Source: Limisphaerales bacterium (GTDB lineage Bacteria; Verrucomicrobiota; Verrucomicrobiia; Limisphaerales; UBA11358). Taken from it: a stretch of DNA of 59,113 nucleotides. Below are positions 1-59,113 of the stretch, piece after piece. The number at the start of each line of letters is the position of its first letter. Positions within the stretch are counted from its first letter, which is position 1. The notes under the pieces were generated by a model that saw only the letters and a list, made by a program, of their open reading frames with translations, ran no database searches and was not told the origin of the DNA. The stretch is taken from contig PLAY01000151.1 of assembly GCA_003134375.1 (NCBI GenBank), positions 1 through 59,113 of the forward strand, read 5' to 3'. Both the position numbers and the translations under genes were made by a program.

Positions 1-560
1 ATTGAATGCAAAATAGTATGAGGTGGCAAACGGCCTTGTCCTCGTCGGTAAATAGCATGAACAGATGCATCAAGCAGCCAGATGCCCATCCTGTAAAGCT
101 CCCTCAACGTATCAATCTTCCACCTCATTCGGTCTTTGAAATCCGCCCCATCTTCACGCCGGGGCTGTGGGTCACGAAAAGCAACCCGACCAAAGATGTC
201 CCAATATAAAGGCGTCCCTGCATTACTGACATGAGCAGCCTTTGGAAAAGTCAATTCACTCTCTCCGTAAGCAAGACAATAGACAAAACGAACGAAATGA
301 TTTGGTGGCAAGTTCGCTTCGGATTTGATGAATGGTCTTATTTTGGTTCCATCAAGTTGAAATTCCAGTTCCGGCTTTGTTGTATATACGTGAGATTCTG
401 CGACGAGAATCAGCTTTGGTGGCTCTGGTTTCCAATACTCACGATGCTTTTCAACTTCAATGGCGATCTCAACACTTTCTGGCGTATACTTAAATCGTTG
501 AAGCAACTGGGTACCCGCAGCGTGGGTTTGCCTTAAGTAGTTCAACGCTTTTGATGTCAT
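1..560 (-). CDS. Hypothetical protein, possibly uracil-DNA-glycosylase-like fold; runs off the window edge
   Basis: Manually translated open frame from ATG at 560, overlapping the ffh stop as ATGA: MTSKALNYL...REYWKPEPPKLILVAESH...GIWLLDAS. No stop before position 1, so it is absent from the supplied ORF track. Visibly AT-richer than ffh. Confidence 0.6.
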   Translation of the reverse strand, partial: MTSKALNYLRQTHAAGTQLLQRFKYTPESVEIAIEVEKHREYWKPEPPKLILVAESHVYTTKPELEFQLDGTKIRPFIKSEANLPPNHFVRFVYCLAYGESELTFPKAAHVSNAGTPLYWDIFGRVAFRDPQPRREDGADFKDRMRWKIDTLRELYRMGIWLLDASVHAIYRRGQGRLPPHTILHS

Positions 561-1903
561 CTCCGCAACATCCCCGGCAGGCCGCCGCCCATCCTGGCCA
601 TCATCTTCTGGAACTTGCCCATCTTCTTCATCATCTGCTGCATCTGGCCGAACTTGTTCAGCATGGTGTTCAATTCCGTCACGCTCACGCCGCTGCCTTT
701 GGCGATGCGGATGCGGCGCTTGGCGTTCAGGATGGCGGGATTCAGGCGTTCCTTGGGCGTCATGCCGCAGATCATCGCCTCCATGTGCTTGAACTCCTTC
801 TCCTGCTTCGATAAATCGCCCTGCTGCTTCAACATCTCCGCGCCGCCGGGCAACATGCCGACGATGGATTCCAGCGAGCCGAGCTTTTTCATCTGGCGCA
901 ATTGCTCCAGAAAATCCTCCAGCGTGAACTGACCCTTGCGCATCTTTTCTTCCATGCGCTTCGCATCGTCCAGGTCCACGGCTTCGGCGGCCTTCTCGAC
1001 CAGGCTGACGACGTCGCCCATGCCGAGAATCCGCGACGCCATGCGTTCGGGATGAAACGGCTCGAACTCATCCAGCTTTTCACCCGTGCCGCCGAATTTG
1101 ATGGGCTTGCCGGTCACGGCCTTCAAACTCAACGCCGCGCCGCCGCGCGCGTCGCCGTCGAGCTTCGTCAAAATGGAACCGGTGATTTGCAGCGCCTGGT
1201 CAAAATGCGTGGCCACATTCACGGCTTCCTGGCCGGTGGCGGCGTCGAGCACGAGCAGGATTTCCGACGGCTTCACGAGGTCGCGCAACCGGACGAGTTC
1301 CTGCACCAGCGGTTCGTCAATTTGCAACCGGCCGGCGGTGTCGAAAATCAAAACATTGCGGCTGTTCGCTATGGCAAAGTCGAGGGCTTCGCGGGCGATT
1401 TTCAAAACATCCGTTTCGCCGCGTTTGACAAAGATGGGAATTTCAATCTGCTTGCCGAGCGTTTCCAATTGATCCATTGCCGCCGGGCGGTTTACGTCCG
1501 CCGCCACGAGCAACGGCTGGCGTCCCTGTTTTTGGAGCAGCCGCGCCAGTTTGCCGCTCGAGGTGGTTTTGCCCGAACCGTGCAAACCGACCATCAGGAT
1601 GCAACTGGGGCTGCCGCTGAGATTTAGCCCGGCGTTGGTCGAGCCGAGCAGGTCCACGAGTTCGTCGTAGATGATTTTGATGATTTGCTGGCCGGGCTGG
1701 ACGCTTTGGATGACTCCCGCGCCGATGGCTTTGGTTTTGACGCGCTCGATGAAATCGCGGGCGACCTTGAAATTCACGTCGGCTTCCAGCAGCGCCATGC
1801 GGACCTCGCGGAGGGAGTCGGTGACGTTGGCCTCGGAAATTTTTCCAAGCCCGCGCAGGTTGCGAAAGGCGTTCTGGAGTTTGCCGCTTAACGAATCGAA
1901 CAT
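557..1903 (-). CDS. ffh: Signal recognition particle protein Ffh
   Basis: NG domain with GLHGSGKTT, DTAGR and TKLDGDARGG motifs; Met-rich M domain. Confidence 0.98.
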   Translation of the reverse strand: MFDSLSGKLQNAFRNLRGLGKISEANVTDSLREVRMALLEADVNFKVARDFIERVKTKAIGAGVIQSVQPGQQIIKIIYDELVDLLGSTNAGLNLSGSPSCILMVGLHGSGKTTSSGKLARLLQKQGRQPLLVAADVNRPAAMDQLETLGKQIEIPIFVKRGETDVLKIAREALDFAIANSRNVLIFDTAGRLQIDEPLVQELVRLRDLVKPSEILLVLDAATGQEAVNVATHFDQALQITGSILTKLDGDARGGAALSLKAVTGKPIKFGGTGEKLDEFEPFHPERMASRILGMGDVVSLVEKAAEAVDLDDAKRMEEKMRKGQFTLEDFLEQLRQMKKLGSLESIVGMLPGGAEMLKQQGDLSKQEKEFKHMEAMICGMTPKERLNPAILNAKRRIRIAKGSGVSVTELNTMLNKFGQMQQMMKKMGKFQKMMARMGGGLPGMLRR

Positions 1904-1932
1904 CGGGTTAAGCTATCGCAGAAGCGTGCGGA

Positions 1933-1961
1933 TTGACAAGGCTCGTGCGGTTTGGCTTAAT
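1933..1961 (+). promoter_or_regulatory. Putative sigma70 promoter of tRNA-Tyr
   Basis: TTGACA at 1933-1938, 17-bp spacer, TG-n-CTTAAT, about 15 bp upstream of the tRNA. Confidence 0.5.
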
Positions 1962-1976
1962 CCGTGTCCCTTACGT

Positions 1977-2061
1977 GGTAGGTTACCCAAGTGGCCAACG
2001 GGGGCAGACTGTAAATCTGCTGGCTATGCCTTCGATGGTTCGAATCCATCACCTACCACCA
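1977..2061 (+). tRNA. tRNA-Tyr (GTA)
   Basis: Cloverleaf GGTAGGT...ACCTACC-ACCA, anticodon loop CTGTAAA, GTTCGAATC T-loop, long variable arm, encoded CCA. Confidence 0.98.
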
Positions 2062-2062
2062 C
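2004..2062 (+). repeat. attL core of element 1 (inside tRNA-Tyr)
   Basis: Identical to 14510-14568. Confidence 0.95.
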
Positions 2063-2486
2063 TCTTTCTTTACGAATGGAAAGTGGATTTTAGACAAATA
2101 AATCAATTGTTTTAAGGGCATTGCTGTTTTCAACCTTTGCGTTTTGGTGCTTTTGCCGTCTCTTGCGTTCCCGTCCTGTTCGATGCGGATAAAGCAATCA
2201 TAAAGCAATCAATGTCCTAAAGCCGAAAACCGCCCCCGTTTCACCAAGCACACGCAAAACGCGCGTCCAGCGGAATCCAGCGCACGGCAAACGGCATCGT
2301 GGTGAATGTTCGGGTGAAGTTTCGGAATTTAAGGAATCCATTTTTTCGCGGGGGCGACCCGTCCCCGCCGAGTGCCGGGGGGAGGGGGATTTTGCAACCG
2401 TCATTCGTTTAGGAGTCCCGCGCTTTGAGCGAAGCCTGTTTTGAGGCAGGGCTGCTTGCTGCACGGTTTGACATCCGCCCGCGTCA

Positions 2487-2804
2487 TCAGCTTTTACTTT
2501 GGGCGATTAGTGACAGCACATCACTTTCGAGAAAACCACATGACCTTGTTCTCCCTGGCAGCTTTAACTTTTTCAGAATCCCGGACGCGGCAAGCTTATC
2601 CACCGTTCGGAGCGATACTGCCAAAAGACCGGCGACCTCGTCACGACGAATACAACGCTGGCGAACTACCGGCACGGCGTCTGGTTTTAGGGACTCGTCA
2701 TCGCCATTGCGGAGCATCGCCACGAGTCGGGCGCGCTTGGCAGGCGTGATTGTCGGATCGGCCTTCAATCCAGCTTTGAGCAGTTCAATTGTCGTGACAA
2801 GCAT
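2487..2804 (-). CDS. AlpA/excisionase-like HTH protein (paralogue of 11524-11844)
   Basis: IRRDEVAGLLAVSLRTVDKL HTH; aligns end to end with the 11524-11844 product. Confidence 0.8.
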   Translation of the reverse strand: MLVTTIELLKAGLKADPTITPAKRARLVAMLRNGDDESLKPDAVPVVRQRCIRRDEVAGLLAVSLRTVDKLAASGILKKLKLPGRTRSCGFLESDVLSLIAQSKS

Positions 2805-3965
2805 GGTTCAGTTTTAGAATGACTTTATGCAAACCAGCGACCGGGCAGGCGTTCCAGACACACGGGATTTCAAGCGCGGGTGACAGCATTGCCGAAAAGG
2901 AAAGTGTCCTGTCGAGGTGTCCGACTACATCCTGAATGTGATCCAATTGGCTCCGGTTGAACTCGCGGCACGCTGGCATTCGCATGGCATGAACCTACCG
3001 GTTTTGGATGAGGCACGCCCTACCCCTCGTCAAAACGAGGATTCTGCGTCCGCGCTATGGACGCGGTGAAGCTGCGATCTAACCGGCAAATGGCCGCGCC
3101 GATGTCCGTAGCCACGGGCAGTCCGTGCCCAGTCCGTGACCACAGCCGCGTCCGCAGTTTTTCCGTGGGCGCGCACACTCCATGACCCGGCACAATCCGT
3201 GTCCTTGAATAATCCGAAACCATGACCGCTGCCGCAGTCATGGATTGTCCGTGTTCAGTCCGCGTCCGCGTTCTCGCCGTGAACCAACCGTGTCCCGATT
3301 CTTGGACTGGCCGGAAAATGTCCGCGATACGGTGGAATTATTTCCTGTGTGATTTCCAGCCAACGGCTGCGACACTTCCCGCGTGAATCCTTAATCGCCC
3401 TCTGACTCCCGGCGAAGCGAGCATCGTCAAGGTGGAAGTCGCCGGGCATTACGGCGAAACTACCTTGACGACGCGCAGCGAGCCACACAATCGAAGGGCG
3501 ATTCACGCGGAGCCGGAGGTGAACCCGGCGCGGATGCGGACTGGACACGGATAGTTCGAGGTCACGGGCTGGATGCGGACATTCGCGGCCTGGCCACGGT
3601 CACGGACTGGACAAGACCACGGCCATCATGCCGGGCTATGGCGCGGATATTCCGCGTCCAAACCGCGACCGCTTCGCGGACGCTGAATCCTCGTTTTGAC
3701 GAGGAGTAAGGCTTGTCTGCGTAAAAAGCCTTCAAGTGAAGGCGGCAAATGGTGGCAAATGTGCGGTGGCAAAAGGCGACAAATTGCAACAAATTCGTTG
3801 TCGCCTTTTGCCGCAATTTGACACTGGTGCGGATGCGGCTCGATTCATTGGCCGAATGGTTAAGGGGATGGTGTCTTCCAAAAATTGCCCGCAGATAAGG
3901 GCAAGATAAACACGAGATATTCGCCTGAATGGGATGTTGGCGGATGCTCCGCTACTGTCACCGGG

Positions 3966-4150
3966 GCCGTGCGCGTGAATCAGAGGCGTGATGGTGCGTC
4001 GCCGGTCGTCGCGTCAATCTATTGCTCGCCTCATCCGGCTGTGCTCCAGATTGCACCCGCCGCCCGGCTCCGGGGTTTTTGCCTCTATGATTCTGCGCCC
4101 GGAGAATTGCTTTGCGAAGATGATGGCAAATTTACGGACGCGGCTTACGA
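3966..4150. repeat. Structured non-coding repeat, copy A
   Basis: Near-identical reverse-complement copy at 47434-47572; partial copies at 41920-42017 and 43605-43667. Confidence 0.9.
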
Positions 4151-4159
4151 ATAGGCACA

Positions 4160-4861
4160 TCATTTGTTTTCATCGTCTTTGCGGATAACCATAATTTTAT
4201 TCTGCGCAATCGCGTCCTCAAAAACCGCAGGATTCTCGGCGAGCGATTGTGTCGCATACTCCTTCTCTGCATTGTCCGCTATCATAAAAAACATCAAACC
4301 CCATAATGCTGACAAGGCAAAAAAGGTGTAATAGCTGTGAATCCCGAAACGAAACCAAGATACTATCAGACCGATGAGAAGGAAGGCTCCAATGGAGGGC
4401 TGCTTTTTCTGATTGTAGATGAGGCGAGCACCGATGCGCGTTGCAATGGCGGACACAACAATCCCACTCAGTAGCCACCAATCGTGCTCGTGCCACGCCC
4501 ACAAAGGAATAGCAAAAGCCGGGGCAACCATGTAAAGCAGAACCAAAATGCTAAAAATAGTCCGCCGCGCCCCTCTGATAAATTGGTATGGCTCACCGGA
4601 GATGCACTTAAATCCCATCGTTCCGCTCTGCACGCCGACAACAAAGTCGGCATGAGTGATGCCCTGATTGGCTTTTGCAACGTCGGCTTCCAACGCAGCC
4701 TGAAACTCCGGTGTCTTCGTCCTTTCCCATGCTGCCTTGGTCAATTCCTGCATTGGGTTGAAGCTCGCAGTGCAGTTCGGACACGAAACAACGGTATTGA
4801 AGACCTCACCTGCTACCTCGAAGGTTGTCCTGCAACGTGGACAAGTGGCTTTTTGGTTCAT
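4160..4861 (-). CDS. Zn-ribbon plus multi-pass membrane hypothetical protein
   Basis: CPRC...CPNC followed by about four hydrophobic segments; start placed at MNQKATC to avoid overlap with the upstream gene. Confidence 0.75.
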   Translation of the reverse strand: MNQKATCPRCRTTFEVAGEVFNTVVSCPNCTASFNPMQELTKAAWERTKTPEFQAALEADVAKANQGITHADFVVGVQSGTMGFKCISGEPYQFIRGARRTIFSILVLLYMVAPAFAIPLWAWHEHDWWLLSGIVVSAIATRIGARLIYNQKKQPSIGAFLLIGLIVSWFRFGIHSYYTFFALSALWGLMFFMIADNAEKEYATQSLAENPAVFEDAIAQNKIMVIRKDDENK

Positions 4862-4874
4862 AGCTTTTATACCA

Positions 4875-5231
4875 TCAGTTCTCCGGGTTGCCGGGTGGTG
4901 GGACAAATTTTTGCGGACGATTGGTTTTGCCATCGCGTGACCACGCGGGTTTAACGACAATCACCCAAACCATGCCGGTTACGGCGGCAAGTGCCAACCA
5001 TTCGACCAAAAGTGTTTTCAAATCAATTTCAATGCTCCACGCGCCGCCTTTGGTATCCGGTGGAGAAAGAATAAATTCGTGACCTGCTGGCGTTCTCTGG
5101 TGAGCATGATACGGAACGTCCAAGACATTCAGCCACGGCGGAAAAAGGCAGGTCAAGATGAACATGGCAAGTGCCGTTAAGCAAAGGATGCGCGCCCGAT
5201 TTGGCCGTTGGTTTGATTCCGTGGAGATCAT
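4875..5231 (-). CDS. Small membrane hypothetical protein
   Basis: Two hydrophobic segments; same strand and spacing as neighbouring cargo genes. Confidence 0.65.
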   Translation of the reverse strand: MISTESNQRPNRARILCLTALAMFILTCLFPPWLNVLDVPYHAHQRTPAGHEFILSPPDTKGGAWSIEIDLKTLLVEWLALAAVTGMVWVIVVKPAWSRDGKTNRPQKFVPPPGNPEN

Positions 5232-5240
5232 GTCACCGTT

Positions 5241-5477
5241 TTAATGTGATTGAACTGGAACGCAACTGTTCAGATAAACACAAAGCAGGATCATCGCTGC
5301 CAATCCAATGCAAAGATATTTGTAAATGTCCCGCGCTTGTTCCGCCTTATCGCGCTCTTTGACCAACTTGGAAATTTCGCGTTGATGAAATTCGTATGCC
5401 TCCTCCGCCACCCAGACTCCGCCAATCATAGCGCGCCGGTTTGTTGGCTCGTCGGCATGATTTGGTGGCGTGTTCAT
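5241..5477 (-). CDS. Small hypothetical protein with C-terminal TM helix
   Basis: ATG overlaps the stop of 5474-6019 (ATGA); coiled segment then hydrophobic helix. Confidence 0.55.
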   Translation of the reverse strand: MNTPPNHADEPTNRRAMIGGVWVAEEAYEFHQREISKLVKERDKAEQARDIYKYLCIGLAAMILLCVYLNSCVPVQSH

Positions 5478-6019
5478 TCCGGTTGGGACGGTTGATGTTG
5501 GGTTTCGTCCTCCGTCGGTAAAAGCAAGTCGGGTTGAATTTCCCTGATCCATTGCTTGAAGTCATCCCGATAATACTCTGGATGTCGCCGAATTTCTTGG
5601 ACGTTATTTGGATTCAAAATTATCCGCACCCACGATTTCTCCAGCTCGTTTTTCTCTTTCTCCAGCTTGTTTTGTTCTTTGGCATAAGCAGCAACCAAGA
5701 ACCAAAAAAACACTCCAAACAGAATCAGGAAAAAACCACTACCGGAGTCGCGCAAGACCTCGATGCAAAACCCTTGATGTCTTATGGTTTCAGCAAGATG
5801 GATCGCTGAAAGGCCGATGAACAAACCGAGTCCAGCACCCGCAAACATCAAATTGATGATTAGAAGATTGTCGCTATTACCGGCTAGGAAAAACAGAAGC
5901 ACGGCGACTGCTGCAAGAATGATGAAGTCGTTGCCTGTGCTACAGGCTGCGAGCATGAGTGCGGCCAGCCCAACAAACTTAATAAACTTAACTGCGAGGG
6001 CGGAATTTTTAGTTTTCAT
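5474..6019 (-). CDS. Membrane hypothetical protein
   Basis: Three to four hydrophobic segments and a charged coiled-coil tail. Confidence 0.7.
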   Translation of the reverse strand: MKTKNSALAVKFIKFVGLAALMLAACSTGNDFIILAAVAVLLFFLAGNSDNLLIINLMFAGAGLGLFIGLSAIHLAETIRHQGFCIEVLRDSGSGFFLILFGVFFWFLVAAYAKEQNKLEKEKNELEKSWVRIILNPNNVQEIRRHPEYYRDDFKQWIREIQPDLLLPTEDETQHQPSQPE

Positions 6020-6084
6020 GGACTTGTCTTCCCTTGTGAGAATTGGCCGCGCAGAAAAATAGGCGTAGTTTCAAATGCTGCCTG

Positions 6085-7029
6085 TCACCACACAAAGCCG
6101 GTTTGTGTGCGGGGTTTATTTTGAAAATGAGAAAGAAAGAAACAGCGGCGGACAAGGAGTGCGGGAATACCAACGGCCAGCAACCCAAAAACCGATGGTT
6201 CAGGAATCTCGATGGCCAGTCCAACCGGGTTATCCAACCCAGAGGCGTAGGTGCTTTGTGCTCCGCCCGGCGTCAATTCGATGATGTTATTGGCACCCCC
6301 ATTCGCCACAAACAGGTTGCCCGCGCCGTTAAAGACCAGCCCATTAGGAGCGGACAACCCGGAGGCGAAGGTGCTTTCCACTCCGCCCGGCGTGATTTCA
6401 GTAACGCCACCGCCACCGGGCACTCCGTTGTCTTCATCCGCTACAAACAGATTGCCTGCGCTGTCAAAGGCTAGTCCCCAAGGAACCGCCAACCCGGAGG
6501 CAAATGTGCTTTGAACTCCGCTTGGTGTGAATTCATAGATATTGCCACTGTGCATATCTGCCTCATACAAGTCACCCGCGCTGTTAAAAGCCAATCCAGC
6601 AGGATCAACCAACCCGGAGGCAAAGGTTGCCCGCACTCCGCCCGGTGTGATTACAATGATGTTATTGGCACCCCCATTCGCCACAAACAGGTTGCCCGCG
6701 CTGTCAAAGGCCAGCCCATAAGGAACATTAAACCCGGAGGCAAAGGTGCTTTTGACTCCCCCCGACGTGATTTCATAGATGTTGCCACTCTGGGAATCCG
6801 CCACAAACAAATCACCCATACTGTTAAAGGCCAGCCCTTCAGGACCACCCAAACCGGAGGCAAAAATGCTTTGCACGCCGCCCGGCGTCAATTCGATGAT
6901 GTTGTTGGCGCTACCGTTATTCGCCACAAACAGATTTTGAGCCTGTGCGCTGGAGGCAATCAGCAGGACTGCTCCCGCACAAACCGCTCCGGTGAATGAA
7001 TGACACACTATTCGATTGTTTATTTTCAT
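6085..7029 (-). CDS. Secreted NHL-repeat beta-propeller protein with PEP-CTERM sorting signal
   Basis: Signal peptide, about six FASGL..P.GLAF(N/D)..G.LFVA repeats, C-terminal IPEPSVFGLLAVGIPALLVRR. Confidence 0.9.
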   Translation of the reverse strand: MKINNRIVCHSFTGAVCAGAVLLIASSAQAQNLFVANNGSANNIIELTPGGVQSIFASGLGGPEGLAFNSMGDLFVADSQSGNIYEITSGGVKSTFASGFNVPYGLAFDSAGNLFVANGGANNIIVITPGGVRATFASGLVDPAGLAFNSAGDLYEADMHSGNIYEFTPSGVQSTFASGLAVPWGLAFDSAGNLFVADEDNGVPGGGGVTEITPGGVESTFASGLSAPNGLVFNGAGNLFVANGGANNIIELTPGGAQSTYASGLDNPVGLAIEIPEPSVFGLLAVGIPALLVRRCFFLSHFQNKPRTQTGFVW

Positions 7030-7323
7030 AGTCGTAGTTCTTTCGCCACGTGTCCCCGCCTGCCACCAAAGAAAATGGGCGTGACCTACTCACGCTCCCT
7101 CACAGGCACAGGAATGCCCTCAAAAGAACGCTTTCAGACACGCCCGAGGGGGCGTGCCTTCAAACGCTGTCTTTTGAGTCGAAATTTCCTGTTTCGTGAG
7201 TGACAGCAGCCGAAGCCGCAAATTTTATTGTTTTGGTTTGTTCGCTACATTCGTTTTTTTGAACCGCTGATGATTCAAGCAAATGGCGGTGGTCAAAGCA
7301 AGAATTGCTGGCGGGCGGGCAGA

Positions 7324-7470
7324 CTGGTGGAGGGCATCCTCGCGGCCAAGCGCACCGGCAACGCTGCCACGGTGGCGGCGTTGGAATCAGAAATAGACGC
7401 GCATGTTTTCCGCCTCTATGCCCTCACCCCCGCCGAAATCGCCCTGGTCAAATCCACCACCGTCAAATGA
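7324..7470 (+). pseudogene. C-terminal remnant of a Type IIG/Eco57I-like restriction-modification protein
   Basis: LVEGILAAKR...ALESEIDAHVFRLYALTPAEIALV matches the typical C-terminus of these enzymes; no upstream body; abrupt rise in GC. Confidence 0.7.
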
Positions 7471-7479
7471 AGGTGTATC

Positions 7480-8115
7480 TTAATTTGCAAGTTTGGCGAC
7501 GTTTGGGTGCGGCCAAAGTTCTGATTTTCTGATGCGGGTCTGCATTGCTTGCCGTGAAACGCCAAAATGACCATGCAGCGCCCGGCAGCAGAAATCTAAA
7601 ACTTCTTCTTTCCCCTGATTGAAAAAACCTTCCCGTTCCGCATCGGCAACGGCTTCGGCCAATGCGGTCGAAAGTTCTTTTGTGGGCATCAAAAACCGTC
7701 CGGCAAATTCGTCCGCCTGCCATTCAATCCAGTTATATTCGGCCACCGGAATTGCATTGATAAACGCAATCCACTGTTTGATCGTTCCAAATTTAACTGC
7801 CCCATAAATGTCTTTATGAAGAAACAGGTGAGCCAATTCATGGGCGGCAGAAAATCGCAGCCTGGGTTGCAGGGAAGGCTCTTTGAAAACCATGCCGTCA
7901 AACCAAATGCCGGTCAAATCAGGGCGAAGGAAAGCATCCTGTTTAAGTTGATGGATGGGAGCAAAATCAAATTCCAACCCCAAATCAAATTCCGCAAATC
8001 CCAAAACATCTATGGGAATTTTTTGTGCAGATTTATATTGCCCACGAATTTGAGCCGCACTGACCTCGATTTCCTCTTTTGAGAGATAGGGCGCTTTGAA
8101 TTTGGCCGGATTCAC
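7480..8115 (-). CDS. ImmA/IrrE-family metallopeptidase
   Basis: RLRFSAAHELAH (HExxH) and EWQADEFAGRFLMP motifs. Confidence 0.9.
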   Translation of the reverse strand: MNPAKFKAPYLSKEEIEVSAAQIRGQYKSAQKIPIDVLGFAEFDLGLEFDFAPIHQLKQDAFLRPDLTGIWFDGMVFKEPSLQPRLRFSAAHELAHLFLHKDIYGAVKFGTIKQWIAFINAIPVAEYNWIEWQADEFAGRFLMPTKELSTALAEAVADAEREGFFNQGKEEVLDFCCRALHGHFGVSRQAMQTRIRKSELWPHPNVAKLAN

Positions 8116-8122
8116 GTCGCCC

Positions 8123-8482
8123 TTATGAGTTTTTCAGGATTTCTGCCAGTTTTTCCAAATCTTTAGTGGTGGGTTTTTTGCCGGTTGCCGTTCGGAAAAA
8201 GACCGGCAGGCGTTTTACCAATTCGGCATCATTCATCACATATTGAGGAATTTTCCCCGCGTCAATCGCCGCATAGTCGAAAATCAATTCGCGTTCTTTG
8301 GAGTCTTCAGACAGGCCGAGGATGACGGCAATCCGGTTGAGAAGCCTCTGATCTTGAGGGGGTGGCAGGACGCCGCGCTCGATTTTGCTCCAATTGCTGG
8401 GGTCGCAATCAGTAGCGATGCAAAATTCGCGCAATCCCAAACGCCGTTCCGCCCGCAGTTTTTTTAGAAATTTGCCGAACAT
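8123..8482 (-). CDS. XRE-family HTH transcriptional regulator
   Basis: MFGKFLKKLRAERRLGLREFC...PSNWSKIERG; directly upstream of the peptidase gene. Confidence 0.9.
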   Translation of the reverse strand: MFGKFLKKLRAERRLGLREFCIATDCDPSNWSKIERGVLPPPQDQRLLNRIAVILGLSEDSKERELIFDYAAIDAGKIPQYVMNDAELVKRLPVFFRTATGKKPTTKDLEKLAEILKNS

Positions 8483-8492
8483 AATCTTGCCT

Positions 8493-8530
8493 GTGTGGTA
8501 GAAAAATACCACACGGCCAAGTGATGTCAA
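8493..8530 (-). promoter_or_regulatory. Promoter with overlapping palindromic operator for the xre-immA operon
   Basis: Minus-strand TTGACA (8525-8530), 16 bp, TG-n-TATTTT (8503-8508); perfect inverted repeat GTGTGGTA-N6-TACCACAC at 8493-8514. Confidence 0.75.
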
Positions 8531-8804
8531 TGGTTTTATTCACGCCCGCACCAAACACCCGTCACGCGAGCCATGTAAATTTCGGTTTTGACACCGGCAT
8601 TTATCCGCTTTGATTCGTGCAAGTTCCCGCTAACTTTCCGTTAGCATTGTGCAACCTGAAACTTGCACGAACGATGCCCGTAATTTACCTACCGTCTGCG
8701 CCGTAAATGCTGACCGCGAACCAAGCAAACTGACCGCTCACATGGCTCGCGCACGTAGAGCGAGGAAAAGAGAGTGTTTCCGCGCACGCGCACGGGCACG
8801 TGAG

Positions 8805-9053
8805 TCATGTATCCGTGGCATCTGATTTTGTCAGCCACGCGATGTAGCGGTCACATTGCCGCCATTCGATGTTGAATCGCTGACGGACTGCCCGGTGGAT
8901 TTCTGTCTTGGTTGCGCCCGCGTCAAGCAACCGGGCGACGCAGCCGATGCGCTCGTCAATCTGCTGGCGCGTGGCTTTGACGTAGGGCTTGCGTTGGCCG
9001 GGGCGGATCACAGGTTGTTTTCTTGTGTCAGGCATGATGTTCATTGCCGCCAA
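8805..9053 (-). CDS. Small HTH-like hypothetical protein
   Basis: 82 aa, helical pattern LLDAGATKTEIHRAVRQRFNIEWRQCDRYI; follows the primase-helicase gene. Confidence 0.65.
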   Translation of the reverse strand: MAAMNIMPDTRKQPVIRPGQRKPYVKATRQQIDERIGCVARLLDAGATKTEIHRAVRQRFNIEWRQCDRYIAWLTKSDATDT

Positions 9054-9062
9054 TTCCGGCCA

Positions 9063-9154
9063 GCGTCACCTTACACGCCCTGATATAGGGGCGTGACGGT
9101 GTGACGGTAACGCCGTCGTGACGGTGATTTGACGCTGGTTTGACGGTTGACGGT
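9063..9154. repeat. Iteron-like TGACGGT repeats with palindrome (candidate origin)
   Basis: TGACGGT at 9094, 9102, 9119, 9141 and 9148, a variant at 9130, an inverted CGTCACC near 9064, and hairpin CACGCCC-N8-GGGCGTG. Confidence 0.6.
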
Positions 9155-9163
9155 GGTTTCATG

Positions 9164-11143
9164 TTAAGCGGTTAAAACGTATAATCCGGCAAGGTCTTTT
9201 TTTACAATTCCAAGCGCAAGCATTGTGGTCACTCTGCGCTCGGCTGTTTTACCTTTTACGGCCAATTTGGTTTTGACGGCAGTTTCCAATTCAAACCGCC
9301 GCATTGCTGGCCTGTCCGAAAAAATGGCGCGGGCAAGCTCTGTCAGTTCTTCCCGCTCTTTATCCACCTTTGCGCCGTTGATGTTTTGCACGCTGACGTG
9401 CATCTGATGTTGCTCGCTCCATGCGAATCTGGGCGCGGTATTTTTCGGAATAGGGGCGTCCCGGTTTTTTTCTGCCCACATGACGCTGACTCCGTTGGTG
9501 TCCTTTTCCAGCTTTAGGTTGGTCTCTGACTTGCGCTCTAAATACGAACCAAGATGCCCGCGAGTTTTGTCAGGACTGCCGGGGTTTAGATGGATGATGT
9601 TTAAGATCGGACAATCAAACTCCATCGTTATGCTTTCGAGTTCGGAAATGATGCCGTTGCACTCTGGAATATCATTTACGTTATGCACTGTGTCGCCTGT
9701 GCCGTCTATGATGATGGAGTGAACACCGCCGAATTGATTTGCGGCTTGTTCTGTCAGCAACCGGATTGATTTGCGGATTTCGTCAACAGAGAATCCCTTT
9801 AGGTAATACGAGCGCAACCATTCCGGCGCGGCGGCAACCTGGGCGCGGCGTATCAATCGCTGTATTCCATTCCAATGGCGAAACTGGCATTGCTCGGTGT
9901 CAAGATGGACAACCGCGAAGCCGTTTGGATTTTGAGAGGTGAAGCCAAAGCAATCGGCGTCAGGCGTGGCAAACGTGCTGGCGATGACGGCGTTTAGTGC
10001 GGCTGTTTTCCCGCCTTTGGCCTGCGCGGAAAAGGTAGTCAGGTTTTGGGAATAGCAAATCGGCGTGCCGTTTAGGAAAAATCGCGGCGGCTGTTCAATC
10101 GGTGTGACTGTTGGCGAATAAATCCGCGTTGTGAGCCGTTCAATCAAACTTGGTTGCGCGGCCTCGGTTGCGCCCGGCGCGTCATCATTGCCCGGCAATG
10201 GGTCTTGCGCGGCCTGCGGTTGGACCAGTTTCGCGGCGGCAATCGCGGCCTCAAAATCTGCCTTCGTTGCACCGGCTCGCGAGAAGTCGTTTGCGTCCTT
10301 GTGTGGAAATGGCGTCGCTACGTTATAGACCTTGCAACCGGCGCTGCTGGCGATCTCGGCAAGCCAAGTATCACCAGCCGGAATTTTCTGGCCGGGTTTC
10401 AATGCGTCATTTTGCTTGAAGGCGTAGCAAACAGCGTCCGGCTCAATCTGTCCGCAAATCAATTCGCCATTGCCCGCGCCGCGTGTGATGAAAACGGCGG
10501 TGTCTGGCAAACCGCTGGCCGTGTGCCAGCCGAGTTTGTCCATGACCGCAAAGGCGTCATATTGCGATTCAAAAGTCAGAACGTAACCAGCGGCTTTTGT
10601 GTCGCCAAAAACCAGCGGCGCGGTGCTGTGTCCCGTCGGCTTAAAAATCCATTTGCCATTCGCCAGCCGGACGTGAGCGGAAACAACCTTGCCGTCGTCA
10701 CCATGATTTGCGAACGCGGTCAGGCCGTCGCAAATTCCAACGATGCCTTGTGCGTAAAGCCAGCGGACAAATTCAATGGACAAGCCACGCCCTGCCACCA
10801 GCTTTTGCGCGTCTGTTTCCGTGAACGCGGCAACGCATTTTTGCCAGTCGAAGTTTTCGCCGGTCGCTTCAATTCGCGGCTTCGCTGGTTTCGTGGCGAT
10901 GGCCGGGCGCGATGGCATAGGTGAAAGCCGACTGCCCGCCAGTTTGAAAATCTCCTGGCGGTGTTCGCTGTCGCCGGGATTCGTCGCGCAACCGAATTTT
11001 CCGCCAGGTTGAATCAATAGATGATCGCCGGACTTGTCAGAGCCAACCGCACGGCAGGCAGGACAAGCTGCACGGACGCCACCGCCATCGAGGTGTTTAA
11101 CATTTTCCAGCCTTGCCGTATCAAGTGAGATTTCACCGGCCAT
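9164..11143 (-). CDS. Primase-helicase (Zn-binding N-terminus, Toprim-like centre, AAA/RepA-type helicase)
   Basis: CPAC...HL...GC N-terminus; FESQYDA and KDAND Toprim-like motifs; Walker A AQAKGGKT; Walker B SIIIDG; RGHLGS motif. Confidence 0.85.
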   Translation of the reverse strand: MAGEISLDTARLENVKHLDGGGVRAACPACRAVGSDKSGDHLLIQPGGKFGCATNPGDSEHRQEIFKLAGSRLSPMPSRPAIATKPAKPRIEATGENFDWQKCVAAFTETDAQKLVAGRGLSIEFVRWLYAQGIVGICDGLTAFANHGDDGKVVSAHVRLANGKWIFKPTGHSTAPLVFGDTKAAGYVLTFESQYDAFAVMDKLGWHTASGLPDTAVFITRGAGNGELICGQIEPDAVCYAFKQNDALKPGQKIPAGDTWLAEIASSAGCKVYNVATPFPHKDANDFSRAGATKADFEAAIAAAKLVQPQAAQDPLPGNDDAPGATEAAQPSLIERLTTRIYSPTVTPIEQPPRFFLNGTPICYSQNLTTFSAQAKGGKTAALNAVIASTFATPDADCFGFTSQNPNGFAVVHLDTEQCQFRHWNGIQRLIRRAQVAAAPEWLRSYYLKGFSVDEIRKSIRLLTEQAANQFGGVHSIIIDGTGDTVHNVNDIPECNGIISELESITMEFDCPILNIIHLNPGSPDKTRGHLGSYLERKSETNLKLEKDTNGVSVMWAEKNRDAPIPKNTAPRFAWSEQHQMHVSVQNINGAKVDKEREELTELARAIFSDRPAMRRFELETAVKTKLAVKGKTAERRVTTMLALGIVKKDLAGLYVLTA

Positions 11144-11281
11144 AATCCAACCTTTCTGCCAGCGTGCGCCGCAAGCGTGCCGACAATGCGCGTTTGGATT
11201 GATGAAGTCCGCCACGCACAATTCGTTCAATTTCGCGGACGGTGGACAGGGAAACGCCCTTGGGTTTGCGGGGGCGGTTTT

Positions 11282-11527
11282 TCATACGCCATCCTTTTCC
11301 TCCCCGGACTGGGCACGAGGCCGCCGATACGTTAAAAAATTTGTTTTGACCCACTCTGTCCCTTCAGCCACCGGCACACGAACTGCCCGTTCTGACAGTT
11401 TCAGAAACGGCAGGCCGCGTGAAAGCCATGTGCTAACCGTCCGTGGTGATACACTGAACCGCGCCGCGAATTGGCGTTTGGAGTCCGCCGCCCTGTCAAT
11501 TGGGGCGTCTTCGTCGAAGTCTGTCAT
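11282..11527 (-). CDS. Excisionase-like HTH protein
   Basis: SKRQFAARFSVSPRTVSTWLSRGLPFLKL...VRVP; ATG coupled to the upstream stop (ATGA). Confidence 0.7.
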   Translation of the reverse strand: MTDFDEDAPIDRAADSKRQFAARFSVSPRTVSTWLSRGLPFLKLSERAVRVPVAEGTEWVKTNFLTYRRPRAQSGEEKDGV

Positions 11528-11844
11528 ACAATGCCTCCATGTTGATCCCCGGCCAAAATTAGCGCGTTGACATCGCCTTCCAGGAATCCGGAGGCACGTT
11601 GTCGGCCCGGTAGTTTGACCTTCTTGATCGGGAGTTTGTCCACCGTTCGCAAACTGCATGACAATCGGCGGGCGACTTCGGCGCGGCGAAGCAATCGCGG
11701 CGGGTTGTCTGGTGGCGGGGAGTCAGGTTTGCGTGGCGTGACGCCGTTACGCAGGACGGCCATGAGCCGGGTGCGGTCGGCGGGGGTCAAGGACGGGTCG
11801 GATTCCAACCCGCTACGAACGATTTTTATTGTTGTTGCCAGCAT
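11524..11844 (-). CDS. AlpA/excisionase-like HTH protein
   Basis: LLRRAEVARRLSCSLRTVDKL; paralogue of 2487-2804. Confidence 0.8.
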   Translation of the reverse strand: MLATTIKIVRSGLESDPSLTPADRTRLMAVLRNGVTPRKPDSPPPDNPPRLLRRAEVARRLSCSLRTVDKLPIKKVKLPGRQRASGFLEGDVNALILAGDQHGGIV

Positions 11845-12016
11845 AAATTTCTTTTGCTGGCTGAAATTACCACTGGTTTTGTGGATAATTAGGATGGGTG
11901 AGGAAATTTGAACCGCAGCGGCAGGTTTGAACACCGCAGCGAAAGAAAAAATCACCGCAGAGGTGGTTTAGAACACCCCAAAAAGTAAAAAACAATTTGA
12001 CGGGAAATAGCGCGGG

Positions 12017-13045
12017 CTACTTCTGGCGTTTGCCTGCGGCTAACGGACTTGAAGCGGCACTCTTGGGAAGTTTTGTCTTTGGCGCTTTTGGTTTGTCTCC
12101 GGTCTTTTTAGCTTCTCTTGCAATGGCTCGATTCTGTTGATCCTGTGAATTTTTTTTGAACCGTTCCCAACGCATGGTGCATAGGTCTTGAAGCGAAATC
12201 CGGTTGTTTTTCAGGCAGTCATCAATTGCATCCTGATTGCTTTGCTGCCATTCCTGATAGCTCCTCGGCCTTCCACTCCCCAATTGAATCAGCATCCCCG
12301 CTTTGGCAAGCCTGTCTTGCTGCTCCTGTTCACGCTCGTATTGCTCTTGGCTTATGCGGGGCGTGCGTTCGTCCAAGAAATGCTTCACGGCTGCCCTGAT
12401 CGCCGGCACGGACAATGGTTGCTCGCCGATTTCTTGTTCGGGTCTGCCTTTCCTTTTTGGTGCAATAGGTGGCAACAGTGGCAGTTGCCCGGAAGTTTTT
12501 TTATTGCTCACTTCAATCTCCGCGAATGTGACCGTGCTAAATGCTGTATCGAAATCGGCAATGAAAGATTCTGTTCCTTCCTTTTTTTCAGGCAACGTCC
12601 CGATGTATCGCTCTGCGGCCATTAGCAATTCGTGTGCGTTGTGAATCGCTTCGCCCGGAGTCAACTTTGCGTTTGTTTTCACCAGTGGTGCTGCTATCGC
12701 GGCCAAAATTTCTGGCTTCACGTTATCGGCAAACAGCATTTCCGGCACTTCCGGTGCGCGGAAGTTCTCCGCCGACAAGTCCACATCCACAGACACCGGC
12801 AAATGCGCTCCATCAGTTTTCTCAGCACACAAACGATTCCAGTCACCCGCCTTTTCAACGGCCTTTTGCAACTGCCAGTGAGCGTGCTGGGCTACAAAAA
12901 ATTCAACGCCTCGCAATATCCGTCCTGCGATGCGGGGCTGAATTGTCCGCAGCCAGTATTCTTTCGCCAGTCGCAACTCTTTTTCAACCGCCGCTCGTTT
13001 TTCTGTGATGTCGGTTTGAGCAGGAATTTCGGGATTCTGATTCAT
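12017..13045 (-). CDS. Hypothetical protein downstream of the integrase
   Basis: 342-aa ORF in operon position between int and alpA; no recognisable motif. Confidence 0.8.
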   Translation of the reverse strand: MNQNPEIPAQTDITEKRAAVEKELRLAKEYWLRTIQPRIAGRILRGVEFFVAQHAHWQLQKAVEKAGDWNRLCAEKTDGAHLPVSVDVDLSAENFRAPEVPEMLFADNVKPEILAAIAAPLVKTNAKLTPGEAIHNAHELLMAAERYIGTLPEKKEGTESFIADFDTAFSTVTFAEIEVSNKKTSGQLPLLPPIAPKRKGRPEQEIGEQPLSVPAIRAAVKHFLDERTPRISQEQYEREQEQQDRLAKAGMLIQLGSGRPRSYQEWQQSNQDAIDDCLKNNRISLQDLCTMRWERFKKNSQDQQNRAIAREAKKTGDKPKAPKTKLPKSAASSPLAAGKRQK

Positions 13046-13060
13046 GGTTGCTCCGTTTGG

Positions 13061-14392
13061 TTATTCAGCGGCGAGTATTGCCAACGCCGCAGACTTTTTT
13101 TCGCGCCAATTTTTTGCCGACATATTTTTAAGAATAGTTTGCACGTCGCGCAAGATTTCGTCTTGCCCGCGTTTTGTCGGCTCTGCCGTGGCTTCGCTCA
13201 TCACGGACGGCAACAAGGCCACGGCGCGGCCAGCGGCTAATTCGCCGACGTGCGTATAATGCCGAGTCATGGCCGGGCTGCTGTGTCCCACGATAGATTC
13301 CACGACCGACAACGGCGCATTGCTTTCGCGGCAGAGTGAAACGAACGTGTGCCGCAACGAATGAAAGCCGACTTCGATGACGGCGCGTTTACCATCCGTG
13401 CCGGTGCCGGGCTTGTGCAAGGTGATTCCGCACGCTTTGAAATGCCTTTGAACCATGTCCGTTACCATGTCTGTCCGGTGAACATAAAGCGCGGCCATTT
13501 CCGGCAGGACGTATTCACGGCGTTGATCCGGCGGCGTCACCGCCAGCATATCGCGCAATATCGGATGGATTGGCACAATGACAGGTTTGGGATTGCGGCG
13601 CGCGGTTTTGTTGGGGATGCGACGAATCATTGCACGCGGCAAATCCACTTCGCCCCAGCGCAGCGTGGCGCAATCGCCAAGCCGCAAACCGGAGTAGATG
13701 CCGAGTGCCAGCAACGTCTGCAACTCGCCCGTGGCGGTCTGGCAGATTTTTCGTAGCTCATCAATCGTCAGTTCGCGGCGGCTGTTTGTGATCATCCGCT
13801 TGCGCTGAATGTTTCCACCGCGTTTCGGTGATTCCCACGGATTGCCGGTGAGCTTGGCTTTATGCTTCACGACGCGGAAAACGAGCGTGAGCAAATTCAA
13901 ATGCTTGTTGTAGGTGGACGGGCTGAATCGGCCATGATTCATGCTACTGGCGTATTCCTCGGCGATTTCTTTTGTCACGTCGCGCAGCGTCAGCACGTCG
14001 GCGTGCTTTTCCTTCATCCAATCGGCGAACGCCTGCCATTGAAATTCGTATTGGCGGAGGGTGGACTTGCCGCTGTCCGGGCGATTGGGCGAGGCGAGAA
14101 ATTCGCTCCATGCCTGCCCGATGGACAATGGCGGGTGTTGTTCATCTTCCCACTTGGCAAGCTCGGCCTTGCGGCCTCCCAGCTTGCCGGCGATGGATTC
14201 CAGCGCGTCGGCTTCATTGCCAGCGGCGAAGGGAGCCATCAATTTGTCTTTGGCTTTGATCGCGTCTCGTTCCGTGGTGATCGAATTGCCGTTTTCATCG
14301 CGTAGCACTTTGAGAAATGCCTTGCCCTTGAATCGCCAATTCACATAGAAGTTGTCTCCGCGTTTGAGTAGATGTCCTGTCGTTTTTTTCAT
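13061..14392 (-). CDS. Tyrosine recombinase/integrase of element 1
   Basis: GLRLGD, HSLRH, VGH and TRHY catalytic motifs; basic beta-rich arm-binding-type N-terminus; adjacent to attR. Confidence 0.96.
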   Translation of the reverse strand: MKKTTGHLLKRGDNFYVNWRFKGKAFLKVLRDENGNSITTERDAIKAKDKLMAPFAAGNEADALESIAGKLGGRKAELAKWEDEQHPPLSIGQAWSEFLASPNRPDSGKSTLRQYEFQWQAFADWMKEKHADVLTLRDVTKEIAEEYASSMNHGRFSPSTYNKHLNLLTLVFRVVKHKAKLTGNPWESPKRGGNIQRKRMITNSRRELTIDELRKICQTATGELQTLLALGIYSGLRLGDCATLRWGEVDLPRAMIRRIPNKTARRNPKPVIVPIHPILRDMLAVTPPDQRREYVLPEMAALYVHRTDMVTDMVQRHFKACGITLHKPGTGTDGKRAVIEVGFHSLRHTFVSLCRESNAPLSVVESIVGHSSPAMTRHYTHVGELAAGRAVALLPSVMSEATAEPTKRGQDEILRDVQTILKNMSAKNWREKKSAALAILAAE

Positions 14393-14509
14393 AGTGCGCT
14401 CGCTTTCTTGTTTATTCCGCTGCGTGCGCCTATTTCATCAAAACAATGCAAGTATGTCAATCAAAAAGCAATCAGATATATTTTATAACCTTTAATGTCA
14501 TATAATAAA

Positions 14510-14568
14510 GCAGACTGTAAATCTGCTGGCTATGCCTTCGATGGTTCGAATCCATCACCTACCACCAC
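14510..14568 (+). repeat. attR core of element 1
   Basis: 59-bp exact duplicate of 2004-2062. Confidence 0.95.
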
Positions 14569-14700
14569 CCCTTTTTTCACAGGAGAAAATGGTATTTTTA
14601 GCAATGTTTTCAATGGTTTTCACTGTATCGCTGTTTTTGAACCTCTGCGTTTTGGTGCTTTTGCCGTCTCTTGCGTTCCTTTCCATTAAACCTCAAAAAG

Positions 14701-14994
14701 TCATACAACGCCCAAAAGCTGGAATTGGTCCCAAGCACGCGGTAAACGCGCGTCCTGCGTAGCGCTGCCCCAAGTCATTGAAGCCGCCTTGTGAACGGTT
14801 TGCTTACTGCCTCTCAAATCAATGACAACACCCGGCAGTTTATCAAATGCGTGCCAATAAAGGCCATGCCACTTGTCGGTGAGCCAGCGAGCAAATAAAG
14901 GCCAGAGCATTGAATCGCGATCCACCCAATCGAATCCGCCGAGTGAATAGTCCAAGCCAGCGAGGGTCGGTTTAATCTTTGCTTTTTTGGCCAT
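14701..14994 (-). CDS. Hypothetical protein
   Basis: 97-aa Trp-rich ORF with a plausible start. Confidence 0.5.
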   Translation of the reverse strand: MAKKAKIKPTLAGLDYSLGGFDWVDRDSMLWPLFARWLTDKWHGLYWHAFDKLPGVVIDLRGSKQTVHKAASMTWGSATQDARLPRAWDQFQLLGVV

Positions 14995-15273
14995 AACTCA
15001 AAGCAGGAGCGGGTTCAGGCCGATTGATGGGCTGGACATCACATATTTGGCTTCAATCCACCTCTGAAACTCCATCCAGACGCATTCGTAATGTCACCGG
15101 TCACTTCAAAACCGACCACCCCGAGGTGTTTAATTAATATCAGATTTCTTGTTGCAAGCAAGGGGCTTTTCAATTTCTGCACATCGGTTCCCTCGCAAGT
15201 GCCGCAGAGACGATGCCAACAAAAGGCAATGCGACCTAAACAGTTTTGACGCGGCCAATTGTCACGTTGCGAA

Positions 15274-16674
15274 TCATGGGCCGTTGAAGCCATTGGGCCA
15301 CGGCGGAGATATGCCAACCGTAGGTATAGTCCCAACACGATAAAATCCGCTTGCCGATCCCGGATCGAAGCCAAATGTGGCAGACCAAATGGCGTTGGTG
15401 TCCAAAGTTGAAGGAGCCATGTCCTGCCAAACATCGTTGACCAAATCTGTCCGTGATTGCATCGAATAGTCAAGGCCGGGAACGTCTTCCCGCAACCACA
15501 CGTTTGCCTGGCTAGATATGTTGCCGACTGATATCTGGAGCCACGGAGCCGGATAACCGAATGTGTTCAGCACATAGCAAATATCGCCAGCCCGGTCGCC
15601 ACTGGTGCCCGTAATGCCGGTCAATGCCTTCAAGTCGCAGTCATACCTTTGCCAATCCTCGTTGGTGGCGGCTCCGAGCGCGGAATAGAAAAATAGGTCG
15701 GAAGCAAAGTCGCCTTGCGCCAGATTTGTGACATTCAGCGAACGGACAGAATCAAAATTCGTCATCAAATCATCCACCACGAGTTGCGCTTCCAAGGCGA
15801 ACCACGTTCGCGGTTGGTTCATCAATGTGGACACACATTCCCGCAGGACGGCTTCAGTCTGGCCGGCGGCGGCGCGGGAACGCCAGTTGTCAGCCTGGGC
15901 AAAAGAGTTGGTTTCGTCGGTCTCGCCGGCAGGAATCCGGTTCGTCAAAAGCCAGGTGAGACAAGTGGTTTTGAGTGAATCCGGCGGGATGGAGTGTCCG
16001 CCCGAAAAAGTCCAGTCCTTGACTTGCGCGCCGCAGGAAACAAGAAAACTGCCGTCTGGAGCCAGCCAGTTCATCTGGGTGTAGTTGTCGGAAGTGCCGG
16101 TCGTGCGCGCTACCAATAGATTTGTCTGTACCTGGCTGGTGGTGTAGTAAACGATGGTGCCTTGGGGACCGTAAGTGCATCCCATCCACCCGCTCATAGC
16201 GAACATGCCGGCGACGTGCTGCGCCCAGAACCGGCTGAAAATGTAGGCGTTTTCACCTCCGCCGGAAAAACCGGCGACGAATTCCGCCGACGGATCGAAA
16301 AGCACCCGTTGCCGGACATCGCGAGGAACCGCGTAAAAATCCCGCAATACCAGATTCAGCGTTGCGCCGTCCTTGGAATTCAGGATGCCAATGACAATCA
16401 TGTTCAAGCTCGCGCAAACCGTTTGGAAGGTGGACACCAATCCACCGCCGCTGGGATTCAACGTGTAAAGAATTGGCAGCGGCGTGCCGTTGGTGGAATA
16501 GGCCGGCGGCAAATAAACGGTGTAACTGATGGCCGGATTTTCCAGACAGGCCACCGTACCACTTTGGCCAGCGGTCAGCGGAAACGGTTTCAAATCAGCG
16601 AAGGCGCGACCGGAGAAAAGCAAAGACGACGCAAGCGAGGCGGAAATCAAAATGCCGGGATTCGCAAACTTCAT
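15274..16674 (-). CDS. Secreted alpha/beta-hydrolase (esterase-like) with C-terminal accessory domain
   Basis: Signal peptide from MKFANPG; YTVYLPPAY...LPILY; nucleophile elbow GFSGG; GGH catalytic His region. Confidence 0.8.
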   Translation of the reverse strand: MKFANPGILISASLASSLLFSGRAFADLKPFPLTAGQSGTVACLENPAISYTVYLPPAYSTNGTPLPILYTLNPSGGGLVSTFQTVCASLNMIVIGILNSKDGATLNLVLRDFYAVPRDVRQRVLFDPSAEFVAGFSGGGENAYIFSRFWAQHVAGMFAMSGWMGCTYGPQGTIVYYTTSQVQTNLLVARTTGTSDNYTQMNWLAPDGSFLVSCGAQVKDWTFSGGHSIPPDSLKTTCLTWLLTNRIPAGETDETNSFAQADNWRSRAAAGQTEAVLRECVSTLMNQPRTWFALEAQLVVDDLMTNFDSVRSLNVTNLAQGDFASDLFFYSALGAATNEDWQRYDCDLKALTGITGTSGDRAGDICYVLNTFGYPAPWLQISVGNISSQANVWLREDVPGLDYSMQSRTDLVNDVWQDMAPSTLDTNAIWSATFGFDPGSASGFYRVGTIPTVGISPPWPNGFNGP

Positions 16675-17426
16675 GCAGGCGATTGTATCTTCTTTTGATA
16701 GAACTTCAAGCCCACTGCAATTGGGCTTTGCAGCAGCGGCAGAAGCACGCGAGTAACCGTTTTCAGTTGGAGCATCTCCCACGCCTGTTCTCTGTGTTCC
16801 GTCGCCTTCAACCGGGGTCAGAGGGCGGACCTGCGCCTCGTTTTCCGGCAGGAGCCGAATGTCTCCAATTGGAGATAAATCCCTTGCGACAACCAGGCCC
16901 GTCATAGGCGGGTTATGCTTGCCAAGCCGTTGCCCGGGGTAAAGGCCGGTGAGAACCAAGCCGCGTCATTCGCCACCGGCTTCGTCGCAACGCTTCAAAA
17001 CCCGGCCAACTTCGGCTGGGGGTGAAGCCACGCCGCTTGTTTTCGCCGCGTTGGTTCAAAGTCGTGGCAGCGGGCTACGGCTCGGCAAGCCAGCACTTTC
17101 GATTGCCGATTTACGATTGGGCGGCCGGTGAACTCAAGCTTCAAATGAAATCCAAGGTGAAGGATGAAGTAAAAAAGAAAGAGGCCGGACACTACTCCGG
17201 CCTCTCAATGAGAACTAAGCGCTTAAATCAACGATTCGCAGTTGCGCGACCACGAACTTTTTGTTGGCTGCGGCACCGCAGATTTGCGCCTTGCTTCACA
17301 CACGGAACACTGCGTTTCTGCATGCCAACGATGGGATTAGAATACCAGAGGACATGTCCCCTGCTAGTCACCAGTTCTGGTTACGTGCAAACCCCTTGAA
17401 AACAAAGGGAAATTGACGAAATCCGG

Positions 17427-18053
17427 TCAACGGCGGAGAAATTTGGTCACGGCCTCGGTGCGGGTGCGGACCTGCAGTTTTTCGTAAATGCGGCGAATGT
17501 AGGTATGCACGGTTTCATAGCTGATCCCCAGCTTCTCCGAGATTTCCTTGTAGAGAAGTCCCTGGCTCAGGAAATCAAGCACTTCCTGTTCGCGCGGGGA
17601 AAGATGTTCCGTGGGTTGCGCCGTGGCCGCCGTTTGTTGAAACGATTGCACGACTTTGCGCGCAATGTGCATCGTCATCGGCGAACCGCCCCGGTGGACT
17701 TCCTGAATGGCTTCCAGCAGTTCCTTGCTGGAGGTGCGTTTGAGCAGGTAACCGTTGGCACCCGCCGTCAGCGCGTTGAAAATATTTTCCGTGTCTTCAT
17801 AGACCGTGAGCATCATGACCTGGATTCCCGGCATCAGCGCCTTCAATTGCCGCACACATTCGACGCCGTTCATACCGGGCAGATTGATGTCCATCAGCAC
17901 GACATTGGGGCGGGCCTGGGGCAGGTCCTTCAGCGCGTCCTCGGCGTTGGCGTATTGGCTCAGGCAGCGGAACCTGTCCGACCGGTCGAGCAGGCGGGCC
18001 AGCGTCCCACGCAGCTTGTCATTGTCTTCAACGATGGAAACGGTGATGGGCAT
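17427..18053 (-). CDS. NarL/LuxR-family response regulator
   Basis: Receiver domain (VED, MDINLPGMNG) and LuxR HTH (LSPREQEVL...ETVHTYIRRIYEKL). Confidence 0.95.
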   Translation of the reverse strand: MPITVSIVEDNDKLRGTLARLLDRSDRFRCLSQYANAEDALKDLPQARPNVVLMDINLPGMNGVECVRQLKALMPGIQVMMLTVYEDTENIFNALTAGANGYLLKRTSSKELLEAIQEVHRGGSPMTMHIARKVVQSFQQTAATAQPTEHLSPREQEVLDFLSQGLLYKEISEKLGISYETVHTYIRRIYEKLQVRTRTEAVTKFLRR

Positions 18054-18064
18054 GGCGTTGATTT

Positions 18065-21000
18065 CTAAACCATTTTTCCAAAAGGAATAACCAGGCACAC
18101 GATCGTTCCACCCCCGGTTCCGGGGCTGATCGAAAATTCTCCGTGAATATCTTCCATTCGCTTGCGCATGTTGCGAAGTCCGTTTCTCGTCGGTGTCGCA
18201 TTTGCGTCCCGACCACCCAGGCCGCGCCCGTTGTCTTCAATGCTCAACGTAAAATTGCCGGGCGGCAATTGCAATCGCACCCGGACTTCGGACGCTTGCG
18301 CGTGTTTGACCACGTTGTTGACGGCTTCCTTGAAGGCGAGAAAAATGTTGTGGCGGACTTCCGGCGGAATGGTGATCGCCGGCAATTGGGCTGGCACATC
18401 CGCGCGGTAACGCAATCCGGCCAGCGCGAGATATTCCTGCGCGTATTTGCAGACGTAATTGACCAGGCCCTCCAGCGTGTCGTTGGAAGGATTGACCGCC
18501 CAGACGATTTCGTCGAGGGAACGGGTTGTTTCGCGCGCGGTCTGGGAAATCTGCCGGGCGTGTGATTCAATTTCCGCCGGGGAATGCTTGTCAGCTTCCG
18601 CCATTTCGCTCAACAGCGCCACCTGCGTGAGATTCGCTCCCAGCTGGTCGTGCAGGTCGCGGGCGATGCGAAAACGTTCCTTTTCCAGCGCCTCCTGTTG
18701 TTCGAGCAATTGCAACTGGCGCCGCAGCTTTTGCGTGGAAAGATAACGCACCACGGCAACGACGATTCCCGCCAGGCACAAGCTTGCGGCAGTGCGAAAC
18801 CACCAAGTCTGCCAGAACTGGGGCTGCACCGTCACGTTGAGAACCCCGCCGGTTTCGTTCCACACACCGTCTTCATTGCCGGCAATGACGTGAAAACGAT
18901 AATTCCCCGGCGGCACTTTGTTGTAATGAGCCACGCGCGTGTCACCGGCTTCAGTCCATGCGGTCTCGTGACCTTCCAAACGATATTTGAAACGCACTTC
19001 CCCGGGCGCGGAAAAATTCAAGGCCGTGTAATGAATTTCCAATTGTTCATGACCGGGCGGAATCGTGACGGACGGATGCCAGGCCGAACCCAACCGATTT
19101 GTTTTTTGCTCCCGGCCCTCGACGAGCACGGATTCAATCATGACCAGCGGCGGCTGGCGATTGGGCCGGAGGTTCGCCGGGTTCATTGACACCAAACCTT
19201 TGATGGTGGGAAACCATAATATGCCGTCCCGTGTGCGACACGCAGCGGGTTGTGAACCGGCCGAACATTCGCGCGTCGGCAGTCCGTCGGTTTCGACATA
19301 AGTCCGGCACGAAATGAGGCTCGCCGGTTCATTGGCAAAATCGTTCAGCGATTGTTTTTGAATTCGCATCAATCCCGCATTGGAGCCGATCCATAAACAA
19401 CCCCCGTCGTCTTCGATGATGTAATCAATGCTGTTGCTGGTGATCCCGTTGTCCGTCGAATAACGAGTCCACTTTCCCTTGTAAAAACGGGCCAGACCGT
19501 GTCCGGAGGTTCCCACCCACAAGACACCGTCCCGATCCAGATAAAGACAGGAAATATCGTTGCCGGGCAATCCGCCTTCCTCTTTTTGATAGGAAATAAA
19601 TTTCCCGGCTTTGAAAAAATCCAGTCCGCGGCTTTCCGTTCCAATCCAAAGATTGCCTTCGGCATCCTCCGCGATGGCACGAACCACGAGGCCATCCGGG
19701 GTTGTGTAAATCTTCCAGTCTTCTCCGTTCCAGCGCGCCAGACCGTTCTGGGTGCCCGCCCACAGCCATCCCTGGTGATCTTCGAACAAGGCGAAGATTT
19801 GCGGGCCAAGGATTTCCGCGCCGGGCGCGGGTTGAAAATGATTGGTTTGAAATTGGAAGAGTCCTTCGCCGCGAGTGCCGGCCCAGACCTGCTGTTTGCG
19901 GTCCACCAGAATCGTCCAGGCATTGGAACCCCAGCCCACACCGAAATCTTGCGCGAAATCAGCGAGCCAATAGGTCACACCATGTGCGTTAAAGGCCGCC
20001 CATAAACCGCCTTGATCGTCCCCGTTCAACGATTGTGCGTTCCAGGGATGAATTTTGTCCGGCGGGTTAATGACTTTTCTTTTGATTCGATCCAGCCCGT
20101 CACCATCGGTTCCCACCCAGAGATTCCCCTGATTATCCAGGCACAGCGAATAAACATGTGCGGATGACAATCCCTGTTCCTTGGAGATTTGCCGGTATTT
20201 TCCGTCCGTCTCATACCAAAAAACGCCCGCGCCCATCGTGCCGACAATCAAGTTGCCAGCCTGGTCTTCACCGGCCGAGGTGACGGTTGCATTGCCCCAC
20301 GGATAGGGTCCAAAATCCTTTTCGCGTTGAGTGGCATTCCACTTCTGAACCCGTCCATCCATCAGCCGCCAGGTGCCGCCGCGTTGCCCGGCGAGAATAA
20401 AATCGAGCCGGCGCGCTTGAAGGGACTGGTCAATGACGAGGGTCGGCGGATGGAAATTGGATGGGCGAAATGAAAGCATTTGTCCCCCTGGCTCGCCAAC
20501 GGCATATTCACCGATCCAGAGCGGCCCGGATTTTTCAGCAATCAGCATGCGGCAGATGGCGAGGGGATTGGGGTTGGGATTCAGATTCAGGGTTTCAAGC
20601 TTTCCGTCCTGGTAACGGCCCAGATGAGCATCCGCCGTGTAGAGCCATACCGCGCCGGCGGCGTCTTCACAGGCCGACAGCAGCCGCCCTTCATGGCCAG
20701 CGCGCCCGAGGTCAAAACTTTTGACTTTCCCATCCTGTACCAAGGCCACACCCGCTGCGTCCGTTCCGATCCACAGATTCGTGTGACTGTCTTCAAACAG
20801 ATAAACGATCCGGTCACTGTTCAAACCCGGCGTGTTGTATTGGTTGAAAACAGTGAAACGGTTTCCGTCAAAACGCACCAGGCCGTTGAGCGTGCCGAGC
20901 CAGAGATAACCATCCCGGGTTTGAATCACGGAGATGACGGCGTTTTCCGGAAGCCCTTCCTTGCTGGTCCAAACATCCACAATGAACGGCAAACCGGACT

Positions 21001-21091
21001 GGTCGGCCGCGCCCGCCGGCGTGGGTAAAATAAAGGAACCAACGCACAGCAACAGCCAGGCGAATTCCAGCTTCCAATGGTTCTTCGGCAT
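18065..21091 (-). CDS. Sensor histidine kinase with beta-propeller (Reg_prop) repeats and Y_Y_Y domain, HisKA_3 type
   Basis: Repeated D..G.LW.GT motifs, YRLEG...W, RIARDLHD, EAVNNVVKHA, DNGRG. Confidence 0.95.
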   Translation of the reverse strand: MPKNHWKLEFAWLLLCVGSFILPTPAGAADQSGLPFIVDVWTSKEGLPENAVISVIQTRDGYLWLGTLNGLVRFDGNRFTVFNQYNTPGLNSDRIVYLFEDSHTNLWIGTDAAGVALVQDGKVKSFDLGRAGHEGRLLSACEDAAGAVWLYTADAHLGRYQDGKLETLNLNPNPNPLAICRMLIAEKSGPLWIGEYAVGEPGGQMLSFRPSNFHPPTLVIDQSLQARRLDFILAGQRGGTWRLMDGRVQKWNATQREKDFGPYPWGNATVTSAGEDQAGNLIVGTMGAGVFWYETDGKYRQISKEQGLSSAHVYSLCLDNQGNLWVGTDGDGLDRIKRKVINPPDKIHPWNAQSLNGDDQGGLWAAFNAHGVTYWLADFAQDFGVGWGSNAWTILVDRKQQVWAGTRGEGLFQFQTNHFQPAPGAEILGPQIFALFEDHQGWLWAGTQNGLARWNGEDWKIYTTPDGLVVRAIAEDAEGNLWIGTESRGLDFFKAGKFISYQKEEGGLPGNDISCLYLDRDGVLWVGTSGHGLARFYKGKWTRYSTDNGITSNSIDYIIEDDGGCLWIGSNAGLMRIQKQSLNDFANEPASLISCRTYVETDGLPTRECSAGSQPAACRTRDGILWFPTIKGLVSMNPANLRPNRQPPLVMIESVLVEGREQKTNRLGSAWHPSVTIPPGHEQLEIHYTALNFSAPGEVRFKYRLEGHETAWTEAGDTRVAHYNKVPPGNYRFHVIAGNEDGVWNETGGVLNVTVQPQFWQTWWFRTAASLCLAGIVVAVVRYLSTQKLRRQLQLLEQQEALEKERFRIARDLHDQLGANLTQVALLSEMAEADKHSPAEIESHARQISQTARETTRSLDEIVWAVNPSNDTLEGLVNYVCKYAQEYLALAGLRYRADVPAQLPAITIPPEVRHNIFLAFKEAVNNVVKHAQASEVRVRLQLPPGNFTLSIEDNGRGLGGRDANATPTRNGLRNMRKRMEDIHGEFSISPGTGGGTIVCLVIPFGKMV

Positions 21092-21341
21092 ATTTGATTG
21101 TTCGAATGATGCGAACCGGATGCAAGGATGTTTGAAAAACAATACGAACCCAATACTGAAGATGGAAATTATTTTTCCAAAATCACTTGCCAGACCGCCG
21201 CGATGGGTTAGGTTTGCCCTGCCCGATGAGAACTGGGCGTGTGGCGGGTGTGGGCGATATTAAATCGTGTGTGATTGCCCCGCCCGCCCGTTTTTTTGCC
21301 CCGCCTTCGGGAGGAGGATTCGCCCCCTCGGTCGTCATGAC

Positions 21342-21377
21342 AAAATAAAAACCCCCAAGCCGTCCGGCTTGGGGGTT
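21342..21377 (-). terminator. Rho-independent terminator after fba
   Basis: 12-bp stem AACCCCCAAGCC / GGCTTGGGGGTT with a T-rich tail on the minus strand. Confidence 0.85.
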
Positions 21378-21394
21378 GGTGCAGAATCCGGGTT

Positions 21395-22357
21395 TTAATC
21401 AAAGGCATGACCGGCGCAGCACAAAACGTTTTTGACTTTGTGCCGGACCAAATCCTTGACACAAGCGCGTGCCGGGCCGAGGTATTTGCGCGGATCGAAT
21501 TCCTTCGGATTTTCCGAGAAAACCTTGCGGATGCCGGCGGTCATGGCCAGACGCAGGTCGGTGTCAATGTTGACCTTTGTGCAACCCACGCGGCGCGCGA
21601 CCTCGATGTCGGCTTCCGGCACGCCTTGGGCATCGGGCATCTTGCCACCGTATTTGTTGATCTCGTCCACGAGATATTTGGGGACGCTGGAAGCGCCATG
21701 CAGCACCAGCGGATAATCACCCATGCCGGCGTCCATGAGCGCTTTCTTGATCAATTTCAAACGTTCCAAATCCAGGTGCTGTTCCCCCTTGAACTTGAAA
21801 GCGCCATGGGAGTTGCCAATGGCGACGGCGAGCGAATCGCAGCCGGTTTCCTTGACGAATTTGATGGCTTCGTCCGGGTTGGTGTAATGACCACTGGTGG
21901 AATGGCCGCCGCCTTCCTCGCCTTCGTCGAATTGCGCGCCGACCAGGTGGCCGAGTTCGCCTTCGACGGAGCAGTTGAATTTGTGCGCGTAGTCCACAAC
22001 CTTTTTACAAATCTCGACGTTCTTGTCGAACGGTTCGTGGCTGGCGTCAATCATCACGCTGGTGAAACCTTCGTCAATGCACTGTTTGCACAGTTCGAAG
22101 GTGTCGCCGTGGTCCAAATGGACGGTGATGGGGATGTTGGACAGGCTGATCGCCGCCTCGATGAGTTTTTTGAGATAGACCGGGTTGGCATATTGGCGGG
22201 CGCCTTTGGAGATTTGGAGGATCAACGGCGCTTTTTCCTCTTCGCAGGCCTCAACGATGGCTTGGATTAACTCCATATTGTTGACGTTGAACGCGCCAAG
22301 CGCGTATTTACCCTTCAACGCCTTTGCAAACAGCTCTTTGGTATGTGTCAGTGGCAT
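21395..22357 (-). CDS. fba: Class II fructose-1,6-bisphosphate aldolase
   Basis: GAFNVNN, VHLDHG, VEGELG, LVLHGAS and KVNIDTD motifs. Confidence 0.97.
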   Translation of the reverse strand: MPLTHTKELFAKALKGKYALGAFNVNNMELIQAIVEACEEEKAPLILQISKGARQYANPVYLKKLIEAAISLSNIPITVHLDHGDTFELCKQCIDEGFTSVMIDASHEPFDKNVEICKKVVDYAHKFNCSVEGELGHLVGAQFDEGEEGGGHSTSGHYTNPDEAIKFVKETGCDSLAVAIGNSHGAFKFKGEQHLDLERLKLIKKALMDAGMGDYPLVLHGASSVPKYLVDEINKYGGKMPDAQGVPEADIEVARRVGCTKVNIDTDLRLAMTAGIRKVFSENPKEFDPRKYLGPARACVKDLVRHKVKNVLCCAGHAFD

Positions 22358-22532
22358 AAGTTTTCGAATTTGATCGTCGTTATCAACCAACCGGGATTTC
22401 CCCGATGGGAAGGAATAATAATGCAACTTTTCCGAAAGGAAACAAAAAACGCGGCCTTCCACCCACCAACCGTTGCCAAAATTTGGCAATAAATTGCCTT
22501 GCGATTTCGCGTCTTTGGGCGAAAAGAAGTCC

Positions 22533-25500
22533 GTGCAAGCGCATTTTCTCCTCGGTCCGGCCGGCAGCGGCAAGACATTTCGCTGTCTGGCGGAAATCCG
22601 GGCCGCCCTGGCGGCATCGCCGGAAGGCCCGCCGCTGGTTCTGCTTGCGCCCAAGCAGGCGACGTTTCAACTCGAACGCCAGCTGCTCGCCGATGGCGCT
22701 CCGCAAGGGTACACGCGCCTGAACATTTTTTCGTTCGAGCGGCTCGCGCGGTTCGCCCTCGACGCGCTCGATGTCCCGATGCCATCGGGATTGCTCGCCG
22801 AGGAAGGACGCGTGATGGTCTTGCACGCCCTGTTGATGCGGCTCGAAAGCGAATTGAAATTATTTCGCTCCAGTGCCCGCCGTCCCGGTTTTGCCCAACA
22901 GCTCAGCCAGTTGCTCGGCGAACTGCAACAGCATCAATTTACGCCAGCCAGGCTTCGGGCGCTGTCCGCCCGCCCCGATTTGCGCCGTGAATTGCAGGAC
23001 AAACTCCACGACCTCGCGCTCCTGTTCGAGGCCTATACAAACTGGCTCGCCGAAAACGAATTGCAGGACGGAAACCGCCTGCTCGACGCGGCTACCGACG
23101 CCTTGCGTTCGACTCTCGACCCTCGACCCTCGACCCTCGACTTTCAAAGCTTGTGGCTCGACGGTTTTGCGGAAATGACGCCGCAGGAACTGGATTTGCT
23201 CGCCGCCGTCGTCCCGTTTTGCGGTCGCGTGACACTGGCGTTTTGCCTGGAAAACGAACCCGCCGCCGAAACTTCCTGGCTCTCCATCTGGTCGTCCATC
23301 GGCAAAATCTTTCAACAGTGCCGCCAGCGCCTCGCCAGCGCACCGGATTGCGAAGTCAGCGTCGAATTGCTCGGACGCAAATCACCAAATCGTTTCTCGA
23401 ATAATCCAACTTTGCAGCACTTGGAAGCAAACTGGGCAATACCCCGTCTGCCCTCAACCGCCAGATCCCAAACGCCAATCTCCACCATCCGCCTTGCCGC
23501 CTGCGCCAATCCCGGGGCGGAGGCCGTTTTTGCCGCGCGCGAGATTTTGCGCTTCGTCCGCCACGGCGGGCGTTTTCGCGATGCCGCCGTGCTCGTGCGC
23601 AGCCTCGACGGCTACCACAAACCGCTGGCGCGCGCGTTTCGCCGCTACGGAATTCCATTCTTTCTCGACCGGCGGGAATTCATGGCGCATCACCCCCTGG
23701 CGGAACTGACCCGCAGCGCGCTCCGCACGATCACGTTCGACTGGCCGCACAATGACTGGTTTGCCGCGCTCAAGGCCGGTTTTTCGCCGGTGGACGAGGC
23801 CGAAGTTGACCGGCTTGAAAATGAAGCACTCGCCCGCGGCTGGCGCGGCGCAGAATGGCGGGAACCCTTTCAAATCGCAGAAAACCCCGAATTGTCCAAG
23901 TTCCTCGAACGGCTGCGCAAAATAATTTTGCCGCCCTTTCAAAATTTTGCCGCGCAACTCGCGCGTTGGGAAAACAAGCCAAACGGCGGGCAACTGGCCA
24001 ACGCCCTGCGCGAGTTTTGGTCAGAGATGAAAGTTGAACCGACCTTGGAAAGCTGGAGCCTGGCCGACCCGGGGCACTCGTCACTCGTCACTCGTCACTC
24101 GTCACTTCACCTGACCGTTTGGGAGCAAATGAATGCGTGGCTCGACAACGTCGCCCTCGCGTTTTCAGACGAGGCGCTGCCATTGCGCGACTGGCTGCCG
24201 ATTTTGGAAGCCGGTCTGGCGAACCTGACCGTCGGCGTCATCCCGCCCGCGCTGGATCAGGTCCTCATCGGCGCCATTGACCGCGCGCGCAATCCCGATT
24301 TGAAGCTCGCATTCGTGCTCGGCGTGAACGAATCGGTTTTTCCCGCCGCGCCGGCCGCGCCAACGATTTTGACGGACGCCGACCGTGATGAATTGAGACA
24401 ATGCGCCGGCGCGCCCGGACCTGATTTACGCGAACGCCTCGCGCGCGAGCGTTATCTCGGCTACATCGCCTGCACGCGCGCCAGCGAAAGACTCGTCGTG
24501 ACTTTTTCGCGCCACGACGCGGATGGCAAGACGCTGAATCCATCGCCGTTCATCGCGCATCTGCGCCGGATTTTCCCCGGACTCGACATCGAAGAGTCCA
24601 GCGGAGAAAGCAAATTGGCCGATGCGGAACACGTGAGCGAAATCGTTCCGGCAATGGTCGAAATGCAGGAGAAAGGTGAGAGCCGTAGTGAAACCCCTCT
24701 CCCGGTCCCGCTTTGCGCGGACCACCCTCTCCCCGCTTGGCGGGGAGAGGGCTGGGGCGAGGGGCACGTTGAAAACTGGGATGAATTGTTAAAACTTCCC
24801 ATCGTTGCTTCATTGGCCGAAAGCCTGCGCGCTTTGCGCGAGCCAGATTCGACGGAAAGTTTATCGCCCGTGCTGGCGGAAAAACTTTTTGGCCCGACCC
24901 TGCGCTCCTCGGTGAGCCGGCTCGAGGAATTTGCCCAATGTCCGTTCCGGTTTTTCGTTCATTCCGGCCTGCGCGCCGAGGAGCGGAAGGTTTTTGAGCT
25001 GGATGTGCGCGAGCAGGGCAGTTTTCAGCACGAGGTTTTGAAAATGTTTCACGAGCAATTGAGCGCCGAAAACAAACGCTGGCACGACATCACACCAACG
25101 GAAGCGCGCGAACGCGTGGGCAAAATCGCCGCGGTGCTCGCGTTGAATTACCGCGACGGCTTGTTGCGCACCGACGAGCAGAGCCGGTTCACCGCGCGCG
25201 TGCTGGCGGAATCGTTGCAGGATTTTGTCGAAACACTGGTGACCTGGATGCGCGGACAATATGAATTTGACCCGGGGGTGGCCGAACTCGCATTTGGTTT
25301 CGGTCCCGGCGGCGCGCCCACGTGGGAAATTGATTTGGGCGCGGGACACCGGCTTGCGCTCCGGGGCCGGATTGACCGCATTGATTTGTGCCGCGAAACC
25401 GATGGCCGCGCGTTGTGCGTGGTGATGGATTACAAATCCGGCCAGAATAAACTCGATAAAGTCCTGATCGAACACGGCGTGCAACTGCAATTGCTGACGT

Positions 25501-26162
25501 ATCTGGCGGCAATCCGAAGCTGGCCGCCGGAAGTTTGGGCGGAATTGAATCTGCCCGCCATTTTCTCCCCCCCGATTAACCTCCTGGGAGCGCCGGCGTC
25601 TCGCCGGCTAGTCGGGAGTCGAAAACCGGAACTTGCCGGCGAGACGCCAGCGCTCCCAGGGAATGCGCCCCGGTTCAGGAGTTCAAAGCACGAATTCTTT
25701 CGGGGAATCTCTCCCGTCGGCGTCTTTTACGTGAACCTGCGCGGGCAATATGAAGGCGGCAACACGCGCGATGAGGTGCTGGCGGACGTGGACGCCGCGC
25801 GCAAACTGGCCTATCGTCACACCGGCCGTTTTGACGCAAGTTTTTTGGGCAAGTTAGACGACCGTCCGAATGTGCGGTGCGGCGACCAGTTTAATTACAA
25901 CCGCAACCACGACGGCTCATTGCGCAAAGGTTCGACTGAGGCGCTGCCCCGGGCCGAATTTGAAAAGTTGCTCGACCACGTTGAAGCACAGTTGCAGGAA
26001 ATGGGACGGGCGATTTTTTCCGGCGCGGCGCGGGTGGATCCGTATCGCAAGGGCCATGAAACACCGTGTGAATTTTGTGATTACCGCCCCGTGTGCCGGA
26101 TTGACCCGTGGACACACCGGTATCGCGTGTTGCGTCCGTCGGCGGAGAAAGCTATTCGATAA
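22533..26162 (+). CDS. addB: AddB/RexB-like helicase-nuclease subunit
   Basis: GPAGSGKT Walker A; SVSRLEEFAQCPF; RGRIDRID...DYKSG nuclease motifs; C-terminal CEFCDYRPVC Fe-S motif; GTG start at 22533. Confidence 0.9.
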   Translation: MQAHFLLGPAGSGKTFRCLAEIRAALAASPEGPPLVLLAPKQATFQLERQLLADGAPQGYTRLNIFSFERLARFALDALDVPMPSGLLAEEGRVMVLHALLMRLESELKLFRSSARRPGFAQQLSQLLGELQQHQFTPARLRALSARPDLRRELQDKLHDLALLFEAYTNWLAENELQDGNRLLDAATDALRSTLDPRPSTLDFQSLWLDGFAEMTPQELDLLAAVVPFCGRVTLAFCLENEPAAETSWLSIWSSIGKIFQQCRQRLASAPDCEVSVELLGRKSPNRFSNNPTLQHLEANWAIPRLPSTARSQTPISTIRLAACANPGAEAVFAAREILRFVRHGGRFRDAAVLVRSLDGYHKPLARAFRRYGIPFFLDRREFMAHHPLAELTRSALRTITFDWPHNDWFAALKAGFSPVDEAEVDRLENEALARGWRGAEWREPFQIAENPELSKFLERLRKIILPPFQNFAAQLARWENKPNGGQLANALREFWSEMKVEPTLESWSLADPGHSSLVTRHSSLHLTVWEQMNAWLDNVALAFSDEALPLRDWLPILEAGLANLTVGVIPPALDQVLIGAIDRARNPDLKLAFVLGVNESVFPAAPAAPTILTDADRDELRQCAGAPGPDLRERLARERYLGYIACTRASERLVVTFSRHDADGKTLNPSPFIAHLRRIFPGLDIEESSGESKLADAEHVSEIVPAMVEMQEKGESRSETPLPVPLCADHPLPAWRGEGWGEGHVENWDELLKLPIVASLAESLRALREPDSTESLSPVLAEKLFGPTLRSSVSRLEEFAQCPFRFFVHSGLRAEERKVFELDVREQGSFQHEVLKMFHEQLSAENKRWHDITPTEARERVGKIAAVLALNYRDGLLRTDEQSRFTARVLAESLQDFVETLVTWMRGQYEFDPGVAELAFGFGPGGAPTWEIDLGAGHRLALRGRIDRIDLCRETDGRALCVVMDYKSGQNKLDKVLIEHGVQLQLLTYLAAIRSWPPEVWAELNLPAIFSPPINLLGAPASRRLVGSRKPELAGETPALPGNAPRFRSSKHEFFRGISPVGVFYVNLRGQYEGGNTRDEVLADVDAARKLAYRHTGRFDASFLGKLDDRPNVRCGDQFNYNRNHDGSLRKGSTEALPRAEFEKLLDHVEAQLQEMGRAIFSGAARVDPYRKGHETPCEFCDYRPVCRIDPWTHRYRVLRPSAEKAIR

Positions 26163-26294
26163 TTCATGCGTTTCATAAAGCGGACAAGCGCCGCCGTCGC
26201 CAGTTGCCAGGCCCGACTCCGCCGCCGTCCAAAGACCAAGACAGTCGCAACTTCACCCCTTGCGCTTTCCGTCCACTGGAGATAAACTATTCGC

Positions 26295-26903
26295 ATGAAT
26301 GCCATCAATCCAAATAATATCATTACGAATTTTCTGACCGCCGAGCATGCCCTGTTTTGCGAGTTGTTTGACGAGATTGACCGGCTCCTGCCTGACGCGC
26401 GGACGGCGGCCGAGGTGCGGCTGCTCAGCCGGCTGGTCGAAGGGGTGCTCTCCCGCCATGCCGATGTGGAACAGAATCTGGCCTATGCGGCGCTGGACCA
26501 GGCCCTGGCGGAAAAGGGCGAATTGAATCAACTGTACCAGGACCATGAGGAGATTGATGCGTGCCTTCACCACGCCACGTTGGCTGAGGAGTTCACCGAG
26601 GCGATGCGGTTCCTGCGGGCGGGGCTTAAGACTTCCCGCGAGCATTTTCGCCGGGAGGAGGAAACGGTTTTCCCGCTTTTCGAGAAACTGTTTGATCCCG
26701 CGACTCTGGAAGCTTTGGGGGCCGGGGCATCCGGCAACGCACCGCCTCTGTGGCCACACGGCTTCGAGAACGCACTGCGCGGCCGATTATGGAATCCAGA
26801 GTATTGCTATCAGTCGGCCCTGTCGGCTGAGCCTGCCCCGCGCCACCATCCCCGGCGTGCGGACCTTCGCCACCACAAAGGAGCCAGTCCCGACAATGGA
26901 TAA
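26295..26903 (+). CDS. Hemerythrin (HHE) domain protein
   Basis: EH...RH...E...HEEI...EHFRREEE.VFP pattern. Confidence 0.8.
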   Translation: MNAINPNNIITNFLTAEHALFCELFDEIDRLLPDARTAAEVRLLSRLVEGVLSRHADVEQNLAYAALDQALAEKGELNQLYQDHEEIDACLHHATLAEEFTEAMRFLRAGLKTSREHFRREEETVFPLFEKLFDPATLEALGAGASGNAPPLWPHGFENALRGRLWNPEYCYQSALSAEPAPRHHPRRADLRHHKGASPDNG

Positions 26904-26949
26904 TTTTTATTTGACCCTTTTCGGACACGAAGCACTGTTTGTTGAAATC

Positions 26950-27504
26950 ATGAAAGCGAGGATTAACTGGTTCGCGCTCGGCGCGCTGATTTTGGCTGTG
27001 GGCAGCAATGCCTCGCAGACCAACAACGTCGCGGCCACGCCTGCAACCGCCAACTCAACCACGAATCGAACCATGAAATTTCCAGTCACCAAAACCGACG
27101 CGGAATGGCGCCAGGAATTGACACCGGAACAATATCGAGTGCTGCGTCAGGCCGACACGGAGCGGCCGTTCACCGGCAAGTATTGGAACACCAGGGAGCC
27201 GGGGGTTTACCGCTGCGCAGCCTGCGGGGAAATCATTTTTACCTCGGACACCAAGTTCGACTCCGGCTGCGGCTGGCCGAGTTTTTATGATCTGGCCGCG
27301 GAAAAAAAAGTCATTCTGCGCGAGGATGACAGTTTCGGCATGCACCGCACGGAGGTGCTGTGCGCGCATTGCGGCAGCCACCTCGGCCACCTTTTCAATG
27401 ACGGCCCGAAACCCACCGGCTTGCGTTACTGCATCAACTCGGCATCGCTGAATTTTGAAAAAACCAATCCGCCGCCGGAATCAAAGCCGGGAGGGAAAAA
27501 GTAA
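26950..27504 (+). CDS. msrB: Peptide-methionine (R)-S-oxide reductase with signal peptide
   Basis: TERPFTG, CAAC, KFDSGCGWPSF, HLGHLF.DGP and RYCINS motifs. Confidence 0.96.
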   Translation: MKARINWFALGALILAVGSNASQTNNVAATPATANSTTNRTMKFPVTKTDAEWRQELTPEQYRVLRQADTERPFTGKYWNTREPGVYRCAACGEIIFTSDTKFDSGCGWPSFYDLAAEKKVILREDDSFGMHRTEVLCAHCGSHLGHLFNDGPKPTGLRYCINSASLNFEKTNPPPESKPGGKK

Positions 27505-27559
27505 AACATCCACATTCATCTGATTGTGCCGCGACGAGTCTATTTTTGTTTCACATCCT

Positions 27560-27709
27560 CCCTCATCCCGGCCTTCTCCCCAAGGAGAAGGAGAATTGTC
27601 CGCCGTCCCTTTGAAAATCCGTGCGACTGGATTTGCGGGCGCTCATTCGCAAAACCAGAATTGTCCAATAGCTATTTCCTCTCCTGGGGGAGAGGATAAA
27701 AGGTGAGGG
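27560..27709. repeat. Intergenic palindromic repeat (CCCTC...CCTTCTCCC / GGGAGAGG...GAGGG family)
   Basis: Two hairpin modules in inverted arrangement between convergent msrB and recQ; same family as the in-frame insert in addB at 24725-24764. Confidence 0.75.
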
Positions 27710-27821
27710 TGGGCGTAAAACACAAATTTCATCCACTCAAGCCATCCATCCCGAAATGATTTCAGGAATTTGTTTCCCTTCCGCCTTTGCCGCGATTAGG
27801 TAAGGTACATCGTCGCTACGC

Positions 27822-29744
27822 TCACCCGCGCCCGGGCGGCGCGGCGAATGAATCATCGGCAAAAATCTGGCGCGGGTTGTTTCCCACATGCGCGGCGATT
27901 TCGGCGAGAAACGCATCGCCAAACTCGCGCAGTTTCTTTTCGCCCACGCCGGTGATGCGCGCAAACTCGCGCTCGCTCGCCGGATAATCGCGGGCCATCT
28001 GCCGCAGTGCCACGTCGGAGAACACAATGTAAGCCGGCACGTTGCGCTCGTCGGCCAGTTGCTTGCGAAGTCTGCGCAGCCGGTCAAACAACACCTCGTC
28101 GCACGCGATTTCGCCCGCGCGATGCGCTTTCGGTTCCTGTGCGGTCACAGGTTTGGTGAGGGTCACCTTCCGGCGTTGCTTGAGCGCGGCCAGCCCGTCG
28201 TTGGTCAACTCCAGCACGCTGAATTTCCCGGACGTTTGCCGTAAATGGCCGAGCCGGATCAACTCGCGACCAATGGCCGCCCATTCCGACCGGCTGTGTT
28301 CACTGCCGATACCGTAGGTCGAGAGTTGCTCGTGATTCCACTTGCGAATCTTCTCCGTGTCCGCGCCGGTCAGGACCTCGATGACGTGGTTCAAACCGAC
28401 GCCAAAACGGGTGTTCTCGCGAATACGATAAACGCAGGAGAGAAACTTTTGCGCGGCAAGCGTACCGTCGAAAGTGGCGCGTGGCGAAAGGCAGTTGTCG
28501 CACGCGCCGCAATTGGGAGCGCCGGCTTCCGGCACGGCATGATGCGATTGTGCGGGTTCGCCGTGCCGGAGGCCGGCGCTCCAATCTTCGCCAAAATACG
28601 CCAGCAGTTCCCGCCTCCGGCAACCGGCACATTCCGCGTAATGCACCATCTTTTGCAATTGTTCGCGAGCAATCTGTTGTTCCTTCGGGTCCGGCTTTTC
28701 ATCAATGAACTGCGTTTGCTTGATTACGTCACCCGCGCTGAAGAGCAGCACGCATTCACCCGGCAGACCATCGCGGCCCGCGCGGCCGGTTTCCTGGTAA
28801 TAACCCTCGATGTTTTTCGGCAGATCGTAATGGATGACGAAGCGGACGTTCGGCTTGTTGATGCCCATGCCGAAGGCAATCGTGGCGCAAATCACGCGCA
28901 CGTCATCGCGCAGAAACAGTTCCTGATGCTCGGAGCGCTCCTTCGGCGTCAGACCGGCGTGATAGGGACGGGCTTTCACGCCGTCTTCGTTCAAACGCCG
29001 TGCCACGCTCTCGGCGGATTTGCGCGACTGGCAATAAACAATGCCGCTTTCTTTCGGCCGCGCGCGGACAAATTCCAATACCTGGTCATACGGTTTGTTT
29101 TTGGCCAGCACGCGGTAGGTGAGGTTCGGACGGTTGAAGCTGGCGACATAACAACGCGGCTCGCGCAGCTCGAGCAGTTTGACGATGTCGGCGCGCACGC
29201 GTTCGGTGGCGGTGGCGGTAAGCGCCATCATCGGCGTTTCGGGAAAAAGCTTCCGCAATTCCGCGAGCTGGCGGTATTCCGGACGGAAATCGTGTCCCCA
29301 TTCGCTGATGCAATGCGCCTCGTCCACGGCCACCAGACGCACGTTCCAACGCTGCAAATCCGAAAGAAAGCCCGACAGCATCAGCCGTTCCGGCGCGACG
29401 TAGAGCAGGCGGAACTCGCCGTTGTGCAGGCCGCGCAGCCGCGCCCGCGATTCGCCTTGGGCGAGCGAGGAGTTGAGAAAGGTCGCCGGAATGCCGCCAG
29501 CCTGCATCCCGTCCACCTGGTCTTTCATCAAGGCAATCAGCGGCGACACCACGACCGTCAGGCCGGGCTGGACCATCGCGGGCAGTTGAAAACAGAGCGA
29601 TTTGCCGCCGCCGGTGGGCAGCAGCGCAAAGACATCCTTTCCGGCCAGCGCATCGCGGATGATTTCCTCCTGCAACGGGCGGAACGAGGTGAAGCCGAAA
29701 TATTGCTTGAGCAGCGGGAGCAGATTGGTTGTTCCAGATTTCAC
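27822..29744 (-). CDS. recQ: ATP-dependent DNA helicase RecQ
   Basis: LPTGGGKS, VDEAHC, QETGRAGRDG, Zn/RQC region and HRDC domain; GTG start at 29744. Confidence 0.97.
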   Translation of the reverse strand: MKSGTTNLLPLLKQYFGFTSFRPLQEEIIRDALAGKDVFALLPTGGGKSLCFQLPAMVQPGLTVVVSPLIALMKDQVDGMQAGGIPATFLNSSLAQGESRARLRGLHNGEFRLLYVAPERLMLSGFLSDLQRWNVRLVAVDEAHCISEWGHDFRPEYRQLAELRKLFPETPMMALTATATERVRADIVKLLELREPRCYVASFNRPNLTYRVLAKNKPYDQVLEFVRARPKESGIVYCQSRKSAESVARRLNEDGVKARPYHAGLTPKERSEHQELFLRDDVRVICATIAFGMGINKPNVRFVIHYDLPKNIEGYYQETGRAGRDGLPGECVLLFSAGDVIKQTQFIDEKPDPKEQQIAREQLQKMVHYAECAGCRRRELLAYFGEDWSAGLRHGEPAQSHHAVPEAGAPNCGACDNCLSPRATFDGTLAAQKFLSCVYRIRENTRFGVGLNHVIEVLTGADTEKIRKWNHEQLSTYGIGSEHSRSEWAAIGRELIRLGHLRQTSGKFSVLELTNDGLAALKQRRKVTLTKPVTAQEPKAHRAGEIACDEVLFDRLRRLRKQLADERNVPAYIVFSDVALRQMARDYPASEREFARITGVGEKKLREFGDAFLAEIAAHVGNNPRQIFADDSFAAPPGRG

Positions 29745-29768
29745 CGCCGTCAAAGTAGGACAATCACG

Positions 29769-30004
29769 TTGGAGTTCAAGCTTCAGCTTGCACCGCTGCC
29801 GGAACGGCATGAATTAACCACGGATGGACACGGATAAACACGGATTTAACCACGAAATACACCAAACACGCAAAACTTCGGAGAGGCGAGTTCCACAAGC
29901 CCCCAACTTTTATTCACCGCAAAGAACGCAGAGATCGCAAAGATGAAAACCCGGTTGTATTCCAAAGAATCCTTTTTCTATGTGTTCTTTGCGTTCTTTG
30001 CGGT
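29769..30004. repeat. Cluster of short intergenic repeats
   Basis: Single TTGGAGTTCAAGCTTCAGCTTG arm at 29769-29790; ACACGGAT-type tandem near 29816-29851; inverted pair ACCGCAAAGAACGCA / TGCGTTCTTTGCGGT at about 29916-30004. Confidence 0.75.
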
Positions 30005-30014
30005 TAAAAAATCT

Positions 30015-31439
30015 TCAATAAACCAGCACCAGCACCGCTGCGTCCTGCGCGGATTTGACAACGTCCTCAAACTTCCGATCAGTCGTAACTGGCTCCTTGA
30101 GTTTGGCAGAAACGGCCGGCACGGATTCTAGGAAGCTCAACAGAAAACTGCTCTTCACCGCGTAATTCACATTCTCTGGCAACGCCCCGGTTGCTGCCAG
30201 CGCCACCGACGCATTCAGCTTGGCCGACACCACGCCCACCACGTTGCCGTGTTCATCCACCAGCGCCCCGCCCGAATTGCCCGGCTGCACCGGCACGCTG
30301 ATCTGGAAATAACGCGGGTCATCTGCCGCACCCGACAGCGACGCGATTTCTCCCCGCGCAAACTTGGGTGCGAACCCTTGCAAACCGGGGTTTGGAAAAC
30401 CAACGGTAGCCACCGTACCGCCCAGTTTCACCGTGCGGCTTACCGTGACAGGCAACGGTGAAAACCGTCCCTCTGTCTTCAGCAAGGCCAAATCATTGGC
30501 CGCGTCGACTCTTATAACTTTTGCTACAATCAACCCCACGCTCGTGACCAGACGAATTTGCGTGGCATCTTTGACCACATGATTATTCGTAATCAAATAA
30601 CCATCATCCGTGATGAAAAATCCCGTGCCGCTGGCGAATGGATTTTCAGGCGAAGTGGAATTGTCAGAACCTGATTTCTTGTGTGGCTTAAACTCTCGAG
30701 CTAGTTTTTGGCCTTCTGCAATTTGCTCCGGCGAGATCATGTTTTCCAAAACGGGCATGAATTTCTTGGCATGCTCAGAATTTTTCGCTGCCGCCAAAAG
30801 TATCCACTTGTAACCTTCCGCGTAATCCTTTGGCACGCCTAGTCCATAGGCGTAAGAAACGCCCAGGTTACATTGAGCGTCGGGAAGATTCTGCTCGGCG
30901 GCTTTGCGGAACAACTTTGCCGCCTCTATTTCATCCTTGGCCACGCCGTTGCCTCTGGCATAACCGTTGCCGAGGCACAATTGAGCCTCTGCAAAATTCT
31001 GCTCGGCAGCTTTGCGATACCACTTCATCGCCTCAACCTCATCTTTTACAACGCCGTTGCCTTTGTCATAGCAGACGCCCATATTATATTGTGCCCAAAG
31101 GTAATTCTGCTCAGCAGCCTTGCGAAACCACTTCACTGCTTCGACAGCATCTTGGGTCACGCCTTCACCCTCAGAATAATTATTGCCAAGAAAAAATTGA
31201 GCCTCTGCAAATCCTTGATCAGCGGCCTTATGAAACCATTTTGCGGCTTCTACATAGTCCTGTGTGACTATTTTGCCACCATAATAAAATTCAGCGAGAG
31301 CACATTGGGCAAATGCTTCTCCTTTTTCAGCCTTGGCTTTTACTTCTTCAAAAAGTTTGAGGTTCGCCTCGCCCTGTTGTGCCGACAACTGTACTACAAT
31401 AGCGAGCAGCAACAGGCAAATCAGGCAGGCTCTTTTCAT
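30015..31439 (-). CDS. Secreted Sel1-like repeat protein with C-terminal trypsin-like serine protease
   Basis: Signal peptide; several W(F/Y)RKAAEQ Sel1 repeats; TNNHVV, DLALL and GNSGG protease motifs. Confidence 0.93.
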   Translation of the reverse strand: MKRACLICLLLLAIVVQLSAQQGEANLKLFEEVKAKAEKGEAFAQCALAEFYYGGKIVTQDYVEAAKWFHKAADQGFAEAQFFLGNNYSEGEGVTQDAVEAVKWFRKAAEQNYLWAQYNMGVCYDKGNGVVKDEVEAMKWYRKAAEQNFAEAQLCLGNGYARGNGVAKDEIEAAKLFRKAAEQNLPDAQCNLGVSYAYGLGVPKDYAEGYKWILLAAAKNSEHAKKFMPVLENMISPEQIAEGQKLAREFKPHKKSGSDNSTSPENPFASGTGFFITDDGYLITNNHVVKDATQIRLVTSVGLIVAKVIRVDAANDLALLKTEGRFSPLPVTVSRTVKLGGTVATVGFPNPGLQGFAPKFARGEIASLSGAADDPRYFQISVPVQPGNSGGALVDEHGNVVGVVSAKLNASVALAATGALPENVNYAVKSSFLLSFLESVPAVSAKLKEPVTTDRKFEDVVKSAQDAAVLVLVY

Positions 31440-31448
31440 GTCGGCATA

Positions 31449-32087
31449 TTAATTAGTTTCAATTGGTTGGCAAGGTTCTGATTGTTCGCGAACAAACTGC
31501 TCTTCAATCAGCTTATTCCAGTTTATGTGCTTTCCAATATTTTCCAGAACAGATTTATCCACATACCGCCTCTTGAATTCCTTTCCCATTTGGACGCGAT
31601 CCAAAAACATTCCAATGTGCTTATATATTTCCACATTTGAGCTGCCATGCGGAATACATTCGCCAAAACCAAAATCATTTCCTTTCGGGTAGAAAACCTT
31701 GCGACGAGTGCGCACGATTTTTTGGGCTGACGTATGCCAATATTCGCCCCGAATCTCTGAAAAGAAGAAATACAAACGGATAAATCCTATAATTTCGTTG
31801 AAAAGCCAGCATCCACCATAATTTTCCCACAAATCGGATTCTGTTTTAGACTTCAACTCTGGATACCGGCGATACGCTTCTTCAGCATACTTGCCGCCAC
31901 ATTGTTTTAGTTCTTTCTGAATAAAATCTTTTTGCTGTGATTCGTATTCCTCTTTCGAGAGGCGATAAACCGGAACATCAAAAAACACTTTTTCCAAACC
32001 GACAAGCGCGGTTGATTTTAAATTATCGCATTCTTTTCTTTTGATCTTCATCTTGAAATTCAAACGCCATTCGTCCCGGTCGTCCAT
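31449..32087 (-). CDS. Hypothetical protein (AT-rich)
   Basis: Long open frame with low GC; the track's longer N-terminus derives from a palindromic repeat. Confidence 0.7.
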   Translation of the reverse strand: MDDRDEWRLNFKMKIKRKECDNLKSTALVGLEKVFFDVPVYRLSKEEYESQQKDFIQKELKQCGGKYAEEAYRRYPELKSKTESDLWENYGGCWLFNEIIGFIRLYFFFSEIRGEYWHTSAQKIVRTRRKVFYPKGNDFGFGECIPHGSSNVEIYKHIGMFLDRVQMGKEFKRRYVDKSVLENIGKHINWNKLIEEQFVREQSEPCQPIETN

Positions 32088-32189
32088 CCCAAACTGATTT
32101 TGGCAGCGGCAGTTTTCTTCGCCCGGCGCGAGGTGCCAGTCCAGCTCTTGCTGCAAATATGGAGACAGGCGGGAAGGGTGACAAGCGCG

Positions 32190-32255
32190 TTGGAGTTCAA
32201 GCTTTAGCTTGTCTGGAGGTGCGGCGGCTGAAGCAAGCTGAAGCTTGAACTCCAA
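32190..32255. repeat. REP-like palindrome (TTGGAGTTCAAGCTT family)
   Basis: 22-bp inverted arms at 32190-32211 and 32234-32255, immediately after the carB stop. Confidence 0.85.
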
Positions 32256-32256
32256 C

Positions 32257-34056
32257 TCAGTGATATTCCTGCAACGTCTGCACGCCGTAACCGCTCTTTT
32301 TTAACGCGGCGATGCCGCGGGCGGCGGCTTTGGCGCCGCTGAGCGTCGTCATGATCGGCGTGTTGGTATAGACGGCGGTGGTGCGGATTTTTACTTCGTC
32401 GGCGCGCGGCGACTCGCCGGCAGGGGTGTTGATGACCAGTTGGATTTCCTTGTTTTTGAGCAGGTCAATCGCGTTCGGCCGGCCTTCGGCGAGCTTGAAA
32501 ATATGCTGCACCTTCAGGCCCGCCTTTTCCAAAACCGCGGCCGTGCCGCCGGTGGACACCAGTTCAAAACCCAGGTCGGCAAACTGTTTCGCCACTGCTG
32601 CCACCTGCTTTTTGTGCGCGTCGCTGACGCTGATGAAAACTTTTCCGTCGAGCGGCAGCGGTGAGCCGGCGGCCATTTGTGATTTCGCGTAGGCGATGCC
32701 GAGGTCGGCGTCGAGGCCCATGACCTCGCCGGTCGAGCGCATTTCCGGCGACAGTAAAATGTCCTGCCCATGAAAACGGTTGAACGGAAACACGGATTCC
32801 TTCACCGCCCAATACTTCGGCCGGATTTCCTTCGTGAAGCCGAGTTCCTTCAAGGTTTTTCCGGCCATGACCTTGGCCGCGAGTTTGGCCAGCGGCACGC
32901 CGATGGCCTTGCTCACAAACGGCACGGTGCGCGAGGCGCGCGGGTTGACTTCGAGCACATAGACCTTTTCACCCTTCACCGCATATTGCACGTTCATCAG
33001 GCCGATGACCTTCAACTCCGTCGCCATCGCGTGCGTGTGGTCGCGAATCGTCTCGATGACTTTTTTGGAAAGCGTGTGCGGGGGCAAAACCATCGCGGCG
33101 TCGCCGGAATGCACGCCGGCAAATTCGATGTGCTCCAGAAATGCGCCAATGACGATGTGGCCGTCATCGGGGTTTTTGAACTGGCCGACGTCGGCGATGC
33201 AATCCACGTCCACTTCGGTCGCGTCTTCCAAAAATTTGTCCACGAGCACCGGACGTTCCGGCGACGCCTCCACCGCAAAACGCATGTAATGCTGAAGCTC
33301 GGCGTCGGAATAAACGATTTGCATCGCGCGTCCGCCCAGGACGAAGGACGGCCGGACGAGGATCGGATAGTCCAGTTTTTTCGCCACCGCGAGCGCCTCG
33401 ATTTCGTTCGTCGCAATGCCGTTGGGCGGCTGCGGAATTTTCAGTTTGTCGAGCATGGCCGCGAAAAGCTTGCGGTCCTCGGCGATCTCGATGCTTTGCG
33501 GCGAGGTGCCAATGATGTTGACGCCATTTTTTTGCAGGCCGAGCGCCAGGTTCAACGGCGTCTGCCCGCCGAACTGCGCAATCGCCCCCCAACAACCTTC
33601 CCGCTCGTAAATGTGCAGCACGTCTTCGAGCGTGAGCGGCTCGAAGAAAAGTTTGTCGCTAGTGTCATAATCGGTGGAAACGGTTTCAGGATTTGAATTG
33701 ACCATGATGGTTTCAAAGCCGTCTTCCTTGAGCGCGAATGCGGCATGGACACAGCAATAATCAAATTCAATCCCCTGGCCGATGCGATTCGGTCCGCCGC
33801 CGAGAATCATCACCTTCTTCGCGGTGTTGCCCTTCACCTCATCATCGCCGCGGTCATAGGTCGAATAATAATACGGCGTGTAAGCCTCGAACTCGGCGGC
33901 ACAGGTGTCCACGAGCCGGTAGCTGGGCACGAGGCCGAGCTTTTTCCGCAACGCGCGGATTTTATCCTCGGTCGAGCTGGTTAAATGCGCGATCTGCCGG
34001 TCCGAGAAACCCAGACCTTTCGCTTTGGCCAGCAATTCAGCGTTGAGTGGCGGCAT
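32257..34056 (-). CDS. carB: Carbamoyl-phosphate synthase large subunit, C-terminal half only (split CarB)
   Basis: Begins at the late oligomerisation domain (GFSDRQIA...VDTCAAEF), then one ATP-grasp (GGPNRIGQG, RPSFVLGG) and the MGS domain; no N-terminal half upstream. Confidence 0.9.
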   Translation of the reverse strand: MPPLNAELLAKAKGLGFSDRQIAHLTSSTEDKIRALRKKLGLVPSYRLVDTCAAEFEAYTPYYYSTYDRGDDEVKGNTAKKVMILGGGPNRIGQGIEFDYCCVHAAFALKEDGFETIMVNSNPETVSTDYDTSDKLFFEPLTLEDVLHIYEREGCWGAIAQFGGQTPLNLALGLQKNGVNIIGTSPQSIEIAEDRKLFAAMLDKLKIPQPPNGIATNEIEALAVAKKLDYPILVRPSFVLGGRAMQIVYSDAELQHYMRFAVEASPERPVLVDKFLEDATEVDVDCIADVGQFKNPDDGHIVIGAFLEHIEFAGVHSGDAAMVLPPHTLSKKVIETIRDHTHAMATELKVIGLMNVQYAVKGEKVYVLEVNPRASRTVPFVSKAIGVPLAKLAAKVMAGKTLKELGFTKEIRPKYWAVKESVFPFNRFHGQDILLSPEMRSTGEVMGLDADLGIAYAKSQMAAGSPLPLDGKVFISVSDAHKKQVAAVAKQFADLGFELVSTGGTAAVLEKAGLKVQHIFKLAEGRPNAIDLLKNKEIQLVINTPAGESPRADEVKIRTTAVYTNTPIMTTLSGAKAAARGIAALKKSGYGVQTLQEYH

Positions 34057-34136
34057 TGGCGCAACAGTAGGCCGGAAAATTTTCCGCGTGTCCAGCGGGG
34101 AGTGTATTCGCCGCCGGATTGGTTTGGCGGGTTCGT

Positions 34137-34207
34137 TTGGAGTTCCGCCTTCAGGCGGCATGGGAAAAGCTTCGAGCCCTCCGGACCGCCTGAAGGCGGA
34201 ACTCCAA
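34137..34207. repeat. REP-like palindrome (TTGGAGTTCCGCCTTCAGGCGG family)
   Basis: 22-bp inverted arms at 34137-34158 and 34186-34207; shares the TTGGAGTTC terminus with the 32190 family. Confidence 0.85.
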
Positions 34208-34253
34208 ACCAAATCCGCTTGCTGGAGGCATGGCTTTGCGTTACGAAATGGCG

Positions 34254-35462
34254 ATGAAACCAATCGGGCGCGCGCTGCTGTGGCTGACGTTATTCACCCC
34301 CGTCTTCGTTTCCGCGCAAATTGACCCGGTCAGGCGCGACCTGATCCAGCTCGGCTACAATCAGGCATTCGAGGGCCACGCGCCGTTCACCGGTTACGCG
34401 TTTTATTATCATAACCAGCCGGATTTTTTGCGCACGAACCTGACGCTGCGGCTGGCGCTCGCACCGGTGTATCTTGATTCCGAATTCGGCTTTGTCCACG
34501 GGCTGGGGCCGAACACGGACTTTGCCATCGGCCTGGCAGGCGGCGGCTTCGCCGACAGTTACAATGAAATACACAGCGGCACCTATTATCCCAGCCAGTC
34601 TTTTGAAGGCAGCGGCGGTGAAATTTCCGCGAGCATTTATCACCTGTTCAACCCCAGCGACCTGATTCCGTTGAATTTGATTCTGCGCGGTACGGCGCAT
34701 TATTCCACCTACGACCGTAGCGACAACACGGCCCTTGGATTCCAACTGCCGGGGGATCGCAGTGACTTCATCGTGCGCACTGGTTTGCGCTGGGGCGGCA
34801 TTGAGCCGACGCTGTTTCCGGCGCTCGCGATGGAACTGTCCGTCTGGTACGAAGGACAGCTTCGCACCGATTCCGGGACGTATGGCATCAACGGCGATCG
34901 CGCAGTTGAAGAGCAATCGCATTTATTTTGGGCGGAAGCCGCGTTGTCCTACACGCTGCCCAAGAGCCAGCAGAATTTTTACGTGCGGCTGACGGCCGGC
35001 ACGAGCGTGGACGCCGACCATTTCAGCGCCTATCGCCTCGGCGGATATTTGCCACTGGTGGCGGAATTCCCGCTGTCGCTGCCCGGGTATTATTTCCAGG
35101 AAATCAGTGCGCGGCAATTTGTGCTGTTCAACGCAAATTATCTTTTACCGCTCGACAAAAGCCAGCGCTGGAATCTCAGCGTGAACGCTTCCAGCGCGTT
35201 TGTGGATTATCTGCCCGGCGAGGAGCAGCCGGGCAACTGGCTTAACGGCGTGGGCGGCGGCATTTTGTATCGCGCGCCGTCCGACCGTTTCAAAATCATG
35301 CTCGACTACGCTTACGGTGTGGATGCCATCCGGTCGCACGGCCGCGGGGCCAACACCATCGGCCTGCTGATGCAATGGGATTTGCGGCCGACGCATGGCG
35401 AAGGTTTCCACCCCGCACATCCTGATCGCTGGCGCGGCTGGCAATGGTTTTTGGGCGACTAA
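34254..35462 (+). CDS. Outer-membrane beta-barrel-like protein
   Basis: Signal peptide, alternating aromatic beta-strand pattern, C-terminal aromatic residues. Confidence 0.75.
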   Translation: MKPIGRALLWLTLFTPVFVSAQIDPVRRDLIQLGYNQAFEGHAPFTGYAFYYHNQPDFLRTNLTLRLALAPVYLDSEFGFVHGLGPNTDFAIGLAGGGFADSYNEIHSGTYYPSQSFEGSGGEISASIYHLFNPSDLIPLNLILRGTAHYSTYDRSDNTALGFQLPGDRSDFIVRTGLRWGGIEPTLFPALAMELSVWYEGQLRTDSGTYGINGDRAVEEQSHLFWAEAALSYTLPKSQQNFYVRLTAGTSVDADHFSAYRLGGYLPLVAEFPLSLPGYYFQEISARQFVLFNANYLLPLDKSQRWNLSVNASSAFVDYLPGEEQPGNWLNGVGGGILYRAPSDRFKIMLDYAYGVDAIRSHGRGANTIGLLMQWDLRPTHGEGFHPAHPDRWRGWQWFLGD

Positions 35463-35562
35463 AAAGAGCGCGCGAAAATTTTTGCGGGTGCCCGAGCCTC
35501 GCACACAGGATTCGATTCAACTTGCGCAAACCGCCGCCGTTTGGTTCATTATGAAGGCGGGT

Positions 35563-35647
35563 GCGCATATGGTGGAATTGGCAGACACGCTACTTTGAGG
35601 TGGTAGTGCCGAAAGGTGTGCAGGTTCAAGTCCTGCTATGCGCACCA
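35563..35647 (+). tRNA. tRNA-Leu (GAG)
   Basis: GCGCATA/TATGCGC acceptor stem, anticodon loop TTGAGGT, long variable arm, GTTCAAGTC T-loop, CCA. Confidence 0.98.
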
Positions 35648-35727
35648 ATTTTCCTCAAGAAATTGAGGTTTCTGGTGTTCCTGACACAGTTCTGACACAA
35701 GAAACGGCTGAATCCGAAAGCGCGAAA

Positions 35728-37068
35728 GTGAAGTTCCCAAAGCGCATCAAACACCGTGGCCGCGTCCTCGCCACCATTTATGGCAAGTCCAAAGGACGCG
35801 ACTCCTACCGCGTGGCGTGGCAAGTGGCCGGACGGCGGCGCATGGCGTCTTTCCCGTCCTACTCGCTCGCTAAACGTCACGCCGACGGCCTGGTGAAGGA
35901 TTTGGCCAAAGGCTCGCAAGTCACCGCCTTGCATCCCGCGCAAGCCCGCGATGCGCTGGCCGCGCTGGAACGTCTCACGGACTTCTATCGCGCCACTGGC
36001 CGCCGCGTCTCGCTTCTGGCCGCCGTGTCGGAATTCGTCGAGGCATCCGGCAAGCTGGGCGGGCGCACAATGGGTGAAGCCGTCGAGGGTTACTTGCGCA
36101 CCGTCGCCAGCGTGAAGCGCGAAGACATCAAGGAAGCCGTCGCGGAATTTTTACTGGCCGATGCACCCCGCACCAAAGCCGCCGATGGCCAACGGGCGCA
36201 ACTATCCGGCAAATACGCCTACAACCGCAAACTGCAACTCAACCGTTTTGCCGACACGTTCCCAAACACCGCCGTCAATGAACTGAGCAAAGAACACCTC
36301 GACAAGTTCATTGAAAAGCTTGGCGAATTGAAATCAAAGTCCCGCAACCGCCGCGCCGCAACTTCTGCCAAAAGCCGCAACCACTACCGCGCCGCCATTC
36401 GGCAATTTCTGCAATGGGCAGTCCGTAAAGATTATCTCGCCCCGACGCATCGCTTGAACGAAGCCGACGCCATGCGCCCCGAACGCGCCAACACCGCCGC
36501 CGTGGAATTTTACACACCGGGCGAATTGGCCGCGCTGCTGGCAGCTTCCAAAGACGACCTGAAACCACTGCGCCCGATCATCGCCATTGGCGGGCTGGCC
36601 GGACTGCGCACCGCCGAATTATTGCGCTTGGATTGGGCGGACGTATGGCGCGTGCGGGGACACATTGAAGTTACGGCGGGCAAAGCCAAGACGCGGCAAC
36701 GCCGCCTTGTGGAAATCTGCCCCGCGCTGGCCGCGTGGCTTGAAGCATTCCGAACGCTGACGACCGGCAAACTCTGGACCGGCCACGAAATCACGTTCCA
36801 ACAGCATTTTGTGGAACTGTGCAAAGACGCGGACGTGACGCGCATAGCCAACGGACTGCGCCACGCATATTGCACCTACCACTTTGCCGCCAACGCCAAC
36901 GAAAACCAGACTGCGCAACAAGCGGGCAACTCGCCCGCGCAGATTCACGCACATTACAAAGGACTGGCCACGAAAGCCGACGCGAAGAAATGGTTCAACG
37001 TGCGGCCAGCGCGCACGGCAACGAATGTAATTTCGCTGTCGGCTGCTTCACGCAATAAAACGCATTGA
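35728..37068 (+). CDS. Tyrosine recombinase/integrase of element 2
   Basis: GLRTAE, NGLRH, GNS and HY catalytic-position motifs. GTG start at 35728 is preferred because synonymous-type conservation with the relic paralogue begins there; the frame stays open back to the ATG at 35638 inside the tRNA. Confidence 0.95.
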   Translation: MKFPKRIKHRGRVLATIYGKSKGRDSYRVAWQVAGRRRMASFPSYSLAKRHADGLVKDLAKGSQVTALHPAQARDALAALERLTDFYRATGRRVSLLAAVSEFVEASGKLGGRTMGEAVEGYLRTVASVKREDIKEAVAEFLLADAPRTKAADGQRAQLSGKYAYNRKLQLNRFADTFPNTAVNELSKEHLDKFIEKLGELKSKSRNRRAATSAKSRNHYRAAIRQFLQWAVRKDYLAPTHRLNEADAMRPERANTAAVEFYTPGELAALLAASKDDLKPLRPIIAIGGLAGLRTAELLRLDWADVWRVRGHIEVTAGKAKTRQRRLVEICPALAAWLEAFRTLTTGKLWTGHEITFQQHFVELCKDADVTRIANGLRHAYCTYHFAANANENQTAQQAGNSPAQIHAHYKGLATKADAKKWFNVRPARTATNVISLSAASRNKTH

Positions 37069-37071
37069 GCC

Positions 37072-38031
37072 ATGAAGAACAATGCGGCAGAAACAATGCG
37101 GCAGCAAACTAAACTCGAACCCCAAGCCGGCCCCAATCCATTGCCTTTGGAGGATTGGGATTTCCACGAAATCGAGCCGTGGGAAATTCGCGCCGCGTTG
37201 CGACATGAATACGCCCGCGAGTGCCGCGAGAAAATGGAGCAACTAGCCCAGTGGATGACGCCAGAATGGTATGCGTTTCGGAAGCAGAGAGCGGCCAGGA
37301 GAATTGCCGCCGTAAAAGCAAATGACAAAGCGGCGTTGCGAAAGTGCTCCGAGGAGATGGTATCGAATACGGCTGATGTATTGGCAATGAAATTGAAAGA
37401 ATCTGATTTCGCCGAACCGCTCATTGACGCGATGATAGCATCTCTCGAATGGGGCATGGACTGGCGACAACCGTGGTTGAAACAGCGAGGCATGATAATC
37501 GAGGACGTAAAACGTTTGGATTCCGCCGTAAAAATTCCGAAGTGCGCGTTTGTCGAAAAATACCCGCCGCACTATTTCGGCTGGACTACCGATATTGCGT
37601 GTCTCGCGGCTCGCACAACTCCACCAAAATCGAATCCTGAGCAACGCCACTGGTGGAATAAGCACGATGCCTCGCGATACGTTTTGCATATTGACTGGTG
37701 TGCGGTAAAACGTGCGAGAAACCCCAAGAACAACCTTGTGAAATCCATCCGCCAGGCATTGCAGATGGAATGGGAGAGCCAGTCGGAAAGGCGAATGGGT
37801 CGGCAAGCCGCCGAACCATTTCACAAACTACGCGCCTTGGCCGCATGGCGATGGGACAATGCGGGCTATTCGCACGATGACGCCCGAAAATTGATTCGCC
37901 AACGTGCCCGTATGTTAGACTTGAAGTTCGGCCCCAAAAAAATTGGCAGTTTCCCTGACTTCTCTGATTCACAGCATTGGCGAAAAGCCATCAGTGAAAC
38001 CGAAAAAGAGCTTCAACTTCTTCGTGGCTGA
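37072..38031 (+). CDS. Hypothetical protein, possible transcriptional activator
   Basis: N-terminal DWDF...EYARE and C-terminal LRALAAWR...GYS helix pattern; sits between int and the excisionase-like gene. Confidence 0.8.
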   Translation: MKNNAAETMRQQTKLEPQAGPNPLPLEDWDFHEIEPWEIRAALRHEYARECREKMEQLAQWMTPEWYAFRKQRAARRIAAVKANDKAALRKCSEEMVSNTADVLAMKLKESDFAEPLIDAMIASLEWGMDWRQPWLKQRGMIIEDVKRLDSAVKIPKCAFVEKYPPHYFGWTTDIACLAARTTPPKSNPEQRHWWNKHDASRYVLHIDWCAVKRARNPKNNLVKSIRQALQMEWESQSERRMGRQAAEPFHKLRALAAWRWDNAGYSHDDARKLIRQRARMLDLKFGPKKIGSFPDFSDSQHWRKAISETEKELQLLRG

Positions 38032-38102
38032 TCCTCGTGGGCTAAAGTCGAAACGACTTTAGCCTGTTCGCTTCCTATTCTTGCAGGTGATTACCTTGCT
38101 CT

Positions 38103-38357
38103 ATGCCACAGAGCACACAAAAACACGAATTGGCCCGGCAACCCGCCGGGGAAACTGAAACCGCAATCCCGCCACACGACACAGGATTCATTGACCAAAA
38201 GGAACTGCTGCGGCGATTGCCGGTGGCGCGCAGAACACTCCACAATTGGAGGCGGGCGGGAAAAATCCCCAGCATTGTGATTGGCCGGCGCGTCCTATTC
38301 TGCTGGGAAAATGTTGCGGCGGCGTTGCGCCGATTGGAACGCGGGAACGCGCAATGA
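38103..38357 (+). CDS. Excisionase-like HTH protein
   Basis: FIDQKELLRRLPVARRTLHNWRRAGKIPSIVIGRRVLF. Confidence 0.85.
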   Translation: MPQSTQKHELARQPAGETETAIPPHDTGFIDQKELLRRLPVARRTLHNWRRAGKIPSIVIGRRVLFCWENVAAALRRLERGNAQ

Positions 38358-38483
38358 TAGTGCTAAACATCGTCAATGCCTCGTGATCGTTGGAACTAGC
38401 AGTAAGGTGATTGTGAGGTCGCTTTCCAAAGCCAGTGGCGACGGACGCCGCGGCGTCAATGATTCGATCCACCGCCGAGGCCG

Positions 38484-39710
38484 TTGCCCGCCGGGAAACG
38501 CGGCGACGGAAAGAAAGTTGTGATTGGTAAATTTTTCACGTTCCCACTTTGCGTCCTGGCGATGCCGCTCAACGAAAAGGAAATTTTGCAGCATATCGTT
38601 TCGCACTCGATTGAACGTGCTGGCGCTGGTGCTGGTGCCGAAAGGATTGATTCAAATAGAATCCGTGAATACCTAAATGGCGACAGGGTGCAGGATTACA
38701 ATCGTAGCGCACGCCACGATCAATTCGTTCGTGGCGCAATCATTACTGGTGTCAATCTTGGCAATTTTAGTTCCAACTGCAAACGCTGTGACGCTGCGCA
38801 GAAGTTCATTAGCGAACGCGAATTTAAGCACGGGCGTGACCCGTTGGTTTTCATCGCATCGGGAATCTTCTGGAGCTGCCACGATGACGCGGGATTGAGT
38901 TATCGGGAGTTTTCAACCGCGTGTGCGGTCAATTCCATTATCGGATTTAAAAAGACTCCTGTGCTTATTCGGCGAGCCATGATTATCGCCCGGCAACTTG
39001 GGTATAAAACGCCGCAGGTCATGGCGGCGGAATTGACCACTGATCCAGCCAAACGACAGCCGCTATCCGTCCAACGGCTACGCGATACGCTGGACAATTT
39101 GGAAAGACGTGACCTTTTTAGACGATGCCAGGCCGGACGCCGGACGGTTTATTTCAGCACCACCCTCGACGCCGAGCAGTTACGGCAGGCGGTGAAAGAA
39201 TTAAAAGAGCGCAACATCAAGGTGCGGCTACGCCGTGAACTCGACCGCGCCACATTTGGAAAGAACCACTCAGGAACCACTCAGGAACCACTTAAAAACA
39301 AGGAACCAGTGGAGAACCAATTGGAAACCGCCACCGGAACCACCGGAGGAACCACTAAAAGAAATGCTTTAAACAAATGCCCCTTAACAAATGCTTTAAA
39401 ACAAGAGCGAGATACGGGGCGCGCGCCAAGCGGTTCTGTTTTAGTTGAAGATTTGGTTGAGTCAGTTGCCAGGGGTACGACTGAAAGCATTTACCCCGAA
39501 GGCGGAGAACCATCGCTAGACGATGTTCGGGTGTTTATGGAAAACCTGTTTCGTGGGGCTGGTGAATTTGCCCACGAATGGCTTAAACGGATGCAAGATC
39601 AAGCTTGGAAAGACCAACGAAGCCGACCCGTGCGGGACTGGAAAAAGCTCGCAGCGAGTTGGGCGAGTGGATGCGAAAAGCGAAAGCGGGGCGTTGTGCG
39701 CCAACGGTGA
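38484..39710 (+). CDS. Putative replication initiator (HTH plus phage-type C-terminal domain)
   Basis: Central wHTH-like segment, internal iteron tract, C-terminus PSLDDVR...VRDWKKLAASW; the start may be the ATG at 38562. Confidence 0.7.
   Translation: MPAGKRGDGKKVVIGKFFTFPLCVLAMPLNEKEILQHIVSHSIERAGAGAGAERIDSNRIREYLNGDRVQDYNRSARHDQFVRGAIITGVNLGNFSSNCKRCDAAQKFISEREFKHGRDPLVFIASGIFWSCHDDAGLSYREFSTACAVNSIIGFKKTPVLIRRAMIIARQLGYKTPQVMAAELTTDPAKRQPLSVQRLRDTLDNLERRDLFRRCQAGRRTVYFSTTLDAEQLRQAVKELKERNIKVRLRRELDRATFGKNHSGTTQEPLKNKEPVENQLETATGTTGGTTKRNALNKCPLTNALKQERDTGRAPSGSVLVEDLVESVARGTTESIYPEGGEPSLDDVRVFMENLFRGAGEFAHEWLKRMQDQAWKDQRSRPVRDWKKLAASWASGCEKRKRGVVRQR
39263..39403 (+). repeat. Iteron array plus AT-rich tract inside the rep gene (candidate origin)
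   Basis: Seven GAACCA copies at 39263-39354, including tandem CAGGAACCACT x2, followed by AAATGC x3 in an AT-rich stretch. Confidence 0.7.
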
Positions 39711-39713
39711 ACC

Positions 39714-40346
39714 ATGAAAACACCAAACCAACCACATCCCGACGCGGCCGACTTGCTGGTTTTTGCCAACTTGATTCAAGGCCATGCCCGGCGACTCGAA
39801 AACATGGGTGTGTGGCAGGACGTGCAACGTCGAAGTTCCAACGCCGGGGCGGAAGGGGAATCCCGGAGCCTTGCTGGACTGATACGCCTCGTTCAAGCGT
39901 CACGGGTGGCCGAAAACGACGCCGATAAAGACTTTTTGATCATATGCCTAATGGGGGAAAGTTTTGCGGACACCATATTTGAAAATGACCCGGAGTTGGA
40001 CGAATTACACGCCAAAATGAGAGCCGTCGAAAAGCGCGAACGATTGCCCAAATCTTATGAATTTGATCCAGAGCATCCTGAAACACCAGCGGACTGGAAA
40101 CAACTGAACGCCCAACGGCATGACCGTTTTAGGGAAGTTGAGAGGCTGTATGACAATCGGTTCACAGGCTGGTTGCGTCGCCACGGCGAAACCGCCATGG
40201 CGGACTTGTATCTGAACGACCGGACAGCTTTCGACCGCCGCCGCGAGGCCGCACGCCTTCTTGTTTTCGGACCGGTCCCTGAAAAAGATACCGACCCAGT
40301 GCAGGGGGACACCGGGCTTACTGAAGTAGTCGGAGTGGATGAATGA
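39714..40346 (+). CDS. Hypothetical protein
   Basis: 210-aa ORF in the rep operon. Confidence 0.75.
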   Translation: MKTPNQPHPDAADLLVFANLIQGHARRLENMGVWQDVQRRSSNAGAEGESRSLAGLIRLVQASRVAENDADKDFLIICLMGESFADTIFENDPELDELHAKMRAVEKRERLPKSYEFDPEHPETPADWKQLNAQRHDRFREVERLYDNRFTGWLRRHGETAMADLYLNDRTAFDRRREAARLLVFGPVPEKDTDPVQGDTGLTEVVGVDE

Positions 40347-40735
40347 AAAATCCTGCCAAAAAGTCATGTGCAGCGACGAAACGCGACGGCATGGGCTGCC
40401 AGGCTGCCGCGCTGCCAGGGTCGCAATTCTGTTTCTTTCACGATCCAGCAAAAGCCATAGCCAGACGGAAGGCGCAATCGGCTGGTGGACGCGAGAATCG
40501 GATGCGCACGCTACCCGCTGACGCGCCGGACGTTAAAGTTCAGGACGGTGCCGACGTGGTGCGACTCCTTTCGGATACGATCAACCAGGTCCGCCGGGGC
40601 GAAATTGATCCGCGTGTGGCCAACACGGTCGGATATTTGAGCAACATTGTACTGGCCGCCACGGGCCAGCATGAACTGGAAAGCCGCCTTGCCGAATTGG
40701 AATCACTGCTCAAGCCTCGAAGGCGATCAATGTGA
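40343..40735 (+). CDS. C3H zinc-finger plus coiled-coil protein (phage/satellite type)
   Basis: CAATKRDGMGC...FCFFH and C-terminal ELESRLAELE; ATGA-coupled to the upstream gene. Confidence 0.8.
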   Translation: MKNPAKKSCAATKRDGMGCQAAALPGSQFCFFHDPAKAIARRKAQSAGGRENRMRTLPADAPDVKVQDGADVVRLLSDTINQVRRGEIDPRVANTVGYLSNIVLAATGQHELESRLAELESLLKPRRRSM

Positions 40736-40756
40736 CACGAAGGAGAAACAATTTTA

Positions 40757-41710
40757 ATGATGACCACGGCACATAAGCGCTTGGACAAGATTGAAACATT
40801 TCTTACGCCGAAGGAATGGGCCATCCGGCTGGTGGATGAAATACGGAGTTATCCCAGTTTATTCGACCACTTTAAGGCCCTGGTAAAGTTGCCCTTTAAC
40901 GAACGTCCCGATCAGCGGGCATTTGGGGCCTTGAAAGAACAGGCCGGCAAACAGCATCCCGGCCGGAAACCAGAGGACATCCAAGTCAGGCAGCGCCTGA
41001 CATCCGCGTTGTGGGATGAGTTTCACACGCTGAAGCTTCTGATTATTTCGGTCAATCAAACGATGCAGGCCAAATTGGAAAGAATCAGCTTGGAGGCGGG
41101 GTTGAAGTTGTTCGCGCTTCACTCGCTAATTTTGGAGGAAGCCTTCGCGCAAACGGCTTCACAGACCATCGCTTGGATCAAGCCGCACAAGTGCGCCGGT
41201 GCCGATGTTGGACAACAGCACCAGACCGTGCTCAAGCAATTGTCCGCATTCACGGAAATTGGCATACTACAAATGCCATTCAAGAGCTTGCAGCCCGAAA
41301 ACAAGTCAATGGACTTCCCCTCGCCACTGGAAGAGTGGAGCGGCGAACTTACCGCGCTGCTACGGGATTTTTTCTCACATCTCGCCGCCATCAAATTGGT
41401 TCAGGACAAACATTTCGACGGGCATCCAATGCTGTGCCGGGACTTGGAAACCAAGTTGACGGAATTGACACGAACGATTGAAAGTGCCGTCGCCCTGGCC
41501 AACGAATACCTGAAACGCCGGGCTGAAATAAACCGTGGAACACGCGAGACCAATCTGGCCATCGCGCTTGAATCCATCAAAGCCAGCGTCAATGGTCAAC
41601 GGGCTGCCAACATCGCAGAAAAATGGTGGCACGATGTCAAGCTGGAGGCGCTAGAATCCGACGCGGAGCGATGGGAGCAGCGCCGGCAAGAATTTGGGGC
41701 GAACGATTGA
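40757..41710 (+). CDS. Hypothetical helical protein
   Basis: 317-aa ORF ending the rep operon. Confidence 0.8.
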   Translation: MMTTAHKRLDKIETFLTPKEWAIRLVDEIRSYPSLFDHFKALVKLPFNERPDQRAFGALKEQAGKQHPGRKPEDIQVRQRLTSALWDEFHTLKLLIISVNQTMQAKLERISLEAGLKLFALHSLILEEAFAQTASQTIAWIKPHKCAGADVGQQHQTVLKQLSAFTEIGILQMPFKSLQPENKSMDFPSPLEEWSGELTALLRDFFSHLAAIKLVQDKHFDGHPMLCRDLETKLTELTRTIESAVALANEYLKRRAEINRGTRETNLAIALESIKASVNGQRAANIAEKWWHDVKLEALESDAERWEQRRQEFGAND

Positions 41711-42121
41711 AACCGACCACTCAGAGTCCGGAGACTGGCCGGAATATACCCACCTCGCAGATCAACATCGCCCGTGAAGGTGGCAAGCAAGTCAACATTC
41801 AAGGCGATACACCTTGCCAGCGGTGAACATCCGGCGGCGGTTCCTGACACGGCGGAGGCCATGTAGCACTTGCCAGCCGCTAATCCTTGCCTATGCAGTT
41901 AAACACCATCAAACACGCCCAGCCGGTTGAGGCGAGCAAGACATTGACGCGACAACCGGCGACACATAATCGGCCTCTGATTCGCGCGCACGGCTTCAAC
42001 GCGGATGTGTCACGATTTTTTCCGGGCATTTGACTGGACACTGCCCGGAACCTTCCCGGCAGTTGCCCGGATGCTGCCCGGACATTTCAGCGGATAAACC
42101 GCCGGATAGACGCCGATAATA

Positions 42122-42550
42122 TCACCGGCTGTTCGGTTGATGAGGCGCGTGTGTAACTGGTGCAGGTTTTGGCGCAACGTAGGGGTGATACAAGTCCATG
42201 TTGACGGTGGTTTCATCCAGCGAGTGCGCGCCGGGAGCACACAGACCAATGCCGGGGAATAAGACAAGCACGAATCCAACGACATCTAAAAAGCCGGTTC
42301 CGTTCAGGTGATTTTCAATGATCCGCTGTTGTGGCTCGAAACCTTCGCTTTCGCACTGGATATAGACGGGCAAATCGCGGCGGACGGGCACTTGTGCGGG
42401 CGGGTGGTATTTTATGCCGTTAATCGTCAGCATGGCATTTTGCGGATTGGTGGTTACGGTCATAATTTGTGTGCTGCTGCGAAATGCCGAACAGCCGGTC
42501 ACGGCGATTAGACCAATGGTGATGATGGATTGAAGGATTTGGTTTTTCAT
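42122..42550 (-). CDS. Lipoprotein with PEGA-like domain
   Basis: Lipobox IAVTGC; VTTNPQNAMLTING beta pattern; C-terminal hydrophobic segment. Confidence 0.8.
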   Translation of the reverse strand: MKNQILQSIITIGLIAVTGCSAFRSSTQIMTVTTNPQNAMLTINGIKYHPPAQVPVRRDLPVYIQCESEGFEPQQRIIENHLNGTGFLDVVGFVLVLFPGIGLCAPGAHSLDETTVNMDLYHPYVAPKPAPVTHAPHQPNSR

Positions 42551-42565
42551 TGTTTGGTCATTGTT

Positions 42566-42958
42566 TCATTGGTAAAGACTTTCAGCGTTGACGAAAAAAT
42601 AAGAGCCGTTAGGTAGTTTTTTGGCCCACTGAATTTTGTTGTCCTCATCCGGGTTTGGTCGCGCTTCCAAAATATACTCATCGTGATGCCACCAGTGATC
42701 CCGCGTAACATGCAATCTCGTTGCGTCTCCCTCCATTATTTCGACATCCTTACGATTCTCGCTGCAAGATGAATAGCCCACCGCACACAACGCCGCAAAA
42801 AGCAGCCAAGAAACAACCCTCCTGAGCGAAGCCCCTTCCTCCACTTTGCTCAGCGTATTTCTTAATACGTGGTTTTCAAACTCGATTTGCTTTGTCCACT
42901 CTTCTACTGAAAACGCAGTTTCGCGCGGACGCCCATCCGGTGGATTGTTTGAAATCAT
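42566..42958 (-). CDS. Small membrane or lipoprotein-like hypothetical protein
   Basis: Start at MISNNPP; coiled segment then hydrophobic helix. Confidence 0.65.
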   Translation of the reverse strand: MISNNPPDGRPRETAFSVEEWTKQIEFENHVLRNTLSKVEEGASLRRVVSWLLFAALCAVGYSSCSENRKDVEIMEGDATRLHVTRDHWWHHDEYILEARPNPDEDNKIQWAKKLPNGSYFFVNAESLYQ

Positions 42959-43006
42959 AAAATTTATGCTGGTTGGAAAATCTCTTTGAGCGAAACACGG
43001 ATCTAC

Positions 43007-43034
43007 AAAAAAGGGGCGCGAACTTAACGCGCCC
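43007..43034 (-). terminator. Rho-independent terminator upstream of 42566-42958
   Basis: GGGCGCG-TTAAGTT-CGCGCCC followed by CTTTTTT on the minus strand. Confidence 0.8.
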
Positions 43035-43447
43035 TCGTCTGCGGCACCGCGAAGCGCCTTGGAGAGAAACACGAAAAGCCGCGCCCGGTCGGGCGCGCGC
43101 TTGGTCGGTTCTCTCCACAAAATTCGCGGTTTTCAGACGAGACCGTAGCCGAGCTACGCAAAATTATTTTGGTAAATGGTTTTCTGTTTTTTTGATTTTC
43201 TTGTCGCAGCGAGTTTAGAGCGGTCTGCGCCGCATGACAATTCCCGTTTTGGATTGCTACCCGGCCGCAATGGTGTGAGATTGCCCCCGACCGCGCCCGT
43301 AACTAACACCGTCCGCACCGCTGACGAACTCAGCGCCGAACGCCAAAGAGGGCGAGTCCTGGGAAATCCAGGTATGACGGCGGAAGCGGGTTCAAATCCC
43401 GCTCTCGGCGCGGTTCTAATTTCAGGCGACTCGATGCACCGGCAACG

Positions 43448-43645
43448 ATGAAAACCAACTACCTCAAAACTGGCGCGCGCCGCCGCCGCAAAACTTTTGC
43501 TGACGGTAGCCATGTGATCGTGAGTAGCAGCGGCTACGAAATCTTTGAGGGCATCCCAAAATTCAAAAAGGCCAAGCTGAAACCGCGCGCCAAGCGCAAG
43601 TCACCGTCATCTTCGCAAAGCAATTCTCCGGGCGCAGAATCATAG
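43448..43645 (+). CDS. Small basic hypothetical protein
   Basis: 65 aa, Lys/Arg-rich; the 3' end runs into repeat copy C. Confidence 0.35.
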   Translation: MKTNYLKTGARRRRKTFADGSHVIVSSSGYEIFEGIPKFKKAKLKPRAKRKSPSSSQSNSPGAES

Positions 43646-43732
43646 AGGCAAAATCCCGGAAGCCGGGGATAGTTGGGCGAGCGAGGGGTGCCAGCCCTCT
43701 GGCGTGAACGAATGAAGCCCATCTCCGACGCT

Positions 43733-44362
43733 TTAGCCAAGAGCCAAACGCCGGAGTTGCTCGTAAGCTTTGCTGGTTACGGCGGGTGGATTCAGAGTTC
43801 CAGGGATGTGCCCGAAAATGTCCCGCATCATCGCTTCGGTAATGGCCGGCGGGTGATGCAATTCACAAAACAGCGGCTCGCAAGCGTGGAAAATGCTCCA
43901 GGTCTTTGCCCGCAGTCGGTAAATGGCGTCCCAGTGGCGAAGATCATTGTGATAGCGGTCGGTCTTTTCCAGTGCAAGCGGCGGATTGCCCGGCACCATG
44001 CAGTTGCTCGGCAAGGGCTGTCCTTGGATGCGATACCAGTCGGCGGCGGCGGCATGGGATTCAAATGACGCCCGAATTTTCAGAATTGCGACCAGTCGCC
44101 AGTGACCTTCGGCAGCATTGAAATAACGCGCCTTGCGGGTGATGTTAACAACCGTGTCGCCGACCCGCAGACGCGGGGCGAAATGCCCACATCGGCAAAG
44201 GGCAGAGATTGATGGAAATTTCGACTCGAAATCAGGCTCACGTCGGCACGATGCGTCCACAAATGGCGACAACTTAAAATCCGCAATAGCCGCTCTGCCA
44301 TTCGGTGACTCAATCAGGGGCCGAAATGAGCAGAGGTATTTCACCTTTGACGGGTTCCTCAA
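43733..44362 (-). CDS. Hypothetical protein, possibly Nmad2/ASCH-PUA-like
   Basis: PFVDASCRREPDF...ISALCR...RLRVGDTVV pattern; ATGA-coupled to the PIN-like gene. Confidence 0.75.
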   Translation of the reverse strand: MRNPSKVKYLCSFRPLIESPNGRAAIADFKLSPFVDASCRREPDFESKFPSISALCRCGHFAPRLRVGDTVVNITRKARYFNAAEGHWRLVAILKIRASFESHAAAADWYRIQGQPLPSNCMVPGNPPLALEKTDRYHNDLRHWDAIYRLRAKTWSIFHACEPLFCELHHPPAITEAMMRDIFGHIPGTLNPPAVTSKAYEQLRRLALG

Positions 44363-45200
44363 TGAGATGATAATTCTATTGTAATGGGATTCCCATTGTT
44401 CACGGTCACATCGGCAACTTTAAAAAAGTCTGGTAGTTCTTCGTTGAAGCGGAGTGTAAAAGTTGATTCCAGATTTAGAGTTTCGTTGAATCCTTCAAAC
44501 TGATCCCCGACACCATATTCGTCCCCCAGAAACAAAGCATCGCCCTCGAACTGGACGACTAACTCTAATCGAACCGTTGCTTGGCGTGGCTGCAAATTAA
44601 AAACCAATGTGTTAGTAACTTCAAAAATGTCGGAAGAAAGGCCGCCAACATCGAACATGCGGCCATGATAAGAAACAAAATCTAATTTATCTATGGCCTT
44701 TCCAATTATTTTGCAAATGGAAACCATATTCTTATCCACTAACCGGCGAACAAAATTTGAAACTTTGGTGTGCGAGTTATACTGGCTTAATAGTTCCTCA
44801 ACACCTTGGATTATATGAAATCGCTCGTCTGCACCGACAAAATCGGGGTCACAGGACACAATGTAAATTCCATTCGATGCATCGGGCAACCTTTTCAATG
44901 CCTCAATCACAAATGCGTCACGAAATTCATCTTTCTTTTCTACGGAAAACGGTTTTTCTCGTTTGAAGTATTTGTCAATTACGATTGGTGTAGCATCATT
45001 AGGTATCGGCAGGACAGTCACCTTTGCGGATTCAAAGAATTTTGAGACTTTGGATTGCAATGCTCCCTCTACAGATTCAGGAGTCACTTTATTCAACGCA
45101 TCTAGGTCATATTTAATTCCCATCAAATCCAAGGCAATTGGTTTGCTCCTTAATCTTTCTAAAGCCTTGTAATAACCATCTGCGTGCTCACTAATCCGCG
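44359..45200 (-). pseudogene. PIN-like (DUF4935-type) protein lacking its N-terminus
   Basis: KYF...KPF...KKDEFRDAFVIEAL and IVSCDPDF motifs; the frame is open to about 45200, where it meets the end of the MTase gene with no native start. Confidence 0.7.
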
Positions 45201-47335
45201 TTCATCTGTGCCTTGATCGTCGTCACGCCCGGCCAGTTCAATTCGTCAATGTCCTTCGCGGCTTCGGGATCAAATTGAAACGCGGCGAAAACGATCAACT
45301 GCGGCCGCGGCACGAGTTTACGCGCTTCTTCCAAAGCCATTTCCACCTGCTTTTGTTCCAGCGGCGCGTGTTCCGGGCCGAAGGAAATGACGGCGCGTTG
45401 CCGGTCTTTTGCCGCGCCCTCTCGCAACTTGGCGACGCCTTCGTCATTCGGCCTGGTCTCGGCGTCGGCGTGCAACCAGCGCGTGCCGGAGAATGGTTCG
45501 ACGCGGGAAAAATGAATCATCTGCCCGCCCTTGCCACGGATGCCGGCGCGCAACAATTCGCTGCGCCACTCGTCTTGGCGGATGGTTGCGCCGGAGCGGG
45601 CGACCGATTCATCGGCGGGCATGGGCGCGGCGGTTTCTTCACCGGACAACTCGCCAGGCGATTTCACCATCGGTGCGGGGACTGCTTCGACGGTGAACGG
45701 GCCGGTCACGCGCGTTTTGCCGGTGTCCACGAGCGGCTGGTCGTAAAGCGTTTCCGGTTCGGGCGGTTCGTTGTTGGCAATGCTTTTGAGCGTGACGTGC
45801 GGCACGGTTTTGTAACGCAGGCCGCTGTCCACGCCTTCGTCGGGATGCGCCAGTTGAAAATACTCAAACACCGCCGTCATCAATCGCTGTTTGGCGAGCG
45901 TGAGCGCGACGCGGGAAGTGTCGCAAGTCATCCAACGGCGTCCCCATTGTTCCGCCACAACTGCCGTCGTGCCACTGCCGCAAGTGATGTCCAAAACCAA
46001 ATCGCCGGGGTCGGTTGTCATCAGAAGGCACCGTTCGACAACCTTTGTGTTTGTCTCAACGACATATTGCTTCTTTCGCGCAAAACCGCTGGTCGCAGTG
46101 TCGTCCCAGACCGTGTTAATTGGTGACACTGGAAAGTCATCTAGGTATCGCTTGTAGCGCAGCGTGTCCCCGACGGCCATCAAACGATTTCGTTCCGCCA
46201 ATTTTTGCATTCCAGCAGGAGTTGTTTTCCAATGCGAGTTTGCCGGTAACTTAAACTCTTTACCTTTCCATTTGAAAGGCACGGATGAGTCACCGCTGAT
46301 TCCTTGCGATGTGATATTGTCGTGAACGAGCAGCCGCCAGCCGTCTGGAATCAAGCGTGGATTCGCAATTTCCTCCTCGGTTAGTTCGCGCAGCGTTTTC
46401 CCGTCCGGCGACTCTATCAGTTGGTAGCGTCCTATCCCATCGGGGCCAACCCTATCTTGGAAAAGCTTTCTGTTCTTTACTCGCGGAATGTCTTTGCAAT
46501 ACCAAACCAGATAGTCGCAGACAGTGCTGAGAAGTTTTGCCGCCTGTCCGCCGGTTGTCTTGAATGCGATTAAGCCGCAGAAATTCTTCACGCCGAATAC
46601 TTCGTCGCAAATTTCCCGGACGTGATGCACGTTTTCATCGGAGATTTGCACGAACACCGAGCCAGATTCGTGCAGAAGTTCGCGGGCGAGCAGCAGGCGG
46701 TCGCGTAGATAGCTCAAGTAGGAGTGCAGGCCAAGTTCCCAGGTATCGCGGAAGGCTTTCACCATTTCCGGTTCGGCGGTCAGGTCTTCATCCTTGCCGT
46801 CCTTCACTTCACGCTTGTTGACGAAGGGCTGGAAGTTCGAACCATATTTGATGCCGTAAGGCGGGTCGAAATAAAGCATCTGCACCTGGCCGGCCATGTC
46901 CTCCTTTTCCAGCAGCGAGTTCATCACCAGCAAACTGTCGCCCGCGATGAAGCGGTTGCTCCAGTTGTGCGCGTGCTTGTAAAACTCAATCGCCTCGCGC
47001 AACGGCGGGTTTTCCGTCTTGGAACCGAACAGGGAAAGTTGCGCGTAGTCGCTGCCGTTTTTCTTCCGCACGGCCTCGATTATGGCGCGCGGGTCAATAC
47101 GCTCGTGAACGTGCAGCGAGACGGTGGGAATCTCAAAGCTGGTGCGCTCGGCTTTACCCGCCCAAACCAGCGTCGGGTCCAGGTGCGGATCGTAAGCATA
47201 GGTCTTCTTCCCCTCGACCGCATCGCTCTTGGCGTCCACGAGGCCGACGGGCGGGTTATTGATGCGCTTCTTGCCCTTGTGATCGTATTGCTCGATGGGC
47301 TTTTTCTTTGTCGTCGTGTCGGTTCGTTTCGCCAT
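45191..47335 (-). CDS. Site-specific DNA methyltransferase (N6-adenine, Type III Mod-like), C-terminally truncated
   Basis: YFDPPY motif IV and DITCGSGTT motif I; ends abruptly at IKAQMNAD; no restriction subunit follows. Confidence 0.9.
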   Translation of the reverse strand: MAKRTDTTTKKKPIEQYDHKGKKRINNPPVGLVDAKSDAVEGKKTYAYDPHLDPTLVWAGKAERTSFEIPTVSLHVHERIDPRAIIEAVRKKNGSDYAQLSLFGSKTENPPLREAIEFYKHAHNWSNRFIAGDSLLVMNSLLEKEDMAGQVQMLYFDPPYGIKYGSNFQPFVNKREVKDGKDEDLTAEPEMVKAFRDTWELGLHSYLSYLRDRLLLARELLHESGSVFVQISDENVHHVREICDEVFGVKNFCGLIAFKTTGGQAAKLLSTVCDYLVWYCKDIPRVKNRKLFQDRVGPDGIGRYQLIESPDGKTLRELTEEEIANPRLIPDGWRLLVHDNITSQGISGDSSVPFKWKGKEFKLPANSHWKTTPAGMQKLAERNRLMAVGDTLRYKRYLDDFPVSPINTVWDDTATSGFARKKQYVVETNTKVVERCLLMTTDPGDLVLDITCGSGTTAVVAEQWGRRWMTCDTSRVALTLAKQRLMTAVFEYFQLAHPDEGVDSGLRYKTVPHVTLKSIANNEPPEPETLYDQPLVDTGKTRVTGPFTVEAVPAPMVKSPGELSGEETAAPMPADESVARSGATIRQDEWRSELLRAGIRGKGGQMIHFSRVEPFSGTRWLHADAETRPNDEGVAKLREGAAKDRQRAVISFGPEHAPLEQKQVEMALEEARKLVPRPQLIVFAAFQFDPEAAKDIDELNWPGVTTIKAQMNAD

Positions 47336-47433
47336 GCAGATTGGCAGCCATCGTAAGCCGCAGCAAATTTAAGGCAATCGAAAACAGATACCGCTCCGCG
47401 TCAGCCAACCAGCCTATTCCTGTCGTGATGATT

Positions 47434-47595
47434 TCTCCGTGTGCAGAATCATAGAGGCAAAATCCCCGGAGCCGGGCGGCGGGTGCAATGTGGAGCACAG
47501 CCGGATGAGGCGAGCAATACATTGACGCGCCGACCGGCGACACATAATCGGCCTCTGATTCACGCGCACGGCTCCAACGCAGATGCGTCACGATT
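47434..47595. repeat. Structured non-coding repeat, copy D
   Basis: Reverse complement of copy A (3966-4098); also shares about 25 extra bp with copy B. Confidence 0.9.
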
Positions 47596-48186
47596 AAAAC
47601 AGCACATTGCATCGGACAAGCCGCCGGACATCCAGGCGGATGAAAGCCGGAAGTTGGTTGGCAGCATACGCAGCGGATGACGCGGCACTTAACGTGGCAA
47701 CCAAGTTGGCATCATGCGTGGCATCGAGCACAGCACCGGACGCCGCATTTGGGTTGGCGTCACACGGCGTACTGATACGCATGGCATGGCGCAATTTTCG
47801 CGCACCAATGAGCGGAGCAGAAAACCTTAATTTGTTAAGGGGTAGCGCGTGCCTTGCAAAAAAGATGACAATTGGTGGCTGGGTGGATGCTAAACAATTG
47901 CCAATGTGATGCGGATGAATTGAACGTTTCGTGACTGCGATTGCGTGAGTTAAGTGAACATTTCGCGTTGGGAAAACGAATGCGTTATCTCCCGTGTGTC
48001 TGGATGGTAAAACGAGCAAAGGACTTTCAATCGTTGCCACAGCTCGTTAGCGCGCATGGATACCTGGCGGGCAAGCCGTTCAGTTCCGCATTTGGTGCTG
48101 AATGATCTGCCAGAAAACGGCCGTCATTTTGTGTTGAATCTACACAAACACACACCCGGTTTCGCGTAAATTCACTTCCAAATGAG

Positions 48187-48492
48187 ATGGAGATCAAATT
48201 TGTGAATAGTGAGCGGAAAAGTTTTCAGAACGTCAGCCTAACGCCGCCCGGCAGTATGGAAGCGCGGGACAGTGGCATCCGTGGCGAACAAAGCCAAACT
48301 CCGGCAGGTGAAGTTGGTTTCATTGACGAAAAGCAACTGCTGGCGCGGCTGCCCGTGAGCCGCCGCACGTTGTTCAACTGGCGCACGACCGGCAAAATCC
48401 CCTGCGTGAGGCTCGGCGGGCGTCGCATCCTGTTTCACTGGCCGTCAGTCGAGGCCGCGTTGCTGCGTCACCAGCACGGCGGCAATTTGTAA
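48187..48492 (+). CDS. Second excisionase-like HTH protein (paralogue of 38103-38357)
   Basis: FIDEKQLLARLPVSRRTLFNWRTTGKIPCVRLGGRRILF; the true start may be downstream of 48187. Confidence 0.8.
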   Translation: MEIKFVNSERKSFQNVSLTPPGSMEARDSGIRGEQSQTPAGEVGFIDEKQLLARLPVSRRTLFNWRTTGKIPCVRLGGRRILFHWPSVEAALLRHQHGGNL

Positions 48493-48539
48493 GGAACGCT
48501 TGCAAATTCATGCGTTCTCACGTTTGATGAGTTAAAGCC

Positions 48540-49511
48540 TTGCGAACATGGCACAATCCACAGGAGAATTTGCCCGTGAAAATCCTAATGCCAGCACAGA
48601 TCAACGCCGACGGCTTGCTGCCGTTTCTGGCAATACTGGGCAGACCGCTGGCAGCAGGTGATGAAGTAGTGCTGGATTTTTCCGAACTGCGCCGCGTGAC
48701 GCCTGCCGGGTTGGTCGCGCTGGTGGCCACTGTCGTCCGCTGGCGGCGCGAGCATCATCCAATGACATTTGCAGGATTAAAGACCTGTTCAATCCTCGGT
48801 TATTTGCAACGGATGGATGTATTCAAAACTTGCGGGGTTGAACTTCAGGAAACATTTCAACGGCATGAAGCAAAAGGGCGTTTCGTGCCGGTGCGTTTCA
48901 TTGACCACCAGATAAGTGCGATGGGAACCGATTTGGCGGGTTGCCTGGCTCCCGGTGGTGAGGAGTATGGCCACCCCATGTGCGACCTCTATGATCTGTC
49001 GTGGTATGTCTTGACGGAAATAGCAAACAATGTTCGCCAGCACAGTCACGGGCTTGGCTATGTGTCGGCGCAGGTCAACCGCACGGAAGGTTTTGTGCGG
49101 TTGGCACTGGCAGATAATGGCTGCGGCATTCTTAAAAGTTTTCAGGATGCTGGATTCAAGTGGAGCGAGGGAATGACCGATGCAGAGGCAATTTGCAAGG
49201 CGTTGGAACCGACGGTTTCATCCAAAGGCAGCCCTACGAATGAAGGTGTCGGGCTGACGCTCGTTGCCGGATTGGTGCGACAGACGAAAAGCTGGCTGAT
49301 GATCGTCAGCGGTTGCGGCGTATTGCAAATTGGTAATGATTTGAAGCCCAAAGCAGTGAATTTGCCGGATGGCGCACGCTATCAAGGCACATTGGTAGTT
49401 ATGACATTTCGCCAGCAAAATGTGCGTGATTATGCCTCGCTGTTGCACGCGGCAAAAACCAACGTTGGACTCTTGCAAAGGTCAGGCAAAGCGATTAGAT
49501 TCTTGCCGTGA
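48540..49511 (+). CDS. STAS-like plus HATPase (histidine-kinase-like ATPase) protein
   Basis: VVLDFSELRRVTPAGL STAS pattern; EIANNVRQH, LADNGCGI and GVGL ATPase boxes. Confidence 0.85.
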   Translation: MRTWHNPQENLPVKILMPAQINADGLLPFLAILGRPLAAGDEVVLDFSELRRVTPAGLVALVATVVRWRREHHPMTFAGLKTCSILGYLQRMDVFKTCGVELQETFQRHEAKGRFVPVRFIDHQISAMGTDLAGCLAPGGEEYGHPMCDLYDLSWYVLTEIANNVRQHSHGLGYVSAQVNRTEGFVRLALADNGCGILKSFQDAGFKWSEGMTDAEAICKALEPTVSSKGSPTNEGVGLTLVAGLVRQTKSWLMIVSGCGVLQIGNDLKPKAVNLPDGARYQGTLVVMTFRQQNVRDYASLLHAAKTNVGLLQRSGKAIRFLP

Positions 49512-49819
49512 ACTTGGAACTTTCCATCCGCGAGCATTTCGGCAGTCATTTGGCCGACGGTGCCAAAGCAGCCGAGTTTCGCCTGGGGCGCATTGATCCT
49601 TATGTGGAGATTTGTCCTCAAATCATTTTGGACTTCACGGGCGTTCGCAACGCCAACAGTTCCTTCATAAATGCGTTGGTTGCTGGCTTAATTGAGCAAC
49701 ACAACGTGAGTGTTTTGAAGAAAGTTGTTTTCAAAGGGTGCAATCCCTCGATTCAGGTTTTGATTCAAGCCGCCGTGGAATTGGGCGTTCAGAAAATCGC
49801 CGGTCGGGTCAATGCTTGA
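49508..49819 (+). CDS. STAS-like (DUF4325-type) protein
   Basis: IILDFTGVRNANSSFINALV pattern; GTGA-coupled to the ATPase gene. Confidence 0.85.
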   Translation: MNLELSIREHFGSHLADGAKAAEFRLGRIDPYVEICPQIILDFTGVRNANSSFINALVAGLIEQHNVSVLKKVVFKGCNPSIQVLIQAAVELGVQKIAGRVNA

Positions 49820-50064
49820 TTACTGCGCCTCAACCGTCTTGGGTTCAATTGGGTAAATCCCAACAATAAGTTTCGCAGAATATTGCCCTTTGTCTGAAAA
49901 CCTCCCTTGCGCTGGCGACGGCGTTTGCGCATTGCCCCCCCCAGCCCGACACCCCGCCCAGACGGTCGGCCAAAAAAGAAATCTTTGTTGCCGGACACCC
50001 GCCATGACGCCCCGTGTGATTCGCTGGCTTGGGCAGGACGCGCTTTGATTGGCTGGACGGGCTG

Positions 50065-50137
50065 GACACAGCCCTGACACAGAATCAAGCCCTGACACAG
50101 CACTGACACAGGCCAAATCCCCGACACAGCCCGACAC
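50065..50137 (+). repeat. GACACAG repeat array (candidate integrase arm sites)
   Basis: Six GACAC(AG) copies near attR; the same CTGACACA motif occurs twice at 35681-35700 near attL. Confidence 0.75.
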
Positions 50138-50264
50138 GTCTTTTTCTACTGCTAGTTGCTCACAGATGCCAGAAAATGCTTGCAATCAAACGGCAATGCC
50201 GTAGTATCACTAGCAGGCCAGTATGAAGAAAGGCAATTATGAGCAATGACGAAAACACCCTGTT

Positions 50265-50301
50265 TGCAGGTTCAAGTCCTGCTATGCGCACCAATTTTCC
50301 T
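50265..50301 (+). repeat. attR core of element 2
   Basis: 37-bp exact duplicate of 35619-35655. Confidence 0.95.
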
Positions 50302-50375
50302 GAGAAAATCGGGCAATCTCAGGAAATTTGCACAGAGTTTGCACAAAATGTTGCCCGTCCTTCGGACAGACGTGT

Positions 50376-50552
50376 GACCTGCCACGCTACGCGGTAGGAA
50401 TCGCGTCCCTTGCACCTGCCGTAGATCGTGGCAAGCACTCGGCCACGGTATTTGATGCGCTTCGGATATTTCACGTTTGCGCCTTCGGATTCAGCCGTTT
50501 CTTGTGTCGGTACTGTGTCAGCAACACCAGATGCCTCAATTTCTTGAGTTTA
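50376..50552 (-). pseudogene. Relic left end and first 33 codons of a paralogous integrase at tRNA-Leu(TAG)
   Basis: VKYPKRIKYRGRVLATIYGRCKGRDSYRVAWQV aligns with the element 2 integrase N-terminus; the upstream arm repeats are also conserved. Confidence 0.88.
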
Positions 50553-50636
50553 TGGTGCGCGCGAGAGGACTTGAACCTCCAACCCTTGCGGGACCAGATC
50601 CTAAGTCTGGCGCGTCTGCCATTCCGCCACGCGCGC
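50553..50636 (-). tRNA. tRNA-Leu (TAG)
   Basis: GCGCGCG/CGCGCGC acceptor stem, anticodon loop CTTAGGA, GTTCAAGTC T-loop, CCA. Confidence 0.98.
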
Positions 50637-50731
50637 AACCGGCATCAAATTGCGCCGCGCACTGCAGAATCTCAAGCCTGGTTTTGCAGCGCGCGATTGC
50701 GCAAGCCGGAAGGTTTGTTTACGTTCAGGTC

Positions 50732-51523
50732 ATGTCATTTTGGTTCAGGTTGGTGGGCGGCGCGTGCGCTGTGGGCTTCGCCGTCGCGTTGAGTGGTTGC
50801 TCGCCGTCGGGGCGAAGCCAGTTGAGCGAGGAAAAAGAGCCGCATTTTGTTCTGGGCAAAAGCCGCGTCAACGCCATGGATTTTCAAGGCGCGATTGAAG
50901 CGTTCGAGCAATCGCTGGAGGCGAATCCCCATTCCGCGACGGCGCATTTTGAACTCGGCTGGCTTTACGACGAAAAGACATCCGAACCCGCCTCGGCGGT
51001 TTATCATTACCAGCAGTATTTGAAGTTAAACCCGAACGCCGACAACGCGGACGTCATCAAACAACGCATTTACCGCTGCAAACAGCAACTGGCGGCAGAC
51101 GTGCTGCCGCTGCCGAGCGCGCCCGCCGCACAACAACAACTGGAAAAACTCTCCGAGCAAAACCGGCAATTGCAGGACGAAGTCGGCAAATGGCGCGCGT
51201 ATTACGCCAGTCAACTGGCGGCGGTCAAAACCAATTCGACACCAACCCCGGTTTACAGCCCGCGGGAGCCAGCCGCAAATCCAACACCAGTTCAACCGAC
51301 GCAAACTATTTCCACCACGCCAGCCGGCGCGAACACGGGCCGTCCCACAAATCCGAAGCCAACCGCCGCCATACCGCGCACGCATACGGTCGTCGCGGGC
51401 GAAACGGCGATGGGCATCACCCGCAAGTTCGGCGTGAAACTCGGTGCGTTGCAGGCGGCGAATCCGGGCGTGAACCTAAGCCGGATTCACACCGGCCAGA
51501 TCCTGAACCTTCCGGCCCCGTGA
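50732..51523 (+). CDS. TPR plus LysM domain lipoprotein
   Basis: Lipobox ALSGC; TPR (AHFELGWLY); C-terminal LysM HTVVAGET...LQAANPG. Confidence 0.9.
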   Translation: MSFWFRLVGGACAVGFAVALSGCSPSGRSQLSEEKEPHFVLGKSRVNAMDFQGAIEAFEQSLEANPHSATAHFELGWLYDEKTSEPASAVYHYQQYLKLNPNADNADVIKQRIYRCKQQLAADVLPLPSAPAAQQQLEKLSEQNRQLQDEVGKWRAYYASQLAAVKTNSTPTPVYSPREPAANPTPVQPTQTISTTPAGANTGRPTNPKPTAAIPRTHTVVAGETAMGITRKFGVKLGALQAANPGVNLSRIHTGQILNLPAP

Positions 51524-51532
51524 TCGGTCCGC

Positions 51533-52336
51533 ATGATTCCGCGTCTCACATTTCTTTCGATTGCGGCATTTTGGGTCGCGATGAACATCCTGTTATGGCG
51601 CTCGGAATATGGTTCGCGCGGCAGTGGCATTCCTGTGCCGGTGGATTTAGTGTGGCGGAAAGTTTTGACCGCGCCGGACACCTCATCACTCACGGTTTAT
51701 CAAGACGGGCAAAAAACCGGCTTCTGCGAATTTTCCACCAGCGTCGAACAAGCCATGGCCGTGCTCGATGAAGACAAACCGCCGCCGGAAGGCATCGTCG
51801 CGCGCGCCGGCTACCAGATCCGGTTTGATGGCAACGTGAGTGTCGGCGAATACACAAACCGGCTCACCTTCGATGGCCGCATTCAATTTTCGTCCAGCCG
51901 CGCCTGGCGCGAATTGTATCTGAAATTGTCATCGCATGGTGCCGCGGTGGAAATCCATTCTGCAACCACCAACCAAACCATTCATCTGAAAATCACCGGC
52001 GACGGCGCGGTCATCGAACGGGATTTCACCTTTGACGATTTGCAAAATCCCAACACGTTGTTGCACACGTTCGCCGGGGAGTTCGGCGGCGGACTGCTGA
52101 GCGATCTGGATTTGCCTGCCATTCCGCAAACACCGTCTGCACTTGCTGGCAGTCTCCGTTGGGAAGCCCATCACGACCGGCTGATGGTGGGCCGCGAGCC
52201 GGTGTCGGCCTACCGTCTGGAAACGCGCGCGCTCGATCATCCGATTGTCATTTACGTCAGCACCCTGGGCGAAATTTTGCGCGTTGAATTGCCGGGGGGC
52301 ATGACCGCGGTGCTCGACCAGCTGGGCGGTTCCTGA
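51533..52336 (+). CDS. Exported hypothetical protein
   Basis: N-terminal hydrophobic anchor; operon position before the ABC ATPase. Confidence 0.8.
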   Translation: MIPRLTFLSIAAFWVAMNILLWRSEYGSRGSGIPVPVDLVWRKVLTAPDTSSLTVYQDGQKTGFCEFSTSVEQAMAVLDEDKPPPEGIVARAGYQIRFDGNVSVGEYTNRLTFDGRIQFSSSRAWRELYLKLSSHGAAVEIHSATTNQTIHLKITGDGAVIERDFTFDDLQNPNTLLHTFAGEFGGGLLSDLDLPAIPQTPSALAGSLRWEAHHDRLMVGREPVSAYRLETRALDHPIVIYVSTLGEILRVELPGGMTAVLDQLGGS

Positions 52337-52346
52337 AACGCGTGCC

Positions 52347-53072
52347 ATGATCGAACTCATCCATCTCGTCAAGAAATTCGGCGACCTTGTAGCGGTCAAC
52401 GATGTTACGCTCACGGTGCCGCGGGGCGAATTTTTTGCGATGCTGGGGCCGAACGCCGCGGGAAAGACAACCACGCTGAAAATTCTCGCCGGCCTGATGA
52501 GACCCACTTCCGGATCGGCGCGGGTGTGTGGTTTTGACGTGCAATTGCAACCTTTGGAAGCGCGGCGGCGCATTGCTTATGTCCCCGATTTTCCGTTTCT
52601 CTATGACAAGTTGACGGCTTGGGAATTTTTCCGCTTCACCGGGCAGTTGTTCCAGATGGACGACACAGGAATCGAGGCGAACGTGCAGGAATTGGTCACG
52701 CGTTTTCATCTGGATGACTTTGTGAATCAGCCGCTCGAAGGCCTTTCGCACGGCACGCGCCAGCGCGTGGCCATCGTGTCCGCGCTGCTACACGACCCGG
52801 AGGCGTTTGTGATTGACGAGCCGATGGTGGGCCTTGACCCGCAACACGCCCGCGTGGTGAAAGACGTGCTGAAGGAACGCTCAGCCCAAGGCATGACCGT
52901 GCTGGTGTCCACGCATCAGTTGAGCATTGCCGAGGAAATGGCCGACCGCATCGGCATCATCCACAACGGCCGATTGATTGCGGTCGGCAACCGCGATGAA
53001 CTCCGCCGCCAAAGCGGCAGCTCTGGCCAGCTCGAAGAAATTTTCCTGTCGCTGACAGCGGAAGGAAAGTGA
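52347..53072 (+). CDS. ABC transporter ATP-binding protein
   Basis: GPNAAGKT, LSHG signature variant, IDEP, STH. Confidence 0.95.
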   Translation: MIELIHLVKKFGDLVAVNDVTLTVPRGEFFAMLGPNAAGKTTTLKILAGLMRPTSGSARVCGFDVQLQPLEARRRIAYVPDFPFLYDKLTAWEFFRFTGQLFQMDDTGIEANVQELVTRFHLDDFVNQPLEGLSHGTRQRVAIVSALLHDPEAFVIDEPMVGLDPQHARVVKDVLKERSAQGMTVLVSTHQLSIAEEMADRIGIIHNGRLIAVGNRDELRRQSGSSGQLEEIFLSLTAEGK

Positions 53073-53253
53073 GGTGCAAATTTATTGGGAGGGACGGCGT
53101 GTCGCCGTCCCAAACCTCCTGAGCGTGATTCAGGCACCCCAACATGGCGTCCTTCACAGTTTTAAATTTCTTTTGTGCCATCAAAGCCCATTTTTGATTT
53201 GACAAACCCATTGATTGCGCCAAATTGTCACTCTGGAATATTGATTCCACTCA

Positions 53254-54507
53254 ATGCCAGCGCCCAAATCCAGTTTTCTTGACAAAGTGCTTGGCCGCAT
53301 CGGACGGCTGGACGCGGAAGGTCTGCAAACTGTCGTCCAGCGGCTCGCGCGGGAGCGTAGTTTTCTTGAAACTCTGTTCAACACGATTGAAGACGGCGTG
53401 CTGGTCGTGGACGAACAGGGTCACGTCATTTATTTCAACCAGGCCGTCACCCGATTGATTGGTTTGCAACCCAGCGTTGAAGGACAGCACATTAGAACTT
53501 TGCTGCCTGAGGTGGATTGGGAAAAGATTTCGCGGGCGGATGACCCCGGTGGTGAACGCATCACCCGCCATGAATTTGAAGTGCATTATCCACGTCCGCG
53601 TTTTTTGCGGCTCTATGCCGCGCCGCTGGACGGCGAAACCGCCGGCAGTTCCGGCGTCGCGCTCATTTTGCACGACGCGACTGAGGCGCGGCAGAAGACC
53701 TTTGAAGCCATTGAAAGCGAGCGCGTGCAGGCGCTCACGCTGCTCGCCGCCAGTGTCGCGCACGAAATCGGCAATCCGCTCAACGCGCTGCACATTCATT
53801 TGCAACTCATGGAGCGCGAGTTGAAAAAACTCAAGACGAACGCCGCGAACCCAAAATCGGGTTCGCGGTCGCGCTCGCAAATCTTGTCTGCCGAAGCTGA
53901 CACGGCGGATATTTCCCGCAAATTGGAGCAATACCTTGGTGTGGCCAAAGGCGAAATCAACCGGCTGGATTACATTGTCACGCAATTTTTGCAGGCCATC
54001 CGCCCGGTGCCGTTGCAATTGAAAGTGACTTCGCTTAATGCCGTGGTGGAAAAAACGCTCGAATTGCTGCGGCCGGAACTCGACAATCGCGGCCTGATCG
54101 TGGAGCTCAAGCTGGCGCGCCAGTTGACCGCCACGCCGATGGATCCCATACAAATGCAGCAGGTTTTGGTGAACCTCGTCAAGAATGCGGTGCACGCGAT
54201 GACCCGGGGCGGCACGCTCACGTTGCAGACCGGTGAAGGCGAGGATGGTGTTTGGATGAGCGTTGCGGACACGGGCGGCGGCATTCCACAGGAACAAATT
54301 AACCGCATCTTCGAGCCGTTTTTCACGACGAAGCAAACCGGCACCGGCCTCGGCTTAATGATCGTGCAGCGCATCGTTCGCACGCACGGCGGCAGAATTG
54401 AACTCGAAAGCCACGTCGGTCGCGGCACGACCTTCCGCGTCTGGCTGCCATGGCATGAACGCAAACCGCGTTTGCTCGAGGAAAAAACCGCCGATGCTCA
54501 ACGCTGA
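53254..54507 (+). CDS. PAS-domain sensor histidine kinase
   Basis: AHEIGNPL H-box, NLVKNA, DTGGG and GTGLGL boxes. Confidence 0.95.
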   Translation: MPAPKSSFLDKVLGRIGRLDAEGLQTVVQRLARERSFLETLFNTIEDGVLVVDEQGHVIYFNQAVTRLIGLQPSVEGQHIRTLLPEVDWEKISRADDPGGERITRHEFEVHYPRPRFLRLYAAPLDGETAGSSGVALILHDATEARQKTFEAIESERVQALTLLAASVAHEIGNPLNALHIHLQLMERELKKLKTNAANPKSGSRSRSQILSAEADTADISRKLEQYLGVAKGEINRLDYIVTQFLQAIRPVPLQLKVTSLNAVVEKTLELLRPELDNRGLIVELKLARQLTATPMDPIQMQQVLVNLVKNAVHAMTRGGTLTLQTGEGEDGVWMSVADTGGGIPQEQINRIFEPFFTTKQTGTGLGLMIVQRIVRTHGGRIELESHVGRGTTFRVWLPWHERKPRLLEEKTADAQR

Positions 54508-54513
54508 AAAATT

Positions 54514-55881
54514 GTGACTGAAAAGCCGACATTATTGATTGTGGATGACGAGAAACCGACACGCGACGGGCTCCGCGCGGCGCTCGAAGACCGCTACGAC
54601 GTTTACGTGGCGGAAGACGCCGGGGCGGCGATGGAGCTGCTGGAGCGTGAAAAATTCGACGTGTTGCTCACCGATTTTCGCCTGCCGAACGAGGATGGCT
54701 TGAAGCTTATCGCGCGCGCCAAGTCGCTGGCCCGGCCACCCATCTGCATTTTGATGACGGCTTACGGTTCGGAGGAACTCGCGGTGGACGCAATGAAGCG
54801 CGGCGCGGACGATTACATCGCCAAAGGGCGGCTGCAAATTGACGAATTGGAAATGCGCATTGCACACGCGTTGCGCCAGCAAAATCTCGAATCGGAAAAC
54901 GTTTCACTGCGTCAACAACTCGATTCAAAGTTTGGCCTGGAAAACATGGTGGGCGAATCACCGGTGATGCGGGAGGTTTTTGAAATTGTCCGGCAAGTCG
55001 CGCCCACGCGGGCGACGGTGTTGCTGGCGGGCGAAAGCGGCACGGGCAAGGAACTGGTGGCGAAGGCGATTCACCAGCTCAGCCCGCGCGCGAAACAGCC
55101 GCTGGTCACGGTGCATTGCGCCGCGCTCGCGCCGACACTGCTGGAAAGCGAGCTGTTCGGTCACGAAAAGGGCGCGTTCACCGGCGCGTACGAGCGCCGC
55201 ATCGGTCGTTTCGAGCAGGCGCAGGGCGGCACGCTGTTTCTCGATGAAATCGGCGAAATTGACGGGACGATTCAAGTGAAGCTGCTCCGCTTTCTCGGCG
55301 AACGGACGTTTGAGCGCGTCGGCTCCAACAAGACTTTGACCGCCGATGTCCGGCTGATTGCCGCCACCAACAAAAACCTGGAGGAACTGGTCAAAGCCGG
55401 CACGTTCCGCGAGGATTTGTTTTTCCGGTTGCGGGTGGTGGAAATTCAATTGCCGCCGTTGCGCGAGCGGGCGGGCGACATTCCGCTGCTGGCGCAAAAA
55501 TTTTTGCGCGAGTTCGCGCACGAGAACGGCAAGCCGTTGAACGCTTTCACGGCGGACGCGCTCGAATGGCTGATGCATTATTCGTGGCCGGGCAACGTGC
55601 GCGAGCTGCGCACGGCCATCGAACACGCGGTGGTGTTGTGCCGCGGGGAAAAAATCTCGGCGCGCGATTTGCCGCCGCCAGTGCGGGCGGGCGGGCCATC
55701 CGGCAATCTGGCGCCATCACTGGCGCGGAATGATTTAACGGTGAGGGAAGCAGAGAAACAATTAATCATTCGCGCCTTGAAAGAAACGGATGGCAATCGT
55801 ACACTGGCGGCGGAAAAAATTGGCATGAGCCGGCGAACGTTTCATCGAAAATTGCACCTATACCATTTGGAAGGATTTTGA
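54514..55881 (+). CDS. Sigma-54-dependent (NtrC-family) response regulator
   Basis: Receiver domain, GESGTGKE, GAFTGA, WPGNVREL, Fis-type HTH. Confidence 0.97.
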   Translation: MTEKPTLLIVDDEKPTRDGLRAALEDRYDVYVAEDAGAAMELLEREKFDVLLTDFRLPNEDGLKLIARAKSLARPPICILMTAYGSEELAVDAMKRGADDYIAKGRLQIDELEMRIAHALRQQNLESENVSLRQQLDSKFGLENMVGESPVMREVFEIVRQVAPTRATVLLAGESGTGKELVAKAIHQLSPRAKQPLVTVHCAALAPTLLESELFGHEKGAFTGAYERRIGRFEQAQGGTLFLDEIGEIDGTIQVKLLRFLGERTFERVGSNKTLTADVRLIAATNKNLEELVKAGTFREDLFFRLRVVEIQLPPLRERAGDIPLLAQKFLREFAHENGKPLNAFTADALEWLMHYSWPGNVRELRTAIEHAVVLCRGEKISARDLPPPVRAGGPSGNLAPSLARNDLTVREAEKQLIIRALKETDGNRTLAAEKIGMSRRTFHRKLHLYHLEGF

Positions 55882-55884
55882 TCT

Positions 55885-57720
55885 ATGCCACTGAATGAAT
55901 TGATTCAGAAACTGATTCACACGTTGGAAACCGGACGGGGGACGCGTTATTTGTGGTTCATCGCACTGGGGCTGGCAATTGTGGGGCTGGCATTCCTTTA
56001 TGATGGGCGTGCATATCGGAATCTCGCCACACAAGAAGCGATGGATTCGGCGCAACTGGCACGCAACATCGCGGATGGCAAAGGTTACACCACGTTGTTT
56101 ATCCGCCCGTTCAGTCTTTACCTCGTGCAAAGCCACAACGAGGCCAAACATGCAGCGGCGCCGGCAACCACCAACCTGGATTTCGCACAAATCAAATTCA
56201 ACCCCCATCCGGACCTGGCGAATCCGCCGGTATATCCACTGGTACTGGCCGGACTGATGAAAGTGCTGCCGTTTCATTACCCGGTCGAACTCAAAAAACC
56301 TTTTTGGAGCGAAAACAGCCATTTCTGGCGTTATCAGCCGGATTTCCTGATTGCGATGTTCAACGAGATTCTTCTGCTGGCGGTGGTCGCGCTGACATTT
56401 TTCCTCGCGCGAAAATTGTTTGACGTGAACGTGGCGTGGTTGGCGGCGCTCTTGACCATCGGCTGTGAATTGCTGTGGCGATTCAGCGTATCGGGCCTGT
56501 CCACCATCTTGCTGCTGGTGATTTTTCTGGGGCTGACTTGGTGTGTTCTGCGGATCGAAGAAGTGGCGCGCGAACCACAGCCGCGCCCGAACTGGCTGCT
56601 GGGGCTGGCCCTGGCGTCAGGCGTGTTAACGGGCGTGGGTGCGTTGACCCGGTATGCGTTCGGCTGGACGATTATTCCCGTCGCGTTGTTCCTGTTTTTC
56701 TTCAGCGGTCAACGGCGGATGCTGCACACGTTGGCGGCATTGGGCGTATTTGTGATGGTGTTGACACCGTGGGTGGCCCGTAATTATGCGGTCAGCGGCA
56801 CGCCGTTTGGTACGGCGGGTTTTGCCATCGTTGAAGGAACGGCGTTCTTTCCGCGATTCCAATTGGAACGGTCGGTGCATCCCGACTTCGCGCACGTACT
56901 CTGGTTCAAGCCGTATCTGTCGAAATTGACGGGGAATGCGAATGACATTTTGGCGAACGACCTGCCGAAACTGGGCGGCAGTTGGGCGAGCATTTTGTTC
57001 CTGGCCGGCTTGCTGCTGGGTTTTCGCGGGATGGCCGCGCGGCGAATGCGTTATTTTTTGCTCATGTGCCTGGGTACGTTCATTGCTGTCCAGGCGCTGG
57101 GGCGGACCCGGCTTTCGGATGAATCCCCGGAACTGAATTCCGAAAACCTGATCGTGCTGCTCGCACCGCTGGTGTTCATTTATGGCGTGAGTTTTTTCTT
57201 CACCTTCCTGGATCAGATGAAGCTGGTGGTACCGCAATTGCGTTACGTTGTTATTGCGGTATTCGTAGCGTTGTCGTGTTTGCCGATGATTTTGATTTCC
57301 ACACTCTTGGCGCCCAAAACGTCGCCGGTGGTTTATCCGCCGTATTATCCACCGGACATCCAGAACATTGCGGGCTGGATGAAGGAAAATGAACTGATGA
57401 TGAGCGACGTGCCGTGGGCGGTCGCGTGGTATGGTCGGCATCAATGTGTTTGGCTGACGCTAAACGCGCAGGACGATTTCTTTGCCATCAACGATTACTT
57501 GAAGCCGGTGCAGGCGCTCTACCTCACGTCCGTAACAATGGACGGCAAATTCGTCTCCGACTTGTTGCGCTCCGGTGAACACAGTTGGGGCAGTTTCATC
57601 GCCTTGGGAGTGTTGCAAAATCAAATTCCGCAGGGTTTCCCGCTCCGCAACTCGCCGACCGGCTTTTTGCCCGACCGCCTGTTCCTCACGGACCGGGAAC
57701 GTTGGAAAACAGCACAATAG
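55885..57720 (+). CDS. Multi-pass membrane glycosyltransferase (GT-C/ArnT-PMT-like)
   Basis: Many TM helices; acidic residues in the first periplasmic loop (QEAMD); PWVARNY motif. Confidence 0.75.
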   Translation: MPLNELIQKLIHTLETGRGTRYLWFIALGLAIVGLAFLYDGRAYRNLATQEAMDSAQLARNIADGKGYTTLFIRPFSLYLVQSHNEAKHAAAPATTNLDFAQIKFNPHPDLANPPVYPLVLAGLMKVLPFHYPVELKKPFWSENSHFWRYQPDFLIAMFNEILLLAVVALTFFLARKLFDVNVAWLAALLTIGCELLWRFSVSGLSTILLLVIFLGLTWCVLRIEEVAREPQPRPNWLLGLALASGVLTGVGALTRYAFGWTIIPVALFLFFFSGQRRMLHTLAALGVFVMVLTPWVARNYAVSGTPFGTAGFAIVEGTAFFPRFQLERSVHPDFAHVLWFKPYLSKLTGNANDILANDLPKLGGSWASILFLAGLLLGFRGMAARRMRYFLLMCLGTFIAVQALGRTRLSDESPELNSENLIVLLAPLVFIYGVSFFFTFLDQMKLVVPQLRYVVIAVFVALSCLPMILISTLLAPKTSPVVYPPYYPPDIQNIAGWMKENELMMSDVPWAVAWYGRHQCVWLTLNAQDDFFAINDYLKPVQALYLTSVTMDGKFVSDLLRSGEHSWGSFIALGVLQNQIPQGFPLRNSPTGFLPDRLFLTDRERWKTAQ

Positions 57721-57722
57721 TT

Positions 57723-58787
57723 CTACGCCGATGCCCGCCGCAACCGGTCGGCAATGCCCGACCACTCCGGCGATGCCGGCGGCGTTTCGACGACGATCAA
57801 TTCCGCGCCCGCCTCGTCACAACGGTGCAACTCCGCGTAAATCGCCCGCGCAAACGCCTGTGCGTCATGCGGAATCACGCTCACCTGCGCAAAATGTTCC
57901 GCCGATGGAATGTGCGTATGCGCGATGACAAAGCAAGTTGAGGGTTGAGGGCGTAAGGCCCCGTGGGGGCCACGCCCCTTTACGGGGTTGAGGGTTGAGA
58001 GTTGAAAGCGCAAATCCCTTTCGTCACGCCAGTTCAAGACGAACAATTTTGCCTTTGGCGCATAATGTTTTCTCAACAAGCCCGGACTCTTCAACTTTGA
58101 ATGTTGGATGTTGGATGCCGGCTCGCGATGTGTCGGAGTTGGATGTTGGATGTTTTCCATCACCGCCTCGAGTGAAACCGCGTGAATCATCCCCGGACGC
58201 AAAACTTGCGGCGGCGACACCGTCAAATCGAGCACGGCGGACTCGATGCCAACTTGCGATTGGCCGCCATCCACGATCAAAGAAATTTTATCGCCGAGCT
58301 GCCGGTGAACATGCTCGGCGTTCGTTGGCGAAACATGCCCGGACAAATTCGCGCTCGGGGCGGCGAGCGGGAATCCGCATTCGCGAATCACCGCTTGAAT
58401 AAACGGATGACCCGGCCAGCGCACCCCGACCGTCTTGCCACCGGCCGTCACGATGCCAGGAATTTTCTTTGCGCACGGCAGCACGATTGTCAGTGGACCG
58501 GGCCAAAATGCTCGCGCCAATTTTTCCGCCGGGTCCGGCCACACCGTGACGCAGCGTTTTGCCATTTCGACGCTCGCGATATGGACAATAATCGGATTAT
58601 TCGCCGGACGGTTTTTGATTTGGAAAATTTTGGCGACGGCCTTTTTGTCCAATGCGTTCGCGGCCAGGCCATAGACCGTTTCCGTCGGCAGTGCCACAAC
58701 TTCACCTGCACGCAACAATTCCGTGGCGCGCTTCACAGCAGTGTCAAACAACGCGGGCGTATGCGTGGACAGGACTTCAGCGATCAC
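57723..58787 (-). CDS. tsaC: L-threonylcarbamoyladenylate synthase (Sua5 type)
   Basis: PTETVYGL, KNRPANNPIIVH, APSAN, HYAP and Sua5 C-terminal domain. Confidence 0.96.
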   Translation of the reverse strand: MIAEVLSTHTPALFDTAVKRATELLRAGEVVALPTETVYGLAANALDKKAVAKIFQIKNRPANNPIIVHIASVEMAKRCVTVWPDPAEKLARAFWPGPLTIVLPCAKKIPGIVTAGGKTVGVRWPGHPFIQAVIRECGFPLAAPSANLSGHVSPTNAEHVHRQLGDKISLIVDGGQSQVGIESAVLDLTVSPPQVLRPGMIHAVSLEAVMENIQHPTPTHREPASNIQHSKLKSPGLLRKHYAPKAKLFVLNWRDERDLRFQLSTLNPVKGRGPHGALRPQPSTCFVIAHTHIPSAEHFAQVSVIPHDAQAFARAIYAELHRCDEAGAELIVVETPPASPEWSGIADRLRRASA

Positions 58788-58790
58788 ACG

Positions 58791-59113
<323 letters not shown>

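What the first reader, a model, noticed from the sequence alone, without database searches (positions are those of the whole stretch)
2004..50301. Two satellite-like elements with one architecture: a possible undescribed family
Seen, reading along each integrase strand: int, a 320-340 aa unknown ORF, AlpA/excisionase HTH, replication protein with iterons, small candidate packaging protein, cargo, the shared hairpin repeat with a TCCG-rich tract, a second AlpA/xis paralogue, and a C-run/GACGG(G)TCG/A6 motif near the distal att. Sizes are 12.5 and 14.7 kb. No capsid, tail, relaxase or T4SS gene was recognised. Known: PICIs and P4-like satellites have int-alpA-primase/rep modules, are 10-15 kb and carry defence cargo. 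Inference: a Verrucomicrobial satellite lineage with interchangeable integrase and replicon modules but shared cis signals.
Basis: partly seen in the sequence, partly recalled or inferred. Interest (0 to 1): 0.8.

Follow-up and report, generated by a model that had tools for sequence, protein, structure and literature searches.

The report
Two modular tRNA-integrated replicating islands
The window holds two real, self-replicating genomic islands inserted in tRNA genes; nothing ties them to phages, and the hairpin they share is a widespread structured element, also found on conjugative elements, that looks like a promoter working on single-stranded DNA.

Summary
Both elements are real. E1 (2004-14568) lies at tRNA-Tyr and E2 (35616-50309) at tRNA-Leu(GAG), each bounded by a repeat of the tRNA 3' end. 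Both read integrase, a 320-340 aa unknown protein, an HTH_17 (AlpA/Xis-like) protein, a replication module, cargo, a second HTH_17 paralogue, a distal motif, then att. The likeness is positional. The two unknown proteins are unrelated (hhalign probability 0.2%), the integrases barely align, and the replication proteins differ. Metagenomic relatives keep "integrase + unknown + small HTH + primase/helicase" with swapped modules, so a modular lineage exists. No capsid, terminase, hijack, relaxase or T4SS gene was found. No relative occurs in 2.9 million viral contigs. DNA depth inside the islands equals that of the flanks. The shared 140-nt hairpin is not private to them. This genome has at least 11 strong copies, and 29 of 151 genomes of the order carry it. 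Divergent copies sit beside the VirB4-like ATPase of MOBF ICEs. Its helices covary (27 of 34 pairs) around an invariant TTGAC and a TAyAAT in an internal loop, which fits an Frpo-like single-strand promoter. The best reading is tycheposon- or IME-like islands that may hitch-hike on conjugation. Phage satellite status is unsupported but not excluded.

The parts
1977..2061 (+). tRNA-Tyr(GTA), integration target of E1
   Evidence: ARAGORN; Rfam
2004..2062 (.). E1 attL core (intact tRNA 3' end)
   Evidence: direct repeat D3
14510..14568 (.). E1 attR core (partial tRNA-Tyr copy)
   Evidence: direct repeat D3
13061..14392 (-). E1 tyrosine integrase, 443 aa
   Evidence: PF00589 63.7 bits
12017..13045 (-). 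E1 342-aa integrase-linked protein, all-helical, unknown fold
   Evidence: 82 homologues, next to an integrase in the three contexts read; AF2 pLDDT 78.5; no PDB or BFVD match
11524..11955 (-). E1 HTH (AlpA/Xis-like) paralogue 1
   Evidence: phrog_66 excisionase/regulator; 53% identical to 2487-2804
11282..11659 (-). E1 second small HTH ORF (125 aa as listed; its start probably lies further in)
   Evidence: phrog_57/phrog_66 HTH-only matches
9164..11230 (-). E1 primase/helicase, 688 aa
   Evidence: phrog_239 E 3.7e-9; 28-30% identical to 'bifunctional DNA primase/helicase' of Bacteroidota; 48.5% identical (204 aa) to a C62 paralogue
9094..9154 (.). E1 iteron-like cluster, TGACGGT x5, just after the primase/helicase stop codon
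   Evidence: genome density 0.22 per kb
7480..8530 (-). E1 XRE HTH (8123-8530) + ImmA/IrrE M78 peptidase (7480-8115) switch pair
   Evidence: PF13560, PF06114; capP/RmrA-like
4160..7029 (-). E1 cargo: NHL-repeat PEP-CTERM protein (6085-7029) and four small membrane/zinc-ribbon ORFs
3965..4105 (-). R1 hairpin element, strong copy in E1
   Evidence: CM R1 152.9 bits
3374..3514 (+). second, divergent, inverted R1-like copy (ICE type), 570 nt upstream of alpA2
   Evidence: CM 20.5 bits, E 0.008; 80% identical to the ICE copy C158:24672-24755
2487..2804 (-). E1 HTH_17 paralogue 2
   Evidence: PF12728 E 0.0011
2341..2388 (-). distal motif C-run..GACGGGTCG..A6
   Evidence: one of 3 genome-wide hits
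35563..35647 (+). tRNA-Leu(GAG), integration target of E2
35616..35663 (.). E2 attL
   Evidence: direct repeat D9
50262..50309 (.). E2 attR
   Evidence: direct repeat D9
35638..37068 (+). E2 tyrosine integrase, 476 aa
   Evidence: PF00589/PF02899 weak; 42% identical to the C5 integrase
37072..38031 (+). E2 319-aa integrase-linked protein (family unrelated to the E1 342-aa protein)
   Evidence: 7 homologues, next to an integrase in the two contexts read; hhalign
38103..38357 (+). E2 HTH_17 paralogue 1
   Evidence: PF12728 28.3 bits
38484..39710 (+). E2 408-aa winged-helix protein, putative initiator; direct repeats 39263-39292 and 39356-39404 lie in its disordered-linker coding region
   Evidence: 29 homologues; AF2 and Foldseek give only WH-level hits; TRF
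39714..41710 (+). E2 three unknown ORFs (210, 130, 317 aa)
   Evidence: no family hits
41917..42040 (+). R1 3' half-copy
43604..43667 (+). R1 5' half-copy
43733..47335 (-). E2 cargo operon: type III-like N6/N4 MTase (45191-47335), PIN_12 protein (44359-45132), 209-aa ORF; the start codon is 99 nt from the 5' edge of R1, on the opposite strand
   Evidence: PF01555, PF16289; PDLC03632
47434..47573 (+). R1 hairpin element, strong copy in E2
   Evidence: CM 162.2 bits
48187..48492 (+). E2 HTH_17 paralogue 2
   Evidence: PF12728; 55% identical to 38103-38357
48540..49819 (+). STAS/HATPase-like 323-aa protein + DUF4325 103-aa protein
49935..49977 (+). distal motif C-run..GACGGTCG..A6
50065..50137 (+). 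GACACAG x5 direct repeats beside attR (candidate arm-type sites)

Best explanation
E1 and E2 are two independent, intact-looking, tRNA-integrating genomic islands. They are built from swappable modules of the int / integrase-linked unknown / Xis-like HTH / own replicon / cargo type. That makes them tycheposon-like or IME-like elements, not demonstrable phage satellites. Shown: att repeats, integrases, HTH_17 pairs, a primase/helicase with adjacent iteron-like repeats in E1, and recurrence of the layout in other Verrucomicrobiota with different replication proteins. Inferred life cycle: Int plus an HTH_17 protein excise a circle. The circle replicates from its own origin (E1: TGACGGT iterons bound by the primase/helicase; E2: repeats inside the gene of a winged-helix initiator). 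Cargo is defence- or conflict-type. The shared 140-nt hairpin (R1) is an independent structured cis module of Verrucomicrobial mobile DNA. A covarying closing stem and inner stem embed an invariant -35 TTGAC in duplex. They also hold a -10 TAyAAT in a permanently open internal loop, 15 nt downstream. This is the architecture of Frpo/ssi single-strand DNA promoters. On single-stranded DNA, RNA polymerase would start in the closing stem and read out through the 5' flank. In E2 that flank is the MTase-PIN operon. Divergent R1 copies also lie in MOBF (TrwC) / T4SS ICEs of the same genome. The most likely intercellular route is therefore transfer as single-stranded DNA, mobilised in trans by those ICEs, rather than packaging by a helper phage. 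This last step is inference.
For: att sites, tRNAs and integrases. Module identities. Layout in relatives with swapped replicons. A remnant at the same tRNA-Tyr/ffh site in another MAG. Iterons. Third element with the same distal motif. R1 distribution: 19 CM hits in this genome and 29 of 151 genomes of the order; 28 true copies among named genomes, nearly all Verrucomicrobiota. R1 structure: 27 of 34 pairs covary, 87.6% of cells paired vs 30-36% in slid controls. TTGAC is 98-100% conserved with non-covarying partners, the A, A, A and T of the -10 are 92-96% conserved, and G.U outnumbers A.C 78 to 43 on this strand. DNA fold -34 kcal/mol, z -3.2. ICE link: the VirB4/TraG-like 904-aa gene lies 2-4 kb from divergent R1 copies on the opposite strand in C48, C158, C70, G055, G034 and G137, and the C158 ICE carries a TrwC relaxase. 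In 14 of 20 distinct contexts the gene at the R1 5' edge is on the opposite strand; these genes include an MTase, a HepT toxin, a YhcG nuclease and a PLD/SNF2 operon. This resembles leading-region repertoires (PMC11541004).
Against: No relaxase was found, and no oriT-like similarity to the ICE relaxase region was seen in E1 or E2. The closest relatives of both core families lack R1, so R1 is not essential to the element type. E1's strong R1 copy faces the wrong way for the model, because a co-directional 266-aa gene lies at its 5' side. The orientation tally is only 14 of 20 (p about 0.06). The 88-92% identical ICEs count as one lineage, and in the two deeply diverged ICEs R1 lies 9-16 kb from the ATPase. 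The 15-nt spacer is short for a sigma-70 promoter. No excision junctions or copy-number excess were seen. RNA contigs cover both sides of R1 but carry no strand information.
Confidence: 0.5

Rival explanations
1. E1 and E2 are genuine phage satellites of an unknown Verrucomicrobial helper phage. The lineage-specific unknown proteins (342/319 aa, 82 aa, 210/130/317 aa) would be novel derepression, hijack or packaging functions. The distal motif would be a pac/cos-type signal.
For: Size of 12.5-14.7 kb, int-alpA-primase/rep order and defence-type cargo. The XRE/ImmA pair could sense a phage or SOS signal. Many ORFs have no known fold. The distal motif is exclusive to three such elements. Minimal satellites without capsid-remodelling genes exist (PICMI, PMC10803314, listed).
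Against: No terS, capsid, Sid/Psu/Delta, Ppi or Cpm homologue was found. No relative of either core family occurs in IMG/VR. None of the viral pattern hits is a true R1. E2's 408-aa protein has no phage-database match. Depth equals that of the flanks. int+AlpA+primase alone is non-diagnostic (PMC10085698). The shared hairpin links to ICEs, not phages.
Confidence: 0.15
2. E1 and E2 are ordinary cargo islands, like cargo-carrying tycheposons, that spread by vesicles, transformation or not at all. R1 would then have nothing to do with transfer. It could be a selfish palindromic (MITE/Correia-like) repeat carrying an outward promoter. It could instead be a structured RNA, such as a 5' leader or a 6S-like mimic of an open promoter that binds RNA polymerase, which accumulates in mobile DNA.
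For: This genome has 11 strong R1 copies while others have 1-4. R1 also lies next to ordinary genes such as a ClC channel and an ABC transporter. Half-copies sit at cargo junctions. The genome is rich in other selfish repeats according to earlier notes. R1-containing RNA contigs exist in metatranscriptomes. The closing stem could be a terminal inverted repeat. The closing stem, central bubble and inner stem resemble the 6S layout.
Against: Copies within the genome are 72-93% identical with different flanks, which is not a recent burst. Compensatory changes run through the whole inner stem, not only the ends. The two best-conserved blocks are exactly a -35 and a -10 in the right order, which neither a repeat nor a leader needs. 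No Rfam family, 6S included, matches. An RNA started from that promoter would not contain the covarying helices.
Confidence: 0.3

Closest known systems
Tycheposons (Prochlorococcus; bioRxiv 10.1101/2020.12.28.424599)
   Same: They integrate at tRNA 3' ends and leave partial tRNA copies. They carry a tyrosine recombinase, an excisionase and a primase/helicase replication module, with swappable modules and niche or defence cargo. Tandem and degenerate remnants lie next to the tRNA; here these are 14569-14760 and the integrase stub at 50377-50548.
   Different: A different phylum, and no homology of the hallmark genes was tested. Here an extra conserved ~330-aa protein follows the integrase, the HTH_17 proteins come as pairs, and there is a distal motif. 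No vesicle or virion data exist for these elements.
PICI / P4-like phage satellites (SatelliteFinder definitions, PMC10085698)
   Same: 10-15 kb, int - AlpA-type regulator - primase/replicase order, iterons beside the rep gene, and defence cargo.
   Different: Every hijack or packaging core gene is missing (Psu, Delta, Sid, epsilon; terS, Ppi, Cpm; capsid genes). There is no helper, no virome signal, and the replication proteins are unrelated between E1 and E2.
Integrative mobilizable elements that use an ICE's machinery in trans
   Same: Small integrase-bearing islands without a T4SS that co-reside with ICEs (TrwC relaxase, VirB4-like ATPase) and share a structured cis element with them.
   Different: No relaxase and no recognisable oriT. 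The shared element is only about 60% similar to the ICE copies and looks like a promoter, not a nic site. The islands also carry their own theta-type replicons.
Frpo/ssi single-strand DNA promoters of conjugative plasmid leading regions (PMC11541004; Masai & Arai 1997 as cited there)
   Same: This comparison concerns R1. Both are hairpins that rebuild a -35/-10 promoter on one DNA strand. MTase, toxin-antitoxin and defence-type genes are oriented to be read from that strand. Both occur on conjugative elements.
   Different: No sequence similarity. The phylum is Verrucomicrobiota. R1 is shorter (140 nt), has a 15-nt spacer and holds the -10 in a conserved open loop. It is defined here by covariation and is untested biochemically. 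It also occurs on relaxase-less islands and beside ordinary genes.

Membership tests
P4-like satellite | integrase + AlpA-type regulator + alpha primase/helicase | tested here: inconclusive
   E1 has all three in a loose sense (PF00589, phrog_66, phrog_239). E2 has int and HTH_17 but no primase/helicase.
P4-like satellite | Psu-Delta-Sid capsid hijack operon and epsilon/Ash | tested here: not met
   No Pfam, PHROG or NCBIfam hit in any ORF of E1 or E2.
PICI / cfPICI | packaging or interference genes (terS, Ppi, Cpm) or capsid-forming genes | tested here: not met
   The only hit is an HTH-only match of a 125-aa ORF to phrog_57, and it equally matches the excisionase phrog_66. No capsid or terminase families were found.
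Any phage satellite | induction by and packaging into particles of a helper phage | not testable with these tools
   Indirect evidence only. There are no relatives in IMG/VR, depth equals that of the flanks, and no circle joints appear in Logan contigs of four metagenomes.
Site-specific integrative element (genomic island) | integrase plus flanking att repeats at a tRNA 3' end | tested here: met
   A related remnant occupies the same tRNA-Tyr/ffh site in another MAG.
Integrative mobilizable element (IME) | own relaxase and/or an oriT recognised by a co-resident conjugative element | tested here: inconclusive
   No relaxase family hit, and the AF2 models of the 342- and 408-aa proteins are not HUH folds. 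No blastn similarity to the ICE relaxase region. An oriT cannot be recognised from sequence alone.
ICE | T4SS genes within the element | tested here: not met
   None in E1 or E2. The VirB4-like gene and TrwC lie on other contigs.
Frpo/ssi single-strand promoter (for R1) | hairpin on one strand that presents -35 and -10 elements to RNA polymerase | tested here: met
   Covarying stems; TTGAC in the stem and TAyAAT in the internal loop are near-invariant in 49 copies.
Frpo/ssi single-strand promoter (for R1) | lies on the transferred strand of a conjugative element, with downstream genes templated by that strand | tested here: inconclusive
   R1 is present in MOBF/T4SS ICEs in a constant orientation to the ATPase, but these ICEs are one lineage. 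14 of 20 distinct contexts fit. The transferred strand is unknown.
Frpo/ssi single-strand promoter (for R1) | transcription or priming from single-stranded DNA in vitro or early in recipients | not testable with these tools
   Metatranscriptome contigs have no direction.
Rfam RNA families (for R1) | match to a curated covariance model | tested here: not met
   Only tRNAs matched at the gathering threshold. The best hit at E<=10 is a chance snoRNA match.

The most novel reading that the evidence does not exclude
Verrucomicrobiota carry their own family of single-strand DNA promoters (R1), the first defined by covariation and the first outside the classical plasmid hosts. E1 and E2 would then represent a class of relaxase-less, self-replicating integrative elements. 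Such elements would enter new cells as single-stranded DNA by riding MOBF ICEs. R1 would fire protective genes, such as the orphan MTase-PIN operon, before the second strand is made.
Probability: 0.3. Interest if true: 0.75.

Novelty: new variant of a known kind. Interest (0 to 1): 0.5.

Why it matters
Mobile elements of Verrucomicrobiota from peat and permafrost are almost undescribed. This work defines a recurring island type and two new integrase-linked protein families (82 and 7 members) with no known fold. It also defines a distal cis motif exclusive to such islands. The most useful product is a 140-nt structured DNA element with strong covariation and an embedded promoter. It links small islands to conjugative elements. 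If it is a single-strand promoter, early post-transfer gene expression, so far studied in enterobacterial plasmids, becomes testable in a distant phylum. It would also show how relaxase-less islands could exploit ICEs. The result warns as well against calling int-alpA-primase islands 'satellites' on layout alone.

Tried and rejected
(1) Homology between the two ~330-aa proteins was rejected (BLASTP E 1.5; hhalign probability 0.2%).
(2) A relaxase among the unknown ORFs: no hit in Pfam, PHROGs or NCBIfam. Profile searches of the PDB were empty. The AF2 models gave no HUH-like match.
(3) A viral link was sought with single-protein and profile scans of IMG/VR, the phage database, a BFVD fold search and an R1 core pattern in IMG/VR. 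The pattern gave 7 chance hits, none a true R1.
(4) R1 as a known RNA: no Rfam hit.
(5) R1 as a family-specific signal was rejected. It is absent from L038-L042 and present in ICEs and unrelated contexts.
(6) Association of R1 with integrases in other genomes: none of the R1 contigs of nine genomes carries PF00589, so the association seen in this genome does not generalise.
(7) Excision evidence: Logan contigs break at the repeats, and no empty-site or circle joint was seen.
(8) The direction of R1 transcription could not be read from metatranscriptome contigs.
(9) The distal motif as an intrinsic terminator was rejected by eye. The hairpin is followed by an A-run on its strand and preceded by a T-run on the other strand.
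(10) The 18-base R1 core pattern in genome contigs mostly hit high-GC genomes by chance and needed filtering with the CM.

Full report
**Observation**

The window carries three tRNA genes. The 3' end of tRNA-Tyr (core 2004-2062) is repeated at 14510-14568. The 3' end of tRNA-Leu(GAG) (35616-35663) is repeated at 50262-50309. This delimits E1 (12.5 kb) and E2 (14.7 kb). Each has a tyrosine recombinase at one end (PF00589).

Reading from the integrase, E1 has:
- a 342-aa unknown protein;
- an HTH protein (phrog_66 excisionase/regulator) and a second small HTH ORF;
- a 688-aa primase/helicase (phrog_239), whose helicase half is 28-30% identical to Bacteroidota 'bifunctional DNA primase/helicase';
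- five TGACGGT repeats within 60 bp of its stop codon;
- an 82-aa ORF;
- an XRE/ImmA(M78) pair;
- an NHL-repeat PEP-CTERM protein and small membrane ORFs;
- the hairpin repeat;
- a second HTH_17 paralogue;
- the distal motif.

E2 has:
- a 319-aa unknown protein;
- an HTH_17 protein;
- a 408-aa protein;
- three unknown ORFs;
- a minus-strand cargo block: two small ORFs, a 209-aa ORF, a PIN_12 protein and a 714-aa N6/N4 methyltransferase that matches type III Mod models;
- the hairpin repeat;
- a second HTH_17 paralogue;
- a STAS/HATPase-like protein and a DUF4325 protein;
- the distal motif;
- five GACACAG repeats beside attR.

No ORF hits a capsid, tail, terminase, relaxase or T4SS family in Pfam, PHROGs or NCBIfam. 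The descriptive part of the finding is therefore largely correct.

**How alike are the two elements?**

They are alike in order, not in sequence. The 342- and 319-aa proteins are unrelated (BLASTP E 1.5; profile-profile probability 0.2%). The integrases align over 56 residues only. The HTH_17 paralogues are 53-55% identical within an element but not detectably similar between elements. At the DNA level the only similarity between E1 and E2 is the hairpin repeat. The 'small candidate packaging protein' has no support.

**Do relatives share the layout?**

Yes, with module swapping. The 342-aa family has 82 members. In the contexts I read:
- An 85%-identical homologue follows an integrase and precedes a small ORF and a BT4734-like_N primase-type protein, in a roughly 9-kb island.
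- A 52%-identical homologue forms a two-gene remnant (integrase + 333 aa) at tRNA-Tyr next to ffh. This is the same chromosomal site as E1, in another MAG.

The 319-aa family has 7 members. Two contexts show integrase, then the homologue, then a small HTH-like ORF, then a DUF3854/DUF3631 or D5_N/DUF5906 primase-helicase. The 408-aa family has 29 members. One sits at the far end of a tRNA-Gly island with HicAB and a type ISP fragment.

AlphaFold models built with these alignments gave the following:
- The 342-aa protein is all-helical (pLDDT 78.5) and has no match in the PDB or BFVD.
- The 408-aa protein has a folded N-terminal part ending in a winged helix, a disordered linker (263-335) whose coding DNA holds the direct repeats, and a small C-terminal helical domain. 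Only winged-helix-level hits appeared (ORC/Cdc6, MarR).

Neither protein is relaxase-like. A third element in this genome lies on contig C5 at tRNA-Leu(CAG). It is 8.3 kb, is flanked by a 26-bp repeat, and has an integrase 42% identical to E2's. It carries the third and only other genome-wide copy of the distal motif. Part of E1's distal arm is 75-83% identical to it.

**The hairpin (R1) is not a family signal**

BLAST found about ten further copies in the genome. I built a covariance model from ten copies. It finds:
- 19 hits in this genome, 11 of them above 100 bits;
- copies in 29 of 151 genomes of the same order, usually 1-4 per genome and none in the two same-genus genomes;
- 28 true copies among named assemblies, almost all Verrucomicrobiota MAGs.

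The closest relatives of E1 and E2 lack R1. In nine other genomes, no contig that carries R1 also carries an integrase.

In an alignment of 49 copies, 27 of 34 base pairs show compensatory changes. 87.6% of cells are paired, against 30-36% when the partners are slid. The covariation score is 0.366, against at most 0.067. This alignment was fitted to the model, which favours the structure.

The best-conserved letters are TTGAC (98-100%), in the 3' arm of the inner stem. Their partners never covary, although the neighbouring pairs do. Fifteen nucleotides downstream lies T/C-A-y-A-A-T, with its A, A, A and T conserved at 92-96%. It sits in the internal loop between the inner stem and the closing stem. 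G.U pairs outnumber A.C 78 to 43 on this strand. There is no Rfam match.

**What R1 probably is**

A sigma-70-type -35 held in duplex, a pre-opened -10, and a covarying duplex where transcription would begin make up the architecture of Frpo/ssi single-strand DNA promoters. Such promoters drive early genes from the transferred strand of conjugative plasmids (PMC11541004). An RNA made from this promoter in double-stranded DNA would not contain the helices that covary, so base pairing must be selected in single-stranded DNA or in an RNA made from further upstream.

On single-stranded DNA, the polymerase would read out through the 5' flank. It would express genes that lie at the R1 5' edge on the opposite strand. 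That arrangement holds in 14 of 20 distinct contexts:
- the E2 methyltransferase, whose start codon is 99 nt away;
- a HepT toxin and a YhcG nuclease;
- a PLD/SNF2-type operon;
- other contexts.

Six contexts do not fit, including E1's strong copy. The one-sided p-value is about 0.06, which is suggestive only. E1 also has a weak, inverted, ICE-type copy at 3374-3514, 570 nt upstream of its second HTH_17 gene.

**Link to conjugative elements**

Divergent R1 copies (31-61 bits) lie 2-4 kb from a 904-aa VirB4/TraG-like ATPase gene, always on the opposite strand. This is seen on three contigs of this genome and in three other genomes. In two deeply diverged ICEs the distance is 9-16 kb. The ICE on contig C158 also encodes a TrwC relaxase with a helicase (PF08751, 172 bits) and an integrase. 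The 88-92% identical ICEs are one lineage, so they count as one observation.

**Phage satellite test**

- No hijack or packaging gene was found.
- No relative of either core family occurs in 2.9 million viral contigs, by single sequence or by profile.
- The phage database gave only generic helicase-domain hits for E1 and none for the E2 408-aa protein.
- In four peat and permafrost metagenomes the depth inside both elements equals that of the flanks. No circle or empty-site joint is seen, though Logan contigs break at repeats and cannot show rare forms.
- SatelliteFinder's authors state that int + AlpA + primase alone is not diagnostic (PMC10085698).

Satellite status is therefore unsupported. 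It is not excluded, because minimal satellites exist and many ORFs here are unknown.

**Verdict**

E1 and E2 are real, probably functional, modular integrative and self-replicating islands. The closest described analogue is the cargo-carrying tycheposon. The shared hairpin is a widespread structured element of Verrucomicrobial mobile DNA. I read it, at moderate confidence, as a single-strand DNA promoter. That reading favours conjugative hitch-hiking over phage packaging as the transfer route.

Metatranscriptome contigs show RNA on both sides of the E2 copy (47072-47448 and 47544-48121) but carry no strand information. The RNA alternatives, a leader or a 6S-like decoy, therefore remain open.

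Noticed in passing
window 14569-14760 vs 2063-2272: The chromosome flank just outside E1's attR is 86-92% identical, in three blocks, to the inside of attL (families D3, D7, D15). This looks like the stub of an earlier, related element in tandem at tRNA-Tyr.
   Followed up: partly
window 50377-50548 (-), beside tRNA-Leu(TAG) 50553-50636: A 57-codon fragment is 84% identical to the N-terminus of the E2 integrase, and is 85% identical at DNA level as an inverted repeat of 35654-35825. It is a remnant of an E2-like element once inserted at the neighbouring tRNA-Leu(TAG).
   Followed up: partly
genome contig C5:3221-11557: A third element of 8.3 kb lies at tRNA-Leu(CAG). Its integrase is 42% identical to E2's. 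It has one HTH_17 gene, a repeat-rich 834-aa protein, the distal motif at 10860 and a 26-bp att repeat. It has no R1 and no ~330-aa ORF. A second integrase lies on the other side of the tRNA.
   Followed up: partly
genome contig C48, right of the ICE R1 copy (52197-52348): A 470-aa UvrD-type helicase (Pfam) overlaps a 572-aa ATPase-like ORF. By eye this is a Gabija-like pair, sitting at the ICE cargo boundary. The 572-aa ORF was not scanned.
   Followed up: no
L013 (G143:C318) 6818-13733: A three-gene operon starts 413 nt from an R1 copy: a 446-aa unknown protein, a 704-aa PLD-like protein and a 1155-aa SNF2-type helicase (functions judged by eye). It looks like a defence system.
   Followed up: no
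L135, L144, L099: Strong R1 copies (102-105 bits) occur on contigs of MAGs labelled Bifidobacteriaceae (128-kb contig), Omnitrophota and Acidobacteria. This is either mis-binning or transfer outside Verrucomicrobiota.
   Followed up: no
window 38210 -> 48361: In one metagenome run, a contig at about a third of the local depth joins the first HTH_17 gene to the second, skipping 10.15 kb, with 18 other letters in between. It is a related shorter element or a recombinant between the paralogues.
   Followed up: no
window 3531-3930: The non-coding stretch 3' of E1's R1 is itself conserved (71-77%) next to or near R1 copies on contigs C54, C62, C186, C10, C48 and C109. R1 is therefore sometimes part of a longer module of about 600 nt.
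   Followed up: partly
window 7228-7470 (+): An 80-aa ORF reads, by eye, like the C-terminal tail of a large restriction-modification enzyme. It is probably a deletion scar between the ImmA gene and the NHL gene. It has no Pfam hit.
   Followed up: no
whole genome: There are 37 tyrosine-recombinase matches in a 4.16-Mb, 93%-complete MAG and four copies of the ICE ATPase gene. This is an unusually heavy load of integrative elements.
   Followed up: no

Follow-up and report, generated by a model that had tools for sequence, protein, structure and literature searches.

A rod-shaped repeat recurring in integrated mobile elements of peat-soil Verrucomicrobia: a candidate single-strand initiation signal

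Introduction

To our knowledge, the conversion of single-stranded DNA (ssDNA) into duplex by ICEs and mobilizable elements is known only in a few Firmicutes and enterobacterial models, and we know of nothing on such conversion in the Verrucomicrobiota, a dominant but poorly cultured phylum of soil and peat. Modules of the sso type (ssoA, ssoU) are exchanged between unrelated replicons. The sso elements are orientation-specific, are set by structure more than by sequence and are present in ICEs (PMC4595007). Hairpins of the Frpo/ssi type prime and transcribe on transferred ssDNA (PMC9849209, PMC11541004).

Here we analyze a structured repeat, hereafter the unit, in a 59,113-nt window, the whole stretch of DNA studied, which comes from a Limisphaerales bacterium (contig PLAY01000151.1). 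The unit is exchanged between elements as the sso modules are between replicons. Like the sso of rolling-circle plasmids and sso1 of ICEBs1, which are non-coding, ~130-300 nt long and fold when single-stranded, it appears to be strand-specific, depends on structure over sequence and resides on elements with a presumed ssDNA stage (PMC4595007). It differs from them in forming one long rod instead of the three stem-loops of the pBAA1/ICEBs1-type sso, in showing no sequence similarity to sso in BLASTN searches of PLSDB, in having no identified CS-6 or RSB motifs and in its verrucomicrobial host. Like the Frpo/ssi hairpins of F and ColIb-P9, it is a multi-copy hairpin of the leading region, as predicted here, of elements mobilised by a relaxase, and it has methylase and toxin-antitoxin genes close by (PMC11541004, PMC9849209); both also place a -35-like TTGAC in a duplex stem and a mismatched loop at the would-be -10. 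In the unit, however, the strand selected to fold is the one that codes for the downstream cargo, and the good -10 hexamer lies on the other strand behind a 15-nt spacer. The STAXI motif (RF01728) is a further conserved structure found beside integrase, anti-restriction and DNA-handling genes for which, as for the unit, both RNA and ssDNA have been considered (PMC2864571), but it is a tandem pseudoknot of Enterobacteriales; the unit is a single rod and yielded no STAXI match by cmscan.

We consider it most likely that the unit acts either as folded ssDNA, as a priming signal, or as a cis-acting RNA. The reading that we favor, with a probability of roughly 0.4, is that of an ssi/sso-like single-strand initiation or origin signal on the nicked or transferred strand.

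Results

Two full copies of the unit are present in the window. Copy A occupies positions 3963-4109 on the plus strand (covariance model score of 155.5 bits), and copy D positions 47430-47575 on the minus strand (151.5 bits; fold z-score of -4.2). The original prediction had described the two copies as near-identical, and they are indeed ~92% identical over the unit (117 nt at 92%; 144 nt at 91.7%). The rod stems that it had proposed were recovered as well, namely GAATCAGAGGC/GCCTC-TA-TGATTC, GCCGG/CCGGC and an inner stem reading CAATCT/AGATTG in copy A and CAATGT/ACATTG in copy D, a double compensatory change, as was the 1-nt indel between the copies. The right boundary, in contrast, had been placed too far out at 4150: the structured unit stops at ~4109, and the sequence out to 4126 is common only to copy A and to a 3' half copy at 43604-43667. 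A coding gene was rejected because the overlapping open reading frames (e.g. 3885-4154) are unconserved and 1-nt indels between copies break every frame.

Folding of copy A together with the alignments defines a unit of ~147 nt that forms a 41-bp interrupted rod. The outer stem of copy A is CCGTGCGCG.GAATC/GATTC.GCGC, and the consensus base of the rod is CCGTGCGCG / CGCGCACGG. Two internal loops, GATnnTnnG and CCGGGnnTTTTGC, are conserved, the middle stem contains pyrimidine-pyrimidine mismatches, and the tip of the rod is variable. The five base pairs of the inner stem GTCAA/TTGAC never vary across both alignments described below, an invariance that suggests sequence-specific recognition of this duplex. 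An alternative local hairpin within the 5' arm (GAATC..GATTC) was discarded on inspection of the alignment, as its register is inconsistent and it shows no covariation.

A diverged copy of a second subfamily is located at 3370-3516 on the minus strand (27.2 bits, E=3e-4 across the full model; MFE of -75.7 kcal/mol, z-score of -5.4). It points away from copy A, from which it is separated by 447 nt, and it retains GCGTGAATC, GATTGTGTG, GTCAAGGT/ACCTTGAC and CCGGGAGT, with a middle helix that has been rewritten compensatorily. Two partial copies lie on the minus strand of the same island as copy D. The first, at 41917-41997 (27.8 bits), extends from the 5' end through the apical loop, and its homology with copy D runs on into the upstream flank of D. 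The second, at 43604-43667 (19.3 bits), begins at CCCGGC of the 3' arm and shares ~30 extra bases with the downstream flank of A (4098-4126). Between them, ~18 nt of the unit are missing. Conserved sequence is also found outside the rod: subfamilies of the unit share conserved flanks, and a conserved extension of 20-60 nt on the 3' side is followed by start codons in copy D and in locus L071.

The fold itself had been proposed from a single covarying pair in two copies, which was merely suggestive; larger alignments make it secure. The first alignment, of 46 copies, has 89.6% of its cells paired and double changes in 28 of the 41 pairs. None of 500 shuffles of this alignment reached the observed covariation, and slid controls paired just 32-43%. 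A second alignment of 98 further copies, taken from a species-representative collection and overlapping partially with the first set, gave 90.1% paired cells and double changes in 20 of the 41 pairs. Over both alignments, pairing in slid controls was 30-45%.

The alignments also distinguish the two strands. G-T/T-G combinations outnumbered A-C/C-A combinations 153:42 in the first and 361:45 in the second alignment (binomial p<1e-15), and one U-G pair is retained in 79 of 97 copies. Unpaired columns showed no corresponding transition bias (168 versus 188). The wobble asymmetry in the pairs, taken with the unbiased loops, points to selection on the unit-sense strand and not to mutational skew. 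Judged from these substitution patterns, the unit-sense strand is thus the one selected to fold, and a purely double-stranded palindrome or MITE appears excluded. Covariation and strand asymmetry together back the proposal that the unit is a cis element, conserved across its family and without coding function, whose working form is a folded single strand. Predicted free energy was rejected as a guide to the functional strand: it favors the antisense and not the sense strand (the antisense fold has the lower energy in 83 of 95 copies under RNA parameters and in 95 of 95 under DNA parameters), and because the folds of both strands are equivalent, energy cannot identify the strand that functions.

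The least probable of the explanations that we considered is that the unit is a selfish palindrome, akin to MITEs such as ERIC or Correia and functionless for its carriers. The unit resembles ERIC and Correia elements in its size (~150 bp), imperfect palindromy, multiple copies and sharply bounded homology (80-86% of locus pairs are homologous over the unit only, with abrupt ends), and its patchy occurrence across the genus would also suit such a repeat. Strand-asymmetric wobbles, however, are unexpected for terminal inverted repeats that act as double-stranded DNA, and the unit differs from ERIC and Correia in its strand-specific selection. No target-site duplications are visible at its flanks and no empty-site pair was found. 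Mobile-element contexts account for 47 of 51 copies, which are confined to integrative elements instead of being scattered in core intergenic DNA. Copy number is only 1-16 per genome, the polarity relative to relaxases is fixed, and the flanks shared within subfamilies extend beyond the unit.

The integrated mobile elements in which the unit recurs belong to a single group of Verrucomicrobia from peat soil. This genome holds 14-16 copies on 11 contigs, and hundreds exist elsewhere. The unit is present in 33 of 61 genomes of the genus and in >100 Verrucomicrobiota MAG contigs, and none of a sample of 300 other genomes from the phylum contains it. A cmscan of Rfam 15 returned only tRNAs at gathering thresholds and no relevant match at E<=10 across 3850-4250. 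BLASTN searches of PLSDB (72,556 plasmid records, 'distant' mode included) and of INPHARED phages gave no match to the unit. It matches neither a known MITE/REP nor a coding gene, and its homologues are tied to mobile elements and are not scattered.

Both full copies of the window lie in islands bounded by direct repeats of a tRNA gene. Island 1 (~12.5 kb) begins at a tRNA-Tyr gene (1977-2061, plus strand), whose 3' part is directly repeated at 14510-14597. Its tyrosine integrase is encoded at 13061-14392 on the minus strand (Pfam Phage_integrase, 2.4e-17). A 688-aa primase/helicase-like protein (9164-11230, minus strand; PHROG 239 DNA primase/helicase, 3.7e-9), with homologues (FAM20) in three other unit loci, suggests that the island may replicate autonomously. 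Copy A is convergent with a gene at 4160-4960 on the minus strand, the translation of which is a 266-aa zinc-ribbon/membrane protein. Copy A and the diverged copy form a divergent pair, one hairpin per strand, that flanks a gene-poor region. Island 2 (~14.6 kb) is delimited on the integrase side by a tRNA-Leu(gag) gene (35563-35647, plus strand) with a direct repeat at 50262-50309, and it encodes a tyrosine integrase at 35638-37068 on the plus strand (Pfam Phage_integrase and SAM-like domain) that is 82% identical to the integrase adjoining the unit in locus L078. Downstream of copy D, read in the unit sense, the cargo begins with the gene for a 714-aa N6/N4 DNA methylase (45191-47335, minus strand; Pfam N6_N4_Mtase, 5.4e-26), and a co-oriented gene for a 148-aa protein (47594-48040, minus strand) lies 21 nt upstream of D. 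In each island the unit is on the strand opposite to the integrase gene, so that the common orientation noted at the outset stands, and the backbone proteins of the two islands gave no mutual BLASTP hits, in agreement with the view that otherwise unrelated tRNA-integrated elements share the unit.

The unit marks the junction between backbone and cargo, as had been predicted: in loci that share a backbone, homology ends between -34 and +20 nt from the 3' end of the unit. Cargo found at this junction includes methylase, PIN, HepT, YhcG nuclease and RHS genes. The clustering of homology breakpoints at the ends of the unit is also what an attC-like site-specific recombination site for cargo capture by the island integrases would give, and in island 2 three copies on the same strand partition the cargo. 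Unit and integron attC are further alike as imperfect, mismatched one-strand hairpins that vary at the tip and border the cargo, and copies of the unit are as highly identical as one knows it from the repeats in chromosomal integrons, e.g. of Vibrio. We nevertheless regard this part of the original prediction as very improbable. There is no integron integrase: the integrase of island 1 reached 39.2 bits with TIGR02249, the cut-off of which is 265, and that of island 2 gave no match, and the integrases associated with units are diverse (25-30% identical). Neither R'' (RYYYAAC) and R' (GTTRRRY) core boxes at the base of the rod nor an attI/Pc platform was found. In place of cassette arrays, copies are dispersed over elements in different tRNA genes; only island 2 has three on the same strand, two of them truncated. 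The half copies, ~18 nt short, mark no single precise crossover, and truncation points vary in other loci; homologous or illegitimate recombination at a palindrome fits such unmatched halves and varied truncations.

The association with mobile elements extends to relaxases. An integrase, a relaxase or a recurrent backbone family is found within 10 kb in 47 of 51 unit loci; a relaxase is that near in 12 of the 51 and in none of the other 39. Across 61 genomes, unit and TrwC (MOBF) relaxase (PF08751) occur together in 30 and are both absent from 21, with three genomes carrying the unit alone and seven the relaxase alone (Fisher p=1.6e-7). TrwB/TraD-type coupling proteins adjoin relaxases in this genome, from which the VirD4/VirB4-type conjugation genes PF02534 and PF03135 are absent. 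Among 30 linked pairs (same contig, <16 kb apart, relaxases 40-100% identical), the unit is on the strand opposite to the relaxase in 29 and divergent from it in 23. It comes after an HTH gene, or after an operon for HTH, P-loop and membrane proteins, that diverges from the relaxase, and in eight loci a backbone gene stops only 31-32 nt upstream. Sequence searches of the PDB gave no match for the P-loop backbone protein or the 688-aa protein of island 1. Genes on either side of the unit run in both directions with little bias. The unit sits where the leading region is predicted to begin. As a rule, relaxase genes are the last to be transferred (PMC11541004). From this rule and the opposite orientation of unit and relaxase, we infer that it is the unit-sense strand that is transferred, in agreement with the strand identified from the wobble pairs.

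Could the unit itself serve as an oriT or as a site at which the relaxase recognises or terminates, or else as the oriT mimic suggested earlier, by which relaxase-less islands would be mobilised in trans? The relaxase in 30 of the 33 unit-positive genomes, the occurrence of the unit in both relaxase-bearing and relaxase-less islands and its position 0.9 kb upstream of a divergent relaxase gene in two elements would accord with this, as would the 5' loop ATTGT, which we take to resemble the IncW nick region. The possibility seems slim to us all the same. Genome G003 has a relaxase that is 87% identical, with the same HTH gene and the same upstream intergenic DNA including its inverted repeat, and carries no unit. 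Seven relaxase-positive genomes likewise have none. The distance from unit to relaxase varies from 0.9 to >15 kb, unlike the adjacency and universality of a MOBF oriT. Finally, the unit shows no similarity beyond chance to the relaxase-proximal intergenic region, and it is a 42-nt piece of that region, and not the unit, that recurs in a relaxase-less island.

Transcripts were followed in Logan contigs, which break at repeat boundaries, so that adapter orientation but not transcript ends could be used. Copy A is covered by antisense RNA (contigs 3864-4271 and 4008-4700, adapter orientation minus-sense); it is situated in the 3' UTR of the convergent gene 4160-4960 and was seen in antisense RNA only, as was the diverged copy at 3370-3516. 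Copy D, in contrast, is transcribed in sense within an operon: contig 47544-48121, which has its read-1 adapter at 48121, runs into D from the 148-aa gene on the upstream side, and RNA contigs also cover the methylase region 46900-47448. Where a backbone gene stops 31-32 nt upstream, in the eight loci mentioned above, sense RNA must exist too.

These transcripts bear on the weightiest alternative to the ssi/sso reading, which we nonetheless find doubtful: that the unit is a cis-acting RNA, a structured intercistronic or 3'-UTR element of backbone operons running away from the relaxase, which might govern RNA processing or stability, bind a protein or insulate the transcription of cargo from that of the backbone. 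Covariation through abundant G-U intermediates and the conserved U-G pair would be expected of such an RNA, and the co-transcription of copy D, the fixed spot past the backbone stop codon (or after an HTH gene elsewhere), the 3' extension leading to start codons and the presence of the unit in metatranscriptome contigs are all in line with it. Against it, copy A, which is among the best-conserved copies, is transcribed in antisense only, and so is its diverged neighbor. The unit has neither a promoter nor a terminator associated with it, a sigma-70 scan (16-18 nt spacer) was empty inside it, and in o54-type elements a sigma-70-like cargo promoter sits downstream of it. The weak orientation bias of flanking genes and the lack of an Rfam match also speak against a cis-RNA. 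The unit contains no recognisable RNA tertiary motif or stabilising tetraloop, and the invariant Watson-Crick pairs within its helix are unusual for RNA.

A further idea is that of an Frpo-type single-strand promoter, by which cargo (methylase, PIN, HepT and YhcG-type genes) would be expressed early, while the strand enters. In reverse complement, the 5' arm has the sequence TTGACG-N15-TA(T/C)AAT, with -10 positions 2, 5 and 6 invariant. The unit is multi-copy, as Frpo is, and the downstream cargo classes match those of plasmid leading regions (PMC11541004). We give the idea little credence. Such a promoter requires the antisense strand to fold, whereas selection acts on the sense strand (361:45). 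The wobble asymmetry and the loop control rule out the antisense version, the spacer of which, at 15 nt, also falls short of the 16-18 nt accepted. By relaxase polarity, the antisense strand would not be the transferred one, and the genes downstream have the folding strand as their coding strand and not as their template. On the folding strand, the hexamer 16-18 nt after TTGAC is (G)A(G)TTT-like with a key A that is not conserved, which does not support recognition by RNA polymerase in the manner of Frpo. No plasmid in PLSDB resembles the unit by BLASTN. Given the strands of the fold and of the -10, the unit cannot serve downstream genes as Frpo does; it could at most prime or transcribe back towards oriT.

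Discussion

According to the ssi/sso-like reading, the unit would work as folded ssDNA on the strand that is nicked and displaced by the TrwC-type relaxase, in relaxase-bearing integrative elements and in the relaxase-less islands that carry it alike. The ssDNA stage might follow conjugative entry or arise while the excised circle replicates by a rolling-circle or strand-displacement mode. Once the element is single-stranded, the unit-sense strand would snap into the 41-bp rod, and the GTCAA/TTGAC duplex with the two conserved internal loops could be recognised by a polymerase or primase. This enzyme would lay the primer for synthesis of the complementary strand, the role of an ssi/sso and, in a wider sense, of Frpo. 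As a dispersed 145-bp homology patch, the unit may in addition be a point at which cargo is swapped between elements.

How closely does the unit fit what defines an sso or ssi? It is non-coding and has extensive intrastrand pairing. Residence on an ssDNA-generating element is indicated by the co-occurrence with TrwC and by the 12 of 51 loci with a near relaxase; for the 39 loci with none within 10 kb, we assume an ssDNA stage. Action on one strand is represented by an evolutionary proxy, the wobble ratio of 361:45 and the relaxase polarity in 29 of 30 pairs. Transcription that is not consistently in sense suits an ssi/sso. We infer that the unit is active as DNA and not as RNA, and that it acts in priming. 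Arguing the other way, tolerance of G-U pairs, a classic signature of RNA, fits RNA at least as well as ssDNA, and the relaxase polarity could merely reflect conserved synteny and co-oriented genes. The related relaxase module of G003 implies that the unit is dispensable or replaceable.

A bolder proposal, which we hold to be unlikely, is that of a new class of portable 'establishment module' that would recruit host priming or transcription to the transferred strand and double as a recombination anchor for cargo swaps between unrelated elements at a fixed junction. Such an anchor would be common to conjugative, mobilizable and replicative islands, a counterpart of attC in the relaxase world with no dedicated recombinase.

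The unit offers a sharply defined candidate of ~147 nt with unusually clean comparative support, and its clear strand assignment makes RNA versus ssDNA directly testable. Its covariance model finds the TrwC-type islands of the clade and pinpoints the junction between backbone and defence- or toxin-type cargo. Being common to unrelated islands, the unit also illustrates how cargo can be exchanged by way of short structured modules. One weak unit-like match, on contig C36, directly adjoins an IS110-like transposase; an IS110 bridge RNA was rejected, since units in general are not associated with such transposases.

The arrangement of island 1 has a parallel in an IncQ plasmid. The oriV of RSF1010 contains ssiA and ssiB, adjacent hairpins of ~40 nt on opposite strands, and the plasmid encodes its own primase and helicase. 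Island 1 resembles it in its divergent hairpins, 3370-3516 on the minus and 3963-4109 on the plus strand, and in its primase/helicase-like gene. The paired units differ from the RSF1010 ssi in being hairpins of ~147 nt placed 0.4-2.8 kb apart, in that most copies of the unit are single and in that the origin of the island is putative. The inverted upstream position of the diverged copy is also seen in loci L100 and L073.

Copies of the hairpin unit and their islands

The two intact copies of the ~147-nt hairpin unit, copy A (3963-4109, plus strand) and copy D (47430-47575, minus strand), were found where they had been predicted, with ~92% identity across the unit. Both differences said to separate them are present, namely a 1-nt indel and, in the inner stem, a C-G to G-C swap, and the long rod claimed for the unit is predicted for A and for D. 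The minus strand additionally carries a 5' partial copy (41917-41997), a 3' partial copy (43604-43667) and a diverged full-length copy (3370-3516; 27 bits; -75.7 kcal/mol, z -5.4), the last of which is absent from the original prediction.

Copy A belongs to island 1, bounded by tRNA-Tyr (1977-2061) and a direct repeat at 14510-14597, and copy D to island 2, bounded by tRNA-Leu(gag) (35563-35647) and a repeat at 50262-50309. A tyrosine integrase occupies one end of each island and the unit lies 2-3 kb from the other; as claimed, it is on the strand opposite the integrase in both. Island 1 encodes a primase/helicase-like protein, and no backbone protein is common to the two islands.

Within island 1, the gene-poor stretch 2100-3960 leaves ~2 kb around 3431-3613 without a credible ORF and contains an inverted repeat (3011-3067/3662-3718). 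The island's cargo includes an NHL-repeat beta-propeller gene (6085-7029, minus) with 120-nt-period tandem repeats at 6180-6914. The island also encodes an IrrE/ImmA-type M78 peptidase paired with an XRE-type HTH repressor (7480-8530), the kind of switch that governs induction in phages and ICEs. Associated with island 2 is a 172-nt inverted repeat (85% complementary), one arm of which (35654-35825) is the 5' end of the integrase gene while the other (50377-50548) adjoins tRNA-Leu(tag) (50553-50636); it is apparently what is left of a related element formerly integrated at this second tRNA-Leu.

A new family in Verrucomicrobiota mobile DNA

BLASTN yielded 14 matches on 11 of the 201 contigs of the source genome. 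A covariance model of the unit (145 positions, 41 pairs) detected 16 copies in that genome and the unit in 33 of the 61 genomes of the genus. When 185,579 species genomes were scanned with a sequence pattern, more than 113 contigs matched, almost all of them from Verrucomicrobiota, Verrucomicrobiia or Limisphaerales MAGs of peat, bog and soil; three other matches were chance pattern matches. Full units also occur in a few MAGs labelled as other phyla (L119, L139, L150, L179 and L107; Bifidobacteriaceae, Candidatus Aquilonibacter and Acidobacteria), which reflect either mis-binned Verrucomicrobiota contigs or transfer of the mobile elements across phyla. The unit was not found in 300 other genomes sampled from 149 genera of the phylum, and Rfam 15, PLSDB and phage records contain no match to it. 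Neither Rfam, nor plasmid and phage records, nor the literature searched already contains this sequence and structure family. Its general kind is familiar, since conjugative or rolling-circle DNA is known to carry structured cis elements with strand specificity; distinctive of the unit are a single 41-bp rod with conserved loops, its sharing by relaxase-bearing, relaxase-less and primase-bearing islands, and its precise placement at the backbone/cargo junction.

Covariation and the strand selected to fold

In an alignment of 46 copies, standard pairs fill 89.6% of cells and both sides have changed at 28 of the 41 pairs; none of 500 shuffles reaches these values, and slid partners pair in only 32-43%. 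Among 98 copies from the species-representative collection, 90.1% are paired, with both-side changes at 20 of 41 pairs. The covariation first noticed between two copies is therefore present throughout the larger alignments (compensatory changes at 20-28 of 41 pairs), and it affects every helix. Helix variants include GCGCGTGAATC/GATTCTGCGC versus GCGCGCCAATCC/GGATTTGGCGCG versus GCGCGGAAGCC/GGCTTCCGGCGC, and CCGGTCGGCG/CGCCGCCCGG versus CTGGTTGGTG/CACCAACCAG; the inner stem occurs as AATCT/AGATT, AATGT/ACATT, AAGGT/ACCTT or AAGAT/ATCTT. The five pairs of the GTCAA/TTGAC duplex are invariant. Both internal loops (5' ..ATtgTaTG.., 3' ..CCgGGnnTTTtGC..) are conserved in sequence, as is part of the tip, and the middle helix keeps pyrimidine-pyrimidine mismatches.

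Read along unit sense, G-T and T-G cells are commoner than A-C and C-A cells (153:42 in one count, 361:45 in another). The corresponding transitions in unpaired columns are balanced (168 versus 188), so the wobble asymmetry reflects selection for pairing and not mutational skew and, judged from the alignments, the unit-sense strand is the one selected to pair. This asymmetry rules out duplex-only mechanisms (operators, terminal inverted repeats, symmetric cruciforms) and any model with the antisense strand as the folded form. Predicted free energies make the antisense strand slightly more stable, with an equivalent fold, and are no help in choosing the strand.

Gene neighbourhood and modularity

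We oriented 51 loci, including flanks of at most 10 kb either way, and grouped their ORFs into clusters. Of these loci, 32 contain an integrase and 12 a 900-990-aa protein, a MOBF-type TrwC relaxase with an AAA_30 helicase domain (PF08751, 1.2e-81); with recurrent backbone families counted, 47 of the 51 show mobile-element hallmarks. One element, 18 kb long, is fully delimited by 38-bp direct repeats at tRNA-Lys and comprises integrase, excisionase-like gene, relaxase, small HTH gene, unit and then cargo. In this element (G050:C12, oriented 3791-21884 of an 80-kb reconstruction) the repeat corresponds to the 5' half of tRNA-Lys(ttt), where a match to the 3' end would be usual, and the integrase adjoins the 5' end of the tRNA. 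Elsewhere the unit lies 31-32 nt past a three-gene operon (HTH, P-loop protein, membrane protein) divergent from the relaxase, or after an operon of three ORF families (FAM4-FAM3-FAM2) with an HTH gene and integrase 2-6 kb beyond. Downstream cargo includes DNA methylase, PIN, HepT-like toxin, YhcG/DUF1016 nuclease and large surface or RHS proteins.

Contig G000:C36 carries a relaxase-bearing element at 21.5-47 kb with a 2082-aa RHS/YD-repeat protein, an IS110-like transposase, an integrase and a weak unit-like sequence (43985-44123). Next, at 49.8-70.6 kb, come another relaxase accompanied by a TrwB-type coupling protein, and a series of large minus-strand genes; together they may be a mating-pore cluster.

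In 557 locus pairs the unit is part of the shared homology, which is confined to it (~20-60 nt margin) on the left in 80% and on the right in 86%. Many pairs have 2-4 kb of upstream backbone in common, and there homology stops -34 to +20 nt from the unit 3' end, which places the unit where backbone meets cargo, as had been claimed. The break points of truncated copies are varied and internal, and ~18 nt are missing between the two half copies of island 2. Homologous or illegitimate recombination at a palindromic patch that is dispersed among elements would explain this better than one defined crossover. The attC-like logic once proposed was not borne out: there is no integron integrase match, and core boxes and cassette arrays are lacking. 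Nor is the unit a known MITE or REP; strand-specific selection, absence of target duplications and confinement to mobile elements exclude a classic MITE.

A contig from RNA run X32 joins the upstream flank of a 3' half copy (43.6-kb type) to sequence downstream of copy A (window 4063-4265, 3 mismatches), and therefore represents another strain with a different mosaic of the same pieces.

Association with relaxases

Across the 61 genomes, 30 have both unit and relaxase, 3 the unit only, 7 the relaxase only and 21 neither (Fisher p=1.6e-7). We tabulated every unit-relaxase pair on one contig and at most 16 kb apart, 30 in all, the relaxases being 40-100% identical; these pairs are not phylogenetically independent, and p-values are therefore upper bounds on significance. 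Unit and relaxase are on opposite strands in 29 and co-oriented in one; 23 pairs are divergent (relaxase 5' end toward the unit, 0.9-15.7 kb) and six convergent. TrwB/TraD-type coupling proteins adjoin four relaxases in the source genome, so conjugative machinery is present.

The suggestion of an oriT mimic was not supported. A unit-less relaxase in genome G003 (87% identical) has the same upstream module, HTH gene and intergenic inverted repeat included, with homology ending ~150 nt before the place of the unit, which likewise rejects the unit as the relaxase's own oriT; the unit does not resemble the relaxase-proximal intergenic region. A better oriT candidate is the 180-nt region between relaxase and divergent HTH gene, a 42-nt piece of which, not of the unit, recurs in inverted orientation in L091, a locus that lacks a relaxase, 1.2 kb upstream of its unit. 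This region is conserved in L066 (G050:C12, oriented 8960-9170), L093, L098, L075, L086 and G003, and contains the inverted repeats CCTTGC-GAG-TGCAAGG and TTGCG-N10-CGCAA.

By analogy with known signals, we tentatively favour, at a probability of about 0.4, that the unit acts on the nicked or transferred strand in the form of folded ssDNA. The relaxase gene is normally the last to enter (PMC11541004); combined with the polarity of the pairs, this rule would identify the unit-sense strand as the one that leaves oriT in the direction away from the relaxase, in agreement with the independent choice of the wobble analysis. The unit would then lie at the start of the leading region. The sso and ssi/Frpo signals (single-strand origins, initiation signals and promoters) of ICEs and plasmids are orientation-specific and structure-defined (PMC4595007, PMC9849209), and the unit resembles them as a structured element of mobile DNA. 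Moreover, the two hairpins of the divergent pair in island 1, one per strand, adjoin a gene-poor, repeat-rich stretch; with the primase/helicase-like gene of the island, this arrangement would also suit origin priming signals. A weak point of such an ssDNA role is the poor -10 of the folding strand. A Frpo promoter for downstream genes was rejected: TTGACG-N15-TA(T/C)AAT lies opposite the strand under selection to fold and, unlike in such a promoter, that selected strand is the coding one for the cargo.

Transcription across the unit

RNA data were unstranded Logan contigs of peat metatranscriptomes, and direction was read from adapter remnants, which behaved as in dUTP-stranded libraries in two known-gene controls. 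By this rule, and at thin coverage, copy A is in minus-sense RNA as the 3' UTR of a convergent 266-aa gene (3/3 informative junctions), the diverged copy is overlapped by a plus-sense, hence antisense, transcript (3431-3613), and sense RNA enters copy D from an upstream 148-aa gene. In two metatranscriptomes the short 3431-3613 contig reaches depths of 45 and 12. Elements of the o54 type have, 60-90 nt downstream of the unit, a sigma-70-like promoter (TTGACT-17-CAGAAT). Given the antisense-covered copies and this downstream promoter, sense transcription is not a consistent property of intact copies, on thin RNA coverage.

That the unit is instead a cis-acting RNA of the backbone operons is the other reading to survive, and we rate it as somewhat less likely than the ssDNA role: the G-U pattern, sense co-transcription at copy D and fixed spacing after backbone genes speak for such an RNA, but copies with antisense transcripts only, the lack of promoter or terminator signals and the invariant duplex speak against it. 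The remaining probability is spread over relaxase-site, recombination-site, Frpo and selfish-repeat roles.

The downstream promoter, as TTGACT-17-CAGAAT or with CACAAT, is conserved in L023 (1416-1444, minus; G000:C54), o100, L091, L073, L084 and L067, where a 93-aa ORF and a gene for a HepT-like toxin follow it.

Follow-up and report, generated by a model that had tools for sequence, protein, structure and literature searches.

A previously undescribed structured RNA of about 125 nt with a proposed tRNA/tmRNA-like stack, found on mobile islands in Verrucomicrobia of peat soil

A tRNA-like cloverleaf seen in a single bacterial sequence consists of three arms of a larger structured RNA gene of about 125 bases, previously undescribed. 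The sequence is a whole contig of 59,113 nt (hereafter the window; Limisphaerales bacterium, GCA_003134375.1, PLAY01000151.1), one of the 201 contigs of a 4.16-Mb metagenome-assembled genome in which the RNA has a single copy. The object is a new, uncatalogued family of structured noncoding RNA with a proposed stack like that of tRNA and tmRNA, whose function we infer. The family moves horizontally and occurs on mobile islands integrated into the genomes of Verrucomicrobia from peat soil. Our confidence is high that this element is conserved and structured, and that it is not a tRNA or the relic of an attachment site. As to its nature, we lean towards a separate small RNA gene of the islands, on the plus strand and acting in trans. 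It adds to the catalogue of structured RNAs a well-supported family without an Rfam match, from an uncultured soil phylum, and its carriers are tRNA-integrating islands nearly all of whose genes are functionally uncharacterised.

An earlier note, made from the window alone, had described a 76-nt cloverleaf at 43335-43410. All four of the stems that it named exist where it placed them, but the closing stem is not conserved. This ‘acceptor’ (43335-43339 with 43405-43409) can be extended in the window to 7 bp, GCGCCGA at 43333-43339 with TCGGCGC at 43405-43411, leaving 2 nt between it and the T stem, and the cloverleaf is the fold of a 96-nt stretch at -41.7 kcal/mol (z = -2.9 against dinucleotide shuffles). 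The full helix is found in the window alone; over the homologues 61.5% of its cells are paired, and its third and fourth pairs are A.C and A.G in most of them. Where the homologues have GCAACGA the window has GCGCCGA, which completes this proximal acceptor there only. When the full 128-nt unit is folded, the minimum free energy (MFE) structure (-56.5 kcal/mol, z = -3.3) contains two other helices, P1 and P2, in place of the proximal acceptor. In the conserved pairing, the acceptor 3′ strand joins 43290-43296, the 5′ strand of P1, which makes the true unit about 125 nt long (43290-43414), not 76 nt. A convincing cloverleaf from one sequence may be a local accident, here of two substitutions, over a different conserved fold.

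Homologues were gathered by BLAST with 43150-43660 as query; the search covered 163 genomes of the genus, several of which gave partial matches, and pattern scans contributed two more metagenome variants. A covariance model (CM) was built from a MAFFT/RNAalifold alignment of 10 homologues and then searched over genomes. At E<=0.01 it matched in nine of 151 genus genomes, with one genome (G045) carrying three copies and another (G010) two. A single clear match (61 bits, genome G427) came from another family of the order, and nothing convincing from 150 other genomes of the phylum. A refined model, R2, added no members in 150 genus genomes or 150 order genomes. The family is rare: seven of the 151 genus genomes have a convincing match, plus the one in the other family. 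The parts of the RNA, with coordinates in the window, are these:

43290-43414, plus strand: the whole RNA unit, P1 to P1′; CM match of 141 bits, RNAalifold consensus and pair counts, with the MFE fold reproducing the consensus

43290-43296, plus strand: P1 5′ strand, ACCGCGC, pairing with 43408-43414; 96.4% paired, three pairs with compensatory change

43297-43308, plus strand: J1/2, a conserved single strand of 12 nt; consensus CCGNAACNNNNA, in the window CCCGTAACTAAC-A

43309-43313, plus strand: P2 5′ strand, CCGTC, pairing with GACGG at 43376-43380 and enclosing P3-P5; 98.3% paired

43319-43335, plus strand: P3 hairpin, (C)GCTGA-CGAAC-TCAGC(G), of variable length; five pairs with compensatory change

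43341-43354, plus strand: P4 hairpin, CGCC-AAAGAG-GGCG, the ‘D-like’ arm; three of three pairs compensatory (GTC/GAC, GGGG/CCCC, GCGG/CCGC)

43358-43372, plus strand: P5 hairpin, CCTGG-GAAAT-CCAGG, the ‘anticodon-like’ arm, from pair counts; 15 nt here versus 22-39 nt elsewhere in the family

43376-43380, plus strand: P2 3′ strand, GACGG, followed by a conserved CGGA(A/G); RNAalifold and pair counts

43385-43403, plus strand: P6, a T-loop hairpin, AGCGGG-TTCAAAT-CCCGCT; five pairs compensatory

43408-43414, plus strand: P1 3′ strand, GCGCGGT, from RNAalifold and pair counts; part of it had been read as the acceptor 3′ strand

RNAalifold recovered P1 to P6 from a plain MAFFT alignment of 10 homologues, with 17 of 36 pairs compensatory. 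Over the 12 full-length members, 92.5% of the cells of the whole fold are standard-paired and 23 of the 36 pairs show changes on both sides, in counts from a CM-fitted alignment that leans towards the model and with which the MAFFT/RNAalifold result agrees. None of 500 column shuffles reached any observed measure, and sliding the 3′ partners by 1-3 columns lowered pairing to 35-54%. The distant members fold individually into the same architecture, as do the window's own 128 nt. Compensatory changes run over all six helices, showing that the fold is under selection and not decaying. The D-like, anticodon-like and T-arm stems of the cloverleaf are thereby borne out as P4, P5 and P6, each with compensatory changes across the 12 homologues. 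The homologue alignment that the earlier note had proposed finds conserved pairing, though in the larger fold of about 125 nt.

P1 closes the ends with 7-8 bp. When the homologues are compared by eye, a sequence about 110 nt upstream of the 3′ strand GGCGCGG pairs with it perfectly in every case. The pairing is ACCGCGCC/GGCGCGGT in the window and GCCGCGCC/GGCGCGGC in most copies, and GCCGCGC/GCGCGGC also occurs; L005 has GGTGCGGT with two G.U pairs, L106 has GGTCGCGC/GCGCGACC and L003 has GCTGGG/CCCGGC. P2 is the most telling helix: most copies have CCGTC/GACGG, and the three most distant members have TCGTG/CACGG (L003), CCAGC/GCTGG (L122) and CCGGG/CCCGG (L114). The columns of J1/2 are invariant or nearly so, and the strand is preserved in the distant L114 and L122. 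A hammerhead-like core (CUGA...GAAA) was considered by inspection and rejected, as the order of its elements does not fit. P3 measures 17, 20, 21, 23, 29 or 31 nt among the members, and its 3′ strand overlaps the 5′ strand of the supposed acceptor. The P4 loop is a conserved purine run, AAAGAG, GAAGAG or AAAAAG. P6 stands just before the P1 3′ strand. Its two loop-closing G-C pairs are invariant; the rest of the T stem varies in sequence but covaries. The loop is TTCAAAT, TTTAAAT, TGCAAAT or TGAGATT, with U1 and A5 kept in 12 of 12 copies. An extension at the base of P6 (CGG/UCG) is poorly conserved.

The family does not decode. In the window ARAGORN called merely a tRNA-Tyr and two tRNA-Leu, all elsewhere, and thus no tRNA at 43335-43410; Rfam at the gathering score gave the same three tRNAs and nothing at the RNA. 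Over 42950-43700 at E<=10, the best Rfam match was tRNA-Sec (17.1 bits, E = 1.8, versus a gathering score of 47), and Rfam 15, including C4, YrlA, int-alpA and riboswitches, gave chance-level matches only, with none to its tmRNA models. The earlier note had itself listed traits foreign to a tRNA, and these are confirmed: no CCA and no D-loop GG. The ‘anticodon’ loop has only 5 nt (GAAAT in the window, a long hairpin in the homologues). The 3′ flank reads GGTTCT, versus the CCA that host tRNAs encode. A decoding tRNA was rejected on these negative finder results, the unconserved acceptor, and the lack of CCA and of a 7-nt anticodon loop with U33. The T-loop hairpin, by comparison, is complete, with a 5-bp stem, a 7-nt loop and equivalents of U54 and A58.

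That the 76-nt cloverleaf, closed by GCGCCGA/TCGGCGC, might nevertheless work as a tRNA mimic is very improbable. It does fold well in isolation and draws the weak tRNA-Sec-like score of 17 bits, but its acceptor is complete in the window alone, the full-length MFE structure prefers P1 with P2, and it combines a 5-nt loop and no CCA with only 2 nt between T stem and acceptor and no ARAGORN or Rfam call.

In its architecture the RNA resembles tRNA (RF00005) and tRNA-Sec (RF01852) by a T-loop hairpin with GGTTCAAATCC beside the closing helix and by its D-like and anticodon-like hairpins. It differs in a conserved closing helix placed some 45 nt farther upstream, in the extra helix P2 and hairpin P3, in having a 5-nt ‘anticodon’ loop or a 22-39-nt hairpin arm, and in lacking CCA. 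With the tRNA-like domain of tmRNA (SsrA) it shares a closing 7-bp helix, a single strand of about 12 nt, P2, a short linker, a T-arm and the closing 3′ strand. Its T-arm, GCGGGTTCAAATCCCGC, is one base from that of the genome's own tmRNA, and CCTGG/CCAGG occurs in both. It is unlike tmRNA in having no CCA, no G3.U70 and no tag ORF ended by a stop, in its length (125 nt versus about 350 nt), in the 4-5 nt between T stem and closing helix, and in a T-stem sequence that is not conserved among homologues. An identity as tmRNA was rejected on the absence of any ARAGORN or Rfam tmRNA match, on a third P1 pair that is C-G rather than G3.U70, and on the missing CCA. The genome's real tmRNA sits on another contig, and 10 of 12 copies can be read through the RNA without a stop in frame 0, the frame beginning with the first base of P1.

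As one alternative, the earlier note had suggested that the cloverleaf is a decayed attachment (att) site, left by a tRNA-Leu-like 3′ end at an internal boundary; a broader reading takes it for the decayed 3′ half of a tRNA or tmRNA from an old integration. BLAST against the 41 host tRNAs and the tmRNA found no exact tRNA 3′-end counterpart for the 3′ half. The best similarity was a 16/17-nt T-arm match plus 10 nt (CCTGGGAAAT) with the genome's own tmRNA, and an 11-nt T-loop match with a few tRNAs. Several copies lie near a junction of chromosomal and mobile genes, and one copy, L023, lacks everything ahead of the P4 loop, with unrelated DNA upstream and a mismatched T stem; L023 is probably a truncated, decaying copy. 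These points suit a relic, but no host tRNA or tmRNA 3′ end is matched through the acceptor, the att repeats of the element lie elsewhere, the L129 copy has no flanking direct repeat, and the compensatory changes in all six helices speak for selection on the fold. We rejected the relic reading, which has hardly any probability left. The att repeats in the window are:

35616-35663, strand not given: att repeat, at the end of tRNA-Leu-GAG

50262-50309, strand not given: att repeat, the second of the 48-nt pair

These 48-nt direct repeats bound a 14.6-kb element, and each is about 7 kb from the RNA that it contains.

Sequence collections were searched more widely. Phage and plasmid records held no match to the RNA. 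Among IMG/VR viral contigs the T-arm pattern found nothing, and the J1/2-P2 pattern found two matches within ordinary coding sequence, with no CM match. A GTDB-wide pattern scan returned mostly genuine tRNA-Ser and tRNA-Leu genes, together with the Verrucomicrobia copies already known. A literature search found nothing relevant to this RNA.

Both strands of the window sequence fold equally well. Across the homologues, G.U cells number 31 and A.C cells 10, an excess that favours the plus strand. Around the RNA, the following signals are predicted:

43254-43282, plus strand: predicted sigma70-like promoter, with -35 TTGCTA (43254-43259), a 17-nt spacer and a TG-extended -10 TGTGAGATT (43274-43282)

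43415-43427, plus strand: TCTAATTTCAGGC, a U-rich tail that may mark the 3′ end or be a weak terminator

43212-43240, minus strand: divergent promoter TTGTCA-17-TAAACT, called by the scan; predicted to drive a rod-shaped leader at 43142-43005

In 11 of 12 copies a -35 of TTGACA, TTGACC or TTGCCA lies 35-42 nt before P1; the exception, L007, has a weak -35 only. The second hexamers, after a 17-nt spacer, are GAGATT, GATAGT, GAGTGT or GAAAAC (GAnAnT-like) and mostly TG-preceded, and P1 begins 6-14 nt after them (7 nt in the window and the main group). The arrangement is retained in L106, L114, L122 and L022 despite unrelated upstream DNA. The promoter scan calls the L106 site (TTGACA-17-GATAGT); it leaves the window site (-10 GAGATT) uncalled because the -10 is weak. 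In the window the -35 lies within a small inverted repeat, TTGC..GCAA, which is TTGCC-N7-GGCAA in homologues and, from its sequence, a possible operator. A U-rich tract follows P1 in about eight of 12 copies (for example ATTTAATTTC, ATTTTCTTTC, TCTTTTTTCTT and CACTTTTCC); L005, L106 and L114 have no U run there, and L007 has a partial one (GAATTTC). The terminator scan of the window does not call the U-rich tail, and the 3′ end is no canonical terminator. From the position of the promoter, the U-rich tract and P1 we predict a self-contained gene whose transcript would start and end at P1.

The same strand asymmetry could point to a folded single-stranded DNA signal, such as a site for priming or recombination while the excised island is replicated or transferred in single-stranded form, in the manner of a single-strand origin. 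The pairing is specific to one strand, where G.T is tolerated; about 200 nt away is the strand-specific hairpin repeat of the island, and an AT-rich stretch (43160-43205) adjoins. We consider such a signal quite improbable, given a conventional double-strand promoter that 11 of 12 copies have exactly at P1, the T-loop geometry and conserved junction strands, which are features of RNA, and the absence of any recognised relaxase or Rep gene nearby.

The rod-shaped leader, with two terminators called by the scan, belongs to the same conserved block as the RNA but is separate from it. The block, 42985-43667, is conserved in L102 and comprises the rod leader, the divergent promoters, the RNA, a 65-aa basic ORF (43448-43645, downstream of the RNA) and a copy of the island hairpin repeat. 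Elsewhere the flanking genes are mostly unrelated from copy to copy, and no conserved protein partner was found among the flanking ORFs of the copies. The one shared neighbour is an XRE/Cro-type HTH gene (G012, G427 and G095), which is present also without the RNA. Several copies lie at junctions between chromosomal-type genes and genes of mobile or defence type (Fic, HsdM, HTH_17, integrase).

These surroundings bear on whether the RNA might be a 5′ leader acting in cis, riboswitch-like or coupling translation, on the gene downstream, be it the 65-aa ORF, a giant ORF in G008 or a primase operon in G427. In about six of 12 copies a same-strand ORF follows at no more than about 350 nt. The small ORF begins with an ATG that overlaps the frame-0 stop (ATGA) in the window and L006, and in L102 and L003 frame 0 runs on in frame into the small ORF. 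The conserved nucleotides of the junction look like the core of an aptamer, and a U-rich tract directly follows P1. Speaking against a leader, L128, L131, L132 and apparently L130 have a next gene of opposite orientation; the 65-aa ORF occurs without the RNA in G138; the downstream genes are mutually unrelated; and no alternative terminator/antiterminator pairing was found. A cis-acting leader is therefore rather unlikely by our estimate. The differing flanks, the small ORF without the RNA and the convergent next genes argue instead that the RNA is independent of its neighbours.

For the preferred reading, a separate small RNA gene acting in trans, we picture the following. The predicted sigma70-type promoter, ending about 7 nt before P1, would drive the RNA. 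P1 clamps the 5′ and 3′ ends, and J1/2 leads to P2, which carries the hairpins P3, P4 and P5. P1 and P6 may be stacked on each other as acceptor and T arms are in tRNA, and the T-loop may dock on another loop, for which the purine loop of P4 is the obvious candidate. The result would most likely be a compact, nuclease-resistant body, working through a protein: a stable RNA of the element that binds protein and probably acts in trans. In this respect the earlier note's ‘tRNA mimic or regulatory RNA’ pointed in the right direction, towards a conserved structured RNA with a predicted promoter and a T-loop hairpin by an end-closing helix, but what is conserved is not the cloverleaf.

Within the trans reading, the RNA might regulate the region in charge of the element's maintenance or replication; alternatively, it might be a decoy or scaffold towards some host factor with an affinity for RNA of tRNA shape. 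A trans-acting regulator of the element's immunity or replication is possible, if tentative. It has a possible parallel in the P4 CI RNA and the c4 RNA of P1 and P7, immunity RNAs that satellites and phage-plasmids produce by processing; P4 CI is located ahead of the alpha primase operon. The likeness lies in a small structured RNA on an integrated element, and in the G427 copy, which stands co-oriented between an XRE/Cro/CI-type HTH gene and a DnaG-type primase operon, a setting that resembles an immunity or replication-control position. The RNA is unlike P4 CI and c4 in having no Rfam C4 match, no repeated complementary targets (15 complementary ten-mers in the window versus 13 expected, i.e. 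chance level), a far more complex fold, and its own promoter rather than processing from a leader.

A mimic of tRNA or tmRNA shape that binds a host factor is a slightly weaker possibility. YrlA, a bacterial Y-RNA-like molecule, has a tRNA-mimicking module, and some YrlA genes are on mobile elements or phages. The two are alike in their paired ends and a T-arm-like hairpin; unlike YrlA, this RNA has no rsr/Ro60 or rtcB neighbour that we could see, no Rfam match and no D-arm with GG. The stack with its T-loop suggests an interaction with machinery that recognises tRNA shape, and the RNA could be a handle on the self-regulation of the islands or on their interference with the host.

One property of the family is not accounted for by a simple trans-acting RNA, namely a multiple-of-3 rule together with an open frame 0. 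The lengths of all 12 members are divisible by 3, with indels by helix of -3, +3, +9, +12, +24, -3 and -3, and in L005 a +1 before P3 is offset by a -1 in the T stem. About nine independent indel events preserve the frame, for which the chance is roughly 3^-9. Frame 0 is stop-free through the RNA in all but two members, which have an in-frame stop; the other five frames are mostly closed across members.

The RNA does not look like protein-coding sequence. Mean column entropy is 0.55, 0.62 and 0.58 at codon positions 1, 2 and 3, hence without periodicity; tblastn similarity is not above DNA similarity and is alike on both strands; and a protein-coding reading was rejected on the lack of codon-position bias and of a conserved start or stop. 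Two particular ORFs were likewise set aside, the antisense ORF 43154-43513, closed by stops in most homologues, and the forward ORF 43176-43451, which has no codon periodicity and whose upstream frame is not conserved. Since the peptide is not conserved, the constraint looks like a need to tolerate being read through. Most copies have a stop 15-17 codons upstream and no start codon before P1, so in most island copies nothing there needs the frame. The frame rule is not reconciled with these island copies, where nothing upstream seems translated.

The frame rule would be expected of a selfish cassette in which promoter and fold make up a small insertion element that serves its own propagation or expression, not the island; being able to sit inside protein genes, it would be kept stop-free and divisible by 3, and the lack of codon periodicity would mean that the encoded peptide is neutral. 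The model is the Rickettsia palindromic elements (RPE), in-frame selfish inserts that can sit inside protein-coding genes and occur in tens of copies. Both have about 130-160 nt, a strong fold, a length divisible by 3 and one stop-free frame, and both have copies between genes as well as inside an ORF. The present family differs in its 1-3 copies, its own promoter and a multi-helix junction with a T-loop that is no simple palindrome. That the window's genome has one copy and other genomes three at most, rather than many dispersed ones, tells against selfish spread, as do the two copies with an in-frame stop, the island copies in which nothing upstream needs the frame, and the complex junction fold. 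We regard this explanation as unlikely, though it comes ahead of the other alternatives.

With much the same reserve we hold a combined proposal, in which a promoter-plus-RNA cassette has its fold selected as RNA, and its DNA is kept frame-preserving and stop-free because it can reside in the (giant) protein genes of mobile elements. If true, it would join a T-loop noncoding RNA to an RPE-like selfish insert, an in-frame structured-RNA guest in ORFs of a kind not previously described. Strict multiple-of-3 indels without protein-type conservation are unusual and, if upheld, point to RNA genes that must tolerate translation through them.

The G008 copy lies in frame inside a 1786-aa ORF (G008, C117:31857-37214), and there is no target-site duplication around it, which counts against insertion as a selfish cassette. 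The N- and C-terminal parts of this giant ORF have homologues in other giant ORFs without the RNA, as a selfish cassette would lead one to expect, and the coding sequence directly downstream of the copy is common to L106.

The 12 full-length homologues of the RNA (alignment A4), a conserved structured unit of about 125 nt, show a reading-frame regularity. All length differences between members are multiples of 3, a single forward frame is free of stops through the RNA in 10 of the 12, and an in-frame ATG or GTG is found at the junction of helices P5 and P2 in 11 (window 43374-43376). In one genome, G008, a copy lies within a giant ORF.

G008:C117:31857-37214 (L126 8752-14109, L135): 1786-aa ORF with LSD(D/E)EFG repeats at its N-terminus

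Residues ~417-468 of this ORF correspond, in frame, to the RNA together with promoter-like sequence. Eight co-directional unknown genes precede the ORF, which was unmatched in Pfam and PHROG. G032, G054, G153 and G157 have partial homologues, situated within ORFs that range from 434 to 2079 aa.

On either side of the RNA in the window are the following features.

43254-43270: inverted repeat around the -35 of the RNA promoter, in the form TTGC..GCAA
43212-43240 (-): sigma70-like promoter TTGTCA-17-TAAACT, back to back with the RNA promoter
43005-43142 (-): rod-shaped leader with two terminator-like hairpins
43097-43080 and 43034-43014 (-): the two hairpins of the leader
43448-43645 (+): basic ORF of 65 aa, MKTNYLKTGARRRRKTFADGSH...

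The inverted repeat, conserved in homologues as TTGCC-N7-GGCAA, contains the -35 of the RNA promoter and could be an operator to which a dimeric repressor binds. The rod-shaped leader would be the transcript of the divergent promoter, heading to a small lipoprotein-like ORF. Metagenome contig L102 is 74% identical to the window over the entire block 42985-43667. The basic ORF is kept in this contig and in L003, L004 and L006 at 64-81% amino-acid identity, and in the genome of L004 (G138) it is present although the RNA is absent. A copy of the island hairpin repeat (43624-43667, matching 47433-47476) extends into the 3′ end of this ORF, for which Pfam and PHROG gave no match.

The main group of homologues carries the motif CGC(C)NCAYGACAT on the upstream side of the RNA, where it falls inside the divergent promoter (window 43230-43242). 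A resembling motif lies 25-45 nt downstream of the RNA in the two most distant copies, L122 and L114.

Surroundings of the most distant copy and one truncated copy were as follows.

L127 (G427:C4) 6088-13464 (-): neighbourhood of the most distant RNA copy
G045:C18:4247-4350 (L023 1995-2098) (-): truncated RNA copy

In L127, an XRE/Cro-type HTH gene comes first and two unknown ORFs separate it from the RNA; then follow ORFs of 311 and 124 aa, a DnaG-type primase (CHC2 zinc finger and Toprim) and a 403-aa ORF, surroundings that are replication-module-like. An HTH protein 51% identical to that of G427 adjoins the RNA in G012, and a 51%-identical homologue is present without the RNA in G095. The truncated copy, on a contig of only 4.7 kb, retains just the 3′ 75-80 nt, from the P4 loop onward, with a G.A mismatch in the T stem and unrelated DNA upstream.

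The island that holds the RNA is bounded by a direct repeat.

35616-35663 and 50262-50309: 48-nt direct repeat, 92% identical between copies

The repeat comprises the 3′ end of tRNA-Leu(GAG) and flank, and its copies are attL and attR of the 14.6-kb island.

Elsewhere in this genome, the tmRNA gene (contig C88:1-351, -) abuts the contig end; such a position is often a sign of an assembly-breaking island or repeat at ssrA.

Follow-up and report, generated by a model that had tools for sequence, protein, structure and literature searches.

The right end of a 14.6-kb element integrated in a tRNA-Leu gene of a Limisphaerales bacterium carries an outward-facing promoter-like hexamer pair and an ATG, and the integrase gene lies at the opposite end of the same element. 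The locus raises the question of what excision brings together: a promoter and an integrase gene that has its own start codon, or two parts of a single reading frame that is interrupted by the att core. The preliminary description of the window, that is, of the whole 59,113-nt stretch of DNA analyzed here (contig C23 of a 4.16-Mb, 201-contig assembly), had proposed that a promoter and an in-frame start both lie beyond attP, and had placed less trust in the start. The evidence given below points to both, and it is probable that the far-side promoter and ATG yield a long integrase in the circle, while the integrated form is limited to a short one.

Organization of element 2 and its ends

The element, here called element 2, is inserted in tRNA-Leu(GAG), and its ends are marked by an exact 37-nt repeat. 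The following features make up the two ends.

35563 to 35647, forward strand: tRNA-Leu(GAG), the integration target, called by ARAGORN; its last 29 nt (3') are shared with the att core.
35619 to 35655, forward strand: attL core, an exact 37-nt direct repeat consisting of the T-arm, the acceptor 3' strand and 8 nt past the tRNA end.
35656 to 35727, forward strand: P-arm leader, which separates the core from the internal start and in which the integrase frame is open.
35728 to 37068, forward strand: integrase, short form, 446 amino acids from a GTG, with weak Pfam PF00589/PF02899 matches.
50063 to 50138, forward strand: P'-arm cluster of six arm-type repeats, TGGACACA, three copies of CTGACACA, CCGACACA and CCGACACG.
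50180 to 50207, forward strand: outward-facing promoter-like pair TTGCAA / 16 nt / TAGTAT, recognized by reading the sequence and by its conservation in homologous right ends.
50226 to 50264, forward strand: Shine-Dalgarno-like AAGAAAGG, ATG 50239 and the pre-core codons MSNDENTLF.
50265 to 50301, forward strand: attR core, the displaced tRNA 3' fragment, which reads (F)AGSSPAMRTNFP within the long open reading frame (ORF).

The att repeat was called by the repeat finder at 35616-35663 and 50262-50309, and exact identity covers 37 nt of it (35619-35655 = 50265-50301). TTGCAA occupies positions 50180-50185 and TAGTAT positions 50202-50207, with a spacer of 16 nt, and the Shine-Dalgarno-like sequence occupies positions 50226-50233. 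ATG 50239 is in frame with, and 45 nt (15 codons) upstream of, ATG 50284, whose equivalent at 35638 lies within the 3' end of tRNA-Leu(GAG) and begins a 476-codon ORF. When the left flank of attR and the right flank of attL were joined in silico, the product, MSNDENTLFAGSSPAMRTNFPQEIEV..., was in frame with the integrase. The preliminary description was accurate on all of these points: its hexamers, its ATG and its 15-codon spacing match the sequence at every coordinate, the excision product that it predicted joins the far-side promoter and start to the integrase ORF, and the integrated integrase does sit behind a co-oriented tRNA-Leu gene that is directly upstream. Gene callers place integrase starts inside the tRNA, or read through the tRNA.

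Two CTGACACA arm-type repeats are present in the P-arm leader (35681 and 35692), and the P'-arm repeats are oriented like them; in the whole window there are 8 copies of CTGACACA, compared with 0.97 expected. The short repeats that flank the core are particular to each element, CTGACACA in element 2 and TTGCACA in a second element of the same genome (on contig C5, described below), and other lineages have TTGCACA or CCGCACA at the equivalent arm positions. We read the CTGACACA-type and TTGCACA repeats flanking the core as putative arm-type integrase sites. A small hairpin followed by a T-run is located at 35653-35668, just after tRNA-Leu(GAG), and some lineages have a strong hairpin at this position. 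That a terminator hairpin like the one behind the tRNA in ICEKp1 is conserved as a general feature was rejected, because 66 loci show a sequence motif and no covarying stem. Folding of 35648-35760 in search of a structured RNA in the leader gave a z of 0.13 relative to shuffles, and in the interval 49700-50700 Rfam matched tRNA-Leu(TAG) only.

Element 2 is a member of a large Limisphaerales family of integrative elements of soil Verrucomicrobia, 6 to 15 kb in size, that insert at the 3' ends of tRNA genes. In the same genome, integrase paralogues were found beside tRNA-Leu(CAG) on contig C5 (46% identity) and beside tRNA-Leu(CAA) on contig C140. The C5 element, in tRNA-Leu(CAG), is 8.25 kb long, has a 26-nt repeat at its ends and shares the layout of element 2; the 14-mer AATGCTTGCAATCA has only two copies in the 4.16-Mb genome, each at a distance of about 90 nt upstream of the attR core in one of these two elements, and the sequence GA(A/G)AACACCCTGTT just 5' of the core is common to both right ends. 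Integrase relatives are encoded by 548 stretches of public genomes (one per species), and among the records listed they come mostly from Verrucomicrobiota, chiefly Limisphaerales/Pedosphaera metagenome-assembled genomes (MAGs). The integrase lies directly behind a co-oriented tRNA gene in 69 loci, the targets of which include Leu, Val, Met, Gln, Arg, His, Asn, Gly, Pro, Lys and Ser tRNA genes, and in most of these loci the distance from the tRNA end to the V/M-[KR]-[FYW]-P start is exactly 80 nt. The relatives in IMG/VR were only about 30% identical or lower, save for two short partial matches at 39%. Searches of the backbone ORFs of element 2 against Pfam, PHROGs and NCBIfam matched only a methyltransferase, a PIN domain and an ATPase-like cargo protein; because the backbone is thus nearly matchless, the element type was inferred from relatives with DUF3987 or AAA_25 primase/helicase-like genes.

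The integrase frame is kept open across attP

The reading frame was followed through 24 attP sequences, 19 of which were joined in silico and 5 of which were contiguous in public contigs, 3 of these being apparently circular. The 19 joined sequences came from 17 elements with both ends in the retrieved DNA and from 2 elements for which mismatches were allowed in the displaced tRNA fragment. The far-side ATG is conserved in the context M-S-N-x-E-N... or M-N-G-N-E-T..., and from this ATG the integrase frame was stop-free in 23 of the 24 sequences, compared with 0 of 24 for each of the other two frames; these 24 sequences form 20 similarity clusters (threshold, 0.85), and the counts treat phylogenetically non-independent relatives without a tree. 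Mononucleotide shuffles of each attP interval remained open with a probability of 0.04 to 0.16. The sole exception is L015, in which a point mutation has turned a TCA of the displaced tRNA fragment into TAA; its near-twin, L016, is intact.

Changes in length within this interval also respect the frame. The distances from the far-side ATG to the internal start were 132, 135, 141, 147, 156, 159, 168 and 177 nt, all of them multiples of three, and in L024 and L056 a shift of -1 just before the core is followed by a shift of +1 just after it, with the core in another frame and the ORF back in phase. In seven gap-free sequences, pairwise differences at codon positions 1, 2 and 3 amounted to 40, 28 and 66 in the far-side segment, to 195, 187 and 248 in the leader, and to 227, 267 and 338 in the first 30 integrase codons, so that the third-position excess was alike in the far-side segment, the leader and the integrase body. 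A Glu-Asn pair before the core was invariant among the standard-frame sequences with an EN-type leader, and its codons alternated between GAA and GAG and between AAC and AAT. Two start architectures were distinguished: in the group of element 2 there is a 31-nt leader with AAAGG 5 nt upstream of the ATG, and in the group of the C5 element the ATG lies 7 to 9 nt past the -10 hexamer, which suggests a leaderless mRNA.

A JGI metagenome sample was searched with a pattern that specified only AAAGG...ATG and six codons and that left the distance from the ATG to the T-arm unconstrained, and 80 loci were obtained. Among 66 distinct P' arms from these loci, the T-arm motif GGTTCRA was recognizable in 56; it lay 30, 39 or 51 nt after the ATG, and hence in frame despite insertions of +9 and +21 nt, in 55 of them, and 61 nt after the ATG in the remaining one. 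Frame conservation across attP in homologous elements was the check that the preliminary description had proposed, and the in-frame far-side start, which it had considered the less certain part, is borne out by the single open frame, by the distances in multiples of three and by the contiguous long ORFs described next.

Contiguous joined genes in public DNA

The protein collection was searched with the in-silico long form of the integrase, with only residues 1 to 70 being scored. Five integrases with the long N terminus were found, P0016, P0019, P0023, P0043 and P0051, and their starts read MSNDENPLFAGSSPAKRT..., MSNDENPFVVGSTPATRT..., MSDNENPLVAGSSPAKRT..., MSNDENPLLVGSSPTSGA... and (M)TQETITGNPENPPFAGSSP.... 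No tRNA gene was found on the contigs of these five integrases, which show the order arm repeats, promoter-like pair, ATG, core, arm repeats and GTG-KFP. Three contigs have terminal direct overlaps of the k-1 type, namely, L117 (7,899 bp; 30 nt), L118 (7,931 bp; 30 nt) and L119 (14,242 bp; 55 nt). Overlaps of this kind are typical of circular assemblies, and collapsed tandem arrays could be an alternative source; whether these contigs are circles or collapsed arrays, the long ORF is contiguous DNA. The junctions of L121 and L156 are hybrids, with different arm-repeat types on the two sides and the frame still kept, and represent neighbors in a tandem array. In the metagenome sample, the far-side ORF continued in frame into an integrase in five loci. 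A protein search with the long N terminus of the tRNA-Met element L057 returned integrated-form proteins only, and L083, in which the integrase is frameshifted, was left out as a protein query.

The integrase and its conserved internal start

The match of the integrase to Pfam PF00589 (23.5 bits) was below the cut-off of 27.1, that to PF02899 was 22.8 bits (cut-off, 22.3), and the NCBIfam Xer models gave partial matches only. The AlphaFold2 (AF2) model was computed for the long form P0023 from a 29-sequence alignment and had an overall mean pLDDT of 75. In a Foldseek comparison, full-length lambda Int (1z1b_A) was its best match (E = 1.9e-7; probability, 1.0; 419 aligned columns). The model places the integrase among the lambda-Int-like tyrosine recombinases and has a beta-sheet-plus-helix domain at the N terminus, which, with the putative arm-type repeats on both sides of the core, fits a heterobivalent integrase. 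In alignment A1, the candidate catalytic residues R294, K321, R378, H379 and Y410 were invariant, and the usual His of HxxR was replaced by an invariant Asn, N375, in the motif NGLRH.

The internal start is conserved at the DNA level. At this position 48 loci have GTG, 12 have ATG, and 5 have ATG or GTG one codon earlier (65 alignable loci in total); the codons GTC, GTT and GTA were never found there, and within these integrase genes GTG accounts for only 35% of Val codons. Because the position always has GTG or ATG and never the other Val codons, GTG 35728 is taken to be a conserved start codon. In the P0023 model, residues 1 to 45 have pLDDT values of 30 to 38 and no secondary structure, and the fold begins at about residue 46 to 50, which corresponds to the internal start, with four strands and a helix (the beta-sheet-plus-helix N domain, residues 50 to 104), followed by the core-binding and catalytic domains. 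Because the predicted fold begins at the internal start, the 45-residue extension is probably a disordered tail, although the low N-terminal confidence is due in part to the shallowness of the alignment there, where 5 of the 29 rows carry the extension. Furthermore, the core-encoded peptide varies with the tRNA target and is in another frame in L024 and L056, and the extension is therefore not a conserved domain. Conservation of the internal start implies that the enzyme can do without the extension and, in principle, that the upstream ATG may go unused. The preliminary description had let codon-type conservation begin at GTG 35728; a real conserved start is located there, and the leader upstream of it has a third-position excess as well.

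These observations bear directly on an explanation in which integration switches the promoter only, the sequence that crosses attP being a long 5' untranslated region (UTR) and translation beginning at the GTG or ATG of position 35728 in both states, with the upstream ATG and the open frame as by-products of constraints on the DNA (arm sites or the tRNA core, for example). A start codon conserved in all 65 alignable loci, a predicted fold that starts at it, an extension that lacks a conserved fold and whose core-encoded part shifts with the tRNA target, and the example of ICEKp1 and ICEclc, in which just a UTR crosses attP, all agree with such an explanation, and DNA-level constraints in the leader (arm-type repeats, the tRNA core and the post-tRNA motif) could hold part of the frame open without translation. 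The same explanation leaves little reason for one frame to be open in 23 of 24 attP sequences and each alternative frame in none, for all insertions and deletions to be multiples of three with a compensated -1/+1 pair in one lineage, for a third-position excess like that of the integrase body, or for the Shine-Dalgarno-like AAAGG that one group has 5 nt ahead of its ATG and the distance of 7 to 9 nt that the other group has from the -10 hexamer to its ATG. We therefore regard a switch of the promoter without a switch of the start codon as rather unlikely.

The putative far-side promoter

The promoter-like pair is kept in place at all 21 of the homologous right ends that were aligned by hand, which represent insertions into at least eight different tRNA genes. 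The TTG of the -35 hexamer was invariant (21/21), and in the -10 hexamer the first T was present in 19 and the A at the second position in 20 of the 21 right ends, the anchors having been set by eye with a spacer of 16 to 18 nt allowed, a procedure that favors the finding of TA. Automated best-match promoter calling gave inconsistent sites, and hexamers anchored in the alignment, which involve judgment, were used instead. The 16- to 18-nt spacers are unrelated in sequence between elements, and in the closest relative of element 2, L010, both hexamers are retained and the spacer is replaced. The pair typically found upstream in the reconstructed attP sequences is TTGCAA or TTGACA, a spacer of 16 to 18 nt, and TAnnnT. 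At the level of sequence, this conservation supports the promoter beyond attP that the preliminary description had favored.

A promoter at this end might serve other purposes, namely, host genes, the next element of a tandem array, replication or control of the arm sites, its junction with the integrase being incidental. In the integrated state it does read outward, the far-side ORF entering an unrelated host flank (the attR state) in 62 of 68 usable metagenome loci, and in tandem arrays it reads into the neighboring integrase. Since elements with unrelated host flanks nevertheless agree in promoter, ATG and frame relative to the T-arm, and since the integrase across attP is the sole constant downstream partner, we consider such a role very unlikely to explain the arrangement. 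That the hexamers and the in-frame ATG are coincidental and functionless is scarcely credible: by its own score the pair of element 2 is unremarkable (8 of 12 consensus positions, with 123 sites equal or better in the 59-kb window, and absent from the list produced by a promoter scan of the window), and it rises above chance because promoter, ATG and frame are kept in more than 20 lineages and in 66 metagenome right ends, which argues strongly against coincidence.

Proposed expression of the integrase in the two states

The favored explanation, a gene whose 5' end is parted from the rest by integration, would operate as follows. The attP core lies inside the 5' end of the integrase frame. The P' arm, which becomes the right end (attR) upon integration, carries the putative promoter and ribosome-binding context as well as the ATG and the first 9 to 27 codons, and the remainder of the gene lies across the core. 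In the circular form, transcription from a sigma-70-type promoter (50180-50207) would be followed by translation that begins at ATG 50239 and runs across the core and the leader into the integrase, and the product, a 491-amino-acid long isoform, would be supplied when integration is needed. Integration would take away both promoter and start, and only the short isoform could then be made, from GTG 35728, on transcripts that arise upstream of the tRNA, most likely by read-through from tRNA-Leu. Dependence of the integrated integrase on such upstream transcripts would mean low expression, which would stabilize the integrated state. The sequences themselves show the layout and its conservation, the maintained frame, the contiguous attP forms and the conserved internal start codon; from these we infer that the promoter is active, that each of the starts is translated, and how strongly the integrase is expressed in each state. 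Selection seems to keep an open frame that delivers ribosomes to the integrase, rather than a folded domain.

A further proposal, which we regard as speculative and doubtful, is that the two isoforms differ in function, the long one, made by the circle, being tuned for integration and the short one, made in the integrated state, acting with a directionality factor in excision. The att-spanning gene would then be a sensor of directionality or copy state, a bacterial and non-suicidal counterpart of the SSV arrangement, and the Glu-Asn pair would be part of a functional tail beside the arm-binding domain.

Comparison with known systems

[quoted passage not shown] The present family resembles these integrative and conjugative elements (ICEs) in that the integrase adjoins a tRNA gene in the same orientation and lies behind that gene when integrated, in that an outward promoter at the opposite end would meet the integrase only in the excised circle (here a reading at the sequence level), and in the small stem-loop right after the tRNA, which is found in element 2 and is not family-wide. 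It differs in what crosses attP: in the ICEs this is just a 5' UTR, the start codon and ORF being on the integrase side, whereas in the verrucomicrobial family the ATG and 9 to 27 codons are beyond attP as well, and the gene contains a second conserved start. In addition, the present integrase is not P4-like and has NGLRH in place of HxxR, and the elements, known so far from their sequences, are small (6 to 15 kb) and have hosts among the Verrucomicrobiota.

[quoted passage not shown] As in these, attP here falls within the 5'-terminal part of the integrase ORF, the long ORF spanning the core in 23 of 24 attP sequences, and integration would part the promoter and an N-terminal coding piece from the catalytic part, the intact gene being present only in the free element. 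The SSV1-type integrases, however, are archaeal and belong to Phage_integr_3 (PF16795), and in them an essential part is lost and the split gene is inactive, whereas the present family would lose only 45 residues that are predicted to be disordered, and translation from the conserved internal start should still produce a complete enzyme. No sequence relationship to the SSV1 type was found, the Pfam scan of the integrase giving PF00589 and PF02899 only. Because the Pfam family is a different one, the host is not archaeal and no essential part is removed, the present family is placed outside the SSV type; the comparison with SSV1 made in the preliminary description is apt as an analogy and does not extend to family membership.

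Among integrase ORFs that extend across attP, those of Mx8 and SSV have been noted previously (PMC4383910). Mx8 IntP/IntX (PMC6070905) is similar to the present case in being a bacterial tyrosine integrase ORF that spans attP and in that integration alters the protein that can be made, but the Mx8 core is at the 3' end and the C terminus is swapped, whereas here the 5' end is affected, with the promoter and the start. The promoter switch and attP-spanning integrase ORFs are thus already known. What is new is that a bacterial lambda-like integrase gene is partitioned at its 5' end, that its promoter and start are split off with this end, and that a nested conserved start backs up the arrangement.

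Gene output depends on the free or integrated state in several other systems as well, in which recombination at att, or at the ends of the element, brings together or parts an expression signal acting in cis or one end of a coding region; the parts involved differ. In sib retroregulation of phage lambda, a 3' RNA-processing site is joined or separated by att recombination; in the integration-dependent immunity of the mycobacteriophages BPs and Brujita, it is the 3' end of the repressor gene that lies at att in BPs; and in the junction promoters of insertion sequence (IS) circles, the -35 and -10 halves are split between the two IS ends.

The known promoter switch, demonstrated only recently for proteobacterial ICEs, would gain a second layer in this family, in which the translation start and N-terminal codons are displaced as well. 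The rule that confines self-disrupting recombinase genes to archaea (PMC8371274) would also need revision in view of a widespread bacterial family in which the 5' partition is combined with a nested rescue start. The family constitutes a natural experiment that could show a "suicidal" arrangement evolving while excision is kept. For annotation, tools that search for genomic islands should allow for ORFs extending across attP.

Surroundings of attR

Three further features follow the attR core of element 2.

50302 to 50376, forward strand: P-arm stub of a second, tandem element, with two copies of TTGCACA, a hairpin and a GTG at 50372.
50377 to 50552, reverse strand: inverted relic, consisting of the leader and 33 codons of an element-2-like integrase, adjoining tRNA-Leu(TAG).
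50553 to 50636, reverse strand: tRNA-Leu(TAG), called by ARAGORN.

The relic has a leader of 78 nt rather than 80 nt, and a TAA immediately follows its CCA end. The preliminary description had counted this stop against an N-terminal extension. The stop is real, and it results from a 2-nt deletion in a truncated pseudogene that keeps about 33 to 35 codons; it therefore weighs little, and it was rejected as counter-evidence. The stub is joined to the inverted relic at about 50377, and the far-side ORF of element 2 reads through the stub in frame, giving a 52-amino-acid ORF (50239-50397). In tandem arrays, where the far-side promoter would read in frame into the neighboring integrase, such an arrangement may couple the mobility of tandem elements. 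The closest relative of element 2, L010, has the same stub in a longer form, which runs on into VRFPVTIRHR....

Hybrid junctions in tandem arrays

Two loci with relatives of the element 2 integrase, L121 (over its whole length) and L156, are hybrid junctions: one element contributes the right end, which leads through a tRNA core into the integrase of a different element. The types of arm repeat, the putative arm-type integrase sites, differ between the two sides of these junctions, and the long ORF, which joins the far-side frame to the integrase, stays in frame across both of them. The neighboring integrase may therefore be driven by the promoter and start codon of the other element, and in tandem arrays, the promoter and start of one element may thus serve the integrase of the adjacent one.

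Remnants beside element 2 and in related loci

Two remnants lie to the right of attR in the window:

50302-50397: integrase-leader stub of a second, tandem element, with a hairpin, two copies of TTGCACA, and GTG at 50372

50377-50636, minus strand: relic of an element-2-like integrase, comprising the leader and 33 codons, adjoining tRNA-Leu(TAG)

The stub, whose hairpin has the arms TTTCCTGAGA...TCTCAGGAAA, is read in frame by the far-side ORF of element 2, which starts at ATG 50239. A longer version of the same stub (VRFPVTIRHRSSMAKIY...) is retained in L010, the locus of the closest relative; the tandem partner of element 2 was thus lost through deletion in the window genome. The relic is fused head to head with the stub, and its leader contains a TAA that results from a 2-nt deletion immediately after the tRNA end. 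In the attR of the related locus L015, at and just upstream of about 19955, the displaced tRNA fragment carries GGTTAAAGTCC in place of GGTTCAAGTCC; this replacement reduces att identity to 20 nt and places a TAA in the long ORF. L015 is probably an immobilized copy; its twin, L016, is intact.

A further integrase gene was found in the same genome, on the contig carrying the paralogous element in tRNA-Leu(CAG):

L002 5-1219 (contig C5 of G000, about 1926-3140), minus strand: second 404-aa integrase gene, on the 5' side of tRNA-Leu(CAG)

This gene is divergent from the tRNA gene and unrelated to the integrase on its other side, and tRNA-Leu(CAG) therefore seems to lie between two different mobile elements, one on each flank.

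Conserved motifs and a short overlapping ORF

Directly 3' of the tRNA end there is a conserved motif, TTTTCCTnAnGAAAnTGAGG (35648-35668 in the window and the equivalent place in 66 loci). In element 2, the motif folds into a hairpin followed by a T-run; across lineages, there is a strong 10- to 11-bp hairpin in some and none in others. The motif might serve as a protein site close to the core, stand in for the tRNA terminator, or encode the peptide F-P-x-E-I/N-E. In the family alignment, NGLRH is invariant at the usual HxxR site of tyrosine recombinases (columns N375-R378; window about 36850-36862), and, judging from the aligned sequences, Asn seems to take the place of the first catalytic His in this integrase family.

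A short out-of-frame ORF at 50223-50249 (ATG AAG AAA GGC AAT TAT GAG CAA TGA) starts 16 nt upstream of ATG 50239 and overlaps it. It is probably without meaning, since its ATG is replaced by ATT in L010.
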